From the NCBI GenBank assembly GCA_963823335.1, contig CAWGLD010000001.1, positions 224,001 through 288,000 of the forward strand: 64,000 bases of DNA, written 5' to 3'. Each line of letters opens with the position of its first letter. Position 1 is the stretch's first letter. The notes beneath the pieces are model-generated. The model was not told the origin of the DNA. It saw only the letters and a list, made by a program, of their open reading frames with translations, and searched no databases. The DNA comes from an uncultured delta proteobacterium (GTDB lineage Bacteria > Desulfobacterota > Desulfobacteria > Desulfobacterales > B30-G6). The position numbers and the translations under genes were made by a program. Of this stretch, positions 1-64,000 are shown one piece after another.

Positions 1-836
1 ATTTTTGCGGCCACACCGGGCTGATCCGGTACCTTTTTAAGGGTAATACGCGCCTGGTTCTTATCGCTTGTCACACCGGATACCACGAGCTGTTCCATAC
101 CGGCGTCTTCACTTATCACCATGGTTCCCTCCTCGTCGGAAAAAGATGATCTTACATGAACGGGAATATTGAATTTTTTTGCAAATCCCACGGACCGAAT
201 CTGAAGTACTTTGGCTCCCAGGCTGGCCATGTTCAGCATTTCATCATATGAGATCTCCTTGAGCTTTCGCGCCTTACTGCAGATGTTCGGGTCGGCCGTA
301 TAAATGCCGTCCACGTCGGTATAGATTTCACAGACATCAGCCTTCAGGGCGGCTGCTATGGCCACTGCAGACGTATCAGATCCACCACGCCCGAGTGTGG
401 TGATGTTCCCCCTTGTGTCATGACCCTGAAACCCGGCAATCACAACGATCTCCCTTTTTTTCAGTAGCGCCTTGATGCGTTCCCCACCGATCTCAATGAT
501 ACGTGCATTACCAAATTCACAATCGGTCACCACATCTGCCTGATAACCCATCAGGGATACCGCGGGATAGTTCATGGATCTCAGCATCATGGCAAGCAAC
601 GCCGCCGTTGTCTGCTCTCCGGTAGCCAGAAGCACATCCATCTCCCGTCTGTCAGGGTTTTCGGTAACTTCATTGGCCAGGTTGATCAGTTTATCGGTTA
701 CACCTGCCATGGCGGACAGAATGACCACCACGTTATCCCCCTGGTCATAGGTCTTGATCACCCTTTTGGCAACCTGCTGAATTCTCTCCAAATCAGCCAC
801 GGATGTACCACCGTATTTTTGAACAATAATTCCCAT
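1..836 (-). CDS. lysC: Aspartate kinase (partial; 3' part runs off the window)
   Basis: Manual translation from ATG at 836: MGIIVQKYGGTSVADLERIQQVAKRV...TTLGRGGSDTSAVA...IYTDVDG, the aspartokinase motifs. Absent from the ORF track because it is open-ended. Confidence 0.95.
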   Translation of the reverse strand, partial: MGIIVQKYGGTSVADLERIQQVAKRVIKTYDQGDNVVVILSAMAGVTDKLINLANEVTENPDRREMDVLLATGEQTTAALLAMMLRSMNYPAVSLMGYQADVVTDCEFGNARIIEIGGERIKALLKKREIVVIAGFQGHDTRGNITTLGRGGSDTSAVAIAAALKADVCEIYTDVDGIYTADPNICSKARKLKEISYDEMLNMASLGAKVLQIRSVGFAKKFNIPVHVRSSFSDEEGTMVISEDAGMEQLVVSGVTSDKNQARITLKKVPDQPGVAAK

Positions 837-894
837 AGTAAATCCTTAATAATATCGTGTTACGATTTTATATAACGCGACGTTGTCGTTCAAC

Positions 895-1359
895 TTAGAT
901 TTCAAGCTCTCTTACCAGATCCATCCCCATCTGTCCACAACCTGTTAAGGTGATAATCCGTATGTCATCTTCCTCGATATCGAAACGAATGACCATGTCT
1001 TCCACCAGGTCCCCTTCACATAGCCTTTCGGCCCACTCGACGGCAACGACACCATGGGCGTCCATGGTGTCCAACAATCCCGTGCTTTCGATATCCATGG
1101 CACTGGAAAGCCGATAGAGGTCTGCATGAAACAGGGGTACCCTGCCCGGGTATTCGTTGATAAGTGTGTAGGAAGGGCTGGTAATCACAAACCCTTTTGG
1201 AACAGCGATACCCCTGGCGAGTCCCTGCACGAATACCGTCTTTCCACTCCCGAGATCACCTATCAGAGCAATGATCAAACGGCCTGTCGCTGCCCGACCG
1301 ACAGTCCGGCCCAAGTTGAACGTGTCTTGCGGGGACCGGGATGTCACCTGACGCTGCAT
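895..1359 (-). CDS. tsaE: tRNA threonylcarbamoyladenosine biosynthesis ATPase TsaE
   Basis: GDLGSGKT P-loop, SPSYTLINEY, HADLYRL, VEW motifs. Confidence 0.95.
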   Translation of the reverse strand: MQRQVTSRSPQDTFNLGRTVGRAATGRLIIALIGDLGSGKTVFVQGLARGIAVPKGFVITSPSYTLINEYPGRVPLFHADLYRLSSAMDIESTGLLDTMDAHGVVAVEWAERLCEGDLVEDMVIRFDIEEDDIRIITLTGCGQMGMDLVRELEI

Positions 1360-1393
1360 TTTTTTGATACCTCCTTGTGTTATTGAGAGGATC

Positions 1394-1509
1394 TGGTGTT
1401 TGGTGTTTGGTATTTGGTGTTTGGTGTCTATTGTTTATGGGCCTAACAGCTTGGTCTACCGGTATAGACTTTAAACAGAGACACCCACTAAACACAAAAT
1501 ACAACACAC
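1394..1509. repeat. Heptamer array TGGTGTT x5 with a degenerate inverted copy
   Basis: TGGTGTT tandem at 1394-1427; ACACCCACTAAACACAAAATACAACAC from 1481. Confidence 0.75.
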
Positions 1510-3059
1510 TAGTTTAACAGTTTATTGATCTGATGGGGAAGCTGATTCATGAGGTCTGTGGCCAGGTACCCGAAAGGTCCTTTATGAACAGACAGATGGT
1601 CTGCGGCAGCCCCGTGAAGAAAAACACCCAGATGAACTGCATCCTCCGGTGTATATCCCTGAGCCACAAACCCGGCGATCACACCGGTCAGGACATCACC
1701 CATCCCGCCCGATGCCATTCCGGGGTTTCCCGTAAGGTTGACATACACCCGGCCATCCGGATGGGCCATGACGGTCCTGGCGCCCTTGAGAACGACATGG
1801 ACATGATACGATGTCGCCAGATGACGTGCCCGGCCGATACGGTCTGTCTGGACTGCAGCCGACGAAATCCCGCACAATCTGCCCATTTCCCCGGGATGCG
1901 GCGTCAGAATCACGGGTGTGTTCACAGCGTGGAGTATCTCGGGTTGCTCCGAGAGTATGTTGAGGCCATCGGCATCAATGACCACGGGAATGACGATCTC
2001 CTTCAGGAGTCGAAACAAAAGTTGTTTTGTTTCTTCCGCCGTACCAATACCGGGACCGATAGCGAGACAGCTCTTTCCGATCAGCAGTTCCCGAAGAGCA
2101 CCCATGGCAGATGTGTCCAGCATGTGGTCGGTGGTCTCCGGCAACGCATAGGTCATGACTTCCATTACCTGGGATTCGAGCACCGGGTTCAAACTTCCGG
2201 GAGCCCCCAGGGTAACAAGACCGGCGCCGGCCCGCATGGCAGCCGTTGCCATCATAGCGGCGGCACCCGATTTCCCTGGAGATCCGGCAACCGCAAGCAG
2301 GTGTCCGGTCCGGCCTTTGTGCGTATCGGGATCCCTCTCCTGAAGCACTCCCCTGAGAAACGCTTCTTCCAGAATGAACTGCTGTGGAAGAACATTGTCT
2401 GCAACCTGTCCTGGAATACCGATATCGATGATGTCGAGTTTACCTGTGTAGGCCGCCCCGGGGTAAACAACGTGACCGATCTTGGGAAAGGCAAATGTGG
2501 CCGTCGCCTGCGCCTGTACACAGACACCACAGACCTGTCCAGTGTCGGCATTCAGACCGGAAGGGATGTCCACGGCTAAGACAGGCTTTCTGATGGTATT
2601 CAGGAACAGGATCATTGCTTTGTAATGACCCTTGACATCCGATTTAAGCCCGGTGCCGAGGATGCCATCCACCCACACATCATGCCGACGCATGGCGGCT
2701 TTCTGCTTCTTGAAGGCTCCGGCGTCAGGAACTTCCACCACAGGAATACCCAGGATATCCAGAAGATTCAGATTTGCCCTGGCATCCCCCTGAACACTGC
2801 CTTTTTCACAAAGAAGATAGACCTTCACGGAAATACCCTTTTGGGACAGGTATCGCGCCATAACAAAGCCGTCTCCGCCATTGTTCCCTCTTCCAGCGAC
2901 GACAGCGACGGATTTTCCCTCCAGTGCGGGAAACACCCGGCACATGAATCTGAAGGCACCCGCTCCGGCATTCTCCATCAGAACCCTCCCGGGAATACCG
3001 ATGTTGCCAATGGTCTCCTTATCCATCTGCTGCATTTCCTTGGCGGTGACAAGGTACAT
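1509..3059 (-). CDS. nnr: Bifunctional NAD(P)H-hydrate epimerase/dehydratase
   Basis: LMENAG, GRGNNGGDG (YjeF_N) plus VIDADGL, LTPHPGEM, GGMGDVLTG (carbohydrate kinase-like). Confidence 0.95.
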   Translation of the reverse strand: MYLVTAKEMQQMDKETIGNIGIPGRVLMENAGAGAFRFMCRVFPALEGKSVAVVAGRGNNGGDGFVMARYLSQKGISVKVYLLCEKGSVQGDARANLNLLDILGIPVVEVPDAGAFKKQKAAMRRHDVWVDGILGTGLKSDVKGHYKAMILFLNTIRKPVLAVDIPSGLNADTGQVCGVCVQAQATATFAFPKIGHVVYPGAAYTGKLDIIDIGIPGQVADNVLPQQFILEEAFLRGVLQERDPDTHKGRTGHLLAVAGSPGKSGAAAMMATAAMRAGAGLVTLGAPGSLNPVLESQVMEVMTYALPETTDHMLDTSAMGALRELLIGKSCLAIGPGIGTAEETKQLLFRLLKEIVIPVVIDADGLNILSEQPEILHAVNTPVILTPHPGEMGRLCGISSAAVQTDRIGRARHLATSYHVHVVLKGARTVMAHPDGRVYVNLTGNPGMASGGMGDVLTGVIAGFVAQGYTPEDAVHLGVFLHGAAADHLSVHKGPFGYLATDLMNQLPHQINKLLN

Positions 3060-3132
3060 GGTACCTCCTTCCTATCCCGTTATTTTATACAATACCCAAC
3101 CCGGATAAACCGGAAAAGAAAAAGATCGTTTA

Positions 3133-3212
3133 TCACGAAACCACGAAAGTACGAAACCACGAAAAAGACCATGTAAATTTTCATGTTTTTCAATTTTCGT
3201 GTTTTCGTAATT
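3133..3212. repeat. Octamer CACGAAAC-type array with an inverted TTTCGTG array
   Basis: Four ACGAAA units followed by TTTTCGT units. Confidence 0.75.
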
Positions 3213-3291
3213 TCTTATTTTTTTCCACAAAATACACAAATTTTACAGTTAAGAGACTAGAAGCCATCTCAAATAACGGGGGATATGTTTG

Positions 3292-3741
3292 CTATTGCCG
3301 CTTCAGTGACCCAATCTTCTCCAAGAGTTCACAACTCTTGGATTCCATCCGTATAGCTTCCGTCTCAGACATTTCGTGGTCATATCCAAACAGATGCAGA
3401 ATACCATGAATCAATAGCTCATCCAGACGCTCCTTCATGGAGACCCCTGCTGCCAGGCCTTCTTTCTCGGCTGTTTCCAGGGAGATGACAACATCCCCCA
3501 GCAGGTCCGGATTGATTTCGGCAAACACCCCTTCTCGCATGGGAAACGCGATAACATTGGTAGGTCCTTCCCTTTGAAGATAGTTCTTGTTCAGAACACC
3601 GATTTGTGAATCATCGAGTAGAAGGATGGAAAGTTCGCCATCAGGACTGCCCAAGGCGTCTAAGATGACCTGCGCTTTTTCTTTCAGCGTTTTTTGCGCT
3701 ATTTTGTATTTGTCTTGCCTGTTTTCTATCAGTACTCCCAT
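3292..3741 (-). CDS. ybeY: rRNA maturation endoribonuclease YbeY
   Basis: PTNVIAF, LGDVVIS, HGILHLFGYDH motif. Confidence 0.95.
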   Translation of the reverse strand: MGVLIENRQDKYKIAQKTLKEKAQVILDALGSPDGELSILLLDDSQIGVLNKNYLQREGPTNVIAFPMREGVFAEINPDLLGDVVISLETAEKEGLAAGVSMKERLDELLIHGILHLFGYDHEMSETEAIRMESKSCELLEKIGSLKRQ

Positions 3742-6082
3742 TTTTTCCGTTCCCTCCGGTCAAAAGGGCTGTTTCAGGATATTCGATGCGGTGGTGATGG
3801 ATCCCGGTCAGTATTTTATTGAAGCTACGGGCGATATTGTGCAGATCCCTCAGGGTCAACTCACAATTGTCCAATTGGCCATCTGAGAAAATTTTGTTAA
3901 TCAGTTCCTGTACCAGCCTTCGGACACGTGACGATGTCGGGTTTTCCAGGGTTCGGGATGCCGCCTCCAGTACATCGGCCAACATGACCAATCCAGCTTC
4001 CCTGGTCTGGGGTATGGGACCCGGATACCTGAAATCATCTATCTTAACGGCATGTTCTCCCTTTTGTTTTTTGGCTTTATCATAAAAATACCGAATCAGG
4101 CTGGTACCATGATGCTGCTCGATGGTATCGATGATGGCCTGACCCAGCTTGTTTTCACGACCCATTTCCATACCATCCTTGACATGCGCGATGAGGATCA
4201 GACTTGACATGGATGGGGCCAGCTTGTCATGCCGGTTGATACCATCTTCTTGATTTTCAATAAAATAGAGCGGTTTTTTGATCTTGCCGATATCATGGTA
4301 GTATCCACACGCTTTTGCCAACAAAGGATTTGCTCCGATTTCAGATGCGGCGGCCTCCACCATGGTACCCACCACCATGGAGTGGTGGTAGGTTCCCGGT
4401 ACTTCAATCATGAGACGCTTCAGAATGGGTCGATCAAGATTGGCCAACTCCAGCAAGGTGATATCGGTGGTATATCCAAAGGTCAGTTCGATCAGCGGCG
4501 AAAGACCCGATGTGACAATACCGGTACCCACGCCTCCGGCAAACGCAAAAACAGCACCCCACACAATGTTCATCAAGGACAGGTTTCCAGAATAGATCTC
4601 TGCCGCGACAACAAGCAGCATGCTCAACAGGCCCAGCTTCAAACCGGCCTTGATAAACACCTTCCGTTCCCTGCAATTCTGGATCCAATAGGCTGCCATG
4701 GCGCCATTCAAAAGCAGATAAATCAGAATTTCAAAATGGATATGATAAACAATCGCCGTGCAAATGGCCATGAGGACGGCAAATGGGATAGCGATCTGCA
4801 TTCCGAAAAAAAGACAGATTGTCATGGCTCCGGCACCAATGGGAATTCCGTAAAACAGTGTGGTCTCGTTGATGGACAGAGCCGCTCCCAGTGCCAGTGA
4901 TTCAGAAAAGATCGCCGCGGCTTTCGCAATCCCCATAAAAAAGATAAAGACACAGGTGATGCAGAGAAGGTTCCGGTTATAACTGCCCGGCAGTTTCTTC
5001 AGCTCTGACAGATAGAGAAGATGCGTAACAATAAAAAGTGCGATGATCACCATTGCCGCACCCAGACTCTTTGCAAAAACACCCTCGTCCTTGAACTGAG
5101 ACTCGAGCGCTTTCAGTTTGAGAAGCTGCAACTCCGTGACCCTTTCACCTTCACGCAGCAACATCTCGCCGGTCTTGATCTTGTAAAAAATCGGTTTTAT
5201 CTCTGAGGCGGCCTGCTTTTTCCGATCTTCCGTTTCACTCTTGTTGAGGGTAATGTTGGGGCGTATCAGGCTCTGAACCACATCTACGATCAAATTTCTC
5301 AGATTATAATTTAGCTCCTTGAGAAGCGGCTGCCCGATAACCCGCACCATCACCTTGGATTGATCCAGGCCGTAAAACTGACGCAGGTTGATGACGGTTG
5401 TTTCGGTTTTTTCCTGGATCCGCCTGAGGGTGATCCCTTTTTCAGATTCCCGCAGAAAAATTTCCTTGTTGGCCACAACACCGTTATCAAGAACTTCTGA
5501 CAGAATTTTGATGATATAAAGAGCGATGTCACTTGAAAAGCCCTCTTTTTCGAGTATGGTGAAAGCACCGCTATTCAAAGGTATGCCAAGTTTTTTCTCG
5601 AACTCGGGCTTCTTTTCCCACAATGCTTTTCTGATCTGTTCGGCCTTTTCCGTCTCGCTCCGAAGCTGATCCTCTTCTGTTTGCGGCAGGGATATTCCGG
5701 GAGGGTCCTCTGGAGAAAGAGCATCCGGAACTGCCGGCAGGCTTTCCTGAATCGTCACCTGCATGGTCTCGAAAGCATCGTTGACCTGGCGGGCCAATTC
5801 CTCGGCAAGGGTCATGGCGTGATCGTAAACGGTCCGCACCGATTCCACTGCCGTCTGCATATTACGTTCGGTGGCAGCTCTTTCTTCAAACAAGAAATCC
5901 TTGGGCGCCTTGACATCCTTATCCACAACATCACCCAGCACGTAGGCATGCTGTTTCACGATCAGACTCGGGTAGAGACTCACCGTGACCGTCAGGGTAA
6001 TCACCCCCAGTAACAGCCATTTGAGATATTTTTCCAGACTGTGGTATTTTTCCAGATTTACGTTGCGTTTCTCCTGCTTCAT
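3641..6082 (-). CDS. 7TM-HD (HDIG) membrane phosphohydrolase, PgpH-like
   Basis: N-terminal TM, large extracytoplasmic domain, multi-TM region, PGTYHHS...YHDIGK...HHGT...LAD; phoH-HD-ybeY synteny. Confidence 0.9.
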   Translation of the reverse strand: MKQEKRNVNLEKYHSLEKYLKWLLLGVITLTVTVSLYPSLIVKQHAYVLGDVVDKDVKAPKDFLFEERAATERNMQTAVESVRTVYDHAMTLAEELARQVNDAFETMQVTIQESLPAVPDALSPEDPPGISLPQTEEDQLRSETEKAEQIRKALWEKKPEFEKKLGIPLNSGAFTILEKEGFSSDIALYIIKILSEVLDNGVVANKEIFLRESEKGITLRRIQEKTETTVINLRQFYGLDQSKVMVRVIGQPLLKELNYNLRNLIVDVVQSLIRPNITLNKSETEDRKKQAASEIKPIFYKIKTGEMLLREGERVTELQLLKLKALESQFKDEGVFAKSLGAAMVIIALFIVTHLLYLSELKKLPGSYNRNLLCITCVFIFFMGIAKAAAIFSESLALGAALSINETTLFYGIPIGAGAMTICLFFGMQIAIPFAVLMAICTAIVYHIHFEILIYLLLNGAMAAYWIQNCRERKVFIKAGLKLGLLSMLLVVAAEIYSGNLSLMNIVWGAVFAFAGGVGTGIVTSGLSPLIELTFGYTTDITLLELANLDRPILKRLMIEVPGTYHHSMVVGTMVEAAASEIGANPLLAKACGYYHDIGKIKKPLYFIENQEDGINRHDKLAPSMSSLILIAHVKDGMEMGRENKLGQAIIDTIEQHHGTSLIRYFYDKAKKQKGEHAVKIDDFRYPGPIPQTREAGLVMLADVLEAASRTLENPTSSRVRRLVQELINKIFSDGQLDNCELTLRDLHNIARSFNKILTGIHHHRIEYPETALLTGGNGKNGSTDRKQARQIQNSAKNAERKSAGHLRRLGQS

Positions 6083-7065
6083 GCGGTCCTTTGCTTTTCT
6101 TTTTCCAGTTCTTCATAGGCCATGATAATATCCTGAACCAGCTTATGCCGGACCACATCCGTTTTGCTGAAGAATGCAAATCGAATCCCCTTGATATTGC
6201 CCAGAATATTTTTGGTCTCGATCAATCCGGATGGTTTGTTGGACGGAAGATCGATCTGTGTAATATCGCCGGTGATCACGGCCTTGGAACTGAAACCGAT
6301 ACGCGTCAGAAACATTTTCATCTGTTCAGAGGTGGTGTTCTGGGCCTCGTCCAGAATAACGAACGAATCGTTTAATGTTCTCCCTCTCATGAAGGCTATG
6401 GGTGCGACTTCGATAATGCCCCTTTGCAGAAGACTCGAAACCTTTTCAAACCGCATCATGTCATGCAGCGCATCATACAGCGGTCTTAGATAGGGATCCA
6501 CCTTTTCCGACAGGTCACCCGGGAGAAAGCCAAGCGCCTCCCCTGCTTCCACGGCAGGTCGTGTCAGAATGATCCGGTTGACAATTCCCTTGGACAGAGC
6601 GGAGACGGCCATGGCCATGGCCAGATATGTTTTGCCGGTTCCTGCAGGACCGATACCGAAAACGATATCATTGTTCCGGATGGCATCGATGTATTCTTTT
6701 TGCGCCCGGCTTTTCGGCGTAATGGCACGGTCTTTAGACGTCACATACACCGTATCCAGAAAGATGGACCTTAGATCGGCCGTGTCATCTTCAGTCAACA
6801 CCCTTATGGCATAGTCCACATCGTTCTCATAGATAGGGTAGCCTTCCTTCAGCAACTGATACAACTGATCCAGAATCTTCTTACCCAGGATTGCAACGAT
6901 GGCGTCTCCCTGGATGTGCACGGTATTGCCCCTTGCATGAATCTTGACATCCAGGGCGCTGGCGATTCTCTTTAAATTGTCGTTGTGTTCACCAAAAAGA
7001 TGCCTGACCAGATCCACATCCGGGTAGGTTGCCCTTTCCTGGTGATTTTCATCGTTCTTCTGCAT
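6079..7065 (-). CDS. phoH: PhoH-family ATPase (PhoH/YbeZ)
   Basis: GPAGTGKTYLA, RPAVEAGE, MRGRTL, DEAQN, GDITQIDL. Confidence 0.95.
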   Translation of the reverse strand: MQKNDENHQERATYPDVDLVRHLFGEHNDNLKRIASALDVKIHARGNTVHIQGDAIVAILGKKILDQLYQLLKEGYPIYENDVDYAIRVLTEDDTADLRSIFLDTVYVTSKDRAITPKSRAQKEYIDAIRNNDIVFGIGPAGTGKTYLAMAMAVSALSKGIVNRIILTRPAVEAGEALGFLPGDLSEKVDPYLRPLYDALHDMMRFEKVSSLLQRGIIEVAPIAFMRGRTLNDSFVILDEAQNTTSEQMKMFLTRIGFSSKAVITGDITQIDLPSNKPSGLIETKNILGNIKGIRFAFFSKTDVVRHKLVQDIIMAYEELEKEKQRTA

Positions 7066-7289
7066 AAATGCCCTTGCCCTGTTACCAAAATAAAATCAGC
7101 TTACGATTTTATCAAACGCGACGATGTCGCTATTTTGCGAAAAGTTAAATTCTTTTCTTAACATATACGCTCAGACCAATGCAAATCACAAATTTGCCTG
7201 AGGTCCAAATGAAAAATACCTTGACGAAGGGAGCCTGTCTTTGTTAATTTACTTTTTTAATTATTTATCTAAAAATAAATTCGTGCCGT

Positions 7290-7814
7290 ATGAATTCATT
7301 CGACATTCTTGTCAGTATCATTTTTGGTTTTTGCCTGATCAGGGGTATCTTTCGGGGTCTTGTAAAGGAAGTCTCCTCGATTATCGGCGTAATTGCTGGA
7401 TATTATGCCGCCTACTCATATTACTCCTATGTGGCCAAGTTTTTATCCCAGTGGATTTCCGTTGTCGCCTACAGCAGGATGATCGGATTTCTGGTTATTT
7501 TTGTCGGGGTTTTTCTGATCATCAGCATTCTTGGTGTCATCATTAAATACCTGATGAGTATTGCCTTTCTGGGCTGGGCCGATCGAATCAGCGGCGGTAT
7601 TTTTGGTTTAATCAAGGGACTGCTCATCGTATCCGTGCTGTTTATCGTTTTCACCACCTTTCTTTCAAAAAACGCCTCGATTGTCCAAGATTCCATTCTG
7701 GCACCTCCTCTGTCCCATATATCAACACAAATGGCCAAGATCATGAAAAAAGACATGAAGCACGAATTTACTGAAAAAGTCGAAGGCTTAAAAAAGGCTT
7801 GGAAGAAACCCTGA
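7290..7814 (+). CDS. cvpA: CvpA (colicin V production) family membrane protein
   Basis: GIFRGLVKEV and DRISGGIFG motifs, about four TM helices. Confidence 0.85.
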   Translation: MNSFDILVSIIFGFCLIRGIFRGLVKEVSSIIGVIAGYYAAYSYYSYVAKFLSQWISVVAYSRMIGFLVIFVGVFLIISILGVIIKYLMSIAFLGWADRISGGIFGLIKGLLIVSVLFIVFTTFLSKNASIVQDSILAPPLSHISTQMAKIMKKDMKHEFTEKVEGLKKAWKKP

Positions 7815-8611
7815 ACCATACCTCCCCTCCTTTTAAAGAAATCATCGACCTGATTGAAACCCTCAGGGGTGAAAACGGATGCCCCTGGGACCGGAAGCAG
7901 ACCCCTCTGTCCATGACCCGCTATCTTGTGGAAGAGGCTTTCGAACTCATGGACGCAGTCCACTCGGAGAATGTCGAGGACATCTGTGAAGAACTCGGAG
8001 ACGTTCTTTTTCTGGTGCTCTTCATCGCGATCCAGTTTCAATCCTCGGGTCAATTCAACATAAAAACCCTGACCCAGCGCAATCTGGATAAAATGACCCG
8101 TCGGCACCCGCATGTTTTTGCTGAAGAAACAGCCCATACGCCCGAGAAGGTACGGGAACGCTGGCATGAGATCAAACGCCAGGAAAAATCATCCCAGCAG
8201 GATCACACCGTACTGGGAACCGTACCCAAAAGTCTCCCGGCACTCATGCGGGCCCATAGGATATCGGAAAGGGCAGCCCATACCGGGTTTGACTGGGACA
8301 ACATCGAGGGTGTCATGATAAAAGCGCAAGAGGAATGGGAGGAATTGAAACAGGAGCTGAAAAAGGATCCAGAAGACGCCGGCAACCGCGAAGCGCTGGA
8401 ACTTGAAATCGGGGATGTCCTGTTTACCCTCGTCAATGTAGCAAGATTTGCGGGCATCCATCCTGAAACAGCCCTGGCAGCATCGACCCGAAAATTTGAA
8501 ACCCGATTCAACAGCATGGAGAAACTGGCCAAAAGCCGTCAAACCCTTTTCGAGAAACTCTCTTATAGCGACAAGCACCGCTTGTGGGATGAGGTGAAGA
8601 GGGGGGAGTAA
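7799..8611 (+). CDS. mazG: Nucleoside triphosphate pyrophosphohydrolase MazG
   Basis: GCPWDRKQT, EELGD, RRHPHVF, GFDW, EIGD; exact start uncertain. Confidence 0.93.
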   Translation: MEETLNHTSPPFKEIIDLIETLRGENGCPWDRKQTPLSMTRYLVEEAFELMDAVHSENVEDICEELGDVLFLVLFIAIQFQSSGQFNIKTLTQRNLDKMTRRHPHVFAEETAHTPEKVRERWHEIKRQEKSSQQDHTVLGTVPKSLPALMRAHRISERAAHTGFDWDNIEGVMIKAQEEWEELKQELKKDPEDAGNREALELEIGDVLFTLVNVARFAGIHPETALAASTRKFETRFNSMEKLAKSRQTLFEKLSYSDKHRLWDEVKRGE

Positions 8612-8735
8612 ATGAGGGGTGGAGGAGATCAAGACCAGGGTTGGAGGGGTGGAGGTTCGGAGGGTTGGAGGGGATCAAGACCAGGGTTGGAGGGACATGC
8701 CGAGTCCGTTTTCGGCTATCTGAAATAGTTTTGAT

Positions 8736-8874
8736 AAATTATTACCAAATAAATTTCACGCCCCCGATGGGTTCATTGACAAGGCATTCAGGGGCGCAGC
8801 CGTAGTATACTACTGCAAGTTCCTGATAACGCAGTCAATGAGCCCATCGGGGAGCGCTCGAAGAGTGATAATTT
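8736..8874 (+). repeat. Long hairpin element with AAGGC/AACGCA internal loop (copy E)
   Basis: CCCCGATGGGTTCATTGAC pairs with GTCAATGAGCCCATCGGGG. Confidence 0.7.
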
Positions 8875-8893
8875 TTTTAAAATTATCATGAAA

Positions 8894-10174
8894 TTAGTCG
8901 TCAAAGTCCCCGGCAGGTCCCTTATCACTGTCGATCTCGGCCGCCTTTTGAACGATTTTTTTCGGTGTCCACTCATCCGGGTTCTCGATCCGTTCCGCCT
9001 TGGGGCCGGGATCGTAGGTTCCGACGGACAGTATTTTCTGGATAGCGATATCGGCCGTTTCGGTTGCGTTAAATACCTTCACCAGCATGTTGTATACAAA
9101 ATCTTCCACACGTTTGACCATTCTGTCACGAATCGCCATGGGTTGACCCAGTAACTTGTTTTCAAAAGGCAGATTGAGTTTCTTATAATCCCCGCCTTTC
9201 AAGCCCTTGGATGTTGCGTAGGCCACCATCGCCGCCCACATTTCTTCGGTGGCGCCCTGATCCTTGACCTTGATAAAACTGCCGTCCTCACTCAAAATGG
9301 CATTTCCGAAATCGTTTACCTCCAGCCCCCATGAAATCATCTGCAGGGCCGTAGCGACATTGGCTTTCGTTGTTCGGGTATTGGCGGCGATCTCTCTGAG
9401 GCGGTCTGAACTGTTTCCCGAGGTGCCATGCTGTGCACCCGACACCTTATAGGGTGCCAGGGCATCGTGAATCTGACGCGTCAACTCCACCTGGATGCCC
9501 TGCCCACTGGCTTCGATACCATGTGTCGTGCCGTTGTTCAGCGCTATCCAGTCCGCAAAGATATCGTGTGCATTGAGACCCCTGATGAGAAAACTGGCTT
9601 CTGCAACGGTTGACAACCCTTCCTTGCCCTTGATTTCTCCCACCTCTGTTTCTAGGCCGGCCCAGGCGGGAATGAAGGGATTCAACTGCAGATTGGCCAA
9701 GAGATTCTGGTCATCCGGCATGTGAGAGGCATCGACGGCGATGGAGGTCATGCCCGCTTCAAACAGGGTGGGTATCTCAACCTTGGCCACGTCAATGTCT
9801 GATTCCTTTTTGATACCGTAATGATCGGCATGGATGGCCACCGGAATACGGATGTCCAGTTCGTTGCAGATGGCGTCCACCTGTCTGGCAATATTCCAAT
9901 AGTTGACTGCACAATAGGCATCGGCACCGCCCTCTGAACGGGCTATCTCAATGATAATACATGCATTGGCCCGTTGCGCCGCCTGCAGGGCACCCCGGAT
10001 AACGAAACTGTTTCTGCCATTGGCCGCCATGGCGATTGCCTGTCCTTTTTTGGCCATAGCCCTGTCGATAAATTTTCCACTAACAATCAATGCCCGGGAG
10101 TTCGGGAATAATCGGGTCACGTTGGGAGGGCGACCGATTTGAATTGCCTTTTCGAAATCTGATGAAGAAACCAT
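8894..10174 (-). CDS. fba: Class II fructose-bisphosphate aldolase (long deltaproteobacterial type)
   Basis: HADH, DASH, ETEVG, NGTTHG, QHGTSG, KANVAT motifs. Confidence 0.85.
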   Translation of the reverse strand: MVSSSDFEKAIQIGRPPNVTRLFPNSRALIVSGKFIDRAMAKKGQAIAMAANGRNSFVIRGALQAAQRANACIIIEIARSEGGADAYCAVNYWNIARQVDAICNELDIRIPVAIHADHYGIKKESDIDVAKVEIPTLFEAGMTSIAVDASHMPDDQNLLANLQLNPFIPAWAGLETEVGEIKGKEGLSTVAEASFLIRGLNAHDIFADWIALNNGTTHGIEASGQGIQVELTRQIHDALAPYKVSGAQHGTSGNSSDRLREIAANTRTTKANVATALQMISWGLEVNDFGNAILSEDGSFIKVKDQGATEEMWAAMVAYATSKGLKGGDYKKLNLPFENKLLGQPMAIRDRMVKRVEDFVYNMLVKVFNATETADIAIQKILSVGTYDPGPKAERIENPDEWTPKKIVQKAAEIDSDKGPAGDFDD

Positions 10175-10309
10175 GGATGAACCTCCTTTTTGCCGGTGGC
10201 ATCCCGCACAATGTTGCAGGAGCGAATGTCTTTATTATGATATGTTCTTTTTTAACAAGCGATGGGAACGTCTCAACAAGATAGCTTATAACAGACTTCT
10301 CATTCGTCA

Positions 10310-10390
10310 GTCAACTACCACCCCTAAAACGGGTGGCTTGGATTTCCCCCAAAATGGGGGAAATCCAAAGGAGACGGCATGCCTCCGTAA
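10310..10390 (+). mobile_element. Degenerate IS200/IS605 (IscB/HEARO-type) end remnant
   Basis: GTCAACTACCACCCCTAAAACGGGTGGCTTG, then a 13-bp hairpin and AAGGAGACGGCATGCCTCC. Confidence 0.5.
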
Positions 10391-10570
10391 GTTCAGGTTC
10401 GGAACCGCGTCCCAAGCACGCGGTTTGTAGAACAATCAACCTTTTAACGAACATGTCGACAAGAAAACCCGCTTGTTTTGCAACACAGGTCGGCTGTTTG
10501 TATTGGGTTTACAGGGTGATCATTGTCTGTTAATAAATTGAGATCATTTCCAAAAGAGTTGATTAAAATG

Positions 10571-10810
10571 AAGGGTTCAAGGATTCGAGGGGTCAAGGGT
10601 TCGAGTGGAATGTTTAGATATTATAAAGAGTTAAACGATAGGGAAGATTGTATAAACTTTGTTTGAATATATATAAGGACTTCAAGAATTAAGAGAAAAG
10701 ATCGGGAATATAGAGAAAAGACTGAAAGCGATGATCAAATCCCTGGGAAACAGACACTTGAACCCTTGAATCCTGGACTCCTTGAACCCTTTCTCCCAAC
10801 TGGGAGAAAA
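10571..10810 (+). pseudogene. Internally deleted four-helix-bundle (23S rRNA IVP-like) gene remnant inside 8-mer inverted repeats
   Basis: MFRYYKEL..(frameshift)YKLCLNIYK and ELREKIGNIEKRLKAMIKSLGNRHLNP*, flanked by AAGGGTTCAAGGATTCGAGG... / ...CCTTGAACCCTT. Confidence 0.6.
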
Positions 10811-10875
10811 TTACATTGTATCTTAAGAATGCACGAAAATTACCAACATTGAACAATTAATGGTATAATACGTTC

Positions 10876-12954
10876 ATGAAAATTCAACGCGTCCTCTTAC
10901 TCATTGCGTCAGTGGTTCTTCTCTGGTCATGTGCCCCTAGGCAACCATTGCCGCCATTGCTCGAACCGACAGCGCCCCCTGAACTTGAAGCCATCGACTA
11001 TGGAAACTTGTTTCTGGAAGCCCAATCCTTGTATGCTGTGCAGTGGTTTGAAGAAGCCCTGCTAAAATATGATTTCTATATTCAACATCAACCCGATGGT
11101 GTCCATGCAGATACCGCACTCAAACAGATGGGTGATATTCACTTTCTGCTAGGTGCTTTTGACTCTGCCAGAAATGCCTACAGGACCCTCCTCGAGAGAC
11201 ACCCGCAAAGCCCCCTGGTGCCGGATGTGAGGCTCGCCATGCTGGAAACATATGCCCGGGAAGGAAAATATGAAGAGCTTATCCGCTATTCGTTTGAAAT
11301 TCCGGACAGCCTGCTCACCCCGGCGCAGCTCCTGAGAAAGGAAACCATGACGGGGGACGCCTATCTGGCCACGGATTCACCGGTGGACGCTTTTTACTTT
11401 TACAGCCTGGTATATGATCAATCCCCTCTCCTGTTAAAGGACCAGACCCTTGAAAAGCTGAAAGAGGTTCTGCCACACCTCAACACCATCAACACCATCT
11501 ATCTGCTGGACCGCTTGAAAGACGGCGTGTTGCGGGGACACCTGCTTTATCATTTGGGATTGCTCAACCTCGAGACCGGCAGAACCGACGATGCCATTGC
11601 AACCCTTTCAGAACTCGTGAACCGCCACCCGGTGCACGAGCAGGCCGGGAAAGCCAGACTACTGATCCTGGAGATCTTTACGGAATCGATTTCAAGTCCC
11701 CATTCCATCGGTTGCCTACTACCCCTCAGCGGTCCCTACAAGACCTACGGTGAAAAAGCCCTGCAGGGCATTGAACTCGCCCTGAACGAATACCATCGCA
11801 CCCACAAGGAAAAACCGATCCATTTCATCGTCAAAGATACAGCATCGGACCCCTTTCAGGCTGTTCAGGCGGTAAGAGAACTCGATGAAGCCAATGTTTC
11901 CGCAATCATCGGTCCCATCTTCTCGGCCGAGCCGGCTGCCATGGAAGCGCAGAGCAGGGGAATTCCCATTATTCTTTTCACCCAAAAGGACGATATCACA
12001 CGGATTGGTGAGTTTGTTTTCAGGAATTTTATAACACCCCGGATGCAGATCGAGCCCTTGGCTGCATATGCGGTAAAACGTATGGGCCTCAAGCGATTTG
12101 CCATCCTCTACCCGGATGAAAACTATGGCAACACATACATGAATCTCTTCTGGGATGAAGTGCTTTCCCTGGGCGGGGCTGTTGTCGGTGTTGAATCGTA
12201 TGACCCTATGGATACGGACTTTGCCAAGCCCATCAAAAAACTGGTGGGTCTTTATTATGAGGTGCCAAAGGAACTCGAGATTGACTTCACGTTTACTCCC
12301 GAAGATGAAGTGAACCAGGATCCAATGGCAAAAACAACCACCAACATGTTGGCCTTCCTACCCCATGAGATAAAGAAAATACCGCAACTCTATTTCTGGG
12401 GATTTCCACAAGCACTGGGTCCGCTGGCGAACGATGTCGCTCAGGGTAGAAAACGGGATGACGCGCTTGAACCCATCGTCGATTTCGATGCCCTGTTCAT
12501 ACCGGATGCGGCCAAAAAGTCAGGCCTGATTACCCCCCAGCTGGCCTATTTTGATGTCGAAGACGTGGTATTGATGGGGACCAATCTGTGGCACTCCCAA
12601 CAACTGATCGACATGTCACAGGACTACATCCAGAAAGCCGTCTTGACGGATGGCTTTTTTCCCGAGAGCAAGAACCCCAGGGTCAGGGTTTTCTTGAAAT
12701 ATTTTCAGGACACCTTTGACGAAAATCCGGGATTCATCGAGGCTGTTGCTTATGATTCCGCCAAGATCCTCCTGCAGACACTTGTCAACCCGGGCATCCG
12801 TTTCAAGAGTCATCTCAAAGACGAGTTGCTGAACCTGATTGATTTTCCCGGCGTGACCGGATCGACATCCTTCGATTACAAGGGGGATGCCATCAGGGGC
12901 CCTTATATCCTGCGGGTCAAAGGGCGTTCGTTCGAGTCCCTGCAGAATCCCTGA
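10876..12954 (+). CDS. Lipoprotein, TPR plus LppC/LpoA-like periplasmic-binding fold (penicillin-binding protein activator-like)
   Basis: Lipobox LLWS-C, TPR-like helices, IGCLLPLSG, IIGP, AYD...GVTG. Confidence 0.75.
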   Translation: MKIQRVLLLIASVVLLWSCAPRQPLPPLLEPTAPPELEAIDYGNLFLEAQSLYAVQWFEEALLKYDFYIQHQPDGVHADTALKQMGDIHFLLGAFDSARNAYRTLLERHPQSPLVPDVRLAMLETYAREGKYEELIRYSFEIPDSLLTPAQLLRKETMTGDAYLATDSPVDAFYFYSLVYDQSPLLLKDQTLEKLKEVLPHLNTINTIYLLDRLKDGVLRGHLLYHLGLLNLETGRTDDAIATLSELVNRHPVHEQAGKARLLILEIFTESISSPHSIGCLLPLSGPYKTYGEKALQGIELALNEYHRTHKEKPIHFIVKDTASDPFQAVQAVRELDEANVSAIIGPIFSAEPAAMEAQSRGIPIILFTQKDDITRIGEFVFRNFITPRMQIEPLAAYAVKRMGLKRFAILYPDENYGNTYMNLFWDEVLSLGGAVVGVESYDPMDTDFAKPIKKLVGLYYEVPKELEIDFTFTPEDEVNQDPMAKTTTNMLAFLPHEIKKIPQLYFWGFPQALGPLANDVAQGRKRDDALEPIVDFDALFIPDAAKKSGLITPQLAYFDVEDVVLMGTNLWHSQQLIDMSQDYIQKAVLTDGFFPESKNPRVRVFLKYFQDTFDENPGFIEAVAYDSAKILLQTLVNPGIRFKSHLKDELLNLIDFPGVTGSTSFDYKGDAIRGPYILRVKGRSFESLQNP

Positions 12955-13048
12955 AAACAGTCAGGAAATTAGAGGCCATCTCAAAAAAAAAGGGTTTTGG
13001 TTGAAGATCAAGATACCCTATTTTACCTCATAAAGGAGCGAAATAAAC

Positions 13049-14728
13049 ATGAGCAACACCCCCGATAAAATAATTTACTCCATGATCAGGGTCAGCAAGT
13101 ATTATGACAAAAAGGCGGTATTGAAGGATATTTCCCTGTCATACTTCCATGGCGCCAAGATCGGTGTTCTGGGCCTCAATGGCGCTGGAAAGTCATCCCT
13201 GCTGCGAATCCTGGCCGGCGAGGATAAGGAATTCAACGGTGAAACCATCCTCTCCAAGGGCTTCACGGTGGGCTACCTGGAGCAGGAACCACTGGTGAAC
13301 ATCGATAAAAGCGTACGTGAGGTCGTAGAAGAGGGCGTTCAGGAGACGGTTGATCTGCTCAGGGAATTTGAAGAGATCAACAACAGTTTTGCCGAGCCCA
13401 TGGATGACGCGGCCATGGAAAAACTCATTGAACGCCAGGGGCAGGTTCAGGAAAAGCTGGATGCCCACGATGCCTGGGAGCTCGATTCCCGGCTGGAAAT
13501 GGCCATGGATGCCCTGCGCTGCCCCCCGGGGGAAGTCCGGATCAACGTGCTGTCGGGGGGTGAAAAACGGCGTGTGGCCCTTTGTCGTCTTTTGCTGCAG
13601 AAACCCGACATCCTGTTGTTGGACGAACCCACCAACCATCTGGATGCGGAAAGTGTGGCCTGGCTGGAACACCACCTGCAGCAATATTCCGGGACGGTCA
13701 TCGCCGTCACCCACGATCGTTACTTTCTGGACAATGTGGCCGGCTGGATCCTCGAACTGGACAGGGGTCAGGGCATTCCCTGGAAAGGCAACTACTCGTC
13801 ATGGCTGGAACAAAAAATGGAGCGTCTGCGTCGGGAGGAAAAAGCCCAGAGCGCCCGTCAGAAAACACTGGCCCGGGAGTTGGAGTGGATCCGCCTGACC
13901 CCCAAAGGACGCCATGCAAAGAACCAGTCCCGGGTCAATGCCTATGAAAAGCTGATGGCCCAGGAAGAGCAAACCCAGGACAAAGAGCTGGAGCTGTATA
14001 TCCCGCCTGGCCCGCGCCTGGGTGACGTGGTTATCGAGGCGGATGGTGTGACCAAGGCCTATGACGATCATCTGCTCGTGGAAAAGATGTGTTTCCAACT
14101 GCCCCCGGGCGCCATCGTGGGCGTCATCGGGCCCAATGGCGCCGGTAAAACCACCCTGTTCAGAATGATCACCGGCCAGGAAAAAGCCGACAGCGGACTT
14201 TTCAAAATCGGTGAAACCGTTCAGCTGGCATACGTGGACCAGAACCGCGAGCTGGACCCCAAAAAAAGTGTCTGGGAAGAGATTACCGGGGGACAGGAAC
14301 TGCTCGAAATCGGCGAAAGAACCATCAACTCCCGTGCCTATGTGGCCCGCTTCAACTTGTCCGGTTCGGAACAGCAACGCAAGGTGGCGGATCTCTCCGG
14401 AGGACAGCGCAACAGGGTTCATCTGGCCAAGATGCTCAAGGAAGGGGCCAACGTCCTGCTGCTGGATGAACCCACCAACGACCTGGATGTCAACACCCTG
14501 AGAGCCCTGGAGGAAGCGCTGGAAAACTTCGGCGGCTGTGCGGTGGTGATCAGCCACGACCGCTGGTTTTTGGATCGCATCACCACCCATATCCTGGCCT
14601 TCGAGGGAGACAGCCAGGTTGTTTTTTTCAACGGCAACTGGACAGAATACGAGGCTGACCGCAAGAAACGCCTGGGTGTCGATGCTGAAATACCGCGACG
14701 AATCCGGTATCGCCAGTTGACGCGCTGA
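13049..14728 (+). CDS. ettA: Energy-dependent translational throttle ABC-F protein EttA
   Basis: Two ABC domains ([16 protein letters not shown]), LSGGE/LSGGQ, DEPTN, ELEWIR linker. Confidence 0.95.
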
Positions 14729-14743
14729 TCTTGGTATGGACAC

Positions 14744-14886
14744 TATAACCTATCTCAAAATAAAGATCGGAGTTCATGGCAAGGCGTAACACAGCGAAAA
14801 AGCGGAGCATACACGTAGTATGTGAGCATTTTGAGATGTTTTGCAACACCGCCATGGGCACTTAGATTATTTTGAGATGGGTTCTA
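14744..14886 (+). mobile_element. MITE-like long hairpin element (copy A)
   Basis: Terminal IRs TATAACCTATCTCAAAATAA / TTATTTTGAGATGGGTTCTA; internal AAGGC...AACACC. Confidence 0.75.
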
Positions 14887-15828
14887 GCTTGCAACCCAGA
14901 CAGCGACATTGTACGTCGAAGAAATCAGCTTGTCACTGACCCTGCCGTGAAGCATTTTCTCCATAAACCCGACAGCTTCCCGGCGGCCTACGACGATGGT
15001 CCCGTAATTGCCCGCCAGGGCCGTGTCGACGATTTTCTGTATGGCACTGCCATGGTGCAGCAGGAAATTAACGGAAATATTCTTTTCCTTCATACCGGCT
15101 TTCACAAGGCGTTGAACAGCCTCGATCATATATGGTTGGAAACGGTTTTGATTATATTTAACTACAGACTCCTCGGTTATCGAATCACTTGTCTCACAAT
15201 CAGATATGGGCGACAGGTTCTGGAGGTTGAACACGTGACAAAGAGAGACTTCCAGCTCCCGGGCATGGGATAGATCGCCAATGCAGGTGGTGGCCCTCAT
15301 AGCCTCGATGGATTCATCCAGGGCAATCAGTATTTTGCTGGATGCTGGTTTGCCGCCAACAACAATGATGGGAATATGCCTGATCTTTTCAATCAGTTTG
15401 AAAGCCATGCTTCCCACTACGATATCTTTCAGCCGACTGACACCGGTTCGCCCCACAACCAGGGCGTGGTAGTTCTGATACGATTCCTGAACGATATCCT
15501 TGAGCAGGTTGGTTTTTTTTGTCTGCGTTTTTACGCTGACGGCATCTTTCGGAAACCCGGCATCGGCAAGAATCTTGAACGCTTTTTCTTTGAACTCGCC
15601 GATGACCAGCTGGCTGTCAGCCAGCCATTTTTCCAGCGGTTCCTTTTTTGACTGATAAAGAGGATTGTTATTCATGGCCCAATAAACGTCCGGAAATCCC
15701 GTTCCAACGCTGAGCAGTACAACTTCCGTCTGGTCCGGAGGAACAATCATGCTGATATAACGAACCGCTTCCAGGGCTTGATCCGAGCCGTCGATGGCGA
15801 TCAATATCTTTCTTCGAATGACTGCCAA
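14884..15828 (-). CDS. Tandem universal stress protein
   Basis: Two USP repeats: KILIAIDGS...VVGRTG...VGS and KILIALDES...VVGRR...GRVS. Confidence 0.85.
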   Translation of the reverse strand: MAVIRRKILIAIDGSDQALEAVRYISMIVPPDQTEVVLLSVGTGFPDVYWAMNNNPLYQSKKEPLEKWLADSQLVIGEFKEKAFKILADAGFPKDAVSVKTQTKKTNLLKDIVQESYQNYHALVVGRTGVSRLKDIVVGSMAFKLIEKIRHIPIIVVGGKPASSKILIALDESIEAMRATTCIGDLSHARELEVSLCHVFNLQNLSPISDCETSDSITEESVVKYNQNRFQPYMIEAVQRLVKAGMKEKNISVNFLLHHGSAIQKIVDTALAGNYGTIVVGRREAVGFMEKMLHGRVSDKLISSTYNVAVWVAS

Positions 15829-16038
15829 ATTGCCTCCTGATTTCAGTGATATGGATTTATTATTTTGACACGATCAGTTATGACCTTTGGATCTTCTCCC
15901 AATAAGTTGGGAGAAAGGGTTCAATCCTTGAATCCTTAATTTGGATCCACTCTTTGGGAGATGATCCATATTTTATCATGTTTGAAGTGTTTCGTCACAT
16001 CAGAATTCTGATCTGCCATGAATTGCCGCCAAGATAGT

Positions 16039-16950
16039 CTATCCCCGCCATTCGGTGTCATCCACCGTGGTCTTGAAATCCGGTGCAACGATCTTCGGTG
16101 CGTCTAAAGATTCAGCTTTATCCTGTTCCTGGGGTGATGGTTTGCCGACAAATACAAGACGTTGGCGTTTGCAATTCCTGCAGGCCTCCAGTACCTTCAA
16201 GGAGCAGTCAGGCGTGTAGGCATCATAATTGATGGTGGAAAGGTTGTTTTCCAGGGTAAAGAGGTCGGAAGTCCTGGCACAGGCGCCACAGCCGATGCAG
16301 CCGACCCTGCACACGCTGATGACGTCCTTACCCTTGTCCTTGTTGGCACAGGTTACCGCCAGCATCCGTTCGGCTTTGAAAGGGGTGATGCTGATAATAT
16401 TGCGCGGGCAAACCCGGCCGCAGGCCCCACAACCGACGCATTTTTCATAATCCACCGTTGCCAGGCCGTCAACCACATGAATGGCATCGAAGTCACAAAC
16501 CCGTGTACAGTCACCGAAACCGAGACATCCGTACGTGCATCCCTGAACATCGGTGACCAGATTGGCGGCCACACAACGCATGTCACCGCGGTATTCGCTT
16601 TTTCCCAGACGGTCCCCAAAATGAGCGCCGCAGTGTACGATGGGACGATAAGGGAGCGTCTCTCCCACTTCGACCCCCATGACACCGGCCACTTCCAGCG
16701 CACAAATGTTCCCGCCCACTGTGCACAGGTTGACCTGCTCATGTTCCAGGGCCACCGCCTCGGCGTATTCGCCGCAACCCACGTATCCACAGCCACCACA
16801 GTTGGCGCCGGGAAGGGCTTCAATGATAGCCAGGACCCGCTGATCCACGTCCACATGAAATCTTCTGTTGGCCCAACCGAGAATAGATGTCAGCACCAAT
16901 GCCATAAAAAGCATCGTTGCAGCGGATAGACCGATGGTAATCCAGGTCAT
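16039..16950 (-). CDS. rnfB: Rnf complex subunit B
   Basis: LPGANCGGCGYVGC, GCLGFGDC, ferredoxin CxxCxxC motifs; last gene of the rnf operon. Confidence 0.92.
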   Translation of the reverse strand: MTWITIGLSAATMLFMALVLTSILGWANRRFHVDVDQRVLAIIEALPGANCGGCGYVGCGEYAEAVALEHEQVNLCTVGGNICALEVAGVMGVEVGETLPYRPIVHCGAHFGDRLGKSEYRGDMRCVAANLVTDVQGCTYGCLGFGDCTRVCDFDAIHVVDGLATVDYEKCVGCGACGRVCPRNIISITPFKAERMLAVTCANKDKGKDVISVCRVGCIGCGACARTSDLFTLENNLSTINYDAYTPDCSLKVLEACRNCKRQRLVFVGKPSPQEQDKAESLDAPKIVAPDFKTTVDDTEWRG

Positions 16951-17029
16951 TGACCCTCCAAATTTTCCCCTGCACTGCTCTGGCGGGGAGTACCCGTCCT
17001 AAATATCCGGTTCACGGGACCAGATCCCT

Positions 17030-17725
17030 CTACATGATCGCCGCCCGAATACCACTGTCCACCCCGGTAAAACCCATGAAGGCCATAGCCAGGATGCCGC
17101 CGACGATCAGGGTGATGGCAGCCCCCTTGAAAGGTGCCGGAATATCACATAGATCGAGCTCTTCACGGATGCCGGCCATGATGACAATGGCGATGGTGAA
17201 ACCCACCCCACCGAAGATACCCAGCACCAGCGCATGCCCCAGATCCCAGGCTTCGGCAGGATTTTCAACACCCACAACCTTGCTCATGACCAGAAGGCAG
17301 GCAAACAAAATGGCACAGTTGGTCGTGATCAGCGGTAAAAAGACACCAAAAGACTTGTATAAAGGCGGATAAAACCTGCGCATGTACATTTCCACAAACT
17401 GAACTGACGACGATATGGAAAAGATATAGACGATATAGGACAGGATGGTCAGGTCAATTCCGGATGCCTGCTCGGTCGGTATGAAAAACCCGGCCACCCA
17501 GCTCGAGATAGGTGCACCCGGGGCCAGGACAAGCGTGGTAATGGTCCAGCTGATGAATACGGCGATGGTCATTACAAATGTCACGGCACTTCCCATACCC
17601 ACAGCCATGTCCACCTGGCGGGACACCCCGATGAACGGACAGATACCGACAAAATAGTAAAGCACAAAATTGTTGATCAGGGCTGCACCAAGGGCGATCA
17701 AAAAAATGTCAAAAAGATACATCAT
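17030..17725 (-). CDS. rnfA: Rnf complex subunit A
   Basis: [23 protein letters not shown]. Confidence 0.92.
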
Positions 17726-17728
17726 GGC

Positions 17729-18355
17729 CTATTTCCCCCCTTGGGCCTTAGCAGCGCGCATGGCATTGACCCAGTTGATCAACGCCAAGAGCATGCCAAA
17801 AGTTAAAAATGCGCCGGGCGGCAGCACCATGATCACCCAGTCGGGCCAGGTCTCCGGAAGAACAGGTATGCCCAACAGCATGCCGGTGCCCAGGATCTCA
17901 CGAACCGCGGCAATACTGGCCAGGGCGAGGCCAAACCCCAGGGATTGGCCCAGGGCATCACCCGCCGCAGCCAAGGGTCCCTGTCTGGAAGCACAGACTT
18001 CACAACGACAGATGATGATACAGTTGACGATGATCAAAGGAATATACGGCCCCAGAGTCTTGCTCATCGGGTACATGTAGGCACTCAGAACGCGATCGAC
18101 AATGGTCACAAAGGTGGCAATGGTCAAGGTGAAAATAACGATCCGCAAATGAGGTTTCAGCAGACCCCGGATCAGGCTGATGATCACATTGGCACACAGC
18201 AGCACCACGCCGACAGCCATGGCCATGGTCAGGGCGGGTTTCAGACCGCTGGTCACTGCAAGGGTCGGACACAGCCCGAGAAGTTGCCGGTATACCGGGT
18301 TTTCCGGCAGGATGCCTTGAACAAAGCGCTCAATCGGTGTTGGAAGTTGGTTCAT
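17729..18355 (-). CDS. rnfE: Rnf complex subunit E
   Basis: ENPV..LLGLCPTLAVT, IPLIIVNC, REILG, LPPGAF. Confidence 0.93.
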   Translation of the reverse strand: MNQLPTPIERFVQGILPENPVYRQLLGLCPTLAVTSGLKPALTMAMAVGVVLLCANVIISLIRGLLKPHLRIVIFTLTIATFVTIVDRVLSAYMYPMSKTLGPYIPLIIVNCIIICRCEVCASRQGPLAAAGDALGQSLGFGLALASIAAVREILGTGMLLGIPVLPETWPDWVIMVLPPGAFLTFGMLLALINWVNAMRAAKAQGGK

Positions 18356-19041
18356 GGCCGCACCTCTGTAGATAACTGGACAGCACCCTGAGCGAGTTGT
18401 CCTTTGATATCACTCACGGTCTGGTTTACAATCCAGGCAACACTGCGGGAAGAAATGGTCGCACCGGTTATTGCATCGATGGCGTGCAATTCCTTAGCGG
18501 CCCCTTTTAGCACCACCAGGGGGGTGTCTGTCTTTTTTCCCACAAACTGTTTTCGCCATTCAGGAAAGGTAATCTTGTTGCCCAGGCCGGGTGTCTCTTT
18601 CTGCTCGAGAATAAAGAGACCCGTTATGGTTTCGGCATTCGGGTCCATGCCGATGAGGGCTTCGATGGTGTCTGCGTAGCCCTGCCCCCTGGATTTGACC
18701 ACCCAGCCGGACAGCAATTTGCCACGGGATACCCGAAAAATGGAATACGTATTTGTCCTTTGACCTTTCTTTACGGATACGGTGCCGGGAACTATCTCCA
18801 TTGGATGCTGGGTGTCGGCGGTTTTTGGTACAGCATCGTCCCCCCACACAAGTGCTGGTACCTGGGTCAGTGTTTCGTTCATCTTGTTGGCCGCAATTAA
18901 CCCGCTGAGTCTGGTCTGAACAAAGGCCAGGGAAGCACCAAAGCTGATGGCAAGCACAAGCACAAGCCAGGCCTGAACCAGGACATTGTTTTGAAACATA
19001 CCGCCACTACCCGTCACACTGCTTTTTATGGTTATTCCCAA
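18352..19041 (-). CDS. rnfG: Rnf complex subunit G (FMN-binding)
   Basis: ETPGLG, DAITGATISS FMN-attachment motif. Confidence 0.9.
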   Translation of the reverse strand: MGITIKSSVTGSGGMFQNNVLVQAWLVLVLAISFGASLAFVQTRLSGLIAANKMNETLTQVPALVWGDDAVPKTADTQHPMEIVPGTVSVKKGQRTNTYSIFRVSRGKLLSGWVVKSRGQGYADTIEALIGMDPNAETITGLFILEQKETPGLGNKITFPEWRKQFVGKKTDTPLVVLKGAAKELHAIDAITGATISSRSVAWIVNQTVSDIKGQLAQGAVQLSTEVRP

Positions 19042-20025
19042 TTAAACGCCTCCAAAGGGCCTGGGGATGGTCCAGCGGTTGATTAGCGGGGTCAGGGCAT
19101 TCATGAGAAGCACGGCAAACATGACACCTTCCGGGTATCCGCTGAACAGACGCAGTATCATTACCAGCACACCGATACCGATACCAAAAATCCATTTCCC
19201 TCTGGGCGTCAACGGGCTGGTTACCGGATCGGTGGCGATGAAAAAAGCCCCGAACAGAAGTGCCCCACCCATGACATGGTGCACCACGGTCCATGAATCG
19301 GCCGGACTGGTCAGATTGGCAATACCGCCAATGGCCACAGACGCGGCTATCATACCAGCCGGGATTTCCCAGGAAGCCACACGTCGAACACACAGGTAAA
19401 GCCCACCCAGCAGACAGGCAGGCACGCTGGTTTCTCCCAGTGAACCATTGGTATATCCCCAGAACATAGGTGCCAGAGAGGTGCTAACATCGGACAGTTT
19501 GTGTGCTGTCAGGGGTGTCGCCTGGGAGAGAATATCCACGTTGGCGGATAGATCCACATATCCGGAAGCGCCAAGACTGCCGGCAAAGGATATCATGACA
19601 AAGGCACGTCCCACCATGGCCGGGTTGAAAATGTTCATCCCCACACCACCAAAGACCATTTTTCCGATACCCATGGCGACCATGGCGCCGATACAGCCCA
19701 CGTACCAGGGGGCCGTCGCCGGCAAAGACAATCCCAGGATCAATCCGGTCACCACGGCGGATAAATCGCCGACACTCACCGGTTTGGAACACATGCGGGT
19801 AAAAACCAACTCGGCACCCAGACAGCTTGTTACACAGATCAGCAGCTGCATGACGGCCGCCCATTTAAAAAACCACACCGCCGCAATCACCAGGGGGGTC
19901 AAGGCGATAATCACATCACGCATCATGCCCGGGATGGTCATACCCATGTTGAACATATGGGGAGATGGGGCCACGTGGATAACGGGGCTGTTCGGGTGGG
20001 CATCGTTTTTTTGTTTTGCGTTCAT
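19042..20025 (-). CDS. rnfD: Rnf complex subunit D
   Basis: SPH, FGGVGMNIFNPA, SQATP, GETS, ATDP. Start reassigned to ATG 20025, which overlaps the rnfC stop (ATGA). Confidence 0.92.
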   Translation of the reverse strand: MNAKQKNDAHPNSPVIHVAPSPHMFNMGMTIPGMMRDVIIALTPLVIAAVWFFKWAAVMQLLICVTSCLGAELVFTRMCSKPVSVGDLSAVVTGLILGLSLPATAPWYVGCIGAMVAMGIGKMVFGGVGMNIFNPAMVGRAFVMISFAGSLGASGYVDLSANVDILSQATPLTAHKLSDVSTSLAPMFWGYTNGSLGETSVPACLLGGLYLCVRRVASWEIPAGMIAASVAIGGIANLTSPADSWTVVHHVMGGALLFGAFFIATDPVTSPLTPRGKWIFGIGIGVLVMILRLFSGYPEGVMFAVLLMNALTPLINRWTIPRPFGGV

Positions 20026-21413
20026 TTTCTCGCTTCTGCTGCAATCCGGGTCTTGCCCGTTCGGATGAGCTGCACCAGGGGCAGCCCTGCCGGGCATATA
20101 TATGAACAGGAACCACATTCAAAACAGGCCAAAATATTGTATTTGCGTGCCAGATTCAATTCATTGAGCCGGGAGGCCGTCGCGATCTTGGTAGGCACCA
20201 GGTTCATGGGACAGACATCCACACAGCGACCGCAACGAATGCAGACAGTGCGTCCCACCCGCCGTATTTCTTCATGGGTCAGAACCGTAATGCCACTGGT
20301 TCCTTTGGTTACCGGGATGCCGGGGTTTGTAAATGCAAAACCCATCATGGGACCGCCGGCTATGATACGGGCTGCTGTCTGCCGCAGACCACCGCAATAG
20401 TCGATGAGTTCACCCATGGCAATACCGATAGGAACCAGCAGGTTCTTGGGCTGGACAATGCCACCGCCGGTGACGCTCACCACACGGTGAGTCAGGGGGA
20501 GACTGCGCATCACGCCCCGGGCCAGACTGGTAGCCGTGGCCACGTTTGTCATGGCCACTCCGATATCGGAAGGAAGGCCTCCCAGGGGAACCTCCCGGTT
20601 CAAAACGGCTTTGATCAGGTGCTTTTCACTTCCCTGAGGATATTTTGTCCTGAGAACAGCGATGTGAATTCCGGCGCCGGATGCCGCGCGCCGCAGTGAT
20701 GCCACCGCTTCCATCTTGTTGTCCTCGATACCGATATAGGTCTTTTTTGCACCTACGGCCCTGGTTGCCAGCAAAGCCCCTGCCACCACAGCCTCGGGGG
20801 CTTCCACCATCACCCGGTAATCGGTGGTGAGATAGGGTTCGCACTCGCATCCGTTGACCATCAAGGTATCGATGGGTTTCTGGTCATTGGAGGTGATTTT
20901 CACGTGCGTAGGGAAGGCTGCACCGCCAAGTCCCACGATACCAGCCTCATGAATAGCCTCGGATATTTTTTCAGGAACCATGGTCTGGTAGGTTTTCTGG
21001 GGCCATTTTCCACCAAACATTTGGTCCCACAACGCTTGACCGTCAACCTGTCCTCCAGCGGCTTTGATGGCAATAGCCTGTAGATGTCGCCCATTTGCCA
21101 AGGTCACCGTTTCCATCTTCTGGACCACACCGGAGATGGGGGCGTGCAGGGAAGCGGAGACAAAAACCTCGCCTTTGCCGACCATTTCTCCGAAAATTAC
21201 CGCTTGTTTGGCTTTGACCATGGGTGTGCAGGGCCCGCCGATGTGCTGCTGCAGGGGCAGAAGTACCTTTTCCGGAGTGGGCATGATTTCGATGGGCGAA
21301 TCAGCTGCCAGGTTTTTTTGCTCCGGTGGATGAACCCCGTGTGTAAAAGTACCCCGTCCAGGATACGAGTCCGTGGTGTAATGTTTTTGATAGCGCTTTC
21401 TCAGAAAAACCAT
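20022..21413 (-). CDS. rnfC: Rnf complex subunit C
   Basis: GIVGLGGAAFPT, NGCECEPYLT, KYPQGSEK, GGPMMG, CIRCGRC, CFECGSC. Confidence 0.95.
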   Translation of the reverse strand: MVFLRKRYQKHYTTDSYPGRGTFTHGVHPPEQKNLAADSPIEIMPTPEKVLLPLQQHIGGPCTPMVKAKQAVIFGEMVGKGEVFVSASLHAPISGVVQKMETVTLANGRHLQAIAIKAAGGQVDGQALWDQMFGGKWPQKTYQTMVPEKISEAIHEAGIVGLGGAAFPTHVKITSNDQKPIDTLMVNGCECEPYLTTDYRVMVEAPEAVVAGALLATRAVGAKKTYIGIEDNKMEAVASLRRAASGAGIHIAVLRTKYPQGSEKHLIKAVLNREVPLGGLPSDIGVAMTNVATATSLARGVMRSLPLTHRVVSVTGGGIVQPKNLLVPIGIAMGELIDYCGGLRQTAARIIAGGPMMGFAFTNPGIPVTKGTSGITVLTHEEIRRVGRTVCIRCGRCVDVCPMNLVPTKIATASRLNELNLARKYNILACFECGSCSYICPAGLPLVQLIRTGKTRIAAEARK

Positions 21414-21595
21414 TTATCTGTTCATTTCAAACAAGAATATTGAAGTACCCCGCAGCATGCAAAGCACTGCCGAACGGCAAAACCTGCCGGGGAGGCTCTC
21501 GCTGTTGCAGTTCACCCATTGTTCGGTTTTTAATCGGCTCGACACGACAGACTGGGTCTGCAATCTCATTCCTTATGTCGTGACCTGGCATGATT

Positions 21596-21617
21596 GTTAT
21601 TGACCTAAGTCAATAAC
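21596..21617. promoter_or_regulatory. Palindromic operator upstream of rnfC (CRP/FNR-like)
   Basis: GTTATTGAC-CTAA-GTCAATAAC, perfect inverted repeat. Confidence 0.55.
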
Positions 21618-21883
21618 CTGATGAACTTTTAAATGAACTTTCACAGTTTTTAAGAAAGAAGTATGGCTATGGGGATATATGGGAAACAAGCTGAAAATCC
21701 CGTTTTCAGGACTGCGGGATAAGCAGCAAATGAAATAGAAGAACCTTACCAGCGCAAAGGGCTGGGCCGGAGAGAAGATTCCCTGCAGCTGTTCGACTGT
21801 CTTTGACCCTGCCTTCAGACCGCAGGGAACCCGCAGAAGTCTTGCTGCAGGGTATGCTTCACTATTTCAGGAAAAACTGCGGA

Positions 21884-22348
21884 TTAATCGCCCTGTTCCG
21901 CCATGTAATCGTCATAAATGGTCTCGAGAATATTTTTATGTTTGGCCTCTTCCTGGGACAGGATTTTAAAAACTTGAACAAACTCGGGTTTGTCCGCCGT
22001 CTTTGCGGCCAGATCGTTATATAGCTGCAGGGCCACTTCTTCGCGCTTCATGGCCAGACGCAGGATCTCTGTGTAATGCATGCCCTTCTCATAGGTAACA
22101 TCCACCATGTAGTCACTGCGCTTAATATCCGGGATCCATTCAAATTTATATTGGGCAATTTTCTCTTTCTGATTGCCCAGATTTTCAAGCATACTGACGT
22201 GTTTCTTTTCCTCTTTTGCAAAACCTTCGAATGTCTTCTTCACGGCCTCAAAAGATTCATTGTCGGCGATCTCTTTGTAAAAAGACACGGCTTCTTTCTC
22301 TTTATTCAAGGCATATTCGATAATCTCGTCCACCGAATTGAAATTCAT
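21884..22348 (-). CDS. Rubrerythrin/ferritin-like di-iron protein
   Basis: E..A..FY, EEKKH, REE.A..Y, EEAKH pattern. Confidence 0.85.
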   Translation of the reverse strand: MNFNSVDEIIEYALNKEKEAVSFYKEIADNESFEAVKKTFEGFAKEEKKHVSMLENLGNQKEKIAQYKFEWIPDIKRSDYMVDVTYEKGMHYTEILRLAMKREEVALQLYNDLAAKTADKPEFVQVFKILSQEEAKHKNILETIYDDYMAEQGD

Positions 22349-22449
22349 TGAGTCCTCCTGTTGTGTTTTGGGTAGTCAATTGCACTTAAATCGAGCAATT
22401 ACTGCATTTTTAATAAGGTTATCGTTCTATTTTCATGAAATGTTCAAAA

Positions 22450-22611
22450 TAACCCGGGTATTTCACGAACCTGATCGGTTTTGGCGCAAGGCATTTTAGC
22501 CTGAAGTCGTAGTCAATTACTGCGAAGGCTGAATAACACAGTGCCAGGGCCGATCAGGAAAGCCCGAAGGGTGAAACTTGACTTGTCAAGTTTCATGAAA
22601 TGTTCGGGCTA
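22450..22611 (+). mobile_element. MITE-like long hairpin element (copy F)
   Basis: Terminal IRs TAACCCGGGTATTTCACGAA / TTCATGAAATGTTCGGGCTA; internal AAGGC...AACACA. Confidence 0.7.
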
Positions 22612-22782
22612 TTCGGCCAGAGCATAGTAACATCTTATGGGTGACACGATCTTGCCCTGCTTCTTGAGCTCCTGGAATACTTTTGATACCTCTTTGTTCT
22701 CCACGCCAAGTTCCTTGGCAATCTCTCCCGCTTTTACGGGTTTTCCTGCTTTCTTCATGGCAGTGACCACTTTCTTTTGCAT
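22609..22782 (-). CDS. Small winged-HTH protein (57 aa)
   Basis: Manual translation MQKKVVTAMKKAGKPVKAGEIAKELGVENKEVSKVFQELKKQGKIVSPIRCYYALAE with GGAGG RBS; below the ORF-track cutoff. Confidence 0.85.
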   Translation of the reverse strand: MQKKVVTAMKKAGKPVKAGEIAKELGVENKEVSKVFQELKKQGKIVSPIRCYYALAE

Positions 22783-22908
22783 TGTTTCCTCCCTTGATAA
22801 AATCGTTACCCGATTTTATGATACACGACACCGTCGCTCATCTGGTGAGCGGCTTCCCCTTTGTTCTTGCCGGTGAGACCGCCCTTGGCAAATGCGAACG
22901 TGCCTATA

Positions 22909-23265
22909 TTACGCCGCATTTAGTTCATGCTGCAACCATTTTTTAATATCCCCGGATATAGCATAAACTCCTTTTAGACGGCCGTTTTCCGATATATACT
23001 CCGTTTCCAGATCTTGCGGCATCCGGATTTCTGCCAATTCTTCAGCGTTTTCTGAATTTCGGCGAACTAGAAATATGACAGGTTTTTTTTTCCATGTATT
23101 CACGACAAAATAGTGGCTCACATCATCCTTGGAGCGAACGACATAATTGCCCCTTGCCCAGTTGTTACCCCACTCAAGATACAACCGCACAGCCTCTTCG
23201 GGGGTCATATCCCAATCAATAACGTTGATCAGTTCCCTGTTTTTCTTAATTTCTTCTAAGGTCAT
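22909..23265 (-). CDS. DVU0772-family protein
   Basis: IDWDMTPEEAVRLYLEWGNNW motif; start moved to ATG 23265 behind a GGAGA RBS. Confidence 0.75.
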   Translation of the reverse strand: MTLEEIKKNRELINVIDWDMTPEEAVRLYLEWGNNWARGNYVVRSKDDVSHYFVVNTWKKKPVIFLVRRNSENAEELAEIRMPQDLETEYISENGRLKGVYAISGDIKKWLQHELNAA

Positions 23266-23378
23266 GGTATTGTCTCCATAAAATCGCATGGCGATTTTAT
23301 CAATGGCGGCTATGCCGCCTGATTTATTAAATAACAGATCCTTGCATGGTCGTTGATCCTATCAATAGTATCGTCAAA

Positions 23379-23394
23379 TGCTAAAAACATGCCA
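23379..23394 (-). promoter_or_regulatory. Sigma-54 -24/-12 promoter for the DVU0772/HTH/rubrerythrin genes
   Basis: Minus strand TGGCATGTTTTTAGCA (GG-N10-GC). Confidence 0.6.
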
Positions 23395-23657
23395 ATTGCC
23401 ATTTCCACGACATCCTAAGAAGGCAATTTTCGCGGACCGGGGCAGGATGCTGCAGAAAGGTATCAGCACCCGCCTGAACCGCAACAGCGAGCGCATTTCC
23501 CGCGGGTTCTGCCTGCGGCAGAACATTCCTCGCAGCTTGCTGCGAGGTTCTTCAATACTGTTTCAAAGATACCATAGCTCTTGTCTCTTGAGACAGGTAT
23601 GTGTCATAAAGTAAGGATTGAAACAGAGACATCAAGGGCAAACGGTTCGAATACCTG

Positions 23658-24506
23658 TCATGGCAAATGTTCTATGATAAATTCGATGATCTCTTTTGGT
23701 TTTTCCATGGGGATGAGGTGTCCGGCGCCGGGAATAAGCCGGTAAGTGCCCTGCTGGAACCTTAAGGTGGCTTTTTTAAGATCGACAAAGGGACGATTGG
23801 TGCTCTCCTCTCCCTCGAGCACGAATACCGGGCAGGCAATTTTCGGCAGCATGGGCCAAGGGTCATAACCCATACCGCCCATGAACAGAGAGGCTTCTTT
23901 CTCAGGAGAGCAGGCCAGTTCCAGTCCCCCGCTCCCAAGAGAAACCGTGCCATGCTCGATATACAGATCCAAAAATTCTTCTTCCCAGTTTTTAAACAGT
24001 GGTTTCCGCCTGAAATCGGCCTTCACCTCACCCAGATCTCTCCATATGTTACGCCGTTTGATGGATCGACTGGCCAGGGGGTGGTCCTCAACACGAAGTT
24101 GTATTTGGTAAAAGTCCTGTGGCAAGAATATCGGCTCGATCAGGATCATACCGGAAGCTCGTGGGCCATGAGTCGCCTCGGCAATGGTCATGACCGTCGC
24201 GCCCATGGAATGACCCACCAGGAGCGGATTTTCGATGTTCAAGCGTTCACACAAGCGGCATAGATCTTCGGCCAGAAGCATCCAGCTGAGCCCTCCTTTC
24301 TGGGGATCGGTTTGGCGATGATCACAAAAATAGGGCGCAATCACCTTGCGATGCCTGGAAAGCTCGCGGGCAATGGGGTGCCACAACATGGGCAGAAACC
24401 CAGTGGCATGCAAGAGCAGGATCGGTGGATCCTGGCCATCATATTGCAGATACTGCAGGTCGACATCACCGATCTTCTGGGACAGGACAACCGGTTGTAC
24501 GGGCAT
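23658..24506 (-). CDS. Alpha/beta hydrolase
   Basis: LLHATG, GHSMGA nucleophile elbow, GHLIPME. Confidence 0.88.
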   Translation of the reverse strand: MPVQPVVLSQKIGDVDLQYLQYDGQDPPILLLHATGFLPMLWHPIARELSRHRKVIAPYFCDHRQTDPQKGGLSWMLLAEDLCRLCERLNIENPLLVGHSMGATVMTIAEATHGPRASGMILIEPIFLPQDFYQIQLRVEDHPLASRSIKRRNIWRDLGEVKADFRRKPLFKNWEEEFLDLYIEHGTVSLGSGGLELACSPEKEASLFMGGMGYDPWPMLPKIACPVFVLEGEESTNRPFVDLKKATLRFQQGTYRLIPGAGHLIPMEKPKEIIEFIIEHLP

Positions 24507-24756
24507 GCTCGCTACCTTTTCATCATAGTTTCTTTCGATCCACTGATTTTAGCACCTGTATTCAATATGTCAACTACGCTGCCATGGCTGTGAACATGCC
24601 ATTGACCGCTATTGATATCTGTCCTACTTTACAGTATAGATAGTGACATGGTATCGGTTTGACGTTTAAATGAAAAGAGCATTGGCCTGGAAGAAAGAAG
24701 TGATCGTCCAAGGTCTGTTTCTAATGAGCCCAGTAGACCCTTCAGAGAAATACCAA

Positions 24757-25755
24757 ATGAACCAACGAACCTTCCGAGCAATGATTGTCGAAGAAACCCA
24801 CGACCACCAGTATGTTCGCCATATCAAAGAAAGATTGATTTCCGATCTGGTGGATGAGGATGTTCTTGTGCATGTCTCTTATTCCTCCTTGAACTACAAG
24901 GACGCCCTCTCTGCCGTGGGCAACCGGGGTGTTACCCGAACGTACCCCCACACCCCCGGTATCGATGCCGCAGGCATTGTCGAAGAAAGCCGCAACAAGA
25001 CCTTTCAAAACGGCGATGCCGTTATCGTAACGAGCTACGATCTTGGCATGAATACGCCGGGAGGCTTCGGCCAGTATATCCGCATACCCGCGGACTGGGT
25101 GGTCCCCCTGCCCAAAGGCCTTACGCTTAAAGAAAGCATGATCTACGGAACAGCCGGGTTTACCGCGGGTTTGTCTGTGTTTTCTCTGACCCACACCGTA
25201 AAGCCCGAGCAGGGAGAGATTCTGGTGACCGGGGCCACCGGTGGTGTCGGCAGCATAAGCACGGCAATCCTGAGTAAACTGGGCTACCATGTCGTGGCGG
25301 TCAGCGGCAAACCCGATGCGACAGATTTTCTCTTGAACCTGGGTGCCAAACGGGTTGTAACACGGAAAGACGTCAGCGACGAGAGCCAGCAGCCCCTCCT
25401 GAAGGGCGCCTGGGCCGGTGTGATAGACACCGTGGGCGGAAACATACTGGCCACCGCCATCAAGTCCACCCTTCCCTGGGGAACGGTGACTACATGTGGC
25501 ATGGTGGCATCGCCGGATCTTCCCCTGACAGTATTCCCATTTATCCTGCGCGGAATCAAGCTGATCGGGATCAATTCCCAGAGCTGTCCCATGAAACACC
25601 GTCAATATATCTGGAAACAGCTCGCCACTAACTGGAAAATCGACCAGCTCGAAACCCTCTGCCGGGAGGTCTCCCTGGAAGGGCTGAGTCCATTGATCGA
25701 CACGATCCTCAAGGGCGGGATCAAAGGCCGGACAATCGTCAACCTGGAAACTTGA
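24757..25755 (+). CDS. acuI: YhdH/AcuI-family MDR oxidoreductase (acryloyl-CoA reductase-like)
   Basis: YSSLNYKD, PGIDAAG, GTAGFTA, TGATGGVGS, PFILRG; probable start ATG 24757. Confidence 0.85.
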   Translation: MNQRTFRAMIVEETHDHQYVRHIKERLISDLVDEDVLVHVSYSSLNYKDALSAVGNRGVTRTYPHTPGIDAAGIVEESRNKTFQNGDAVIVTSYDLGMNTPGGFGQYIRIPADWVVPLPKGLTLKESMIYGTAGFTAGLSVFSLTHTVKPEQGEILVTGATGGVGSISTAILSKLGYHVVAVSGKPDATDFLLNLGAKRVVTRKDVSDESQQPLLKGAWAGVIDTVGGNILATAIKSTLPWGTVTTCGMVASPDLPLTVFPFILRGIKLIGINSQSCPMKHRQYIWKQLATNWKIDQLETLCREVSLEGLSPLIDTILKGGIKGRTIVNLET

Positions 25756-25826
25756 TCATTTGGATTTTTGTCATTTCGTATTGTCTAGGATTTCCAACTT
25801 CGCACTTCGGATTTATAGGAATATAT

Positions 25827-26666
25827 ATGAAGCCTCTCGATTTTTCCGATAACCACTTCAAAATTTTTATCGAGGTGGTGCCACCTGCGGGACCCGATGC
25901 CGGCCCGCTCATGCATCAGTTGAAATCCATTGCAACGCTTCCGTTCCAGGCCTTCAGCGTGGCCACGAACCCGGTTGCCAAACCGCGCATGAGTGCCATG
26001 GCGACCTGTGCACTCACCCAGAAGCAAACAAACAAACCCGCTATCCTTCACTGTACTACCCGGGATCACAACCGCATCAGTCTCCAGGGAATGCTCTGGG
26101 GGGCACAGGCATTGGGGATCGAGACCGTGCTGATTGCCACTGGTGACATGGTCGCCTTACAAGACCGCAAGACCACCACCCGGGTTCGTGACATGGATGT
26201 TTTTGGTCTGGTAGGCATGGCCAGGCAATCCGGTCTTCAGACCGGTGTGGTGATCGATCCCCATCCGGAATCCAATGGATTTAAGACGGCCATCCGCCGC
26301 CTGGCACAAAAAATCGATGCCGGTGCCCAGTTTGCGGTTACCCAACCCATCTACGATGCCGAGACCGCCGATACCATGGCCCGGGCCACCCACGCCATGG
26401 GCATCCCCGTCATTATGGGAATTCTGCCCCTGCGAACGGCGCGCCATGCCGACTTTCTACACCAGAAAGTCGCCGGCATCGCCGTGCCCAGGTCGTTGCG
26501 GGAGCAGATGCACCAGACTGACAACGCCATCAAGACCGGCAATCAGAATGCCCGTGAAATGCTGAAAACCGCCTTAGAACGTTTTGCCGGTGCCTGCGTC
26601 ATGCCGCCCTTTGACCACTATGAGGTACTGGAAGACATTTTGAATTTTGATTTTGACACGGCCTGA
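25827..26666 (+). CDS. metF: Methylenetetrahydrofolate reductase-family protein
   Basis: EVVPP, HCTTRDHN, TGD, KIDAGAQFAVTQ; probable start ATG 25827. Confidence 0.75.
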   Translation: MKPLDFSDNHFKIFIEVVPPAGPDAGPLMHQLKSIATLPFQAFSVATNPVAKPRMSAMATCALTQKQTNKPAILHCTTRDHNRISLQGMLWGAQALGIETVLIATGDMVALQDRKTTTRVRDMDVFGLVGMARQSGLQTGVVIDPHPESNGFKTAIRRLAQKIDAGAQFAVTQPIYDAETADTMARATHAMGIPVIMGILPLRTARHADFLHQKVAGIAVPRSLREQMHQTDNAIKTGNQNAREMLKTALERFAGACVMPPFDHYEVLEDILNFDFDTA

Positions 26667-26721
26667 TGCCTGAATTAGCATAACGGGATTAGAACCAAAC
26701 AAATCAGAGAGGATTACGACC

Positions 26722-27390
26722 ATGATAACCACCAGAAAGCCTATACACGATCTCTTCTCTTTTATAATCATAACAATTTTTTTTCTAATGGTAACCGGTT
26801 GTTCCAAAGCCTATTACGGCGCCATGGAAAAAGTGGGCGTCCATAAAAGGGATATTCTCGTGGATCGGGTGGAGAATGCCAGGGATGCCCAGGCGGATGC
26901 GCAAGAGCAATTTAAAGATGCCCTGGAGCAGTTTGGGTCGGTTGTCAAAATTGAAACCACCGATCTCAAGGAGGCCTACGAAAAACTCAATTCCGAATAT
27001 GAAAAAAGCGACGAGGCCGCCAAAGAAGTATCCAGCAGAATCGAAAAGGTGGAATCCGTGGCCGATGACCTGTTTGCAGAATGGGAAAAAGAACTGAATC
27101 AATATACAAACCAGGCCTTGCGCACCAACAGTGCCCGGAAGCTCGAAGACACCAGGGGACGTTACAATAAAATGCTGGCCAGTATGCACAAGGCTGAAAA
27201 AAGTATGGACCCGATCCTGGGAACCTTCCATGACAATGTGTTGTATCTAAAACACAATCTCAATGCCCAGGCCATTGGCTCTCTGCGCTCCGAATTTGCC
27301 GGTCTCAAGGTGAAAATCGAGGATCTCATCAAGAGCATGAACGACGCCATCACCAACTCGAACCAGTTTATCGAAAATCTCAACCAATAA
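26722..27390 (+). CDS. DUF2959-family lipoprotein
   Basis: Lipobox VTG-C, YYGAMEKVGVHKRDILVDRV, LKHNLNAQAI. Confidence 0.85.
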   Translation: MITTRKPIHDLFSFIIITIFFLMVTGCSKAYYGAMEKVGVHKRDILVDRVENARDAQADAQEQFKDALEQFGSVVKIETTDLKEAYEKLNSEYEKSDEAAKEVSSRIEKVESVADDLFAEWEKELNQYTNQALRTNSARKLEDTRGRYNKMLASMHKAEKSMDPILGTFHDNVLYLKHNLNAQAIGSLRSEFAGLKVKIEDLIKSMNDAITNSNQFIENLNQ

Positions 27391-27493
27391 TATTGCTGAA
27401 TTGAAACAAAATGAAAGAAAGGATGAAGATTACACGATCCTATATCGTGAACTTCCTTCTAAAATTACCATAATGGCTCCTCACGGAAAATAG

Positions 27494-27573
27494 GGGACGT
27501 TCTTTGGTTTATTGGTTTTCTAAGCATCTCCGTGAAATCAGTTCGTGTTTTCCAATAAACCAAAGAACGTCCC
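27494..27573. repeat. Perfect 22-bp inverted repeat between convergent genes
   Basis: GGGACGTTCTTTGGTTTATTGG-N36-CCAATAAACCAAAGAACGTCCC. Confidence 0.85.
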
Positions 27574-27623
27574 TTTTCCTCCATAAATTGAAAAATCTCG
27601 CAGCCCTCAGAGCAGAAACAGCG

Positions 27624-29036
27624 TCAGGAAGCATAGATGGAGCATTTTCTGACGGCCATGGCTGCTTCCTGAAGTGCTTCCGAAAAGGTCGGATGACCGT
27701 GGACGGTCCGGGCAATGTCTTCCGAGCTAGCCCCAAACTCCATTGCCAGCACGCATTCGGCAATCATGTCGGCTGCCCGGGGACCGATGATGTGAACCCC
27801 CAGGATACGGTCGGTCTTGCCATGGGCGATCAGTTTGACAAAGCCCTCCTTCTCGCCCATACAGCGTGCCCGGCCCGCACCTGAAAAAGGATAGGTGCCC
27901 ACACAATAGGGAATCTCCCGCTCCTTGAGCGCCTCTTCCGTCAAACCGACACTGGCAACCTCGGGCCAGGTGTAAACCACCGACGGGATGGTATCATAGT
28001 TCACTTCACCGGCATGTCCGGCAATACTCTCCACGGTCGCGATTCCCTCTGCCGATGCTTTGTGGGCCAGCATGGGACCGGGAGTGAGATCACCGATGGC
28101 GTAGACACCCTGCACACTGGTCTGGTAGGCAGGATCCACAAGAATATGACCTGTCTGGGGATCGGTTTGAATACCAACATCTTCAATACCAAGCCCGTCC
28201 GTTAAAGGTTTTCTACCCACCGCCACCAGGAGTTTATCAAATGTCATGGCAGTGGTTTCCCCGCCCTTTTCCAGTGTCACCTTGACCTTCTTGGCGGTTT
28301 TCTGGGCCTTGACCACCCGCGTGTTGAGATGAAACAGCATACCCTGTTTCTTTAAAATACGATCCAGGGCCCTTCCCACCTGTCCGTCCAGAGTGGTGGC
28401 AATCTTGGGCAGCATTTCGATAACGGTCACTTTCGAACCCAGCCGCATCCAGACCGATCCCAGCTCCAGACCGATATAACCGCCCCCCACGATTCCCAGG
28501 CTTTTGGGGACCGCATCAAAATTCAGGGCTTCCGTGGAACTGACAATTGCCCGGCCGTCGAATGGCATGCCGGGCACTTCCACGGGCTGACTTCCCGTGG
28601 CCAGCAGAATCGAGGCGCCCTTGAGAATCCGCTTTTTCTGCTTTCCAATGGTCACTTCCACCTGCTTGTCACCTGCAAGACGTGCCGTGCCCTGAATAAT
28701 GTCGATCCGGTTGCCTTCCAACAGCTTGCGAACGCTGTCCGTAAGATCTTTGACCACGGTGTCTTTACGCTTCATCAAGGTCGCCAGATCCAGGGTCAAG
28801 CGACCGGTCTTGATGCCATGTTCGGCAAAGTGCTCCCGGGCCAGGTGATAGTACTCGCTGGAGTCGAGCAGGGCCTTGCTGGGTATACACCCGACGTTCA
28901 GGCACACCCCGCCAAGACGGGCTGACTTCTCGACACAGGCTGTTTTCAGACCCAGTTGAGCGGCTCTTACCGCGGCGACATACCCACCGGGTCCGGAGCC
29001 TATAATAACCAGATCATAATTGTCTGCCGTTGTCAT
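27624..29036 (-). CDS. lpdA: Dihydrolipoamide dehydrogenase (E3)
   Basis: GSGPGGY, GGVCLNVGCIPSK, HPTFSE. Confidence 0.95.
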   Translation of the reverse strand: MTTADNYDLVIIGSGPGGYVAAVRAAQLGLKTACVEKSARLGGVCLNVGCIPSKALLDSSEYYHLAREHFAEHGIKTGRLTLDLATLMKRKDTVVKDLTDSVRKLLEGNRIDIIQGTARLAGDKQVEVTIGKQKKRILKGASILLATGSQPVEVPGMPFDGRAIVSSTEALNFDAVPKSLGIVGGGYIGLELGSVWMRLGSKVTVIEMLPKIATTLDGQVGRALDRILKKQGMLFHLNTRVVKAQKTAKKVKVTLEKGGETTAMTFDKLLVAVGRKPLTDGLGIEDVGIQTDPQTGHILVDPAYQTSVQGVYAIGDLTPGPMLAHKASAEGIATVESIAGHAGEVNYDTIPSVVYTWPEVASVGLTEEALKEREIPYCVGTYPFSGAGRARCMGEKEGFVKLIAHGKTDRILGVHIIGPRAADMIAECVLAMEFGASSEDIARTVHGHPTFSEALQEAAMAVRKCSIYAS

Positions 29037-29037
29037 G

Positions 29038-30345
29038 TTAGACCTCCAATACGATCCGTTCAGGGTTTTCGACGAAGTCCTTGACGCGTTTTAAAAACGT
29101 TACAGCACCTTTGCCGTCGACGATCCGATGGTCGTAGCTCAAAGCCACATACATCATGGGACGCACGACAATTTCGTCGTCCACCACCACCGGACGTTTT
29201 TCAATCTTGTGCATACCGAGAATGCCGCTCTGGGGCGTGTTCAAAATCGGTGTACTCAACAAAGACCCGTACACACCGCCATTGCTCACCGTAAATGTGC
29301 CCCCCTCGAGATCGGCCAGTTCGAGTCGATTGTCCTTGATTTTTACCACATAATCGATGATGGCCTTTTCGATTCCGGCAAAGCTCAATCTTTCGGCGTG
29401 GCGGATGACCGGAACCACCAGGCCCCGGTCGCTTCCGATGGCGACACCGATATGCTGGTAGGAATGATAAACAAAATCGGAGCCATCCACAAAGGCATTG
29501 ATTTCAGGGATCTCCTTCAATGCTTCTACGCAGGCCTTGATAAAAAATGACATGAATCCCAGGGATATGTCATGCTTTTTCTGAAATGCCTCCTTGTAGC
29601 GTGTCCGCATCGCCATGGCCTGCTGCATGTCGATTTCATTGAAGGTGGTGAGCATGGCCGTATTTTGCTTCGACGCCAGGAGGCGTTCGGCAATCCGCTT
29701 GCGGATGGGGGACATTTTGACCCGTTTGACTTCCTCCGACATCTGAGCAACAGCTGGTTCTTCACAAACCGGGGCCGTCACTTTTTCAGGAATACCGGCG
29801 GGAGCTTCCTCCAGATAAAGAAGCACGTCCCCTTTGCTGACCCTGCCGCCGGGGCCGGTGCCGGAAATCCTGGATACATCGAGATTTTTTTCGGCAACGA
29901 GTCTGCGGACCGAGGGAGAAAGCGGCATATCATCCATGGTTGATTTCTGGGGGGGCACACTTTTTGCGGTCACCACCGGGGCCGCTATTACCGGTGTCGC
30001 TTCAGCAAGGCCCTCTTTCGTCTCAGGGGGCACGGGTCGCTCCGGTGAAGACTCCGGGGCTGGTTCCGGGGCTGGTTCCGGCTGCGGAGTTGGTGCTTTG
30101 GTCGTCTTACCCGCTGTTTCAATCTGGCCCACAACCGCACCAATGGCCACCGTCTCCCCTTCTTTGATCAGAATCTTTAAAACACCACCGGCTTCCGCCA
30201 CAACTTCCAGGGTTACCTTGTCTGTCTCTATGACCAGCAGTGCGTCATCCTTCTGAACAATGTCGCCATCCTTTTTGAACCATTCCGCCAGGACCGCTTC
30301 CTGAACAGATTCTCCGACACTGGGTATTTTTATTTCTATGGCCAT
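29038..30345 (-). CDS. sucB: Dihydrolipoamide succinyltransferase (E2)
   Basis: Lipoyl ETDKV, E3-binding GTGPGGR, DHRIVDG. Confidence 0.95.
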   Translation of the reverse strand: MAIEIKIPSVGESVQEAVLAEWFKKDGDIVQKDDALLVIETDKVTLEVVAEAGGVLKILIKEGETVAIGAVVGQIETAGKTTKAPTPQPEPAPEPAPESSPERPVPPETKEGLAEATPVIAAPVVTAKSVPPQKSTMDDMPLSPSVRRLVAEKNLDVSRISGTGPGGRVSKGDVLLYLEEAPAGIPEKVTAPVCEEPAVAQMSEEVKRVKMSPIRKRIAERLLASKQNTAMLTTFNEIDMQQAMAMRTRYKEAFQKKHDISLGFMSFFIKACVEALKEIPEINAFVDGSDFVYHSYQHIGVAIGSDRGLVVPVIRHAERLSFAGIEKAIIDYVVKIKDNRLELADLEGGTFTVSNGGVYGSLLSTPILNTPQSGILGMHKIEKRPVVVDDEIVVRPMMYVALSYDHRIVDGKGAVTFLKRVKDFVENPERIVLEV

Positions 30346-30665
30346 GATCGCTCCCTCACTGATTTTCTTTCCTTATTTTTTAAAAGGATCAACTCTCTTC
30401 ACTATTCGCACAATTAAATCTTCGCTTGTCATTAGCACTTCGTGCGTCATTTGTCCTTCGGACGACATTAGCGCTGCGCGCGTTATTTATTGTCGCTGAA
30501 AGCTGGTAGCTACACGAAGTAAATATCTATTAATTACGCGAAGCAAATTACATTTATTCCCTCGGAACCTTGTATGCAGGGAAGCTTGGATGCTCTGAAG
30601 CCGGAATACTGCTGTTCGCTACCCTTGTATCACCCTCCGACTCTCGAACCCTCGGACCCTTACTA

Positions 30666-33389
30666 TCACGACACCGAATCCGCAGATCTCCCCAGGGCCT
30701 CGTTCGATATGGCTTCCTGCTGCTGCTTATATATGGCCGGAAAACCCGTGGCCGGACTTGCCGAAGGTTTTCTGCCCACATAGCGGAGCTTCTTTCCAGT
30801 GATCTTCTCCATACGATTCTGCACAAAAAACCAACCCCCCATATTTTCAGGCTCCTCCTGTACCCAACTGAACCTCTTTGCCTTTTTATAGGGTTTTAGC
30901 ATGGTTTTAATCTGTTTTTCAGGAAAAGGGTAAAACTGCTCCAGACGCAAAATAGCCTTGTTGCTCTCCTTGAGTTCCTTTCGCCGCTGCACAAGCTGGT
31001 AATAGAGTTTCCCGCTGCAGAAAATGATTTCATCCGCTCCTGTATTCAGTTCAGGATCCTTCAGGACCGGTTCAAACCGGTCTGAAACCAGTGCATCGAG
31101 GGTGGAGACAGCCATGGGATGTCTCAAGAGGCTCTTGGGTGTCATCAGTACCAGCGGCTTACGATATGCTTCCATGACCTGGCGCCTCAGGAGGTGAAAA
31201 TACTGGGCCGGGGTCGTAAGATTACACACCTGCATGTTGTCTTCGGCACACAGCTGCAGGAATCGCTCCAGACGTGCGCTGGAATGTTCAGGGCCCAGCC
31301 CTTCCCATCCATGGGGAAGCAGCAGTGTCAATCCACTCAGGCGTTGCCATTTGGATTGCCCGCTGGCGATGAAAAGATCGATAACCCCCTGGGCATTGTT
31401 CGCAAAATCCCCGAACTGCGCTTCCCAGAGCACCAGTGTACTTGGCTGTGTTATGGAATAGCCATATTCAAACCCCAGAACACCGGCCTCTGCCAGAAGA
31501 GAGTTGTAGACCATGAAGGTCGATTGTTTTTTATTCAGATGATTCAAGGGAATGTAGGACTCACCGCTTTTGGCATCGAACAGAACACTGTGCCGTTGGC
31601 TGAAGGTACCCCGGCCCACGTCCTGCCCGCTCAAGCGGATGGGAAAGCCTTCCATGAGCAGCGTAGCAAATGCCATTGTCTCAGCGCTCGACCAGTCGAT
31701 GCCCTGCCCCGATTCCACGGCCGACAGTCGTTTTTCTAGCAGGCGCTGCAACTTCGAGTTCAATGAAAAACCAGCGGGTGGGCTGTTCAGCTTTCTGGCG
31801 ATGTCAATCAGCCCTTTCTTGGGAAAACCCGTCTTGACGCCCTCGAAAGCATAGGTCGACTTGATAGGATCCCAATCTTCGAAATATCGGGATTCCGGGA
31901 AAAGACAGTCTGTTCCGTGAACATCCGCAAAGGCCTTCTCCAGGTTATCGAGAACCTCTTTTTCCAACGAATCCAGATGGCTTTCGTCCACCACGTTTTC
32001 TTCCAGAAGCGTCTCTCCATAAAGAACACGCAGGGACGGGCGTTCTTTGATGCGATCATACATGAGGGGCTGGGTAAAATAAGGTTCATCCCCTTCATTG
32101 TGCCCATACCTGCGATAACAGATCACATCGATGACCACATCCTTGCCGAATCGATGACGATAATCGGCCGCCAGTTTGCCAATATGAACCGCGGCCTCGG
32201 GGTTTTCACCATGCACATGGAAAATAGGCACCATGAGCATTTTGGCGACATCGGTTGAATATCGGGTCGAGCGGGCATCTTCAGGCAGGGTGGTATAACC
32301 GATCTGGTTATTGATAATGATATGGATGGTACCCCCGGTCTTGTAGCCCTTGAGCTGGGACATGTTTAAAGTCTCGGCCACCACGCCCTGCCCGGCAAAA
32401 GCGGCATCGCCGTGAATGAGTACCGGAACCACCGTATTCGTCCCCATATTCGGCAGATCCTGTCTGGCACGGGCAACACCCTCTACCACAGGATCCACGG
32501 CTTCCAGATGGCTGGGGTTGTTCACCAGAAACAACCGCACGTTCTTACCGGTATCCGTCTGAATGTCTGCAAGATAACCATTGTGGTATTTGACATCGCC
32601 GGAACCCATGAGTTGCCCCGGATCATAGCAGCTCTCGAACTCTCTGAAAATTTCCTCATAAGGCTTCCCCAGGATGTGGCTTTGAACATTCAGCCGTCCC
32701 CTGTGGGCCATTCCCAGAATGACTTCCCGGCAGCCGTTTTCGGAAACCTGCCGTACCAGTGTGTCCAGCAGGGGGATCACCACATCCCCACCCTCCAGGG
32801 AAAAACGGGTCACCCCCATGTATTTCTTATTTAAATAGGCTTCAAACAGGGCCGTCTGATAGAGTCGTTTCAAGATGGTCATTTTTTCGGCGCTCTCGAC
32901 TTGCAGCCTGTTCTGAATCGGCTCCATCCGGTCCTGAAGCCAGCGCCGTTCCTCGGGATCCTGAATATGCATGTATTCCACGCCGATCGAACGACAGTAG
33001 GTCTCTTTCAGAAGCAGCAGGATTTCTTTCAGGTTCCCGCCACCGCCCAGGAAGCTCGTCCCAGACACCTGTCTCTCAAAATCCGCTGTTGCCAAACCAA
33101 AACGTTCCAGCGACAGCAACGGATGTTCCATGGGACAAGCCTGCAGGGGGTCCATACATGACAGCATGTGTCCGAGGCAGCGATACCCGAATATCAACTG
33201 TTCGATAGCAGCCAGAAAGGATGGGTGGTCCGCCGTGTCCGTTGTTCCGGACACGAGTCCGCTTGAAAACGCGAGGTCGAAGCCCTTGAAAAACAGCTGC
33301 CAGTCATTTGAAACAGACGCGGGATCCTGTTTCCACTGCTGGTATTGTGATTCAATATAGTCACTATGGTATGTTTCAGGAAAACTCAT
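30666..33389 (-). CDS. sucA: 2-oxoglutarate dehydrogenase E1
   Basis: RFSLEG, GMAHRGRLN, GDVKYH, HGDAAFAGQG, GHNEGDEP, WEAQFGDF. Confidence 0.96.
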   Translation of the reverse strand: MSFPETYHSDYIESQYQQWKQDPASVSNDWQLFFKGFDLAFSSGLVSGTTDTADHPSFLAAIEQLIFGYRCLGHMLSCMDPLQACPMEHPLLSLERFGLATADFERQVSGTSFLGGGGNLKEILLLLKETYCRSIGVEYMHIQDPEERRWLQDRMEPIQNRLQVESAEKMTILKRLYQTALFEAYLNKKYMGVTRFSLEGGDVVIPLLDTLVRQVSENGCREVILGMAHRGRLNVQSHILGKPYEEIFREFESCYDPGQLMGSGDVKYHNGYLADIQTDTGKNVRLFLVNNPSHLEAVDPVVEGVARARQDLPNMGTNTVVPVLIHGDAAFAGQGVVAETLNMSQLKGYKTGGTIHIIINNQIGYTTLPEDARSTRYSTDVAKMLMVPIFHVHGENPEAAVHIGKLAADYRHRFGKDVVIDVICYRRYGHNEGDEPYFTQPLMYDRIKERPSLRVLYGETLLEENVVDESHLDSLEKEVLDNLEKAFADVHGTDCLFPESRYFEDWDPIKSTYAFEGVKTGFPKKGLIDIARKLNSPPAGFSLNSKLQRLLEKRLSAVESGQGIDWSSAETMAFATLLMEGFPIRLSGQDVGRGTFSQRHSVLFDAKSGESYIPLNHLNKKQSTFMVYNSLLAEAGVLGFEYGYSITQPSTLVLWEAQFGDFANNAQGVIDLFIASGQSKWQRLSGLTLLLPHGWEGLGPEHSSARLERFLQLCAEDNMQVCNLTTPAQYFHLLRRQVMEAYRKPLVLMTPKSLLRHPMAVSTLDALVSDRFEPVLKDPELNTGADEIIFCSGKLYYQLVQRRKELKESNKAILRLEQFYPFPEKQIKTMLKPYKKAKRFSWVQEEPENMGGWFFVQNRMEKITGKKLRYVGRKPSASPATGFPAIYKQQQEAISNEALGRSADSVS

Positions 33390-33450
33390 AAATGAGAAAC
33401 TCCTCTCTGATGGCTGAAGTGTTTTACAGTATCACTCTGGCCTTCGCTAT

Positions 33451-34128
33451 TCAAGATACAACTCCTCTAATCTTTTTGATCAACTTGGGGATGAAAAAGG
33501 AAAACACAAACAAGCCAATGGAGAAAAAAAACTTGAATGAAATCAATTCCCCCCAATTTCCGGAAGCCCAGACATCCTTCAGGGTGCCGATGAAAAAAGT
33601 GAAAATAAAGGTGCCGACGATGATACCCAGACCCGTCCCGGACAGATAGTCCCAGAACCGGACCTTTGTCAGCCCCATGCCAAAATTCATGGGGGTAAAC
33701 GGGAAGTAAACCAGCCGCAGGTAAAGGACCGTCTTAAAACCATTGCGCTCGATACCATCATCGTATTTTTGAAATTTGTCACCCACCAGGGATGCCGCAA
33801 ATTCACGCCCAAGGGTCCGGCCGATGCCGAACGCCGCACCGGCACCTATCATGGCGCCGATCCATACCCACAAAAATCCCCAATATGGACCGAATATGGC
33901 CGCCCCGAGACCTGTTAACAGGGACCCTGGAACAAACAGGCAAACGCCGGCAGCATACACACCGATAAATAACAGTGGCCCCCAGAAACCTGCTTTATCA
34001 AGAAGCGCGCCCAGGGACTCCGGTGTCAGGTAGGTCATGACCGGTGTCAGTCGAACCAGCGCAACGGCCGTAAGAATGAAGACCATCAGCAAGAAGATCT
34101 TCAAGGTTACCATATATTTTTTCCCCAT
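33451..34128 (-). CDS. TVP38/TMEM64 (DedA/VTT) membrane protein
   Basis: FVPGS...FG...G, RLVYFPF motif, hydrophobic. Confidence 0.85.
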   Translation of the reverse strand: MGKKYMVTLKIFLLMVFILTAVALVRLTPVMTYLTPESLGALLDKAGFWGPLLFIGVYAAGVCLFVPGSLLTGLGAAIFGPYWGFLWVWIGAMIGAGAAFGIGRTLGREFAASLVGDKFQKYDDGIERNGFKTVLYLRLVYFPFTPMNFGMGLTKVRFWDYLSGTGLGIIVGTFIFTFFIGTLKDVWASGNWGELISFKFFFSIGLFVFSFFIPKLIKKIRGVVS

Positions 34129-34214
34129 CTGTCACCACCATTTCTCTGCTAATCGCTTTAAAAAAGACGCTGTCGCGTTTAATAAAATCGTTACATGCTT
34201 TTATTTTCCTGAAC

Positions 34215-35204
34215 TCAGGGGGTGATAGAGCCCCCTCAGGTAAACCCCGAACCGGCCGTACAGGCGTAGCAGTGGTCAGCCGTCGCAATGATATCACCGG
34301 CTTCGGGTCGTCCCTCCATTTCAGACACATGGGTTTTTCCAGCGCCCATGTGAATACCCCGGGCCAGATTAAAATCACAATCGTACAGATACCCATCCCA
34401 TGAGACGGATACCATGGTTCTGCACATGACATCTGACAGAGCACACGGGTTAAAGCTCGAGGCCAGTTTTTCCATATACAGGGCAAAATTACCCGACTGC
34501 AAAAGCCACTCACGGTAACGGCCCAGAGGAACGTTGGCAAAACTGAACAGGTTATTGAAACAAATCCCCCAGTTTTTCTCCAGAATCCGTCTGAATCGCT
34601 GCTCCGCCTGGTCCTGTGGAGCGGGCATAAATGCACCGGATGGGTTTGACACCAGGTTCAGCTCCAGACCGGAACCCTCTTTGCCATACCCCAGCCGGTT
34701 CAATTTCAGCAGGGCTTCGATGCTGATGTCGAAAATGCCCTTTCCCCGCTGGGATTCGGTCTGGGATGCATTCAGGGAGGGAAGTGACGCTACCACCACA
34801 ACCTGGTTGGCCTTCAGGCTCTGCATCAAACCTTCCATTTTTGAGCGGTTCAGTGCTGAAAGGTTGGATCGGAACATCACGCGCGGTACCAGTGCCGCCA
34901 TCTGCTCGATAAGCGCTTGCACATGGGGGTTCAGTTCCGGCGCCCCGCCTGTGATGTCGATCACATCAAAATGACTGCGCCGGGCATAGTCCACCACGGC
35001 CAGCATCGTCTCCCCGGTCATGCTCTCCGTTCGATCAGGTCCGGCATCCAGGTGACAGTGTCGACATTTTTGATTGCACAGTAAACCCACATTTATCTGC
35101 AAGGTGCGTGTCTGGTTACGTCTCAGCTTGAGCCCGTGGCTCGAAAGCATCAGATGAAACGGGTCAATTTGGGCTTCGGATATTATTTGCTCTTGTTCCA
35201 ACAC
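34215..35204 (-). CDS. ArsS-like radical SAM (seleno)protein; UGA at 34236-34238 probably Sec, C-terminus ...CYACTAGSGFT-U-GGSITP
   Basis: LQINVGLLCNQKCRHC rSAM motif, DITGGAPE, YDCDFN. The TGA falls where this family has (C/U)GG and is followed by GG. Confidence 0.82.
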
Positions 35205-35341
35205 GTCGATAATATTCCTTTCAAACGAATAGTAGCTTAAAAATACCAGACCCTACGACGCTCGTTCTGTAACCGAATTTCTCAATTCCCGTTGAACTTG
35301 TAGCGGCAACGCCGCGTATTAAACATTCGTTAGGCGAATGT

Positions 35342-35674
35342 TTACATGGACAGCTTTTCCGCAATATTGCGTGCCTGAATACCGTGTACAAGGGACGCCC
35401 CCCCGCGAATGGCAGTTGCCACGTGAACCGCCTCTGTCATCTCTCCCATGTTCGATCCCCTTTCCAGACATTTCTGGGTAAAGGAATCGATGCAGTAAGG
35501 GCACTGAATGGCGTGCGCCACGGCCAGTGCGATCAGAGATTTTTCTCTGAGGGTCAATTCGCCTTCCGAAAAAACCTCGTTATAATACTCAAAATATTTT
35601 TTGGCCATCTGAGGTGCTTCTTTGCCTATTTCACCGAATTTCGGCAGATCTTCGCGTTTGTAGTACTCTTCCAT
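35342..35674 (-). CDS. AhpD/CMD-family peroxidase-like protein associated with the seleno-rSAM
   Basis: REKSLIALAV..IQCPYCID, RGGASLVHG. Confidence 0.88.
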   Translation of the reverse strand: MEEYYKREDLPKFGEIGKEAPQMAKKYFEYYNEVFSEGELTLREKSLIALAVAHAIQCPYCIDSFTQKCLERGSNMGEMTEAVHVATAIRGGASLVHGIQARNIAEKLSM

Positions 35675-35756
35675 TCCCTTCTCCCCTTTTTTTACCAGTG
35701 AGTCCCTTCACTGACAACTGGCATAACCCTTTGATAAATAAGTCTTGAGATGATCT

Positions 35757-35901
35757 TAGACTCTATCTCAACATAAAGATTTTGGCTCAATATCAAGGCG
35801 GGGCAGAATTTCAACCCGCAGACATACTCAAGTATGTCGAGGACTTGAAACGAGGGCTCAACACCGAGATTGGGCCAAAAGATTATGTTGAGATGATTCT
35901 A
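35757..35901 (+). mobile_element. MITE-like long hairpin element (copy B)
   Basis: TAGACTCTATCTCAACATAA / TTATGTTGAGATGATTCTA; AAGGC...AACACC. Confidence 0.78.
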
Positions 35902-37359
35902 GTCTTCTCGCAGCGAGCACGCCCGCCCCTTCAACTGAAAAAAGAACTTCAAACCTTTCTGTACTTTTTCCGAAAATATCTTGGGTGAAAAAAAGCTGCC
36001 GGCAACCCTCTTGTTGATCTCACCCATGGTTGGATAGGGATGGACAGCTGCCGCCAGTGTAGACAATTTCACTTTTCCATTCAGAATCGCCACCCATTCA
36101 CTCAGCAGGTCACCTGCCCTGGGCCCCAGGATCTGAACACCGAGGGGCTTTTCCCTGGCATCGAGAATCATTTTTACACATCCGCTTGTTTCATCCTCGG
36201 CCAGACTCCTGTCATTGTCTTTGAACTCCTCCCTCCAGACGGTGTAGTCAAGCCCCTTGGACGCGGCTGTCTTTTCATTCATGCCGATGCTGGCAAGTTC
36301 AGGGTCGGTATAGGTGCACCAGGGCAGATAGGTATAGTCGGCTTTTCGCGGCAGTCGAAAGATTGCATTGCTCACGACAATACCCCCTTCATAACCGGCG
36401 GCATGCGTAAACTGGAACCCGCCGCTCACATCCCCCGCAGCATAGATATGCTTATGACTGGTACGCATCCGGCTATCCACAGTGATACCATACCGATTAT
36501 ATGTCACACCGATGTCATCGAGACCCAGGTTTTGTACGTTGGGTGTCCGGCCCATGGCCACGAGGATCTCTTCCGCGTTCAGAACTTTGCTCTCGCCGGT
36601 CCTGTCTTGTATCTTGATAGACTTTTGTCCCCCGGTTTCAAGGACCTGCTCAATGGACGCTTCCAGAAAAAAATTCACACCCTCATCTTGCATGACCGAT
36701 ACCAGCATGTCAGCCATGTCCTTGTCTTCCTTCCCCAGAATCTGATCAGACCGGTCCACCACGGTCACCTTGGTTCCCAGGCGGTTGAATGCCTGGGCCA
36801 TTTCGATACCGATGGGTCCCCCACCCAAAATGACCATGCTTTCCGGGAGGTGATCCAGGGAAAAAATCTCCCGGTTGGTCAAAAACGTTGTGTCGAACAA
36901 ACCGGGTATGGGTGGTACCGCGGGCGACGAGCCGGTAGCGATGACCCAGTATTTAGCGGATTGCCGCTTCCCGTCCAGGTCGATGGTATGTTCGTCCATA
37001 AAAACGGCTTGGCCGAAAACAACCTTGGCTCCCAATCCGCAAAACCGGGCTTCCGAGTCATGCTGCTGGATGGTTGCGATAACCTTCCGGATGCGTTTGG
37101 CAACCTGCCTGAAATCAACCGGCGGGATACTGGCCTTGGGCAGACCGAATCTTTGGGCGTGCTGCATCAGATGATAAACGTGAGCCGAATGGATCAGGGT
37201 TTTACTCGGAACACACCCGAAATGAAGGCAATCCCCCCCCAAGGACGGCTCTTTCTCGATCAACAGCACCTTGGCACCCAGCTGGGCAGCGCCCGAGGCA
37301 ACCGTCAAACCGGCAGCACCACCACCGATAATGCCGATATCATAATCAAAGTCAGCCAT
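35899..37359 (-). CDS. Pyridine nucleotide-disulfide oxidoreductase (MerA/Lpd-like, no MerA C-terminal CC)
   Basis: GGGAAG, GGDCLHFGCVPSK, FTHAA, HPYPT. Confidence 0.85.
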   Translation of the reverse strand: MADFDYDIGIIGGGAAGLTVASGAAQLGAKVLLIEKEPSLGGDCLHFGCVPSKTLIHSAHVYHLMQHAQRFGLPKASIPPVDFRQVAKRIRKVIATIQQHDSEARFCGLGAKVVFGQAVFMDEHTIDLDGKRQSAKYWVIATGSSPAVPPIPGLFDTTFLTNREIFSLDHLPESMVILGGGPIGIEMAQAFNRLGTKVTVVDRSDQILGKEDKDMADMLVSVMQDEGVNFFLEASIEQVLETGGQKSIKIQDRTGESKVLNAEEILVAMGRTPNVQNLGLDDIGVTYNRYGITVDSRMRTSHKHIYAAGDVSGGFQFTHAAGYEGGIVVSNAIFRLPRKADYTYLPWCTYTDPELASIGMNEKTAASKGLDYTVWREEFKDNDRSLAEDETSGCVKMILDAREKPLGVQILGPRAGDLLSEWVAILNGKVKLSTLAAAVHPYPTMGEINKRVAGSFFSPKIFSEKVQKGLKFFFQLKGRACSLRED

Positions 37360-37584
37360 ATACGCCTCCCATCATTTCGTTGGATATGTTCACACTTTCG
37401 TCCACAAGAACACGGATGGTGTAATTTTTTTGTATCGCATTTACTTGAATTACTTTCTATCCTTGAAGCTGTCAGCCCCCTTCCAATCCTTGTATCACCC
37501 TCGGACCCTCAAACCCTTTTATTTTATATGTCGTAACACAGACCAAACCCTTACATGCAAATGTATTTAGAAGCTATTTATGGA

Positions 37585-37815
37585 TCAGGTATCATCATCT
37601 CTCCGGGGCCACGCCACATTCTTACGCTCTTCCACAAAATAACAAAAACGGTTCCATTCAAACGTCTTCAGGCTGATGGGACATTCAAGCGTGATTTTTC
37701 GATCCGTCATACCCACAACTTTCCAGTCACCCTTGCGCGGACCGTTTTCAATATAGATTTTCTGACCTACGGCAAAATCATAGGGTCTGAATATCGTGAC
37801 CGTCTCTTTCTCCAT
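37585..37815 (-). CDS. Hypothetical protein (76 aa), last gene of the ior operon
   Basis: Start overlaps the iorB stop; GGAG upstream. Confidence 0.65.
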   Translation of the reverse strand: MEKETVTIFRPYDFAVGQKIYIENGPRKGDWKVVGMTDRKITLECPISLKTFEWNRFCYFVEERKNVAWPRRDDDT

Positions 37816-38387
37816 TACACTCCCCCCTTAAAAAGTTTCAGGTTCCGTTCCAATGCACTCCCCTGAAGCAGATCTTCCATTGCATTCCTATAATGTATCT
37901 CCTGGATACCCGCTATCAACTCATTTTTATGGATCGTGGACAGAACTGCGGTGTTCTGCATCCGGATGTCTTCCAGGTCTGGATGAAAAACGACATAGTC
38001 CGTGATATCCCGTGCCCGGCATACGCGCTGAATATCCGAAACCTGTATCTCTGCCGAATGGTTCAAACGAACATCCAGGGGTTGCCAGACCGTGTCGTAG
38101 TACACCAGGGTTCCGCCATCCCTGGCTGCGGTTTTCAATCCACGTAATGCTTCATGACGCTCCAGGGCAACGACCAGGTCCGCCTGCCCTCTCTGTATAA
38201 GCGGAGAGAACACGTTGTCCCCCAGACGCAGTTGGGACACCACCACACCACCCCTCTGAGCCAGACCGTGAGTATCCACAGCCTTGACCCGAAAACCGGC
38301 ATAATCGGCCGCCCTCAGGAGAACTTCGCTTAAAAGACCGACCCCCTGCCCTCCGACTCCTATTAAGAAAATATTAAATGGTTTCAT
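37815..38387 (-). CDS. iorB: Indolepyruvate:ferredoxin oxidoreductase beta subunit
   Basis: GVGGQG, HGLAQRGG.V motif; downstream of iorA. Confidence 0.88.
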   Translation of the reverse strand: MKPFNIFLIGVGGQGVGLLSEVLLRAADYAGFRVKAVDTHGLAQRGGVVVSQLRLGDNVFSPLIQRGQADLVVALERHEALRGLKTAARDGGTLVYYDTVWQPLDVRLNHSAEIQVSDIQRVCRARDITDYVVFHPDLEDIRMQNTAVLSTIHKNELIAGIQEIHYRNAMEDLLQGSALERNLKLFKGGV

Positions 38388-38602
38388 GAGATATTCCCTG
38401 ATGGCTTCATTTAAACGATGTAATTGCAGGGCAAGTATTACATGACAGACGCTTTAAACTGTGAGCCAATAGCCATAAGCTGTAAGCGCTAAGCTTTTAA
38501 AAACAAACAGCATAAGGCGGTCTGCACACCCTCGAATCCTTGACTCCTTGGCCCCTCGAACCCCTATTAGTCTTTTAGGGGCCTATCGCTGTCAGCCACC
38601 CC

Positions 38603-38671
38603 CCAACCCTTGTATCACCCTCGAACCCTTGTATCACCCTCCAACCCTTGTATCACCCTCCAACCCTTGTA
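38603..38671. repeat. 19-nt tandem repeat, about 3.6 copies
   Basis: C(C/G)AACCCTTGTATCACCCT units; related single copies near 30622, 37485 and 57437 (reverse). Confidence 0.85.
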
Positions 38672-38684
38672 CCCTATTTATAAA

Positions 38685-40556
38685 TCACCTGGGCTTCTCG
38701 ATAGCCTGGGTGGGGCATGTCTGGAGACATGACCCATCACCGATACAGAGGTCCTGGTTGATGGTCACCTTCCCATCCTTGTGTCTGGTAAATGTCGGGC
38801 ACCCGAAGGATGCCACACACACGTGTGCCTGGTCACACAATTCCTGATCGATATGAACCTGTTTGGCCTGATAGCCGGGCTTTCTCCGTGCTTCCCGCGT
38901 GAATTTCAGCATACACGGATGTCTTGCGATTACCACACTGAATTCCGGATTCTCCAATGCTGTTTTTACCATTTCCGTCAACTTTGATTGCTGATATGTA
39001 TCGACTTCGTAGAGATGTTTTACACCGAGACCTTCCAACACCTGCCGCACCGGAATCTTGTCCGTGGGGCCGTTGAAATTTTGCCCCGCTGCCGCATGGT
39101 CCTGTTGACCGGTCATGGCCGTGGTACCATTTTCCATGAGAATCAAGGTGATGGGATGCTGGTTGAAAATGGAATTGAGAATACCCGGCAAGCCTGCATG
39201 AAAAAGGGTCGAGTCGCCCATGAAAACGACGACCTTTCTCGAAACGTTGAAAAGAGAGAGACCGGAACCAATACCCGGAGAGGCACCCATGCACATCATG
39301 ATCTGGCCCATCTCGTATGGAGGCAGATACCCCAGAGTGTGACAACCGATATCGGCAACCGTAATATCCTGACTGGAAAGGGCTTTTTTGATGGCATGAA
39401 ATGCGCTGCGATGACCGCACCCCGGACACATCTGGGGAGGACGCTCCAATACCACCTCCGGTAAAACAGCTTCCGGGTTTCTGGTGTCAAGCATGTCGGG
39501 CCAGGTGTCGGTCAACACGTCCTGGACTCTGTCCGAGGTGTATTCCCCGATCCATGCCTCAGGATCCATCTTGCCTATAATACGAGTTGTCAAGCCGGCA
39601 TCATAGGCCAGGGCCTTGACCTCTTTTTCCAGAAGATTGTCCAATTCCTCCAGTATTTTCACCTCATCATGGGTCTTCACAAACGCTTCAACAATTTTAC
39701 CGGGAATCGGGTGAACAAACCCAAGCTTCAGGATATCCGGTTTCTCGCTCACTTTTTCCAGGACATCCATCAGGGACAGAGATGGAAGCCCCATGGTAAT
39801 AATACCCCTGCGCTGGTTGTGGTTGTCAACCAGCTGGTTAAGATTCGATTCATTGGCGACCATTTCGATCTGCCCCAGTTTACGAAGGGCCGCCCTTTTT
39901 CTGCTCAAGGCCTCCTGGGTAATCGGAATATGGGGGCCGCCGGTCACATCAAAACGAGGTGTATCATCCGGCTGTGTCGGCCTGAATGCGGAAAATGCCA
40001 CTTTCTCTTTTGCGTGGCAGACATGGGTCGTGAGCCGTAAAATGATTGGCATGTGATACCTGCGGGACAATCTTGCCGCTTCCTTGTAAAAAATATACCC
40101 TTCCGAAGGACTCGATGGCTCCAGCACCGGTGTGTAGCTCATCTGAGCAAAATGTCGATTGTCCTGTTCGTTCTGGGAGGAATTTGCACCAGGGTCATCA
40201 CCCAGTACCACCACCATCCCGCCAAGGATGTTCATGAGGCTGAGTTGAACCAGGGTGTCGGAAGCCACATTCAAGCCTACGCTTTTGAAGAAAACAGTGG
40301 ACAAATGCCCATTGATGGCGGCACCGAACGCCACTTCCGTGGCAACTTTTTCATTGATCGAAAATTCAAAATAGAAAGGTCGATCAGGCTTGGGTATGGA
40401 TTTGATGGCTGTGGCGATTTCAGGCGTAGGCGATCCAGGATAAGACGTGACCACCCGCGTGCCCGCCTCAATCATCGCGCGAACAAGAGCTGTATTGCCC
40501 ATGACGATTTCTTCAAATGGTCCTTCTCTCATCAACATGGCGCCCATATGTTTCAT
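38685..40556 (-). CDS. iorA: Indolepyruvate:ferredoxin oxidoreductase alpha subunit
   Basis: YPGSP, NEKVA, CPGCGHR, DIGC, GDSTLFHAG, TAMTGQQ, C-terminal ferredoxin. Confidence 0.9.
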   Translation of the reverse strand: MKHMGAMLMREGPFEEIVMGNTALVRAMIEAGTRVVTSYPGSPTPEIATAIKSIPKPDRPFYFEFSINEKVATEVAFGAAINGHLSTVFFKSVGLNVASDTLVQLSLMNILGGMVVVLGDDPGANSSQNEQDNRHFAQMSYTPVLEPSSPSEGYIFYKEAARLSRRYHMPIILRLTTHVCHAKEKVAFSAFRPTQPDDTPRFDVTGGPHIPITQEALSRKRAALRKLGQIEMVANESNLNQLVDNHNQRRGIITMGLPSLSLMDVLEKVSEKPDILKLGFVHPIPGKIVEAFVKTHDEVKILEELDNLLEKEVKALAYDAGLTTRIIGKMDPEAWIGEYTSDRVQDVLTDTWPDMLDTRNPEAVLPEVVLERPPQMCPGCGHRSAFHAIKKALSSQDITVADIGCHTLGYLPPYEMGQIMMCMGASPGIGSGLSLFNVSRKVVVFMGDSTLFHAGLPGILNSIFNQHPITLILMENGTTAMTGQQDHAAAGQNFNGPTDKIPVRQVLEGLGVKHLYEVDTYQQSKLTEMVKTALENPEFSVVIARHPCMLKFTREARRKPGYQAKQVHIDQELCDQAHVCVASFGCPTFTRHKDGKVTINQDLCIGDGSCLQTCPTQAIEKPR

Positions 40557-40741
40557 GATATCAGCTCCTAAAGAGTGTGATTACGCTAAGTCCCCACAAT
40601 ATTGTTGCATTATTTAAAATAATATTTAAAATTAAGTAATGAATAAAATCGTTATACGATTTTATTTGAACGCGACGTTGTCGCTTTAACATTGTTTTTC
40701 CCCGAGCAACGGGAAAAAACAATGATAACGGAGGTTCTGGT

Positions 40742-41374
40742 ATGACTGTCAATAAAGAATGGACCATGGATGCTACCCTGCCCCAAACAAGCTCATCCGA
40801 CTTGCGAGGTCGGCAATCGGTTCGGGCGACCTTTAAGCTGACCGAGGTATGTATCGGTGCCATCAGTATTGTCGCAACCCATCTGGGGATCAAGCAAAAA
40901 TCTCTATTCGACCATCTTGTGGAAGACATGAGTTCCCTGAAAGCCATCGCCCGCGAATTGAAAAATACCAACGTTCACGCTCAGAACCGAATCCAAAAAA
41001 CATTTGTGATCAGCCGCAAATCCCTTCACTCCCTTGAAACCGTGTCCAAAAGCCACAATGCTCCGCGCGACGCCCTGGTTGAATTTTCCGTCCAGAGGTT
41101 GCTACCCATTATCGTCAATGAGCAACAAAGACACCAGACCCGAAAAATAATACGCAACGAAATTGTAGCGCACTTCAAGACCGGAAAAACGCTCCTGGCC
41201 AGGATCAGGAGTGCCCTGGGCACGGAAGATCCCGTTTTCAACAGGATGTCCGCTCTAATGACGAACTATGACAACACGTTTGCAGCGATTGACGCCTTTA
41301 TTGAACGAGGCAAATTAATCGAAGACTTCGATCCGGAGATGCTGAAGCAGATGATCGAAACCCTCGATGGATAG
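40742..41374 (+). CDS. Hypothetical protein, possibly tandem ribbon-helix-helix
   Basis: GGAGG RBS; two beta-helix-helix-like segments (VRATFKL... and IQKTFVI...). Confidence 0.7.
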   Translation: MTVNKEWTMDATLPQTSSSDLRGRQSVRATFKLTEVCIGAISIVATHLGIKQKSLFDHLVEDMSSLKAIARELKNTNVHAQNRIQKTFVISRKSLHSLETVSKSHNAPRDALVEFSVQRLLPIIVNEQQRHQTRKIIRNEIVAHFKTGKTLLARIRSALGTEDPVFNRMSALMTNYDNTFAAIDAFIERGKLIEDFDPEMLKQMIETLDG

Positions 41375-41405
41375 GTTCACAGCCCTGCAGATGCGCCAGG
41401 GCACC

Positions 41406-42308
41406 TTACATCAGTTCAGTACAGTCACAATCCACATCGAACTTTTTGAGAAACCCGACCGGGTTGTAAGACAACTTGGCCTTTCGCAGTCCCTCACTGC
41501 CCAGATCCTGCTCCCGATTTACCATGGCAAACCCCTGACCTGCCTTTTCGAGAAACATCTGATTGATGGCCTGATATATCCCCTTGAAATCATGATTCCC
41601 TTTTTCAAAATGGATTACCAGTGTGTCTGCAGAAAGCTTTTCGGCTACCGTATACCCCGCCATATCCGTTTCAACCATGATGGCACCGCCCATCAGACGA
41701 GGGAACTTCCCCCAGTTGTTGAGCACTTTTGAAATGGCCTGGTTTTCCGAATTAAGAGCTGCCTGGGATGCACAATCCCTCCAGGTACACCAGTTTTCCT
41801 GCATCTGGACGGTCTGATGAATATTGTCTGCACTCAGGGGTAGGTATTGACAGTCGTATCTCTTGCTGAATTGATTCAAGAGGTTCTTTTTCTTGTGAAA
41901 CTTATTGCCCTTCAGTTCAACAAGCTCCCTTACCGAATACAGGTAGTCCCAGTGCTCCCTGGATGGCTGTGCTTCGCAATGCAGGTCGGGGGTCTGCTGC
42001 CATATTTGCAGCAATGCTTCCGGCACACGGGCGAAGGACACTGCACCACTGAAATGAAGCTGTAGTGTTTTCACCCAGTCCATACCCTTCCAATCACCCA
42101 CAGGTGCCCAGTATCTTTCAACGGGACGCGACTGCCGAATCCATATCAGCTCAGGTGTCCAGGCCCACTCAAGTCCATACACATCCGCCCATCCCCACAG
42201 GTTGAGAAAACTGTAATCCGATGCTTGTTCCGAACAAAGATCCAGAAATTGGAAATATTCCGACTGTCTCTCGATCTGGATGGGTTCAAAGTGGAGTGAC
42301 ATGCTCAC
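41406..42308 (-). CDS. DUF2156 / lysylphosphatidylglycerol synthase C-terminal-like GNAT protein
   Basis: SDYSFLNLWGW, DYLY..L.GNKF.KKKN, HFEK, NREQDLG.EGLRKAK.SY. Confidence 0.85.
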   Translation of the reverse strand: MSMSLHFEPIQIERQSEYFQFLDLCSEQASDYSFLNLWGWADVYGLEWAWTPELIWIRQSRPVERYWAPVGDWKGMDWVKTLQLHFSGAVSFARVPEALLQIWQQTPDLHCEAQPSREHWDYLYSVRELVELKGNKFHKKKNLLNQFSKRYDCQYLPLSADNIHQTVQMQENWCTWRDCASQAALNSENQAISKVLNNWGKFPRLMGGAIMVETDMAGYTVAEKLSADTLVIHFEKGNHDFKGIYQAINQMFLEKAGQGFAMVNREQDLGSEGLRKAKLSYNPVGFLKKFDVDCDCTELM

Positions 42309-42760
42309 CAGACCTCCGGAAAGCCGATATCGACAAAGGCGTTTTCCATCCTGCGCTTGTGGCCCTTTTCCATGGCTGCCAGGTCCAGAAAGATCTTCTT
42401 TTTGTCAGGTTCCGGACATGCCTCGGCCAAGGCCGTGTACTGAATCACGGCCGCTTCTTCCTTTTTCATGGCCAAGGCGATGGCATCGGCCGGCGTCATG
42501 TCCGTGGTAAGCTCCGGTAAATCCACATCCTCGGCAACATGATAATCCTGCCCCTCAGAAAAATAATCCCCCATACGATTGCTGATGTAAACCTGCTTCA
42601 AGATCTCCCGGTGCCGCTTTTCCTCTTCCGCAAAGTCGGCAAACATTTCCTTTAATTGTGTGTTTTCGACCTTTTGGGCGGCTTCTTCATAAAATTTCTG
42701 GGCCTCAACCTCATTTTCCATTGCAAATTTGATGATATTTTTGTACTCACTTAAAATCAT
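42305..42760 (-). CDS. Rubrerythrin/ferritin-like protein
   Basis: E.EA..FY, EEKRH, KEE.A..Y, MEKGH. Confidence 0.85.
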   Translation of the reverse strand: MILSEYKNIIKFAMENEVEAQKFYEEAAQKVENTQLKEMFADFAEEEKRHREILKQVYISNRMGDYFSEGQDYHVAEDVDLPELTTDMTPADAIALAMKKEEAAVIQYTALAEACPEPDKKKIFLDLAAMEKGHKRRMENAFVDIGFPEVW

Positions 42761-42886
42761 ATCAGACCCCTTTCACGGTTACGGTTTTGACATCAAAAAA
42801 AGATACCCATGACAGATTCTAAAGGATAGTATATTAGTGTGGTTATTGCAAATATTATGCCGCCAATTAAATAATAGGAGGATATC

Positions 42887-43717
42887 ATGCGTTGGAGACA
42901 GTTTTTTACACCGGTAACATCCATTTCTGCATCCAAAGCCAAAAACATCATGGCCGAGGGGAATCCAGAGACCTTCAACCTCGTGGATGTCCGTCAGCCA
43001 AGTGAATATGAAGCCCATCATATTCCAGGTGCCAAACTCATCCCCATTGCCGAACTTGACAAAAGGCTGCATGAACTGGACCCTGCCAAACCGACACTGG
43101 TCTATTGAGCGGTGGGCGGACGAAGCCGTGTGGCTTCGCAGATGCTTTCAGGAAAAGGATTCGAAAACGTCATGAACATGGCAGGGGGTATCAGGGCATG
43201 GGACGACCCGATGGCAATGGGTTCCGAAGAGCAGGGCCTGGCACTCTTCGACGGTACGGAATCACCCGAAGATACCCTCCGGATCGCCTATTCCCTTGAA
43301 GCGGGATTACGCGATTTTTACCTCTCCATGACCCAAAAGGTGCCGACCATGACGGTTCGGAATCTCTTCCGGAAACTGTCTGATATAGAAATAAAGCACC
43401 AGGACCGGTTATTTGATGAATATCTGCGGATGTCCGGAAAAACCATCGACAGGGAGTCCTTTGACAAACAAACGACAGCTTCCGCCGTCGAGGGGGGACT
43501 CACCACGGAAGAATACATCGCCATGTTCAAACCGGACCTGGAATCTCCGGGGGATGTGGTATCGCTGGCCATGTCCATCGAGGCCCAGGCCCTGGACCTG
43601 TATACACGCGCATCCCAAAGGGGAGGAGACCAGGGCAGCAAAGCGGTTTTGCAAAAAATCGCCCAGGAGGAGAGAACCCATCTCGAGCAGCTGGGGCAGC
43701 TGTTCAATGATCTTTAG
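42887..43717 (+). CDS. Probable selenoprotein: rhodanese domain (Sec active site, UGA 43106-43108) fused to a ferritin/rubrerythrin-like domain, 276 aa
   Basis: ORFs 42887-43108 and 43112-43717 share one frame. DVRQPSEY..HIPGA, then LVY-TGA-AVGGRS puts the TGA at the rhodanese catalytic Cys position. Hairpin follows. Confidence 0.88.
43121..43138 (+). promoter_or_regulatory. Candidate bacterial SECIS hairpin
   Basis: CGAAGCC-GTGT-GGCTTCG, perfect 7-bp stem with a G-first loop starting 20 nt after the UGA. Confidence 0.75.
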
Positions 43718-43846
43718 CGCGAACCTGGCATAAGAGAAGTTTTCATCAGCTGAACAGGCACACTGCAGGGGGATTGGGGAAGATACCTCGAAGAAGCCGA
43801 ATATCGATTATCCAACAAGAAACCGCACAAGCATGGAGACCTTGAA

Positions 43847-44962
43847 ATGACCAAACATCTCGTTCTCGTTGGTGGCGGACATGCCCATATGATGACCCTG
43901 GCAAATCTTCACACTTTTGTAGAGAAAGGGTATCGGGTAACCGTGGTGGGCCCCTCGGCTTACCACTACTATTCCGGTATGGGACCCGGCATGCTGGGAA
44001 AAACCTACACTGCGGACGATATCCGGTTCGCTACCCGTCAGGTGGTGGAAAAACAGGGAGGTACTTTTCTGCTTGGGAAAGCCACCAGCGTGGACCCCCT
44101 CGCAAAGACCCTCTTGCTCGAATCCGGTGATCACATCCCTTATGATGTCATCTCGTTCAATGCCGGCAGCTATGTTCCCCTGTTGAACCTTTCTGAAGTG
44201 CCGGACCATATCTACTCGGCCAAACCCATCGAACGACTGCTGGAGGCGCAGACACGGATCCTTGGGTTGTGTTCTCAAAAAGAAATCACCATCGGTATCG
44301 TCGGCGGCGGTCCCTCCTCGGCCGAAATCGCAGGCAATCTCTGGCAGTTGACCCAGAACAACAGAAGCTATGCGCCCGAAATCAAGATTTTTGCAGGCCG
44401 GCGATTCATGTCAAGGTTTCCCCAAAGGGTACGAACCAAGATCGAGAGATCTCTCACGCGACGTGGCATCCGCATCCTGTCCGGCAGTTATGTCGAAACA
44501 ATCGAATCCAAAACAGTTGTTCTGGCATCGGGTGAACACCACGACCTCGATGTTATTTTTCTGGCCCTGGGGGTCAGACCAAACCGTCTGTTCAAAAGAT
44601 CCGGATTGCCCACCGGTCCCGACGGAGGGCTCCTGGTAAATGCGCATCTTCAGTGTAGCGCCCATCCAGACATTTTCGGTGGAGGCGATTGTATCTATTT
44701 TGAACCCCGACCCCTGGATAAGGTCGGTGTCTATGCAGTCCGTGAAAATCCAGTTCTCTATGCCAATCTCATGGCGGCGCTGGAGGGTGAACCGCTACAA
44801 TCCTTTGATCCGGGTGGCGATTATCTCCTGATCTTCAACCTGGGGGGTGGTAAGGGGGTCCTGCAGAAAAGATGGCTTGTGCTGGACGGAAAACTGGCTT
44901 TTTTCATCAAGGATGCCATCGACCGGAAGTTCATGAAAAAATTTCAGGTCATCGAAAGATAA
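43847..44962 (+). CDS. FAD-dependent pyridine nucleotide-disulfide oxidoreductase (type found N-terminal to SelD)
   Basis: LVLVGGGHAH, YSGMGPG, GGD, KVGVYAVR, KDAIDRKFM. Confidence 0.8.
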   Translation: MTKHLVLVGGGHAHMMTLANLHTFVEKGYRVTVVGPSAYHYYSGMGPGMLGKTYTADDIRFATRQVVEKQGGTFLLGKATSVDPLAKTLLLESGDHIPYDVISFNAGSYVPLLNLSEVPDHIYSAKPIERLLEAQTRILGLCSQKEITIGIVGGGPSSAEIAGNLWQLTQNNRSYAPEIKIFAGRRFMSRFPQRVRTKIERSLTRRGIRILSGSYVETIESKTVVLASGEHHDLDVIFLALGVRPNRLFKRSGLPTGPDGGLLVNAHLQCSAHPDIFGGGDCIYFEPRPLDKVGVYAVRENPVLYANLMAALEGEPLQSFDPGGDYLLIFNLGGGKGVLQKRWLVLDGKLAFFIKDAIDRKFMKKFQVIER

Positions 44963-44977
44963 ATTTGCGATGCAACT

Positions 44978-46513
44978 TTATCTTTTAATATTTCCCACTG
45001 CCACCAGATATAACAGATAACTATCGCTATTGAGGGACAACAGTTCTCTGGCTTCATTGTCATAAAAGGCCCCGATGCCGCAGCAACCCAAACCCAGGGC
45101 CGTACTCCCCAGATACAACCGCTGACCGAGTTTGCCGGCCTCCATCATGGCGTAGCGGTAGCCCCTGGCCCCACAACTCTCATCCAGCGCCTTCAGGTTT
45201 GCCACAAACAGAAACAGGGCGCCTGCGTTGGCAATCCATCGTTGATCCAGGCAGATACCGGTCATTTTTTCGATAAAAAGCCCCGGTTTCAGCAGTCCAT
45301 AGGCCCTTTCAAGATCTGCAAGCTGATAATAGCCCGCATCGAACCCTTCCACTTGACCCAATAAAAACCCTGTCGTAACGGGCCTTGCACAGGTTTCCGC
45401 CTTTCCACCGGGACCTGCCGCCATACTCAGCAGAGATAGCAGCCGCATAACAGACATAGCCGGTATGGGTTGCCTTACAAAGTTTCTTCTGGAGCGCCGC
45501 CCCTGGACAACATCGACATAGCCAGTCCCATGGTTTTTCACCTCCGGCTGCCGGACAGGAAACCACTCGGTAGGTTCAGGCAGGGTGATCGCCGACATTT
45601 CGCTGCCTAAGTTCCGGTGTTTGCCTGGTTCGGAGCTTGCAATATACATCTGTTGCATGGCTTCAAATGAGACTTCACGGGAAGATACGCGACTGGCACC
45701 GATCATCTCTGCATCCAGTGCCATGGGTCGGAGGGGAGAAGATCCTCGCTCAATACCATGCCGTCTCTCCTCCAGATGGACATCCACAATGGCAAAACAA
45801 GCCTCTTTGTGTCTGTCCAACCCCACCAGCGAACACAGACGCTCATCCTCAAAATCATAGCGTACCGAACAGGATAACCCTGCAAATGTCAGCGTTGACA
45901 TCAGATTTTCAACCAGATGCCCGGTATCGAGCAGCACATATCGAAATGCCCTTTTGCGGTATTTCCATGAACTTCGAAAAAAAATGCCACTCAGAATAAA
46001 TGAGACCCATTTTTTTTCAGATTTCGGGATGGTGAGCGCTTCGGCGATATGCGCCGATGCATCTTCTCCACGCAGCTGCTGGAGGAAAAACCCCTGGATA
46101 TCATAGTGGAACAAACCCTTGGGCAAACCTGGAATACCTTGCCCTGACACATAGATTTCAACGGGGTACAGGGCGCCGGCCGATGGGACGCTGCGGTACA
46201 GATATTCCTGACCGCCCGCCCGTTGACGGGCCGTGTAGCCGTATGACAGACCCAGAACTGCTGCCACGGACTGAACATCCATGGTCCCACTGCCGCAAGT
46301 GTTTTCCGTGTCTTGCATGACCTGCCAGAAGGGTTTTGCCGTCCAGCCGATCTTTGGTTCAAGCACAATCTTTGGAAGCAGCGGATACGATTTGGTCTGA
46401 CGCGGGACATTTGGCCAGTCCATGGTATGGCGGGGCATGTGTAAGCGGTCATAGCCGGTAGCATCGTGATATTCCCGACCGCCAAGAATGAGCGTGTTAT
46501 CTTTATCGTTCAT
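44978..46513 (-). CDS. SagB/ThcOx-family double nitroreductase-domain protein
   Basis: RSVPSAGALYP, RSSWKY..RAFRY..LDTGH, RRSRRNF, GCCGIGAF.D. Confidence 0.85.
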   Translation of the reverse strand: MNDKDNTLILGGREYHDATGYDRLHMPRHTMDWPNVPRQTKSYPLLPKIVLEPKIGWTAKPFWQVMQDTENTCGSGTMDVQSVAAVLGLSYGYTARQRAGGQEYLYRSVPSAGALYPVEIYVSGQGIPGLPKGLFHYDIQGFFLQQLRGEDASAHIAEALTIPKSEKKWVSFILSGIFFRSSWKYRKRAFRYVLLDTGHLVENLMSTLTFAGLSCSVRYDFEDERLCSLVGLDRHKEACFAIVDVHLEERRHGIERGSSPLRPMALDAEMIGASRVSSREVSFEAMQQMYIASSEPGKHRNLGSEMSAITLPEPTEWFPVRQPEVKNHGTGYVDVVQGRRSRRNFVRQPIPAMSVMRLLSLLSMAAGPGGKAETCARPVTTGFLLGQVEGFDAGYYQLADLERAYGLLKPGLFIEKMTGICLDQRWIANAGALFLFVANLKALDESCGARGYRYAMMEAGKLGQRLYLGSTALGLGCCGIGAFYDNEARELLSLNSDSYLLYLVAVGNIKR

Positions 46514-47418
46514 GATTCTTCATGCAGAAGATTCTCCAGAGCATTTTCAAGAACCGGGTATCGAAATTCAAATCCGTGATACTGGAGCTTTTGCGGAACA
46601 CATCGCTGGCTGCTCAGCATGACGTCTCCCAGTTCACCCATGATCAATTTCAGGACAAAGGCAGGTATTCTCAAGACTGCCGGTCGGCCCAGGGCTTTTC
46701 CCAAGGCCTTGGCAAAGGCCTGGTTTCTCTGCGGGTGGGGAGAACAGAAATTAAAGGGCCCCTGCATGTCCTCATTTTCAAGGATCATCTCCACGGCAGC
46801 TGCCAGATCTTGTATATGCATCCAGGAAAACCACTGTCTGCCCGATCCCATAGGTCCTCCGGCAAGAAATTTAAAGGCGGGCAGCATCCTGGCCAGGGCG
46901 CCCCCGTTTTCACCAAGAATGACGCCGAAACGAAGCAGGGCCACACGGGAACCCTTGGCCTGCGCCTGAAGGGCCTCTTTTTCCCAGTCAACGCTCAAAC
47001 CGGCCAGAAAATCATCCCCAGAGAAGGACGATTCTTGCAGGAGCTCATCGCCCCGATCACCGTAATAGCCGATAGCGGAGGTGTTGAGAAGGATTGGGTG
47101 GTGTTTTTCTCCCATGGCCATAACCAGGTTTCGTGTGGTCAGGACACGGCTCTCGTAGATCTGGCGCTTGGCTAAATCCGTCCAGTAACGAAAAATATTT
47201 CGTCCGGCAAGATTGATAACGGCATCGACTTCGCCGACACGATCCTGCCAGGACCCCGGGACGGTGGTGTCGGCTGAAACATACTCAAACCCGTCACTCC
47301 TCCCCATATCAGGTCGGGGCCGCGAACCCGTGGCAATCACATGGTGGTCCCTGTGCACGAGATATCGCGACAGATAGCTTCCCACAAAACCCGCTCCACC
47401 GGTTATCAATATTTTCAT
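46510..47418 (-). CDS. TIGR01777/YfcH-family NAD-dependent epimerase
   Basis: ITGGAGFVG, INLAG, SAIGYYG, GSGRQWFSWMH; start reassigned to ATG 47418. Confidence 0.88.
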   Translation of the reverse strand: MKILITGGAGFVGSYLSRYLVHRDHHVIATGSRPRPDMGRSDGFEYVSADTTVPGSWQDRVGEVDAVINLAGRNIFRYWTDLAKRQIYESRVLTTRNLVMAMGEKHHPILLNTSAIGYYGDRGDELLQESSFSGDDFLAGLSVDWEKEALQAQAKGSRVALLRFGVILGENGGALARMLPAFKFLAGGPMGSGRQWFSWMHIQDLAAAVEMILENEDMQGPFNFCSPHPQRNQAFAKALGKALGRPAVLRIPAFVLKLIMGELGDVMLSSQRCVPQKLQYHGFEFRYPVLENALENLLHEES

Positions 47419-47428
47419 GGTTATTGCC

Positions 47429-47878
47429 TTACAACATGCTCCGTAATTGCCGTTCGATCTCGGGTTTGGCGTAGGTCCCGGCCAGGGTATGCAGAACCCG
47501 GCCGTTTTTAAAAAAGAGCAGCGTCGGCACACTCAGCACATGGTACCGGGCCGCCGTCATGGGGTTTTGATCGATATTGAGTTTGGCCACCTTGACATGC
47601 CCGGAAAATTCCCTGGCGAGTTGATCAATTATCGGCGCAATCATTCGACAGGGCCCGCACCATGCCGCCCAGCAGTCCAGAAGCACCACCCCCGGATATG
47701 CCAGAACGTCTTCCTGAAACGACCGGTCCGTCACCATCACCGGGTGTTGAATCGCTGAAGGCGGCGGCAGTTTACTGCGGCACTTCCCGCACACAGGCCC
47801 ATCTTTCACACGACTTTTGGGTATGCGATTCCTGGTTTTACAATTGGTACACTGAATGATGTAACTGTCGGTATCCAT
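47429..47878 (-). CDS. trxC: Thioredoxin 2 (zinc-finger thioredoxin)
   Basis: CTNC..NR..CGKC zinc finger plus WCGPC. Confidence 0.9.
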   Translation of the reverse strand: MDTDSYIIQCTNCKTRNRIPKSRVKDGPVCGKCRSKLPPPSAIQHPVMVTDRSFQEDVLAYPGVVLLDCWAAWCGPCRMIAPIIDQLAREFSGHVKVAKLNIDQNPMTAARYHVLSVPTLLFFKNGRVLHTLAGTYAKPEIERQLRSML

Positions 47879-47883
47879 TGGCC

Positions 47884-49248
47884 TCACCTGATAAGTTTGT
47901 CCAGTTCCTCTTGGGTCAGAAGACCCTCTTCCAGTACCACGTCCGCGATACGCTTCCCCGAGGCGTGGGCCTTTTTTGAAATAGCTGCAGATGCGTCATA
48001 CCCCAGCTGCGGGACCAGATAGGTTGCCAGGGCCAGGCTCTTGTCGACATAAAACGTGCACTTTTCCATATCGGCTCTGACCCCCTGGATGCACTTTTCC
48101 GCAAAAGAACGGGCGCCGATGGAAAGCAGCGCTATGGATTGCAGCAGATTGTAAGCAATGACGGGCATCATGACGTTCAATTCGAAACTGCCGCTCTGAC
48201 CCGCCAGGGTGATGGTGAGATCGTTTCCCATCACCTGGGCTGCAATCTGCAGAACCGATTCCGGGATGACGGGATTCACTTTGCCCGGCATGATCGAGGA
48301 CCCTGGCTGTAGCGACGGGATTTTTATTTCAGCGAGACCACAGCGCGGACCAGATGCAAGCCACCTGATATCATTCGCAATTTTTGTCAGACTAACTGCC
48401 GTGGTCTTTAATGCGCCGCTCATCTCCACGGCTGCATCCTTGGCACTCTGGGCCTCGAAATGATGCACAGCCTCCGAAAAATCAGTTTTCAAGTGGGCCG
48501 ACAGCATCTGAATCACACGATCTGCAAACTGCGGGTGTGTATTCAATCCGTTACCGACGGCTGTCCCGCCCAGAGGAAGTTCCCTGAGATTTTCAGAGGC
48601 ATTTTCAATCCGTTTGATGGAAAGGGTAACCTGCCGGGCGTACCCGCCGAATTCATCCCCCAGATAAATGGGCACGGCATCCTGAAGATGCGTCCTGCCG
48701 ATCTTCCGGATGGAAGCAAATTCAGTTGCTTTTTTCATCAAAGCTGTCTGGAGTGTTTCCAGGGCCGGAATCAATTCCCTCTGTATGGCCGTCAACCCGG
48801 CCACATGGATGACACTGGGTATGATATCGTTGCTGGACTGCCCGAGATTCACATGGTCGTTTGGATGCACCGGGGATTTGCCGTCTTTTTTGCCCGTAAG
48901 CAGTTCATTGGCCCTGCATGCGATCACTTCGTTCATATTCATGTTCGTGGATGTGCCCGATCCTGTCTGAAAAAGGTCCACCACAAAGGCATGGTCGAAT
49001 TTGCCGTCAATCACTTCGAGAGCGGCGGTCATGATGGCTTTTGCCGGCGCTGGATCCAAGAGTTGCAGCTCGGCATTGACGGCTGCCGCCATCTGTTTGA
49101 TGATGGCAAGAGACCGGATAAAAGCGCCCGGCAACTTGAGCCCGCTGTCCATGAAATTTTGTCGGGCCCGTTCTGTTTGAGCACCATAGTAGGCATTTTC
49201 GGGGAGCTCTACGCTGCCCAGGGAATCTTTTTCCAGTCTTGTTTTCAT
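47884..49248 (-). CDS. fumC: Class II fumarate hydratase (or aspartase)
   Basis: QTGSGTSTNMN, GRTHLQDA, GSSIMPGKVNP. Confidence 0.88.
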   Translation of the reverse strand: MKTRLEKDSLGSVELPENAYYGAQTERARQNFMDSGLKLPGAFIRSLAIIKQMAAAVNAELQLLDPAPAKAIMTAALEVIDGKFDHAFVVDLFQTGSGTSTNMNMNEVIACRANELLTGKKDGKSPVHPNDHVNLGQSSNDIIPSVIHVAGLTAIQRELIPALETLQTALMKKATEFASIRKIGRTHLQDAVPIYLGDEFGGYARQVTLSIKRIENASENLRELPLGGTAVGNGLNTHPQFADRVIQMLSAHLKTDFSEAVHHFEAQSAKDAAVEMSGALKTTAVSLTKIANDIRWLASGPRCGLAEIKIPSLQPGSSIMPGKVNPVIPESVLQIAAQVMGNDLTITLAGQSGSFELNVMMPVIAYNLLQSIALLSIGARSFAEKCIQGVRADMEKCTFYVDKSLALATYLVPQLGYDASAAISKKAHASGKRIADVVLEEGLLTQEELDKLIR

Positions 49249-49341
49249 GTATTTCAATCCGTTTCATCCGAGGTACCCATGGCCGGAGGATGAATGCCCC
49301 TATAGTAAATTTATTTGTCCATTACTTTCCAAGATGTCCAG

Positions 49342-49938
49342 CTATCCAGATCTGCCATCGTCACAGGCATCGTCTTCCCCTTCCCCCCTGGCATGCTCGG
49401 CCGTAAAACTGGAGGTGCACGCATCGATGCTGGCTGCATTTTTCAGTGCCTTCAGTGCTTTTTCGTAATTTGGCTCTGTTGCCACCTCACTGACAAGCTC
49501 CGAATAAATGATCTTGCCGGATTCGTCCAGCACCACGACGGCCCTGGCCAGCAAGCCGGCCAAGGGTCCATCCATGATGACGACACCATATTTTTCTCCG
49601 AAATCCCGGTGACGCATCTCTGACAAAGCAATGGCGTTTTCGATACCTTCCGCTTCACAAAACCGGTTATGTGCAAAGGGCAAATCTCTTGAAATACACA
49701 AAACAACCGCATTTTCATGCTGGCTGATTTCTGTGTTGAACCGACGAACAGAAGCCGAGCAAGTGGGCGTATCGATACTGGGGAAAATGTTCAGTACAAC
49801 CCGCTTTCCAGCCACATCCCTCAGGGACATGTCGGACAAGTCTCTTTTGGTCAGTGAAAAATCGGGTGCGGCATACCCTGGAGACGGTAAGTTTCCTGAT
49901 GTATGGATTGAATTTCCTTTGAGTGTAATCTGGGCCAT
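49342..49938 (-). CDS. tpx: Thiol peroxidase Tpx with C-terminal extension
   Basis: FPSIDTPTC, SRDLPFA..RFC, LLARAV. Confidence 0.92.
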   Translation of the reverse strand: MAQITLKGNSIHTSGNLPSPGYAAPDFSLTKRDLSDMSLRDVAGKRVVLNIFPSIDTPTCSASVRRFNTEISQHENAVVLCISRDLPFAHNRFCEAEGIENAIALSEMRHRDFGEKYGVVIMDGPLAGLLARAVVVLDESGKIIYSELVSEVATEPNYEKALKALKNAASIDACTSSFTAEHARGEGEDDACDDGRSG

Positions 49939-50007
49939 GGTTTCCTCCTTATGTCAAAATCCGGTTTGTGTGACGATGTAATTTGTCAATCTTCTCTAAT
50001 AAATGGA

Positions 50008-50023
50008 TACAATAAACATGCCA
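50008..50023 (-). promoter_or_regulatory. Sigma-54-like promoter for tpx
   Basis: Minus strand TGGCATGTTTATTGTA. Confidence 0.45.
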
Positions 50024-50166
50024 GAACCCCGTGAGTTTCACAAGTCCAATACCCGTTCCTCAGATTTATTAAAAGAGAATGACGTTTGCATACAGGTGGT
50101 ATGATTGTTGCTTTCCGGATTATGAGGTATTATGTTTATATCATCAAATACAAAGGAGGGTTAATG

Positions 50167-50379
50167 ATGACCGATCACAACAAACGCTATCACATCAACT
50201 CCGCCTGTCCCCAGTGCGGATGCAGTTTCGCCCAGGTATTGAACGGCGAAGAACTGAAAAAAAAATATGGGGATATGCCGAATGTGGAACTTGAATGTGG
50301 CGAGTGCATGATTAAATTCCAGGAGGAAACGAAAAAGGCCTGCCCGGAATGGGATAAGGACTGTAGGTTAGAGGAATAG
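50167..50379 (+). CDS. Small Cys-rich hypothetical protein
   Basis: GGAGG RBS; CPQCGC, CGEC, CPEWDKDC. Confidence 0.7.
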   Translation: MTDHNKRYHINSACPQCGCSFAQVLNGEELKKKYGDMPNVELECGECMIKFQEETKKACPEWDKDCRLEE

Positions 50380-50414
50380 ACAAACAACTTCATCCATTAA
50401 AGAAAGGTTAGCCC

Positions 50415-50894
50415 ATGGTGTATGACTTCAATGCAGATGAAATTCTTCAAATGGCAGAACAGCTCGAAAGAAATGGAGCTGAATTTTATAGAAAATCAAC
50501 CGAGAGAGTCCAGGACCCGGCCGGCAAGAAACTGTTGATGAACCTGGCCGAAATGGAGGATCAACACGAAAAAACCTTTGCTGCGTTGAGATCAAAACTG
50601 ACGGCGGATGAAAAAGCCCAGACAGTTTTTGATCCTCAAGGCGAGACCGTGGGTTATCTAAAGGCCCTGGCGGATTCAAAAGTTTTTTTTGATAAAACCA
50701 TCGATACAGACAGCATGGAAGGCATTTTGAAAGAAGCCATCACCACTGAAAAGGATTCCATCCTGTTCTATCTGGGCATCAAGGATGTGGTGCCGGAAGC
50801 CCTCGGCAAGAGCAGAATCGATCAGGTTATCAAGGAAGAAATGTCCCATATCAATCTGCTGACCAGAGAGCTGGTGGCCCTCAAGAAAGGGTAA
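50415..50894 (+). CDS. Rubrerythrin/ferritin-like protein
   Basis: ERNG..FY, MEDQH, EKDS..FY, EEMSH. Confidence 0.87.
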   Translation: MVYDFNADEILQMAEQLERNGAEFYRKSTERVQDPAGKKLLMNLAEMEDQHEKTFAALRSKLTADEKAQTVFDPQGETVGYLKALADSKVFFDKTIDTDSMEGILKEAITTEKDSILFYLGIKDVVPEALGKSRIDQVIKEEMSHINLLTRELVALKKG

Positions 50895-51296
50895 CATTCG
50901 GATAGAACCGGCTTTCGTGAACGGATACGGTCAAAAATGAGACCACCGTCAGGTTCAGAACAACATACCAGAAAGGCAGATCCTCCTCGAGACCCAACCA
51001 GGACGGGATGTGTCTCTTGATGGGCAAGTGATACACTATTGTCTCGCTTTATAAATGAGACAATAGTGCCGTTATCGGATATAGCGTCCACAATAGCACA
51101 GAAACCTGATGGCACAGACGTCGTATCGACAACTTGCGGTTTTTTAAGCCGTGCTTATGGTGTGAGCAATTGGATATATTGATGATAGCCTGACACCCGA
51201 CAAAGACCAAGTCTGTTGTACGTTCGACCTAACAGACTTTTCCGTAAGGTTCAGGGTGCAAAACCAGATTAAATATTAGAGGTACAGGAGGCGGAC

Positions 51297-52127
51297 ATGT
51301 GGGAATACACGGACAAGGTAAAAGAACATTTCATCAACCCTCGAAATGTCGGTTTCATCGATAACCCTGATGGCCTTGGTGAAGTCGGTTCACTTGCCTG
51401 CGGAGATGCCCTGAAACTGACCTTCAAACTAGGGCACGATAAAAAAATCAGTGACGCAAAATTTCAAACATTTGGCTGTGCCAGCGCCATCGCCTCATCT
51501 TCCGCTCTTACGGAAATGATTAAAGGGTTGACCCTGGAGGAAGCTGCAGACATCACCAATGACGACATCGCCCATTATCTGGGGGGACTTCCCAAGGAAA
51601 AAATGCATTGTTCCGTTATGGGCCGTGATGCCCTGGAAAAAGCCATCGCCTATTACGAGGGTGCGTCGATTGAAAAAAAAGAAGGTGAAATCGTTTGTGA
51701 ATGCTTTGGAATCACCGACATCGAAATCAGAAGGGCTGTCCAGGAAAACGGTCTCAAAACGGTTGAAGACGTAACAGACTACGTAAAAGCCGGTGGTGGG
51801 TGCGGCAACTGCCACGACCGGATCGGAGAAATCATATCCGAGGTTCGGGGAAAACCTGTTCTGGTTAAGCCCGTACCCAGAGCTTTGACCAATGTTCAGA
51901 AAATCAAAATGATTGAAGAAACCCTGGACAGGGAAATCAAACCAGCCTTGAAAAAAGATGGTGGTGATATCGAACTTGTCGATTTTGATCACAATACTGT
52001 TTTTGTGAGATTACGCGGCACCTGTTCCACATGTGCTGCATCACAGGTCACCCTGAAAAGCTATGTTGAAACCAAGCTCAAAGAGCTGGTATCTCCTGAT
52101 TTGGTGGTAAGTGAGGTGCTGCAATGA
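51297..52127 (+). CDS. nifU: Fe-S scaffold NifU (three-domain)
   Basis: CGD, FGC, KMHC; CEC..GGCG.C; C-terminal GTCSTC. Confidence 0.95.
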   Translation: MWEYTDKVKEHFINPRNVGFIDNPDGLGEVGSLACGDALKLTFKLGHDKKISDAKFQTFGCASAIASSSALTEMIKGLTLEEAADITNDDIAHYLGGLPKEKMHCSVMGRDALEKAIAYYEGASIEKKEGEIVCECFGITDIEIRRAVQENGLKTVEDVTDYVKAGGGCGNCHDRIGEIISEVRGKPVLVKPVPRALTNVQKIKMIEETLDREIKPALKKDGGDIELVDFDHNTVFVRLRGTCSTCAASQVTLKSYVETKLKELVSPDLVVSEVLQ

Positions 52128-53326
52128 ATATCATTTACGTAGACAACAATGCCACCACCAAGGTTGATCCAGCGGTTGTGGAAGCCATGATGCCTTTTTA
52201 CACCGAATATTATGGGAACCCTTCCAGTATGCATGCCTTTGGCGGAAACGTGGCCAGATCGGTCAGCAAAGCCCGGGAACAGGTGGCCTCCCTCATCAAT
52301 GCCACCCCCGAGGAAATAATTTTCACCAGTTGTGGCACCGAAAGTGATTCCACGGCCATCTGGGCCACGATTTCATCCATCCCGGACAAAAAGCACATCA
52401 TCACGTCACGGGTCGAACACCCTGCTGTTAAAAATCTGTATGAACACCTGGCCAAAAAAGGCTATAAAGTCACATTTGTACCGGTTGATCGCCAGGGCAT
52501 TCTGGATCTTGATTTTCTGTACGATCACCTCACGGAAGACACAGCGCTGGTCAGTATCATGTGGGCCAACAATGAAACCGGTGTGATATTTCCCATCGAT
52601 GAGATAGCACGGGCAGCCAAGGACAGGGGTATCGTTCTGCACACCGACGCAGTCCAGGCCGTGGGCAAGGTTCCCGTGGATGTTCAAAAAACCAGTGTCG
52701 ACCTGCTGTCGCTTTCCGGGCACAAAATCCACGCACCCAAAGGAGTGGGCGCACTCTATGTGAGAAAAGGAACCAGGTTTACCCCCTTCCTCATCGGCGG
52801 TCATCAGGAAAAAGGACGCCGCGGCGGCACTGAAAATGTCGCCACCATCGTCGGCCTCGGGAAAGCCAGTATGCTGGCCAAAGATCTTCCGAAAAATACA
52901 ATGATGGAAGTCGGACGTCTGAGGGACAGGCTCGAACAGGGTCTGGTCAGCCGCGTTCAAAATGCCATGGTCAACGGTGACACAACATCACGACTTCCGA
53001 ATACCACCAATATCAGTTTCGAATATATCGAAGGGGAGTCCATCCTCCTGATGATGAACGAACTGAACATCTGTGCATCCTCTGGATCCGCGTGTACGTC
53101 GGGATCTCTGGAGCCGTCTCATGTTCTGAGGGCCATGGGTATCCCTTTTACGGCCGCTCACGGTTCCATACGTTTCAGTCTGAGCCATTACAACACCGAG
53201 GAAGAGATGGATTTTATCATCGAAAAAATGCCGCCCATCATCGACCGGCTGCGGCAGATGTCTCCTTTCTGGAACCAGGGGAAACCTGCCGAAACCATGC
53301 TGACCGGAGCGGAATGCCCATTGTAA
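52124..53326 (+). CDS. nifS: Cysteine desulfurase NifS
   Basis: DNNATT, SGHK, SSGSACTS. Confidence 0.95.
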   Translation: MNIIYVDNNATTKVDPAVVEAMMPFYTEYYGNPSSMHAFGGNVARSVSKAREQVASLINATPEEIIFTSCGTESDSTAIWATISSIPDKKHIITSRVEHPAVKNLYEHLAKKGYKVTFVPVDRQGILDLDFLYDHLTEDTALVSIMWANNETGVIFPIDEIARAAKDRGIVLHTDAVQAVGKVPVDVQKTSVDLLSLSGHKIHAPKGVGALYVRKGTRFTPFLIGGHQEKGRRGGTENVATIVGLGKASMLAKDLPKNTMMEVGRLRDRLEQGLVSRVQNAMVNGDTTSRLPNTTNISFEYIEGESILLMMNELNICASSGSACTSGSLEPSHVLRAMGIPFTAAHGSIRFSLSHYNTEEEMDFIIEKMPPIIDRLRQMSPFWNQGKPAETMLTGAECPL

Positions 53327-53338
53327 GGAAGCATCCCC

Positions 53339-54310
53339 ATGTCGACGGAAAAACATGCCACAAGTCATGCCGGTTGTAAGATCGATGCCCAGTCATTATC
53401 GTATTACCGTGGCAGACTGCCGGAGGTTGCTGAGAAAATCATCGCCAAATGCGGGGACGATGAATGCTACAACCATATCAACTATGAGCCCATTCCGTCA
53501 AAAACGTCCGTTGTCGATATCATTCACCGATTGCGGGAAATCCTGTTTCCGGGTTACTTTACCAGAGAAAAATTAGACCCGGTAAACCTGACCTACAGCA
53601 TGGGCCAGACCGTTTCTATTCTTTTCGATCAGCTTTCAGAACAGATCTGCCACAGCATCCGGCATGACTGCTTCCGTTATGACCAGGAATGCAGCGAATG
53701 TGCTGAAAAAGGTAATGAAGTCTCCCTGGCGTTTCTGGAATCAATCCCGGAATTGCGGGAAATTCTCTCTACAGATGTTGCCGCAGCTTATGCGGGCGAT
53801 CCTGCGGCCAAAAGTTTCGATGAAATAATCTTCAGTTATCCGGGTGTATTTGCCCTGATGGTTTACAGAGTCGCGCACAAACTCCATACAATGGCTGTAC
53901 CGCTGCTGCCCCGTATTATGACCGAATATGCGCACAGTATTACCGGAATCGACATCCATCCGGGTGCCGAAATCGGCCGGGGTTTTGTCATCGACCATGG
54001 GACAGGTGTGGTCATCGGTGAAACCAGTATCATCGGCAACAATGTCCGGATCTACCAGGGGGTCACTCTGGGGGCCTTGTCCCTGCCCATGGATGCCGGG
54101 GATCGGCTGCGCGGAATCAAGCGTCACCCCACCATTGAAAACGATGTTATCATTTATTCCGGGGCGACCATTCTTGGTGGAGAAACCGTTATCGGAGCAA
54201 GATCGGTAATCGGCGGAAATGTATGGCTGACCGATTCTGTTCCCCCAGACACCAAGGTGATCATGAAAAAGCCTGAGTTGATCTACATGCCCTCCAATAA
54301 CGTGGAATAG
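53339..54310 (+). CDS. cysE: Serine O-acetyltransferase
   Basis: [30 protein letters not shown]. Confidence 0.9.
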
Positions 54311-54375
54311 TCACCCGCCGCTGCCAACATATAATACCAACTGCCGCCAAGCACCCATCACCAAAGGAGGCCAGC

Positions 54376-55296
54376 ATGAACATATTTCCTGGAATTCAAA
54401 ACACCATCGGCGCAACCCCCATGGTTCGGATAAGAAACATGACCGGCAAGTTTGACTGTGATATTCTTGCCAAACTCGAGTTTTTCAACCCGCTGGGGAG
54501 CGTCAAAGACAGGATTGCCGCAGCCATGATCGACACGGCTGAACGTGAAGGGCTCATTGGGTCCGAAACCCTTATCGTTGAACCCACCAGTGGGAATACC
54601 GGCATCGCTCTGGCATTTATCTGTGCGGCAAAAGGCTATCGGATCTGCCTTACCATGCCGGAAACCATGAGTCTTGAACGCAGGAAACTCTTGAAGCACC
54701 TGGGGGCTGAACTCGTTCTGACGCCAGGCCCCGCTGGGATGAAAGGGGCCATTCAAAAAGCCACCGAGATACTGTCCCAGACCAAAAATGCCTTCATGCC
54801 GAACCAGTTCAAGAATCCAGCCAATCCGGCAATACACAAAGAAACCACCGCCAAGGAAATATGGGACGATACAGCAGGAAGTGTGGATATTTTCGTTTCC
54901 GGCGTTGGAACCGGTGGCACCATCACCGGTGTTGCCGAAATGATCAAGCAGAAGAAACCCTCGTTCAAGGCCGTTGCGGTTGAGCCTGCTGATTCACCGA
55001 TTCTTTCCGGTGGGAAACCCGGGCCCCACAAGATACAAGGCATCGGGGCCGGATTCATCCCCGATGTTCTAAACACCTCTATTATCGACGAAATCATCAC
55101 CGTCACCAATGACGAAGCCTTTGAAACAGCCCGGAAACTTGCCAGGAAGGAAGGCATCCTGTGTGGGATATCGTCCGGAGCCGCCATGGCGGCAGCACTG
55201 AAACTGGCGCAAAGAAAAGAAACCAAAGGCAAACGGATCGTCGTGCTGCTGCCTAGTACGGGGGAGCGTTATATCAGTACCGCTCTTTTTCAGTAG
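54376..55296 (+). CDS. cysK: Cysteine synthase A
   Basis: [32 protein letters not shown]. Confidence 0.95.
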
Positions 55297-55439
55297 AAGC
55301 TATCTCAAAAAAGTTTTTTGACCCAATTTCTGTGTTGGGCCCTTGCTTCAACTCCTCGGAATACTTCAGCATGCCTGCGGGTTGAAGTTCGGACCCGCCT
55401 TGAACTTGAGCCAAAACCCTTTTTTTGAGATGGCTTCTA
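55294..55439 (-). mobile_element. MITE-like long hairpin element (copy C)
   Basis: TAGAAGCTATCTCAAAAAA / TTTTTTGAGATGGCTTCTA; reverse-oriented relative of copy B. Confidence 0.78.
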
Positions 55440-55590
55440 AATATAATCGTGTAACATTTTTATTGAGACAGGAGTGTATCATAAAGCCTGAGGATACACA
55501 TGATACGGGCAGGGAAATGCAATCATATTTCTTGGCCCTTTAGAATTCGCGCAAAACTCTCTTTGGTATGCGTAAACATCGCCACAATAC

Positions 55591-55761
55591 TAGAAGCCAT
55601 CTCAAAAATAGGAGTTTGGTTTCCCGCAAAAAGAGCGGGATCTTCATCAAAGTCAAGGCGGAATCAAGATTTAACCCACAGGAATACTGATGTATTTTGT
55701 GGAGTTGAAACGGGAGCCCAACGCAGGATTTGGGCAAAAGATATTTATGGGATAGCTTCTA
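55591..55761 (+). mobile_element. MITE-like long hairpin element (copy D)
   Basis: TAGAAGCCATCTCAAAAATA / TATTTATGGGATAGCTTCTA; AAGGC...AACGCA. Confidence 0.75.
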
Positions 55762-55860
55762 CAAGGTTCGTTGTTCCCCGAACTCCTTGGGCGATGTTAT
55801 CACCCAGTCCACCGATTCAGTTGATGGTTTTACCAAAAAAAACGCCTGAAAGTCATTCTC

Positions 55861-55876
55861 TGGCACGTATCTTGAT
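55861..55876 (+). promoter_or_regulatory. Sigma-54-like promoter for the dfx cluster
   Basis: TGGCACGTATCTTGAT (GG-N10-GA). Confidence 0.5.
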
Positions 55877-56032
55877 AGATTAACCCAATGACACCCGTTC
55901 AGACAGGCGTGGTTGGTCGGCAATTATTATTTTTCCAGAAATGCTGGTATGAGAACGTAAATAGACAGACGCTGTGAAACCTCACAGCTCATTTGGAATA
56001 ACACCCAACTTTCAGCCGGAGTCATAGGATTC

Positions 56033-56248
56033 GTGAAACCTTGTGACAACAACTTAAAAAAGACCATTCATCTCACCGATGAAATGATTAAACTGGCAAA
56101 CACAGGTGATGCCGAAAGAGAAGACACCGGCTGCGGAATTCTCTATGGTATCATGCGTGACGCGGCCTACAAGATTCAAAAACTGGCCGAAACCGAGCGT
56201 GAAAAACATATTAAAAAAGGATGGTGGCACCAGGATCGTGAACCATAA
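56033..56248 (+). CDS. Hypothetical protein (71 aa), first gene of the oxidative-stress cluster
   Basis: GTG start after AGGA; D.GCGILYG.MRD motif. Confidence 0.7.
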
Positions 56249-56277
56249 CACCAAGACAACTAAAAGGAGAAATTAAA

Positions 56278-56652
56278 ATGGCAGAAAGAGCTGAAGTCTA
56301 CAAGTGTGATCTTTGTGGTAACATTGTACAGGTAATGCATGGTGGTGCAGGTGAATTGGTCTGCTGCGGACAAGCCATGGTCTGTCTCAAAGCAAACACG
56401 GTTGATGCAGCAAAGGAAAAGCATGTACCGGTGGTCGAAAAAGTTGATGGGGGTGTAAAGGTGAAAGTCGGTGACGTTCCCCATCCCATGGAAGCGAAAC
56501 ATTATATTGAATGGATCGAAGTAATTGCAAACGGCAAATCCTATGTTCAGTTTCTGAACGATGGTGACAAGCCCGAAGCTGTTTTCAACCTGGACGCAAC
56601 TGCAGTGGCAGCACGTGCTTACTGCAACCTGCACGGACTTTGGAAAGGATAA
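56278..56652 (+). CDS. dfx: Desulfoferrodoxin (superoxide reductase)
   Basis: CDLCGN..CCG, EKHVP, HPM..HYI, CNLH. Confidence 0.96.
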
Positions 56653-56658
56653 TGAAAC

Positions 56659-57174
56659 ATGTTGACAGAGAAAGTTCAAGATGCTCTTAATAATCAATTT
56701 AATGCTGAGCTATATTCTTCCTACCTCTATCTTTCCATGCATGCCTATTTCAAATCCCTCAACCTGGACGGATTTGCAAACTGGATGTATCAGCAGGCAA
56801 AAGAAGAACTCATACATGCAATGAAATTTTATAATTTCGTCAACCAGAGAGGTGGCAGGGCAAAAACAGCCTCCATTGCCGAGCCCCCTTCTGGGTGGGA
56901 TTCGCCGCTGAACGTATTCGAGGAAACCCTTTCGCATGAGCAAAAGGTTACCGCCCTGATTAACGATCTGGTTGAAATTGCAAACGAAGCACATGACCAC
57001 GCGACCCAGATTTTTTTGCAGTGGTTCGTGACGGAACAGGTGGAAGAAGAAGAAAATGCCGGTGGCGTTCTTGAACAGTTGAAGCTCATGCAGGGTCATG
57101 CCGGCGGGATTTTTTTGATTGACCGCGAACTGGCAAAACGAATCAGCCCCACAGGATTGACTGAACTGGAGTGA
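56659..57174 (+). CDS. ftn: Non-haem ferritin
   Basis: ELYSSYLY, EE..H, FLQWFV.EQ.EEE. Confidence 0.95.
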   Translation: MLTEKVQDALNNQFNAELYSSYLYLSMHAYFKSLNLDGFANWMYQQAKEELIHAMKFYNFVNQRGGRAKTASIAEPPSGWDSPLNVFEETLSHEQKVTALINDLVEIANEAHDHATQIFLQWFVTEQVEEEENAGGVLEQLKLMQGHAGGIFLIDRELAKRISPTGLTELE

Positions 57175-57260
57175 CACTTGCAGTAATAAGCTGTTAGCTG
57201 TAAGCGCCAAGATCGCTTATAGCTAATAGCTGAGGACTGATAAAAAAGGAGGAGATCCAT

Positions 57261-57416
57261 ATGACTAGTTGGAAATGTTCAAAATGTGGATACACGTTCG
57301 AATCCGACACTCACCCGAATGAATGCCCGTCATGCAGAGAAAAATGTGAGTTTCTGGACAACACGTGTTATACGCCCGATTGCCAGTACGATGGAACAGA
57401 CAAACGGATCGGATAA
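57261..57416 (+). CDS. Small rubredoxin-like protein (51 aa)
   Basis: Manual translation MTSWKCSKCGYTFESDTHPNECPSCREKCEFLDNTCYTPDCQYDGTDKRIG; AGGAGG RBS. Confidence 0.85.
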   Translation: MTSWKCSKCGYTFESDTHPNECPSCREKCEFLDNTCYTPDCQYDGTDKRIG

Positions 57417-57590
57417 CCGGAGGGTTCAAGGGGCCTAGGGTGATACAAGGGTTCGAGGGTGGCTGACAGCCGTGAGCGGATAGCGGAATTCCAGCTTCCG
57501 AGCATCCTAGCGTTCCAGCATAACATTACTAAATAAGCGGCTTTGCCGCGTTTGATAAAATTGTGAAACAATTTTCTTTGGAGAACTGAA

Positions 57591-58022
57591 ATGGGAAAAG
57601 TACTCGTGGTTTTTGCCACACGAACCGGAGAAACTGGACAGATCGCAAACCTCATTGCCGAGGGAATCCGTATGGAGGGCAGTGAGGCCATTGTAAAAGA
57701 CGTCAAAGAAGTTAAAACCGAAGTGGATCTCCAGGGGTATGACGGATATGTTTTCGGGTCCGCAACCTACCACGGTGACATGATGCAGGGGATGAAAACC
57801 ATGCTCTTCCTTGCAGAAAAGGCAGGACTTGATAACAAGGTCGGTGGCTCCTTCGGTGCATTCGGCTGGAGCGGTGAAGCACCGGAAAGGATTTTTGGAA
57901 CCATGGAAAACGTCTTTCATATGGATATGGTTTCAGGACCCATGCGCTTGAAAAACAGCACCCTGGGGGGTGGCGTTCAGATGGCACAGGATTATGGAAA
58001 GCAGATAGCTTCCAAATTATAA
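57591..58022 (+). CDS. Flavodoxin (FprA C-terminal type)
   Basis: FATRTGET, GSATY, FGAFGWSGEA. Confidence 0.88.
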   Translation: MGKVLVVFATRTGETGQIANLIAEGIRMEGSEAIVKDVKEVKTEVDLQGYDGYVFGSATYHGDMMQGMKTMLFLAEKAGLDNKVGGSFGAFGWSGEAPERIFGTMENVFHMDMVSGPMRLKNSTLGGGVQMAQDYGKQIASKL

Positions 58023-58097
58023 AATACAACCCATAAGCAACTTCAACCGACGGGTACAGCGGAAGAAGAAGCGACAAACCAGAACCAGGAGGTGACC

Positions 58098-58283
58098 ATG
58101 TCCACACCACAGCATTGTCCGGGCTATGAACAGTTCAAGAGCCTGAAATCGTTTGAGTGCAAATGCCCGTCCTGCGGAAAAACCAAAGAAATTTTTTCGG
58201 ATGAATTCGATAAAACCCATCGCTGTCAGGGCTGCGGCAAGGAGATTGATTTCAACCAATGTACCCTGTCAGGCGGCAATTAG
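58098..58283 (+). CDS. Small zinc-ribbon protein
   Basis: AGGAGG RBS; HCPG, CPSCG..EIFSDE..CQGCG. Confidence 0.75.
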   Translation: MSTPQHCPGYEQFKSLKSFECKCPSCGKTKEIFSDEFDKTHRCQGCGKEIDFNQCTLSGGN

Positions 58284-58410
58284 ATCTGTCGCTGAAATTC
58301 ATCGAAAGGGACAGGCGTCTCTTTTTTGCCCTGAACCTGCAAACCGGAATCTCAACCCCGCTCTGCAATGGTGTCTTCGACAGGCAGCGGGGATCATACA
58401 GGAGTGGCTG

Positions 58411-58752
58411 ATGCTCAAAATAAAGTGGGTAATCGCTATTGTTCTCAGTGTGTTCTTTTCAACCATGGGCCTGGCTGTAGAAAACAAAGGGGCTGAAAAG
58501 TTACAGATCGATGGTGGTTCCAGGGGCGCGGTTCCTTTCACGCACCGCACCCATCAAGACAGGCTTGGAGACTGCAATGTCTGTCACGCCATGTTTCCAC
58601 AAGAATCACAATCTCTGGCCAAACTTAAGGAGAGCGGGCAACTGAAGCCCAAGGATGTCATGAACAAGCTGTGCGTCAAGTGCCACAAGGCGGAAAAAAA
58701 TGCAGGCAACAAAGCCGGCCCAACGACATGCTCTCAATGTCATATAAAATAA
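58411..58752 (+). CDS. Periplasmic trihaem cytochrome c (c3/c7 family)
   Basis: Signal peptide, F.H..H, CNVCH, CVKCH, CSQCH. Confidence 0.88.
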   Translation: MLKIKWVIAIVLSVFFSTMGLAVENKGAEKLQIDGGSRGAVPFTHRTHQDRLGDCNVCHAMFPQESQSLAKLKESGQLKPKDVMNKLCVKCHKAEKNAGNKAGPTTCSQCHIK

Positions 58753-58781
58753 TGCTTTAATTAAAACGGTGGATAGTTTCC

Positions 58782-59753
58782 ATGCTGGTGTTAGGTCTAC
58801 AGGGAAGCCCAAAAAAGAACGGCAGTTCCGACTATCTTTTAACACACTTCCTGAGGGAAGTCGAAAAGATGGGTGTCGAAGTTCAAATGCTTGATGTTAC
58901 CCGCATGAACATCCGACCCTGCATCGGTTGCGGTCATTGTGAAAAAAAGGGTTTTTGTGTCATCGATGACGACGACATGCTTGCGTCCATCTACCCACTC
59001 CTGCGAAAAGCCCAGGTGGTGGTTGCTGCGTCACCTGTATTCTTTTACAGCGTGACATCCCAGTTGAAGGCACTCATCGACAGAACACAAACTCTCTGGT
59101 CACGCAAATACCGTTTGCGGTTGTCCGACCCTCTGTCAACGACCCGTAAGGGAATTTTTCTCTCCATGGGCGGCAGTCGTGGCAAAAAGCTCTTTGACGG
59201 TATCCATCTGGTAGCGTCCTATTTTTTTGATGCCATTGACGCACATGTCAGCGGTAACCTGGCCTACCCAGGTATCGAAACCGTCGACGATTTTCAAAAA
59301 ATGCCGGATCTGAACATGGAAATTTCCGAGACCGCCCATGCATTGATGTCATCCCTGCTCGAACGCAAACGATTATTGTTCCTCGGCAAACACGACGACA
59401 TCAGGATCCAGATGGCCGGTGCCCTGACTCAGTATCACGCCGGAAACAGGTTTCATGTGCTGACATCCGGAAATGAACCTGCCCAGGCATTTCATCCAGG
59501 TGTCGTGGAGGCCATGGCAGAGACAGGAATAGACCTGGCATTTCTTCGGCCCCAACCTCCAACCAGCGCTATCCAGGAATATCGTCCGGATATCATTGTT
59601 GCCATGGACAGCGATATTGAAATTCCCGTAATTCCCAATGTCATGACATCGGTTTGGAACCTGCCTGATCCCAGGCACGCGTCTTCTGAATTAATTGTGA
59701 AACTTCGTGAGCAGATACGTGAAAACGTCACCAGAATGACAACAGACAGATAG
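58782..59753 (+). CDS. Iron-sulfur flavoprotein / FMN reductase fused to a degenerate LMW-PTP/ArsC-like domain
   Basis: GSP, CIGCGHC..C, SPVFF, KALIDR; the C-terminal part resembles ArsC (QMA, SG.EPA, AM.E.GID, W.LPDP). Confidence 0.8.
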   Translation: MLVLGLQGSPKKNGSSDYLLTHFLREVEKMGVEVQMLDVTRMNIRPCIGCGHCEKKGFCVIDDDDMLASIYPLLRKAQVVVAASPVFFYSVTSQLKALIDRTQTLWSRKYRLRLSDPLSTTRKGIFLSMGGSRGKKLFDGIHLVASYFFDAIDAHVSGNLAYPGIETVDDFQKMPDLNMEISETAHALMSSLLERKRLLFLGKHDDIRIQMAGALTQYHAGNRFHVLTSGNEPAQAFHPGVVEAMAETGIDLAFLRPQPPTSAIQEYRPDIIVAMDSDIEIPVIPNVMTSVWNLPDPRHASSELIVKLREQIRENVTRMTTDR

Positions 59754-59765
59754 AAGGAGGTTAGC

Positions 59766-59972
59766 ATGGCAAACCCGGAAGAGATGTACCAGTGCCAAAC
59801 CGTCAACTGCGGGTATATCTACAATCCCGACAAGGGAGATCGAAAAGGCAAGATTCCTAAGGGAACTCAGTTTAAGGACCTTCCGGAGGACTGGAAATGT
59901 CCGGTCTGTGGCGCAGGCAAGAAAATGTTCAAACCTCTTGTGGGACCGGGGTCCGCGCTTGAAAATGCTTAG
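59766..59972 (+). CDS. Rubredoxin (CxxxxC type)
   Basis: CQTVNCGYIY...LPEDWKCPVCG. Confidence 0.9.
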   Translation: MANPEEMYQCQTVNCGYIYNPDKGDRKGKIPKGTQFKDLPEDWKCPVCGAGKKMFKPLVGPGSALENA

Positions 59973-60124
59973 CACCAATATTTAGTAGGTACCCAGGTCC
60001 AAAGGACCAGGTTTTAAATGACGTAATAAAACTTAACGACCCCAACTTGATAAAAAATGACGTTTGGTCTATAAATTGGACCTGTGAGATGATGTTTTGA
60101 ACCCCAACGATAAAGGAGAAAAAA

Positions 60125-60286
60125 ATGGATAAGTATGTATGTACGCTTTGTGGTTATGTCTATGATCCTGCCGAAGGAGATCCAGACAACGGTGTCGCAG
60201 CCGGAACAAAATGGGAAGATGTGCCGGGTGATTGGGAATGTCCGGTTTGTGGTGCAAGCAAAGATGATTTTGAGAAGGAATCATAA
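60125..60286 (+). CDS. rd: Rubredoxin (53 aa)
   Basis: Manual translation [53 protein letters not shown]; missed by the ORF track. Confidence 0.96.
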
Positions 60287-60382
60287 ATTCGCTTCAGGCG
60301 AATTTATGAAACGCGGCTCCGCCGCTCCATAACCTTTACTACCTTGTAAAACTTAGCTCATCCTTAAATAGGAAACAATACC

Positions 60383-61567
60383 ATGATACCGGTTGAAATA
60401 TCAAAAAATGTCTATGATGTCGGCGTCACGGATTGGAATATTCGTGACTTTCATGGTTATTCCACCCATGCCGGAACCTCGTACAACGCTTTTCTCGTCC
60501 TGGATGAAAAGGTTGCGCTCATCGATACGGTGAAAGCGCCGTTTTGTGATCAGTTGCTGGATAACATTTCAAAAGTTATCGACCCCAGAAAAATTGATAT
60601 GGTCATCAGCAATCATACTGAAATGGATCACTCGGGAAGTCTGCCGCGCGTTATGCATCGCATTGGTGAAGACAAGCCCCTATACTGCTCCATAATGGGT
60701 GCCAAGAACCTGGCCCTGCACTATCCGCAGGCATGGAACCTTCAGCCTGTAAAAAGCGGTCAGGAGGTCAGCATCGGCGCCAAAACATTCATGTTTCTCG
60801 AAACACGCATGGTACACTGGCCGGACAGTATGTTCACCTATCTGAAAGAGGATAAAATCCTCTTTTCCAGTGACGGGTTTGGTCAACACTATGCCAGTTA
60901 TGATAAATTTGATGATTTTGCAGGTGAAGATGTCATGTATCAGGCAAAAAAATATTTTGCCAACATCTTGCTGCTCTATGCACCGAAAATTCTCAAATTG
61001 ATCGAGCAGGTCCAGTCCCTGGGGCTTGAAATCGGTATGATTTGCCCGGATCATGGGATTATCTGGCGCAAAAACCCCGCAAGAATCATCGATGCTTACA
61101 TCAAATGGAGCCAGCCTACAGCGGAAAAAAAAGCGGTGGTGGTTTACGACACCATGTGGAACAGCACCAAGATGATGGCCGAAGCCATCTCAGAAGGTAT
61201 CTCGAGCAAGGGCGTAACCGTCGTTCCCATGCATATTCGAAGTTCTCATCGCAGTGACATCATGACCGAAGTTCTGGATGCAAAGGCGGTCGTCGTAGGC
61301 TCACCCACATTGAACAACCAGATGTTTCCAACCGTGGCCGATTTTTTGACCTATATGAAGGGGCTCAAGCCCACCGATAAAATCGGCGGTGTATTTGGAT
61401 CTTATGGCTGGAGTGGTGAGTCCGTCAAAATGGTTCAAGCCCAACTGGAAGCTATGAACTTTGATGTCATTGAACCGGGTGTCAAAATTCAGTACATCCC
61501 GGACTCGAATGGTTTGTCGGCCTGTTATGACTATGGTCAGAGAATTGCCCAGGCCGTGGTGGGATAA
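60383..61567 (+). CDS. fprA: Flavodiiron protein (rubredoxin:oxygen/NO oxidoreductase, FprA/Roo)
   Basis: NHTEMDH, HWPD, SDGFG, PDHG, GSPT, FGSYGWSGE. Confidence 0.93.
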   Translation: MIPVEISKNVYDVGVTDWNIRDFHGYSTHAGTSYNAFLVLDEKVALIDTVKAPFCDQLLDNISKVIDPRKIDMVISNHTEMDHSGSLPRVMHRIGEDKPLYCSIMGAKNLALHYPQAWNLQPVKSGQEVSIGAKTFMFLETRMVHWPDSMFTYLKEDKILFSSDGFGQHYASYDKFDDFAGEDVMYQAKKYFANILLLYAPKILKLIEQVQSLGLEIGMICPDHGIIWRKNPARIIDAYIKWSQPTAEKKAVVVYDTMWNSTKMMAEAISEGISSKGVTVVPMHIRSSHRSDIMTEVLDAKAVVVGSPTLNNQMFPTVADFLTYMKGLKPTDKIGGVFGSYGWSGESVKMVQAQLEAMNFDVIEPGVKIQYIPDSNGLSACYDYGQRIAQAVVG

Positions 61568-61572
61568 CCCAT

Positions 61573-61770
61573 ATGAAAAAACCAACCGTGGATATCGGTG
61601 CGTGCAGCCTCTGCGAAGGATGTATCGAGGTCTGTCCGTCTGTTTTTTTTATCAATCACATGGGTTATATAGACGTTGCCGAGTTGGCCGTATATCCTGA
61701 ATCAATGGTGGATGAAGCCATCAAATACTGCCCTGAAGACTGCATTTCATGGGAGGAAGTGCTGGAATGA
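61573..61770 (+). CDS. Single-cluster ferredoxin
   Basis: CSLCEGC..CP..F...CP.DCI. Confidence 0.88.
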   Translation: MKKPTVDIGACSLCEGCIEVCPSVFFINHMGYIDVAELAVYPESMVDEAIKYCPEDCISWEEVLE

Positions 61771-61895
61771 AGAAAATCGCCCTGTTTGCCTTTAATGGCG
61801 ATCCGCTGTGCTTTATTCATGTACTGGATGAGATGAGTGGTCATCCGAGTATGGCCCGATACATGGCCGAGGGGTTTGAGGTGATAACGTTTTGA
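61767..61895 (+). pseudogene. Internally deleted DsrE-like protein (42 aa)
   Basis: MKKIALFAFNGDPLCFIHVL joined directly to DEMSGHPSMARYMAEGFEVITF; these look like the two termini of a longer family. Confidence 0.65.
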
Positions 61896-61959
61896 ACCTC
61901 TTCCTTTTTTTTAAAACCGAAAATTTCCATGAGATCTAATTGAGCCGAAGTAATCACAA

Positions 61960-62056
61960 AGGGTTGGAGGGTAGGAGGTTTGGGGGGTAAAGGGTACGAC
62001 CTCTCCAACCCTGTTTTTTCCCTCCAACCCTTAAAACCTCAAACCCTCCAACCCTT
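61960..62056. repeat. Octamer AGGGTTGG / CCAACCCT inverted array
   Basis: Periodic G-rich then C-rich 8-mers; same family at 8614-8694. Confidence 0.75.
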
Positions 62057-62061
62057 AATAT

Positions 62062-62772
62062 ATGCCCTTCCGCCAACTCAAAAAGGAGGTTTTCAAACTC
62101 CTCATTCGCGATGATTTTTCCGACAGCCTTGTCCAGCTCTCCCGTCTGCCCGGGAGACAGGTCGTCAATCCGCTCTTTTCCTTTCTTTACCACGCCGACG
62201 ATATGGTCCGCTGGCACGCTGTTTCCGCCATGGGCGTGGTCACTGCAGGACTTGCAGAGAAAAACATGGAATCGGCACGCGTCATCATGAGACGCCTGAT
62301 ATGGAATCTGAACGATGAATCCGGCGGAATCGGGTGGGGCTCTCCGGAATCCATGGGAGATATCATGGCCCGCAGTGATCTCATTGCCCGGGAATTTTCT
62401 AAAATTCTCATTTCCTATGTCCTGCCGCACGGAAATTTCCTGGAACACGAAATCCTCCAAAGGGGGCTGCTCTGGGGGCTTTATCGCCTGAGCCAAGAAA
62501 AACCCGAGCTCACTTACGACGCAGCACCTTTTGTCCGACCTTTTTTAACATCAAGCGACCCTTTTCATAGAGGTCTGGCGATCTGTTTTGCCGAGACTGC
62601 GCGTGATGCCAAATCCATCCCCTATTTAAAAAACCTTATCCGGGATGACACGTCGATCTCACTTTACACCGATTTCCGGATGACCTCCCATAAAATGGCG
62701 AACCTGGCGGCCTCTGCAATGGCAACCATCGAACACAACACCTCATTCCCGGACAGCTCTCCTGCTAATTGA
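62062..62772 (+). CDS. DVU0298-family HEAT-repeat protein
   Basis: ESARVIMRRLIWNLNDESGGIGWGSPE motif. Confidence 0.8.
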   Translation: MPFRQLKKEVFKLLIRDDFSDSLVQLSRLPGRQVVNPLFSFLYHADDMVRWHAVSAMGVVTAGLAEKNMESARVIMRRLIWNLNDESGGIGWGSPESMGDIMARSDLIAREFSKILISYVLPHGNFLEHEILQRGLLWGLYRLSQEKPELTYDAAPFVRPFLTSSDPFHRGLAICFAETARDAKSIPYLKNLIRDDTSISLYTDFRMTSHKMANLAASAMATIEHNTSFPDSSPAN

Positions 62773-62842
62773 CCTGTAACTGAGTATGCAGTAACAGATA
62801 TTTCCACGATGCAGGCAGTGCCTATGGGATAGACGACAACTG

Positions 62843-63964
62843 TTAACCCGAATATATCTTCTCCACAAACCGCTGCCATTGATCGAGACATTCGGGCATA
62901 TTTCGACGACCGAAACCAATGCGGAAGCAGTCATGCCCTGTGCTGTAAAGCGTTCCGGGCGCCAGCAGGACGCCGGCCTGATCCACCAAGTCATGACAAA
63001 ACTGACCCACAGATCCTCCCCCAAGATACCTGGGAAACGCGATGGGACCTGCCAGGGGTTCCCGCCACCCGAACAGGTCTTGATGGACACTGAAAAAATC
63101 ATTCAGCACTTGAAGGTTGGTTTTAATTATCTCCAGATTACGCTGGACGATGGCATCGCCATGGGCCAACGCCAGGGTTGCCAGAAACTCGCTCGGGGCA
63201 CTGTTGCAAATCGTCGTGTAGTCCTTGAAGGCAGCCAGTTTACCATAGAGAGATGCATTCCGGGTGGCAATCCAGCCGATTCGCAGACCGGGCAGGCCAT
63301 AGGTTTTGGACATCACGCCCAGGGAAACCGCATGCTCGTTCAGATCCGAGAAAGCCGGGAGCCGATGTTCAGGCAGATACTCCAATCCACGATAAACCTC
63401 ATCCGAAAAAATGAGAAAACCATATTCATCTGAAAGTTTTGACAATTCGGACACAAAGGAAATATCGGGAAGGTACCCGGTGGGGTTATGGGGAAAATTG
63501 ACCACAACGACGCGGGTGTTATTTTCCAGCCGGTCCTTTAAAAAATTGAGGTCCAGAGACCAGCCCTGGTCGGCATTACCTACCCACTCGGTAACCTTAG
63601 CACCGATGCTGCGGGCAATTTCCCCCAGGGACTGGTAGTGAGGGGTGTGAACAATGACATGATCCCCCGGCTGCAGGGCAACCTGCATGAAATTGAATAT
63701 TGCCTCCTCAGCGCCGGCATGAACAAGAATATGCTCCAAAGAATTGTGGGTGTACAAGGAGGCAATGGCTTGCCGAAGCTCCGGGCTTCCAATGGATTCG
63801 GTGTATCCGAGCCAGAGAGATAGAAACCGCTTCTGTGCATCCGGGTCGAATCTCAACAACGCATCGATGGTCAAGCTTTCGCAATCAGAGCAACACAGCA
63901 GGTAGGGAGCCTTAAATTCATGGGCTGCAAAATAACGTTCAAGTCGAAAGGGCTCAGGCTTCAT
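62843..63964 (-). CDS. Class I/II PLP-dependent aminotransferase
   Basis: NFPHNPTG, DEVY, SKTYGLPGLRIGW. Confidence 0.92.
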   Translation of the reverse strand: MKPEPFRLERYFAAHEFKAPYLLCCSDCESLTIDALLRFDPDAQKRFLSLWLGYTESIGSPELRQAIASLYTHNSLEHILVHAGAEEAIFNFMQVALQPGDHVIVHTPHYQSLGEIARSIGAKVTEWVGNADQGWSLDLNFLKDRLENNTRVVVVNFPHNPTGYLPDISFVSELSKLSDEYGFLIFSDEVYRGLEYLPEHRLPAFSDLNEHAVSLGVMSKTYGLPGLRIGWIATRNASLYGKLAAFKDYTTICNSAPSEFLATLALAHGDAIVQRNLEIIKTNLQVLNDFFSVHQDLFGWREPLAGPIAFPRYLGGGSVGQFCHDLVDQAGVLLAPGTLYSTGHDCFRIGFGRRNMPECLDQWQRFVEKIYSG

Positions 63965-64000
63965 GGTGGGCCTCCGCCAAGTCCTTCAGGTGGTAAAAAG

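Follow-up and report, generated by a model that had tools for sequence, protein, structure and literature searches.

A gene-less family of miniature elements in a Desulfobacterales genome with a conserved folded centre and exchanged helices and ends

Introduction

The 64,000-nucleotide stretch of DNA analysed here (the window) contains six hairpins whose helices differ in sequence from copy to copy and still pair. This raises the question of what the hairpins are and what their fold is kept for. As described below, they are copies of a very abundant gene-less family of miniature inverted-repeat elements (MITEs), in which a conserved folded centre is found with exchanged helices and ends. In the usual view a MITE consists of two ends that bind transposase, separated by filler; in this family that filler is conserved better than any other part.

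Six copies and two lone ends in the window

All six copies were recovered at the positions given by the original prediction, and each shows the proposed plan, stem1-AAGGC-stem2-GNAG-apical hairpin-YGAR-stem2'-AACRC-stem1'. All are long hairpins (MFE from -45 to -66.5 kcal/mol, z from -4.1 to -9.1, with folding ranges slightly trimmed for two copies to 22461-22583 and 55591-55740), and for none of the six was any of 200 shuffles equally stable.

Copies 4, 5 and 6 are type A MITEs. Copy 4 (35757-35901, + strand) is 145 nt long, has a TA flank and contains a long core at 35780-35880. Copy 5 (55294-55439, 146 nt, core 55316-55416) has the - strand as its top strand and belongs to the young main subfamily; its terminal TAG is the stop codon of an ORF at 54376-55296. 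Copy 6 (55591-55761, + strand, 171 nt, core 55640-55740) has, nested in its left arm at about 55620-55646, an inserted hairpin of about 26 nt. Copy 2 (14744-14886, + strand, core 14772-14859) is a type B element, and its terminal inverted repeats, TATAACCTATCTCAAAA and TTTTGAGATGGGTTCTA, are a variant of those of type A. Contig 4 has another copy of this kind, 98.6% identical, and relatives with the exact type A end were found in other genomes, including a Hyphomicrobiales MAG.

The remaining two copies, both on the + strand, have the short core (type C). In copy 1 (8736-8874; MFE -66.5 kcal/mol, z -9.1) the core, helix P1 included, occupies 8762-8852 and is surrounded by an outer helix, tttcac/gtgata, and by a small hairpin on the 3' side. 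Copy 3 (22450-22611) has its core at 22470-22558; a small palindrome at 22571-22596, 3' of the core, is separate from it. The copy and this palindrome are together enclosed by direct repeats of 15 nt (22431-22445 and 22591-22605).

The lone ends reported near 3258 and 12970 were both present on the + strand. The first (3258-3276) is a terminal repeat of type A (TAGAAGCCATCTCAAAT..) that has no partner in its vicinity. The second (12970-13012) is the left end of a type A element whose remainder is missing; it consists of the terminal repeat and about 25 nt of arm, with 86% identity over 43 nt. No further copies were found in the window among covariance-model matches to the long core or among short-core places.

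Size and ends of the superfamily

The 4.4-Mb genome contains about 120 MITEs of this superfamily, counted as 94 covariance-model matches to the long core, 21 short-core places and two type B copies. The elements are 102-247 nt long and contain no gene: the top strand has one open frame of 48 codons and no start-to-stop gene. The ends of type A elements measure 17 nt, and most of the 62 paired copies have TA at either side. Types D, E and F are likewise TA-flanked; the borders of type C are not cleanly resolved. The original prediction had counted three unrelated types of terminal inverted repeat, which was wrong. The ends of copy 2 are a variant of the ..CCYATCTCAAAA end of copies 4-6, and genome-wide at least seven shells (types of ends), several of them TA-flanked, surround the same rod-shaped core. 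This core was found in 113 of 151 genomes of the order and in 38 of 151 in the phylum sample.

Fold and covariation of the centre

The centre is a rod-like hairpin of 85-100 nt with two internal loops of conserved sequence and a small apical hairpin. AAGGC lies opposite AACRC in one loop and GNAG opposite YGAR in the other; these sequences were invariant in this genome and at 70 places in other genomes of the phylum. The rod also has an optional, hypervariable helix, which the short form (copies 1 and 3) lacks.

In the long cores (26 sequences, alignment A2) 23 of the 33 pairs show changes on both sides, and 95.8% of cells were paired as compared with 78.2% in shuffles and 27-49% in slid registers. 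In the short cores (14 sequences including copy 1, alignment A4) 23 of the 27 pairs were compensatory, and pairing reached 93.3% versus 70.1% in shuffles. None of 500 shuffles was as high for the long cores or as good for the short ones, although these controls overstate significance because all counts come from related sequences. The covariation anticipated in the original prediction was thus seen in both forms. Pairing and compensatory change above all shuffles and slid registers, together with the genome-wide copy numbers, exclude chance.

Strand specificity and selection

The mismatches are strongly asymmetric: G.U cells outnumbered A.C cells by 109 to 11 in A2 (about 10 to 1) and by 37 to 9 in A4. 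The top strand was the more stable in 72 of 80, 17 of 19 and 65 of 70 copies (three copy sets), and the covariance model gave 105 bits for the top strand of one copy versus 33 bits for its reverse strand.

The young 146-nt subfamily (22 copies) was used to compare private and inherited changes. Mutations per column were equally frequent in stems (0.64) and loops (0.63). Seven of nine distinct C>T changes, which keep a G.U pair, were common to several copies, as against one of 13 distinct G>A changes, which break the pair (Fisher p 0.0015; the contrast comprises 22 distinct transitions of one subfamily, a second one of 10 copies being too small to repeat it). Variants inherited by several copies therefore retain top-strand pairs, and private variants disrupt them. 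We read this as a fold that works in cis and on one strand, either as DNA or as RNA. As the one-strand selection is visible in lineages that multiply, the centre is read as a cis-acting module for the element's own propagation. The earlier claim that selection acts on a single-stranded fold, and not only on transposase-binding ends, agrees with these data: helices covary, loops are invariant and pairing is strand-specific.

Mobility and the link to IS5-family insertion sequences

An 841-bp insertion sequence in the same genome (contig 1:1149510-1150350) has TA flanks and ends near-identical to those of type A. It begins with TA|CAACCCATCTCAAAAAAAA and finishes with the complement of that sequence and TA; its two ORFs match DUF4096 and DDE_Tnp_1, and NF033580 (IS5 family). 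An 834-bp element of a Truepera MAG, in which a DUF4096 ORF comes first, is bordered by the exact type A end. The type A ends and their 2-nt TA duplication are the same as those of IS5-family insertion sequences (NF033580, IS5_3 type). Because the ends are IS5-family ends, these data show that an IS5-family DDE transposase moves the commonest shell, type A (copies 4, 5 and 6, with copy 2 as a variant). The autonomous partner that had been expected was thus found for type A, but none was found in this genome for shells C to G. Among sampled genomes of the order no co-occurrence of core and transposase was seen: the core was carried by 30 of the 41 genomes that have an IS5_3 match and by 82 of the 109 that have none, in a sample of mostly draft MAGs, where IS copies often fail to assemble. 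Origin of the interior by internal deletion of the insertion sequence was rejected, as the transposase gene or its 3' end follows the IS ends directly, with no AAGGC..AACRC centre.

The comparison of related genomes revealed differences in presence and absence between species of one genus, as the original prediction had envisaged. Both loci of copies 5 and 6 were empty in the two alignable same-genus genomes; the copy 3 locus was filled in one of three and empty in two; and at the copy 4 locus one such genome contains only a 32-nt ends-only remnant. Given these differences, the flanking TA and the IS5-family ends of the main shell, the elements are ordinary MITEs as regards mobility. The filled copy 3 locus provides the sole orthologous pair. 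It has three stem differences, all of them U/C opposite G, and 94% identity versus 84% over the whole 957-nt match, which hints at constraint on resident copies too.

In RNA-library contigs from four runs the element was joined to many different flanks; these contigs carry no strand information, and DNA carry-over is possible.

Proposed role of the folded centre

On balance, we favour the explanation that this is a superfamily of trans-mobilised MITEs whose one-strand folded centre is a cis-acting propagation module. On this view the elements, which have no gene, end in inverted repeats of about 17 nt and duplicate a TA at the target, are moved in trans, and their helices are free to vary provided that pairing holds, both loops being fixed in sequence. 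During transposition the top strand, as DNA, would snap back and put the two ends side by side, the element being shorter than the persistence length of duplex DNA; the folded centre would offer the transposase, or a host factor, its conserved loops.

The centre may act as DNA in this manner; it is somewhat less likely that the same fold acts as RNA. We know of no single-stranded intermediate of IS5-family transposases, and resident copies show no bias with respect to the replication strand (54 versus 59 by GC skew), unlike IS200/IS605-type elements, which counts against snap-back of DNA. A more doubtful proposal is that the rod serves as a recognition module whose single-stranded fold is read by some factor. 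If that reading is a step shared by several IS5-type transposases on snapped-back DNA, a DDE transposon family would have an unrecognised single-strand stage, and end-joining by elements below the DNA bending length would be explained. If instead the reader is a host RNA-binding protein or nuclease, the superfamily would be among the most abundant undescribed structured RNAs of Desulfobacterota. The hypervariable helix would be a lineage tag whether the strand is DNA or RNA.

Alternative explanations

It is unlikely that the fold acts as RNA for host or neighbouring genes, with read-through transcripts forming a rod that signals processing, stabilisation or termination or works as a small RNA, so that the elements would be domesticated RNAs travelling as MITEs. 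G.U pairing and internal loops rich in purines are typical features of RNA, the sole orthologous pair retains all pairs, and regions between convergent genes hold more than their share of insertions (32 of 102 intergenic copies versus 572 of 3698 intergenic regions). A precedent from the Bacillus cereus group is bcr1, a MITE-like repeat that is transcribed and shows compensatory changes, as outlined in PMC3184786. The RNA-library contigs with their many flanks point the same way, although they lack strand information and may contain carried-over DNA. Against this, there is no sense bias relative to neighbouring genes: tandem contexts gave 20 sense and 33 antisense copies (p 0.10), and with unbiased orientation one transcribed copy in two would expose the strand that folds less well. 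A search of 55100-55900 for sigma-70-like promoters and intrinsic terminators yielded none, copies are gained or lost between species of one genus, and private mutations fall equally in stems and loops.

The centre could alternatively be a small mobile unit that invades the middles of other palindromic elements, the seven shells being seven unrelated MITEs. Nested modules do occur: two kinds of hairpin insert, about 26 nt each, lie at fixed places in 13 and 16 copies, across subfamilies that differ in the hypervariable helix, and type A and type E ends are found with wholly unrelated interiors in other phyla. However, the centre lies exactly in the middle of every shell, and its helix P1 continues without interruption as the helix of the shell. 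Neither a shell-less centre nor a target duplication at the centre borders was found, and ends-only remnants resemble deletions of the centre, not empty sites, making such invasion very improbable. Since the same centre lies within at least seven sets of ends, we infer that the centre was retained as lineages repeatedly swapped their ends and, with the ends, probably their transposase.

Least probable of all, and hardly credible, is a fold without function, its palindrome arms kept alike by arm-to-arm correction (snap-back or cruciform heteroduplex repair) or its subfamilies born as fresh inverted duplications: long inverted repeats are prone to such events, ends do change on both arms together and central deletions of the palindrome were observed, but the asymmetric loops still differ between arms at the 70 places in other genomes of the phylum, spreading variants are the pair-keeping ones, and correction of a duplex palindrome would not yield G.T mismatches skewed to one strand (109 versus 11, the top strand being favoured in 72 of 80).

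Comparison with known elements

The original prediction recognised no named family, and none emerged from Rfam: at gathering scores there were no matches in the window, and in E-value mode around copies 1, 5 and 6 the best E was 2.3 or worse, far below gathering scores. No published description of the superfamily was found in the literature. The suggestion of an undescribed structured mobile element or ncRNA holds for its first part, but nothing favours a free-standing ncRNA gene, as no promoter-like site was found in 55100-55900 and orientation to neighbouring genes is unbiased.

In keeping structure while sequence varies, in asymmetric unpaired bases and in having one active strand, the centre resembles attC sites, REP/RAYT and the ends of IS200/IS605 elements and their PATE derivatives. 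Those systems differ in size and motifs and have neither DDE-type terminal inverted repeats nor TA duplication. PATEs lack terminal inverted repeats and duplication, and their insertion is tied to the lagging-strand template, IS200/IS605 elements having a strong replication orientation bias; an IS200/IS605-derived PATE was rejected here on account of inverted ends, TA flanks and the unbiased GC-skew orientation. REP/REPIN sequences are 20-40-nt palindromes with a GTAG or CGTC tag, in inverted pairs, in genomes with a RAYT gene; on inspection their size and ends differ from ours. The attC consensus has pairing R''/R' boxes (RYYYAAC, GTTRRRY) beside gene cassettes. By inspection an integron attC site was rejected as well, the AAC here lying in an unpaired loop with no GTT partner, in dispersed copies and not in cassette arrays.

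Tourist and Stowaway, plant relatives of IS5/PIF-Harbinger and Tc1/mariner, are trans-mobilised, very numerous MITEs with TA or TAA duplications, hairpin potential and internal sequence that tunes transposition. They share trans-mobilisation, high numbers, TA duplication and hairpin formation with the present elements but are eukaryotic, and we know of no report of sequence-fixed internal loops with covarying helices in plant MITEs.

Like the bacterial IS-derived MITEs Correia, Nezha, Chunjie and QMITE, as characterised in the available text of PMC10969869 and PMC3184786, the elements are shorter than about 500 bp and gene-less, have terminal inverted repeats and a short target duplication, and occur as many dispersed copies, mostly between genes, with filled and empty sites; ends common with an autonomous IS were found for type A only. 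Transcripts of those MITEs are predicted to form very stable hairpins, according to the same accounts (PMC10969869, PMC3184786). In contrast to them, one structured centre with fixed loops occurs here in at least seven sets of ends across the phylum, and pairing is strand-specific. Chunjie, a MITE from the same former class with 21-bp ends, 9-bp direct repeats and a length of 178-235 bp in the account in PMC3184786, was rejected as the same family because its ends, repeats and size differ. Another likeness by description is to bcr1, about 155 bp long and MITE-like, with a short duplication and compensatory base-pair changes that maintain its fold (PMC3184786, available text); the principle is therefore not new. 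Unlike the fold described here, which is known from sequence, bcr1 is reported there to be transcribed and structured at the RNA level; it occurs in other organisms, and that account does not describe end swapping for it (PMC3184786).

One fixed-loop fold has thus outlived at least seven changes of ends, and three quarters of the genomes sampled from the order contain it. If it is needed for copying, it would offer a testable handle on the mobilisation of very short elements and on how a transposase parasite switches hosts. The family also fragments Desulfobacterota MAG assemblies and alters gene ends, as where copy 5 supplies a stop codon, and a single covariance model suffices to annotate it.

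Hairpin elements in the window

All six hairpin stretches of the original prediction were found where it had placed them: copies 1 to 4 at 8736-8874, 14744-14886, 22450-22611 and 35757-35901 and copy 6 at 55591-55761, all on the plus strand, and copy 5 at 55294-55439 on the minus strand. Lone ends at 3258-3276 and 12970-13012 were confirmed as well. Folded as single strands, the six stretches form long rods with minimum free energies of -45 to -66.5 kcal/mol and z-scores of -4.1 to -9.1 (the ranges folded for copies 3 and 6 were 22461-22583 and 55591-55740), and none of the 200 dinucleotide-preserving shuffles made for each copy was as stable. Every copy follows one plan: helix, AAGGC, helix, GNAG-like loop, short apical hairpin, YGAR-like loop, helix, AACRC, helix. 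We refer to the rod-like hairpin of 85-100 nt with these loops as the centre, to the arms and terminal repeats around it as the shell, and to the strand carrying AAGGC as the top strand. The six hairpins are a structured miniature inverted-repeat element (MITE), very widespread and, as a MITE, of a kind already known. The unusual feature is a conserved folded centre outliving its ends.

The suggestion that the family had gone undescribed is not contradicted by Rfam: no family matched anywhere in the window at gathering scores, and the E-value mode, applied to two sub-regions around copies 1, 5 and 6, returned chance-level matches only. After comparison by eye with consensus sequences, we set aside readings of the conserved loops as an IHF site, an attC site, a CsrA motif or a bidirectional terminator.

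Shells and centre forms in the genome

The 4.37-Mb assembly consists of 11 contigs, the window being contig 1:224001-288000. Copies 4, 5 and 6 belong to type A, which is 146 nt long, has the ends TAGAAGCCATCTCAAAA and is flanked by TA on both sides. With up to three mismatches this end occurs 199 times in the genome; facing pairs are spaced by 140-149 nt in 35 cases, by 170-179 nt in 17 and by 190-199 nt in three, and 62 paired copies were extracted when up to four mismatches were allowed in the ends. Two nested inserts, each about 26 nt long and each with its own fixed position, account for the longer forms, which contain either or both: one in the left arm (..CCCGCAAAAAGAGCGGGATCTTCG, in copy 6 at 55620-55646) and one after the GCAG loop (..GCCCGCAGGAAATGCCCTTGGGGT). 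These hairpin inserts are confined to the elements described here, always in the same two positions, and were seen in 13 and 16 further genome places. They are found in subfamilies with differing hypervariable helices, and similar small inserts exist in other genomes; this points either to recombination between copies or to a still smaller mobile module.

A profile search with the centre alone located 97 separate places in the genome, and R1, a covariance model of the long centre, gave 94 full-length matches. The two methods, nhmmer and the covariance model, replaced a strict structural descriptor scan that was too stringent (13 raw matches versus four in the reversed genome). More distant matches sit within quite different ends, namely shells D (TA/AAAGTGGTTTCAAAAG), E (TA/GTGCCCATCCACAAAT) and F (TA/GAGACCTTTGAAAAA), all with a TA flank, and G (end GACGGTTTCGTAAAAAG). 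Copy 2 represents type B, a variant of the type A end with two copies in the genome, and copies 1 and 3 represent the short form, type C, which occupies 21 genome places and comprises at least two sub-shells. That more than one terminal type carries the same core is thus correct; the proposed number of three was too low (at least seven shells), and calling them unrelated was wrong, the ends of copy 2 being a variant of those of copies 4-6.

Side-by-side comparison revealed that the short centre is the long centre minus one helix. Both contain, in order, CAAGGC, TTTCARCC, GNAG, the apical hairpin, CGAR, GGYTGAA and YAACRCAG, and in the long centre alone a further, hypervariable helix of about 8-9 pairs follows directly inside the first loop.

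Covariation and strand specificity of the fold

Compensatory pairs were found in alignments of both long and short centres, above the level of 500 shuffles. Among 26 long centres from shells A, D, E and G, with the structure predicted by RNAalifold, 23 of the 33 predicted pairs have changes on both sides; 95.8% of cells are paired versus 78.2% in shuffles, and all five measures exceeded all 500 shuffles. When the partner was slid by 1-3 columns, pairing fell to 27-49%. The 14 short centres behaved similarly, with 23 of 27 pairs compensatory, 93.3% pairing versus 70.1% in shuffles, and 30-45% in slid registers. The shuffle control overstates significance because the sequences are related; safer evidence of covariation comes from the slid registers and from how many different pair types occur. 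Loop residues are invariant in both alignments and were kept in 70 places of other genomes aligned to the model.

An A.C opposition on one strand corresponds to G.U on the opposite strand, and the two can be counted against each other. In the long alignment, G.U accounts for 109 cells in 21 of the 33 pairs versus 11 A.C cells in six pairs; in the short alignment the tally is 37 versus nine. Both strands of every distinct copy were also folded, and the top strand was the more stable in 72 of 80 long centres, 17 of 19 short centres and 65 of the 70 places in other genomes, with mean differences of 5-9 kcal/mol. R1 scored one copy at 105 bits on the top strand and about 33 bits on the reverse. 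These data demonstrate a conserved, covarying fold specific to one strand, and the central argument of the original prediction, selection on a single-stranded fold, stands.

Turnover within the genus

Three genomes of the same genus were used for comparison, and empty sites, the expected mark of mobility, were found for copies 3, 5 and 6 at orthologous loci of some of them. One genome has copy 3 and two lack it, and copies 5 and 6 are absent from the orthologous spacer in both genomes that could be aligned there. The terminal TAG of copy 5 (55294-55296) serves as the stop codon of ORF 54376-55296; in the two genomes without copy 5 the gene stops a few codons later at its own TGA. On the top (minus) strand of copy 5 (55294-55439), one reading frame runs through all 48 codons without a stop. 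Type A insertion adds 144 nt plus TA, and an in-frame insertion need not break a gene.

At the locus orthologous to copy 4 (35757-35901), one same-genus genome has only a 32-nt pair of ends (locus L339, genome G344). In this and another such remnant (L083) few nucleotides or none separate the terminal repeats. The palindromic centre was evidently lost by deletion in some lineages. At the loci of copies 1 and 2 the spacers differ in length, the contig ends at the element or flanks are missing.

Relationship to IS5-family insertion sequences

At contig 1:1149510-1150350 lies an insertion sequence of 841 bp with TA flanks and with ends, TACAACCCATCTCAAAAAAAA, close to those of type A. It contains two overlapping ORFs with matches to DUF4096 and DDE_Tnp_1, and also to NF033580, 'IS5 family transposase', with 109.7 and 133.2 bits. 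A scan of species-representative genomes located the exact type A end at no fewer than 118 loci in many phyla. Three kinds of DNA lie between such ends. Some enclose transposase genes of the IS5 type and some the interiors of unrelated MITEs, and in Desulfobacterota and a few others they enclose the present centre. A Truepera MAG has type A ends 834 bp apart with a DUF4096 ORF at the opening. The AAGGC..AACRC centre was not found in the IS copies themselves and therefore is not left-over IS sequence. Taken with the empty sites, these results show that the elements are mobile and that type A, the main shell, carries IS5-family ends.

For the other shells, two type G ends separated by 1102 bp and, on contig 7, a single type E end were found to enclose ordinary genes and no transposase. 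A wide scan with the type E end returned MITEs and remnants, with no transposase-gene start in the 150-nt inward stretches; one pair of ends lies about 1.6 kb apart on a single contig (L279/L280). The centre is present in 30 of 41 genomes with an IS5_3 transposase match versus 82 of 109 without. IS5_3 transposase presence is no predictor of the centre, which counts against simple dependence, although most of these genomes are drafts and other shells may use other enzymes.

In mobility the present elements are ordinary bacterial MITEs of the kind described in PMC10969869 and PMC3184786. Chunjie of Geobacter uraniireducens, with the 9-bp repeats, 21-bp ends and size given for it in PMC3184786, was rejected as the same family. 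As summarised in PMC3184786, bcr1 of the Bacillus cereus group is, like the present family, a MITE-like repeat whose fold is maintained through compensatory change. No description of the present family was found in the literature searched, with most subscription journals and supplements outside its scope.

Distribution

R1 matched 113 of 151 sampled genomes of the order, the source genome included, and 80 of 110 genera, often with at least 26 matches per genome. Across the phylum 38 of 151 sampled genomes were matched, 35 of them outside the order, and in a Hyphomicrobiales MAG a type B-like element was matched weakly, at 32.9 bits. The MITE superfamily, with its TA duplication, is thereby shown to be spread over a phylum.

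The type E end was present in 84 of 301 genomes of the order; in Gammaproteobacteria MAGs it encloses unrelated interiors. In many phyla the exact ends of types A and E (loci L001-L118 and L201-L322) enclose short interiors that are wholly unrelated, with one family in Bacteroidota and another in Gammaproteobacteria as examples; one transposase 'address' is therefore common to many independent MITE families. Cultured Desulfosarcina strains are represented among the loci of these end scans. The ends resemble public addresses, each belonging to a particular transposase, and Desulfobacterota lineages have joined the centre, as a module, to many of them.

Where selection acts

In a young 146-nt subfamily (22 copies within 7% of the consensus) substitutions per column are 0.64 at paired and 0.63 at unpaired positions, and resident copies therefore decay freely. 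The distinct transitions, 22 in all, comprise nine C>T and 13 G>A events; the numbers are about equal, so mutation is not strand-biased. Seven of the nine C>T events, which leave G.U, are common to at least two copies, as opposed to one of the 13 G>A events, which leave A.C (Fisher p = 0.0015). The 172-nt subfamily (10 copies, few events) has one shared C>T and no shared G>A, with three C>T and four G>A confined to single copies. From these small numbers it appears that a copy whose top-strand pairing is kept can still spawn new copies and that one whose pairing is lost cannot. We infer that the fold acts in cis as a component of propagation and that the ends have been exchanged repeatedly. 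One comparison runs against this: between copy 3 and its ortholog the centre is 94% identical versus 84% over the whole 957-nt match, and the three stem differences are all U/C opposite G, so that some constraint may act on the copy in place.

As a tentative guess, the fold acts as DNA, the top strand snapping back while the element transposes. At about 146 bp the element is too short to loop as a duplex; the snapped-back rod would put both element ends side by side and would expose its fixed loops to the transposase or to a protein of the host.

A somewhat less probable guess is that the same fold acts as RNA. Parts of the region 53300-57300 are matched by 24 metatranscriptome runs, of which four were examined, and depth over copy 5 is 84-471 versus about 2-30 beside it. 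The peak is the sum of many copies: the contigs show the element in many contexts, and their loose ends at 55294 and 55440 are other loci. The contigs carry no strand, ends or level and are no proof of transcription of a given strand. Less likely than propagation through the fold are that the centre is a nested independent hairpin element, and that arm-to-arm correction alone is at work.

An RNA with a role for the host does not fit the placement of the elements: on a gene map of our own rough ORF calls, 53 of 113 lie between tandem genes, 32 between convergent and 17 between divergent genes and 11 inside ORF calls, the tandem contexts being 20 sense versus 33 antisense (p = 0.10), and neither sigma-70-like promoters nor intrinsic terminators were found at 55100-55900, around copies 5 and 6. 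Nor does a replication-coupled single strand fit, orientation relative to local GC skew being 54 to 59.

Neighbouring repeats

Next to copy 3, at 22571-22596, is a separate small palindrome, GTGAAACTTGAC / GTCAAGTTTCAT, with further occurrences on contig 1. Together with copy 3 it is bracketed by a 15-nt direct repeat (22431-22445 and 22591-22605), which is single in the same-genus genomes lacking the element. Another palindrome family, ATAAAATCG..5 nt..CGATTTTAT, is intergenic, with copies at 839-888, 7080-7136, 22787-22836, 23268-23317, 34181-34206, 40633-40667 and 55431-55463; the first four of these seven are followed by a small GC-rich hairpin. Runs of G-rich words (GGGTTGGAGGG, CCCTTGTATCACCCTC and their complements) were seen at 8601-8692, 10571-10791, 30603-30653, 37468-37517, 38588-38675, 57421-57470 and 61959-62056. 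They occur in both orientations, some as inverted pairs, and one run lies directly upstream of copy 1.

Follow-up and report, generated by a model that had tools for sequence, protein, structure and literature searches.

Identification of a selenocysteine-containing rhodanese-di-iron protein

Analysis of a 64,000-nucleotide stretch of DNA (the window) revealed a gene, 42887-43717, which with a probability of about 95% encodes a single two-domain protein of 276 residues whose in-frame UGA is decoded as selenocysteine (Sec) via SelB and the hairpin at 43121-43138. This protein, a fusion of a rhodanese with a ferritin/rubrerythrin-like di-iron domain, is a member of a large family of the Desulfobacterales, within which forms with Sec and forms with Cys have replaced one another many times. 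The features of the locus are compiled in Table 1.

Table 1. Features identified at the rhodanese-di-iron locus (positions refer to the window).
Feature	Position	Strand	Basis
Divergent rubrerythrin-like gene, 151 aa, without rubredoxin domain	42305..42760	-	PF02915, 1.7e-18
Sigma-54-like -24/-12 element (GG-N10-GC, TTGCA), directed towards the divergent rubrerythrin-like gene	42846..42864	-	conserved intergenic
Shine-Dalgarno sequence AGGAGG, 5 nt ahead of ATG 42887	42876..42881	+	sequence
Rhodanese(Sec74)-ferritin/rubrerythrin-like di-iron fusion gene	42887..43717	+	276 codons and TAG stop
Rhodanese domain, residues 15-106	42929..43204	+	PF00581, 71.1 bits (cut-off 22.2), 1.1e-19
U74 codon, UGA, in rhodanese loop U-A-V-G-G-R-S, catalytic Cys position	43106..43108	+	Cys column of homologues
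SECIS-like hairpin with 7-bp stem and GUGU loop, separated from the UGA by 12 nt	43121..43138	+	fold and covariation
Ferritin/rubrerythrin-like four-helix bundle, residues 129-271	43271..43699	+	PF02915, 40.9 bits (cut-off 22.8), 3.4e-10
FAD/NAD(P)H oxidoreductase, 371 aa, NDH-2/AIF/FSP1-like, conserved partner	43847..44962	+	PF07992, 1e-28

The initial annotation had regarded the two open reading frames 42887-43108 and 43112-43717 as one frame broken only by the TGA. Translation with TGA read as Sec (U) confirmed that both share one frame with this codon as the sole interruption, and placed U74 within ...TLVY-U-AVGGRS. The motif AGGAG is kept across the aligned upstream regions of related loci. 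Cys-type homologues with 58-68% identity cover 99-100% of the query, and all 17 full-length homologues carry Cys in the column of U74, which supports the proposed Sec at the catalytic position of the rhodanese. Among 79 related loci, the codon in this column is TGA in 40, TGC in 25 and TGT in 14. These loci were obtained with a relaxed active-site pattern which recovered 79 of 80 loci, 14 having been overlooked by a stricter one; the remaining locus (L068), in which the active site was not found with the relaxed pattern either, was excluded from the codon counts. The Sec form is also commoner than the Cys form in a class-wide sample of 201 genomes, where one in-frame TGA occurs in 40 of the 62 orthologue matches. 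Parsimony places 13 Sec/Cys changes on the tree, and at least seven are forced by well-supported branches.

Full Sec machinery is encoded by the genome, as profile searches identified selA (610 bits), selB (373), selD (372) and tRNA-Sec (75), all above their cut-offs. Contigs from DNA and RNA libraries of other, independent studies, in which the TGA is unchanged, speak against a sequencing error; the RNA-library contigs may contain DNA, and coverage gaps of read contigs within single runs (e.g. X11, 43085-43392) carry no meaning. Elsewhere in the window TGA serves as an ordinary stop, terminating 14 of the 31 long frames. It can hardly hold that no selenoprotein is made here and that the TGA is a true stop in a split or decaying gene, a boundary between two small genes or a misread TGC or TGT: public gene calls do yield separate 73-aa and 181-aa products and the hairpin by itself is not significant, but the TGA falls precisely on the Cys codon in independent assemblies, both halves flanking it are conserved (58-89% identity), the 73-aa product would break off midway through the rhodanese fold, and only TGA forms maintain the stem. 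The term "hidden selenoprotein" used in the initial annotation is thus apt as far as the split gene calls are concerned, although Sec-rhodanese with a UxxG motif is already catalogued in a review table (PMC13188914).

A hairpin conserved in the Sec forms

The hairpin CGAAGCC-GUGU-GGCUUCG, noticed previously 3′ of the UGA, has a perfect 7-bp stem, but its loop begins 19 nt past the A of the UGA and not 20 nt as given. Distance and loop rules for bacterial SECIS elements were taken as published. Folding of the 24-nt core yields -11.5 kcal/mol. Taken alone, the fold is not beyond chance, as the 71-nt hairpin region gave z = -0.46 with 62 of 200 shuffled sequences folding equally well, and the pairing is partly forced by the conserved peptide RSRVA(A/S). 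Significance was therefore judged by comparison of Sec with Cys forms, which replaced the z-score of the single-sequence fold.

This comparison revealed that the stem of the Sec forms is 80% paired with a covariation of 0.142, values matched by none of 500 shuffles, whereas that of the Cys forms is 61.5% paired with a covariation of 0.048, matched by 92 of 500. At stem pair 18-31, 17 of the Sec forms have C-G and 15 have A-U, and GCT is used for the Ala codon opposite AGC in 39 of 40 Sec loci as compared to 6 of 39 Cys loci. Synonymous and compensatory changes hence preserve the stem solely where TGA is present, and together with the coincidence of TGA and the Cys column this evidence is far beyond chance. 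Judged from these alignments, a predicted SECIS stem-loop just 3′ of the UGA is under selection, in agreement with the element originally proposed there. Over the whole 48-nt stretch, Sec forms fold no better than Cys forms (mean -17.7 versus -20.0 kcal/mol). A search of the whole window with Rfam at gathering thresholds returned no match, which is no evidence against a SECIS element.

The rhodanese domain

The N-terminal domain of an AF2 model superimposed with single-domain rhodaneses with rmsd values of 1.3-1.6 Å over approximately 96-101 columns, and Foldseek matched this part to rhodaneses with E-values down to 1.5e-6. In rhodaneses, the catalytic Cys opens a six-residue active-site loop. 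The corresponding loop in this family reads U/C-A-[VI]-G-G-R followed by S, with C74, G77, G78, R79 and S80 invariant in 75 sequences. Pfam score, fold and the loop at the catalytic position identify a rhodanese domain with predicted sulfurtransferase activity. As already noticed, no further Cys is found in the protein; position 74 is its only Cys/Sec, and 72 of 75 aligned family members likewise have no Cys outside this position.

Sec-rhodaneses exist, as had been assumed: in the review table mentioned above, predicted selenoproteins include Sec versions of the sulfur-trafficking proteins rhodanese, DsrE-like and MoeB (PMC13188914). The protein resembles the Sec-rhodanese "form 2, UxxG" as described there in that a single PF00581 domain carries Sec at the catalytic Cys position (U-A-V-G here), deltaproteobacterial sulfate reducers are hosts and Cys homologues exist. 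The ferritin-like domain may set it apart from the catalogued protein (representative MBM9537886.1); the searchable texts on catalogued Sec-rhodaneses contain no mention of a rubrerythrin or ferritin domain.

The rhodanese domain is 31-36% identical to those of Npsr (3nta), CoADR-RHD (3icr) and a persulfide dioxygenase-rhodanese (5ve3), with deviations of 1.3-1.9 Å. All these fusions couple the rhodanese catalytic residue to an iron or flavin redox partner, as does the protein described here, in which, however, the catalytic residue is Sec. Furthermore, the flavoprotein is encoded by a separate NDH-2/AIF-type gene without the Cys43-type catalytic residue of Npsr and CoADR-RHD, and the iron partner is a di-iron bundle and not a mononuclear metallo-beta-lactamase fold.

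The di-iron domain

The paired E..FY/E..H motifs reported for the C-terminal half were all located, namely EAGLRDFY (138-145), IEIKH (167-171), EAQALDLY (232-239) and EERTH (261-265). They contain a complete set of six di-iron ligands, E138, E168, H171, E232, E262 and H265, which is invariant in 75 sequences. The E, ExxH, E, ExxH four-helix bundle, the Tyr seven residues past the first Glu of each half and the anaerobic hosts are shared with rubrerythrin/erythrin-type PF02915 proteins such as nigerythrin (1yux), symerythrin (3sid) and the Pyrococcus furiosus protein 2fzf. In contrast to rubrerythrin, the fusion protein has an N-terminal rhodanese and a conserved, family-specific cross-over loop EGGLTT (202-207), and it contains no rubredoxin-like Fe(Cys)4 domain, position 74 being its only possible Cys site. 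The seventh ligand of rubrerythrin, the second Glu of ExxE in helix C, is replaced by Ala235.

The NCBIfam profile PRK12775, which describes a natural fusion of a flavin reductase to a ferritin domain at its C-terminus, matches the di-iron domain; the rubrerythrin profile NF045767 gave no match to the fusion protein at E <= 0.01. VIA-align returned Z values of 14-16.7 to ferritin-like bundles with Dps, bacterioferritin and rubrerythrin-like chains tied, and together with Foldseek it assigns the C-terminal domain to the general ferritin-like bundle class, with no finer resolution. The linker between the two domains (residues 111-116) was predicted with pLDDT <50 and the pTM was 0.68, so that the AF2 domain geometry is of low confidence.

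The flavoprotein partner and other neighbours

A survey of gene neighbourhoods bore out the suggested co-occurrence with an oxidoreductase. In 65 of 80 loci, the fusion gene is immediately followed by the flavoprotein gene on the same strand, the gap being as small as approximately 10 nt, while no other neighbour of the fusion gene was found in more than 16 of these loci. Two RNA-library contigs from two studies bridge both genes, although a contig spanning two genes is no proof of one transcript. A 736-aa protein on a single contig (P0122) at first resembled a natural fusion with the flavoprotein, but the second half of its ferritin domain is frame-shifted, and it was rejected as a frameshift artefact.

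The initial annotation assigned the FAD enzyme to a family that occurs fused to SelD. Indeed, TIGR03169 ("Nterm_to_SelD") is its best NCBIfam match and nearest curated family, with an alignment that covers the profile almost completely (positions 2-365 of 365); the score of 253.1 bits, however, falls short of the 310-bit cut-off, the protein stands alone without fusion to SelD, and selD is located on contig C5, whereas the fusion and flavoprotein genes are on C1. Since selD is near-universal in the class (193 of 201 genomes), it offers no contrast for a co-occurrence analysis with the gene pair. A literature search for TIGR03169 found no paper. The best PDB sequence match of the flavoprotein is NDH-2-like YjlD (3.5e-18), and matches to SQR do not extend beyond approximately the first 115 residues. 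A Cys pair is absent, the sole invariant Cys of the protein being C282 (61 of 61 sequences) beside the GD motif. Npsr and CoADR-RHD are single-chain flavoprotein-rhodaneses with a catalytic Cys near the N-terminal FAD motif; in the 61 flavoprotein sequences, by contrast, no invariant Cys occurs near the N-terminus.

The divergently transcribed rubrerythrin-like gene that had been pointed out is present. It occupies this position in 11 of 80 loci and is a neighbour in the present lineage only. The element facing it, conserved in the intergenic alignments of loci with this neighbour, may represent a sigma-54 -24/-12 promoter, with GG-N10-GC spacing and TTGCA. At another locus (L094), the fusion gene is flanked by rubrerythrin, desulfoferrodoxin and peroxiredoxin genes. 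In L064, L071 and L075 a gene with metallo-beta-lactamase fold is situated directly upstream; these loci form one clade and therefore count as one event.

Possible functions of the gene pair

In the initial annotation, the selenol was "wired to" the di-iron centre and "reduced by" the adjacent FAD enzyme, relations which we infer from gene order. Our best guess, tentative and at somewhat less than even odds, is an NAD(P)H-driven, rubrerythrin-type defence against peroxide or oxygen in which the lone selenol takes part. NAD(P)H would reduce the flavoprotein, which would hold the di-iron site in the ferrous state and so replace rubredoxin and its reductase of true rubrerythrin; H2O2 or O2 would then be reduced at this site. 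The neighbouring selenol(ate) of the rhodanese loop may act as a nucleophile which either meets peroxide first (forming Se-OH) or carries sulfane sulfur arising when sulfidic cells meet oxygen, and might be recycled through the same electron supply. Selenium would make such a single-residue step faster and over-oxidation harder.

This proposal is supported by the invariant di-iron ligands, by the absence of a second Cys in nearly all members, by a flavoprotein which has no Cys pair and resembles the electron donors NDH-2 and AIF, by the flavin-plus-ferritin architecture of PRK12775 and by the oxidative-stress neighbours here and in L094. On the other hand, one lone thiol or selenol is unable to pass on single electrons in the manner of rubredoxin, which leaves a role of the rhodanese in a peroxidase without precedent, and Ala235 takes the place of the seventh ligand of rubrerythrin. 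Moreover, stress-related neighbours are in the minority (11 of 80 loci for the rubrerythrin-like gene, one locus for desulfoferrodoxin and peroxiredoxin), the metallo-beta-lactamase-fold gene upstream in three sister loci points to persulfide chemistry, and the inter-domain geometry is poorly predicted.

The main rival to peroxide defence, which we consider somewhat unlikely, is a carrier-reductase of sulfane sulfur or selenium. Sec74 would bind S(0) or Se(0) as Se-S(-) or Se-Se(-), after which H2S or H2Se would be set free by the flavoprotein with NAD(P)H, or else the bound sulfur would be oxygenated at the di-iron site. The pair would then be the counterpart, divided into separate proteins, of NADH-dependent persulfide reductase or persulfide dioxygenase-rhodanese fusions, and could also feed selenide to SelD. 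The active-site loop is that of a standard rhodanese, and the nearest rhodaneses by both sequence and fold are fused to persulfide-handling enzymes (Npsr 3nta/3ntd, CoADR-RHD 3icr, CoA-persulfide reductase 8a56, PDO-rhodanese 5ve3; also 3tp9). The upstream metallo-beta-lactamase-fold gene, the SelD-fused family nearest to the flavoprotein and the Sec forms of sulfur-trafficking proteins among the selenoproteins predicted in the review table (PMC13188914) point in the same direction. A carrier-reductase, however, would leave the invariant di-iron site without a necessary role. The flavoprotein has neither the N-terminal catalytic Cys of Npsr and CoADR nor the Cys pair of SQR, to which its similarity is confined to the first part of the chain; the TIGR03169 score is under the cut-off, and the three metallo-beta-lactamase loci amount to one event.

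It is also conceivable, albeit doubtful, that the pair constitutes a previously undescribed redox enzyme in which the lone rhodanese selenol acts directly on or next to a carboxylate-bridged di-iron site kept reduced by the dedicated NDH-2-like flavoprotein. This could be, for example, an NAD(P)H-dependent oxygenase or reductase of Se-bound sulfane sulfur, or an iron-plus-sulfur donor which mends Fe-S clusters damaged by exposure to oxygen in sulfidic sediments. In either case, selenocysteine and the ferritin fold would be employed in catalysis in a new way. Taken as an explanation by itself, a module for Fe-S repair or assembly in which the ferritin-like site gives iron, the rhodanese persulfide sulfur and the flavoprotein electrons appears very unlikely. 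Its role would resemble that of the di-iron proteins RIC/YtfE. Judged by domain content, Fe-S repair would explain all three parts together and would fit the oxidative-stress neighbours, but the conserved neighbours include no scaffold, desulfurase or Fe-S carrier gene, and homology to RIC/hemerythrin was not seen with Pfam, NCBIfam or VIA-align.

Novelty and distribution

Literature searches found no paper on selenoprotein, rhodanese and rubrerythrin combined and, covering mostly titles and abstracts, none on this rhodanese-rubrerythrin fusion or on its pairing with the flavoprotein gene. Rhodanese and rubrerythrin are described as separate genes in PMC3906813. Our results correct a systematic annotation error, since gene callers report the Sec form as a truncated rhodanese plus a separate "rubrerythrin" fragment, and this splitting distorts both the selenoproteome counts and the statistics of domain architecture for Desulfobacterales. 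At least seven independent Sec/Cys switches within one orthologous family, together with a SECIS stem located in codons of a conserved peptide, provide a clean natural data set for the origin and decay of SECIS elements inside coding sequence.

Together, the rhodanese-di-iron protein and the flavoprotein make up a two-gene unit of sulfate reducers which is widespread, strongly conserved and unstudied, and which probably has to do with the way these anaerobes deal with oxygen, peroxide or reactive sulfur where oxic and sulfidic zones meet. The unit can be tested in the cultured Desulfosarcina widdelii, which carries the Cys form (L030). A further locus (L091) originates from the MAG of a cable bacterium (Electrothrix).

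A selenocysteine codon within one reading frame

The UGA codon at 43106-43108 is, with a probability of about 0.95, read as selenocysteine (Sec, U). ORFs 42887-43108 and 43112-43717 of the plus strand share a single frame broken only by this TGA, which bears out the claim of the initial annotation that they form one gene. Reading TGA as U yields a product of 276 residues, with U74 in the context TLVY-U-AVGGRS, that carries a rhodanese and a rubrerythrin domain (Table). Public collections record it as two proteins of 73 and 181 aa. None of the NCBIfam models reached its own cut-off on the fusion protein, which therefore has no dedicated curated family.

Position 74 is the sole Cys-type position of this protein, as had been stated, and 72 of 75 family members have no Cys besides it. 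The four paired Glu/His motifs named initially were all found; their residues E138, E168, H171, E232, E262 and H265 are unchanged across the 75 aligned members, and the loop E202-G-G-L-T-T is invariant and particular to the fusion family. The family is Sec/Cys-dimorphic; its one chalcogen occupies the rhodanese catalytic position, and its set of di-iron ligands is complete.

Features of the fusion locus (window positions; residue numbers for protein domains)
Feature	Position	Strand	Evidence or remark
LPG_synthase_C (DUF2156)-like gene	41406-42308	-	in 14 of best 80 loci
Rubrerythrin-like gene, divergent	42305-42760	-	in 11 of best 80 loci
Sigma-54-like -24/-12 element	42846-42864	-	reverse complement GGCAT-N5-TTGCA (GG-N10-GC); faces gene 42760..42305
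Shine-Dalgarno AGGAGG	5 nt upstream of ATG 42887	+	sequence
Rhodanese domain	residues 15-106		Pfam, 71.1 bits (cut-off 22.2)
Rubrerythrin domain	residues 129-271		Pfam, 40.9 bits (cut-off 22.8)
Hairpin CGAAGCC-GUGU-GGCUUCG	43121-43138	+	begins 12 nt past UGA
FAD/NAD(P)H oxidoreductase gene, 371 aa	43847-44962	+	Pfam Pyr_redox_2, 1e-28
SagB-type dehydrogenase/nitroreductase gene, 511 aa	44978-46513	-	TIGR03605, 1.9e-41; convergent to flavoprotein gene
Thioredoxin-2-type gene (zinc-ribbon N-terminus, WCGPC thioredoxin domain)	47429-47887	-	~2.5 kb downstream of pair

A protein search revealed 2377 relatives (E <= 0.001). Among the best 120 of these, most had 274-298 aa and both domains, and the seven closest among the matches listed (85-99% identical) were calls of 181-195 aa starting just past the TGA. 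All 17 full-length homologues in an alignment of 25 listed relatives carried Cys at the U74 column. A locus scan with one genome per species gave 420 relatives, of which the best 80 loci were kept; the active-site codon was found in 79 of them (TGA 40, TGC 25, TGT 14; L068, where it was not located, lies outside these counts), and the window adds a 41st TGA. In 201 evenly drawn genomes of the class, 99 had a match. At E <= 7e-92, taken as the orthologue range, there were 62 matches, 40 with exactly one in-frame TGA and 22 with none. A second, more distant group of ~275-290 aa (E 1e-31 to 1e-48, both domains matched), often found in genomes without an orthologue, had no in-frame TGA throughout and seems to be a paralogous family with Cys only.

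A maximum-likelihood tree of 79 proteins was calculated with site 74 masked and with L068 and L026 (only 209 residues) omitted. Parsimony placed 13 Sec/Cys changes on it, at least seven of them forced by well-supported branches, and the window lies inside an all-Sec clade of eight (SH-aLRT 99).

The machinery proposed as a check was present in the window's own genome (11 contigs, 93.9% complete): selA (610 bits, just ~3 kb outside the left end of the window), selB (373 bits), selD (372 bits) and tRNA-Sec (75 bits) all scored over their cut-offs. SelD of this genome (C5:144246-145172) is itself a selenoprotein with one in-frame TGA, and a single TGA likewise appears in all the selD matches listed from the class sample. 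Of 31 long frames in the window that do not overlap, 14 terminate at TGA, which therefore acts here as a normal stop rather than as a sense codon.

Sequencing error, named initially as an outcome that would refute the Sec reading, was addressed with contigs of four other public runs compared over 42700-45000. Codon 74 was covered by a DNA contig of run X2 (42919-43995), an RNA-library contig of X9 (43004-43369) and two contigs of X3, which differ at the nearby synonymous sites 43105, 43111, 43117 and 43120; no difference was listed for them at 43106-43108. In one X3 DNA contig from a relative, 43256 is followed directly by 43539, an in-frame loss of 282 nt (94 codons) that would delete helices one and two of the ferritin-like domain; this single contig (90% likeness setting, 29 differences over 302 bases) may be an assembly artefact.

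The hairpin in Sec and Cys forms

The SECIS-like hairpin described initially just 3' of the UGA was located, and taken alone it is unremarkable (z = -0.46, 71-nt fold). The codons it occupies encode the conserved peptide RSRVA(A/S) and are in part self-complementary under any codon choice, so that the informative test is Sec forms (TGA at codon 74) against Cys forms (TGC or TGT). In Sec forms 80.0% of cells of the 8-bp helix were paired (shuffles 72.8 +/- 1.2; 0/500 as high), compared with 61.5% in Cys forms (69/500 as high). The covariation score was 0.142 against 0.049 for shuffles in Sec forms (reached by 0/500) and 0.048 in Cys forms (92/500). Pair 18-31 was C-G in 17, A-U in 15 and unpaired in 8 Sec forms, and mainly C-G (24; GU 1, unpaired 11) in Cys forms; pair 16-33 was C-G in 21 and A-U in 8 Sec forms, against 7 and 2 Cys forms with 27 unpaired. 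Pair 19-30 formed in 39/40 Sec and 6/36 Cys forms, and the Ala codon opposite AGC was GCT in 39/40 and 6/39 loci, respectively. The loop Arg codon was CGU or CGG throughout the Sec forms and CGC in 10/39 Cys forms. Sliding the 3' partner gave at most 60.3% pairing in the Sec set, whereas a slide of -3 gave 66% in the Cys set, better than the structure itself. The 24-nt core had mean energies of -10.7 (Sec) and -8.2 kcal/mol (Cys; Mann-Whitney p = 2.5e-4, relatedness of loci ignored). Counter to a naive stability argument, the full 48-nt stretch was no more stable in Sec forms (-17.7 vs -20.0 kcal/mol).

A conserved flavoprotein partner

A same-strand homologue of the downstream flavoprotein directly follows the fusion gene in 65 of the best 80 loci (gaps ~10 to 250 nt), in line with the expected gene neighbourhood; of the 15 loci that lack it, L091 and L095 end within ~130 nt of the fusion gene. 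Clustering of all neighbouring ORFs put every other family in 16 loci or fewer, and the conserved unit is therefore the pair. RNA-library contigs of two studies (X9 43561-44416, X11 43640-43964) bridge the fusion-gene stop and the flavoprotein start. As these are assembled contigs and DNA carry-over into RNA libraries is possible, they demonstrate presence and only faintly suggest co-transcription. P0122, a 736-aa rhodanese-ferritin-flavoprotein protein from one metagenome contig, was rejected as a natural fusion; it apparently results from a shift of frame within the ferritin domain and read-through into the neighbouring gene.

The partner had been assigned to the SelD-fused oxidoreductase family. 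TIGR03169 'Nterm_to_SelD' is indeed its best NCBIfam match and aligns over the full length, but the score of 253.1 bits falls short of the curated cut-off of 310, so that the partner is not a member; selD, near-universal in the class sample (193/201 genomes), is uninformative on the link implied by this name. The nearest solved proteins by sequence are NDH-2-like (YjlD 3.5e-18, S. aureus NDH-2 1e-12) and FSP1/AIFM2, while matches to sulfide:quinone reductases are limited to the N-terminal ~115 residues. Among 61 partner orthologues C282, directly after the GGGD FAD motif, is the only invariant Cys, and neither a Cys pair nor an N-terminal Cys was found.

Predicted structure and proposed function

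An AlphaFold2 model (75-sequence alignment) had a mean pLDDT of 80.7 and a pTM of 0.68; linker 111-116 is of low confidence, and the domain arrangement is thus unreliable. Foldseek matched the N-terminal domain to rhodaneses, some fused to persulfide-handling enzymes: 3tp9, 5ve3 (PDO-rhodanese), 3nta (Npsr) and 3icr (CoADR-RHD) superimposed with rmsd values of 1.3-1.9 A over ~96-101 columns. VIA-align of residues 122-276 revealed ferritin-like bundles with Z values of 14-16.7, which for helical bundles indicate fold class only; none of the matches stood out, and they included Dps-like proteins, mini-bacterioferritin, the ferritin-like domain of 3fse, 2fzf, nigerythrin 1yux (14.6) and symerythrin 3sid (14.4). 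Having no rubredoxin domain, the fusion protein is not a true rubrerythrin.

We tentatively propose that the pair is an NAD(P)H-dependent peroxide- or oxygen-detoxifying system with the selenol as nucleophile. The flavoprotein would deliver electrons from NAD(P)H, the di-iron site would accept them, and the selenol would attack peroxide or else sulfane sulfur arising where sulfide meets oxygen. True rubrerythrins are reduced via rubredoxin by flavoproteins of the partner's superfamily. NCBIfam PRK12775, a flavin-reductase polyprotein with a ferritin domain at its end, matches the fusion's ferritin-like domain and the divergent rubrerythrin-like protein, and thus represents a natural fusion of such reductases to a ferritin-like domain of this kind. 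Both points favour the di-iron site as acceptor; together with oxidative-stress neighbours they favour detoxification. The proposed wiring from flavoprotein to di-iron is plausible. The main rival, somewhat less likely, is that the pair carries and reduces sulfane sulfur or selenium in the manner of Npsr or PDO-rhodanese fusions; it accounts well for the rhodanese domain but poorly for the invariant di-iron site. The pair is not of the Npsr/CoADR-RHD type, since those proteins are one chain with a catalytic Cys and here the chains are separate and lack it. A role in Fe-S repair, suggested by analogy, would put all three parts to use but appears improbable.

Rhodanese-like proteins with Sec are already well established as computational predictions (PMC13188914, PMC9312934, PMC1976440). 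A 2026 review tabulates five forms, two with a UxxG motif that U-A-V-G fits (PMC13188914); a 2022 review includes 'COG0607 form 1' (PMC9312934), and eight such genes were counted in deltaproteobacterial symbionts of Olavius (PMC1976440). The words rubrerythrin and ferritin are absent from the accessible main text of these articles. The catalogued UxxG family may already cover the two-domain form, the comparison being by motif and description. A literature search for a rhodanese-rubrerythrin fusion or gene pair found none; the automatic JGI name of Cys forms is 'rhodanese-related sulfurtransferase/rubrerythrin'. The window's gene encodes a Sec-rhodanese whose fusion and predicted operon are uncharacterised, widespread and systematically mis-annotated.

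Other neighbouring genes

The divergent rubrerythrin-like gene, present as described initially, overlaps the start of the LPG_synthase_C-like gene by 4 nt; both occur together in at least 11 loci, a pairing without obvious rationale. The SagB-type gene is kept in ~11 loci of the window's lineage, with no sign of a cyclodehydratase gene near it. These three neighbours occur in the clade of the window and in a small number of further clades. The element in the divergent intergenic region, which we take to resemble the sigma-54 promoter consensus, occurs in the window, L022-L027 and L082 and is displaced in L033, L043, L067 and L076. Upstream in-frame extensions of the fusion gene in L097 (3272-4852, 527 aa) and L063 (2438-4219, 594 aa up to TGA), whose extra parts had no Pfam match, could be longer forms or merely open frames. 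Among loci without the flavoprotein, L094 has rubrerythrin and desulfoferrodoxin genes just upstream and a peroxiredoxin gene just downstream; in the sister loci L064, L071 and L075 a metallo-beta-lactamase-fold gene ends ~30 nt upstream, and MntP and ZIP metal transporters lie downstream in L057 and L087.
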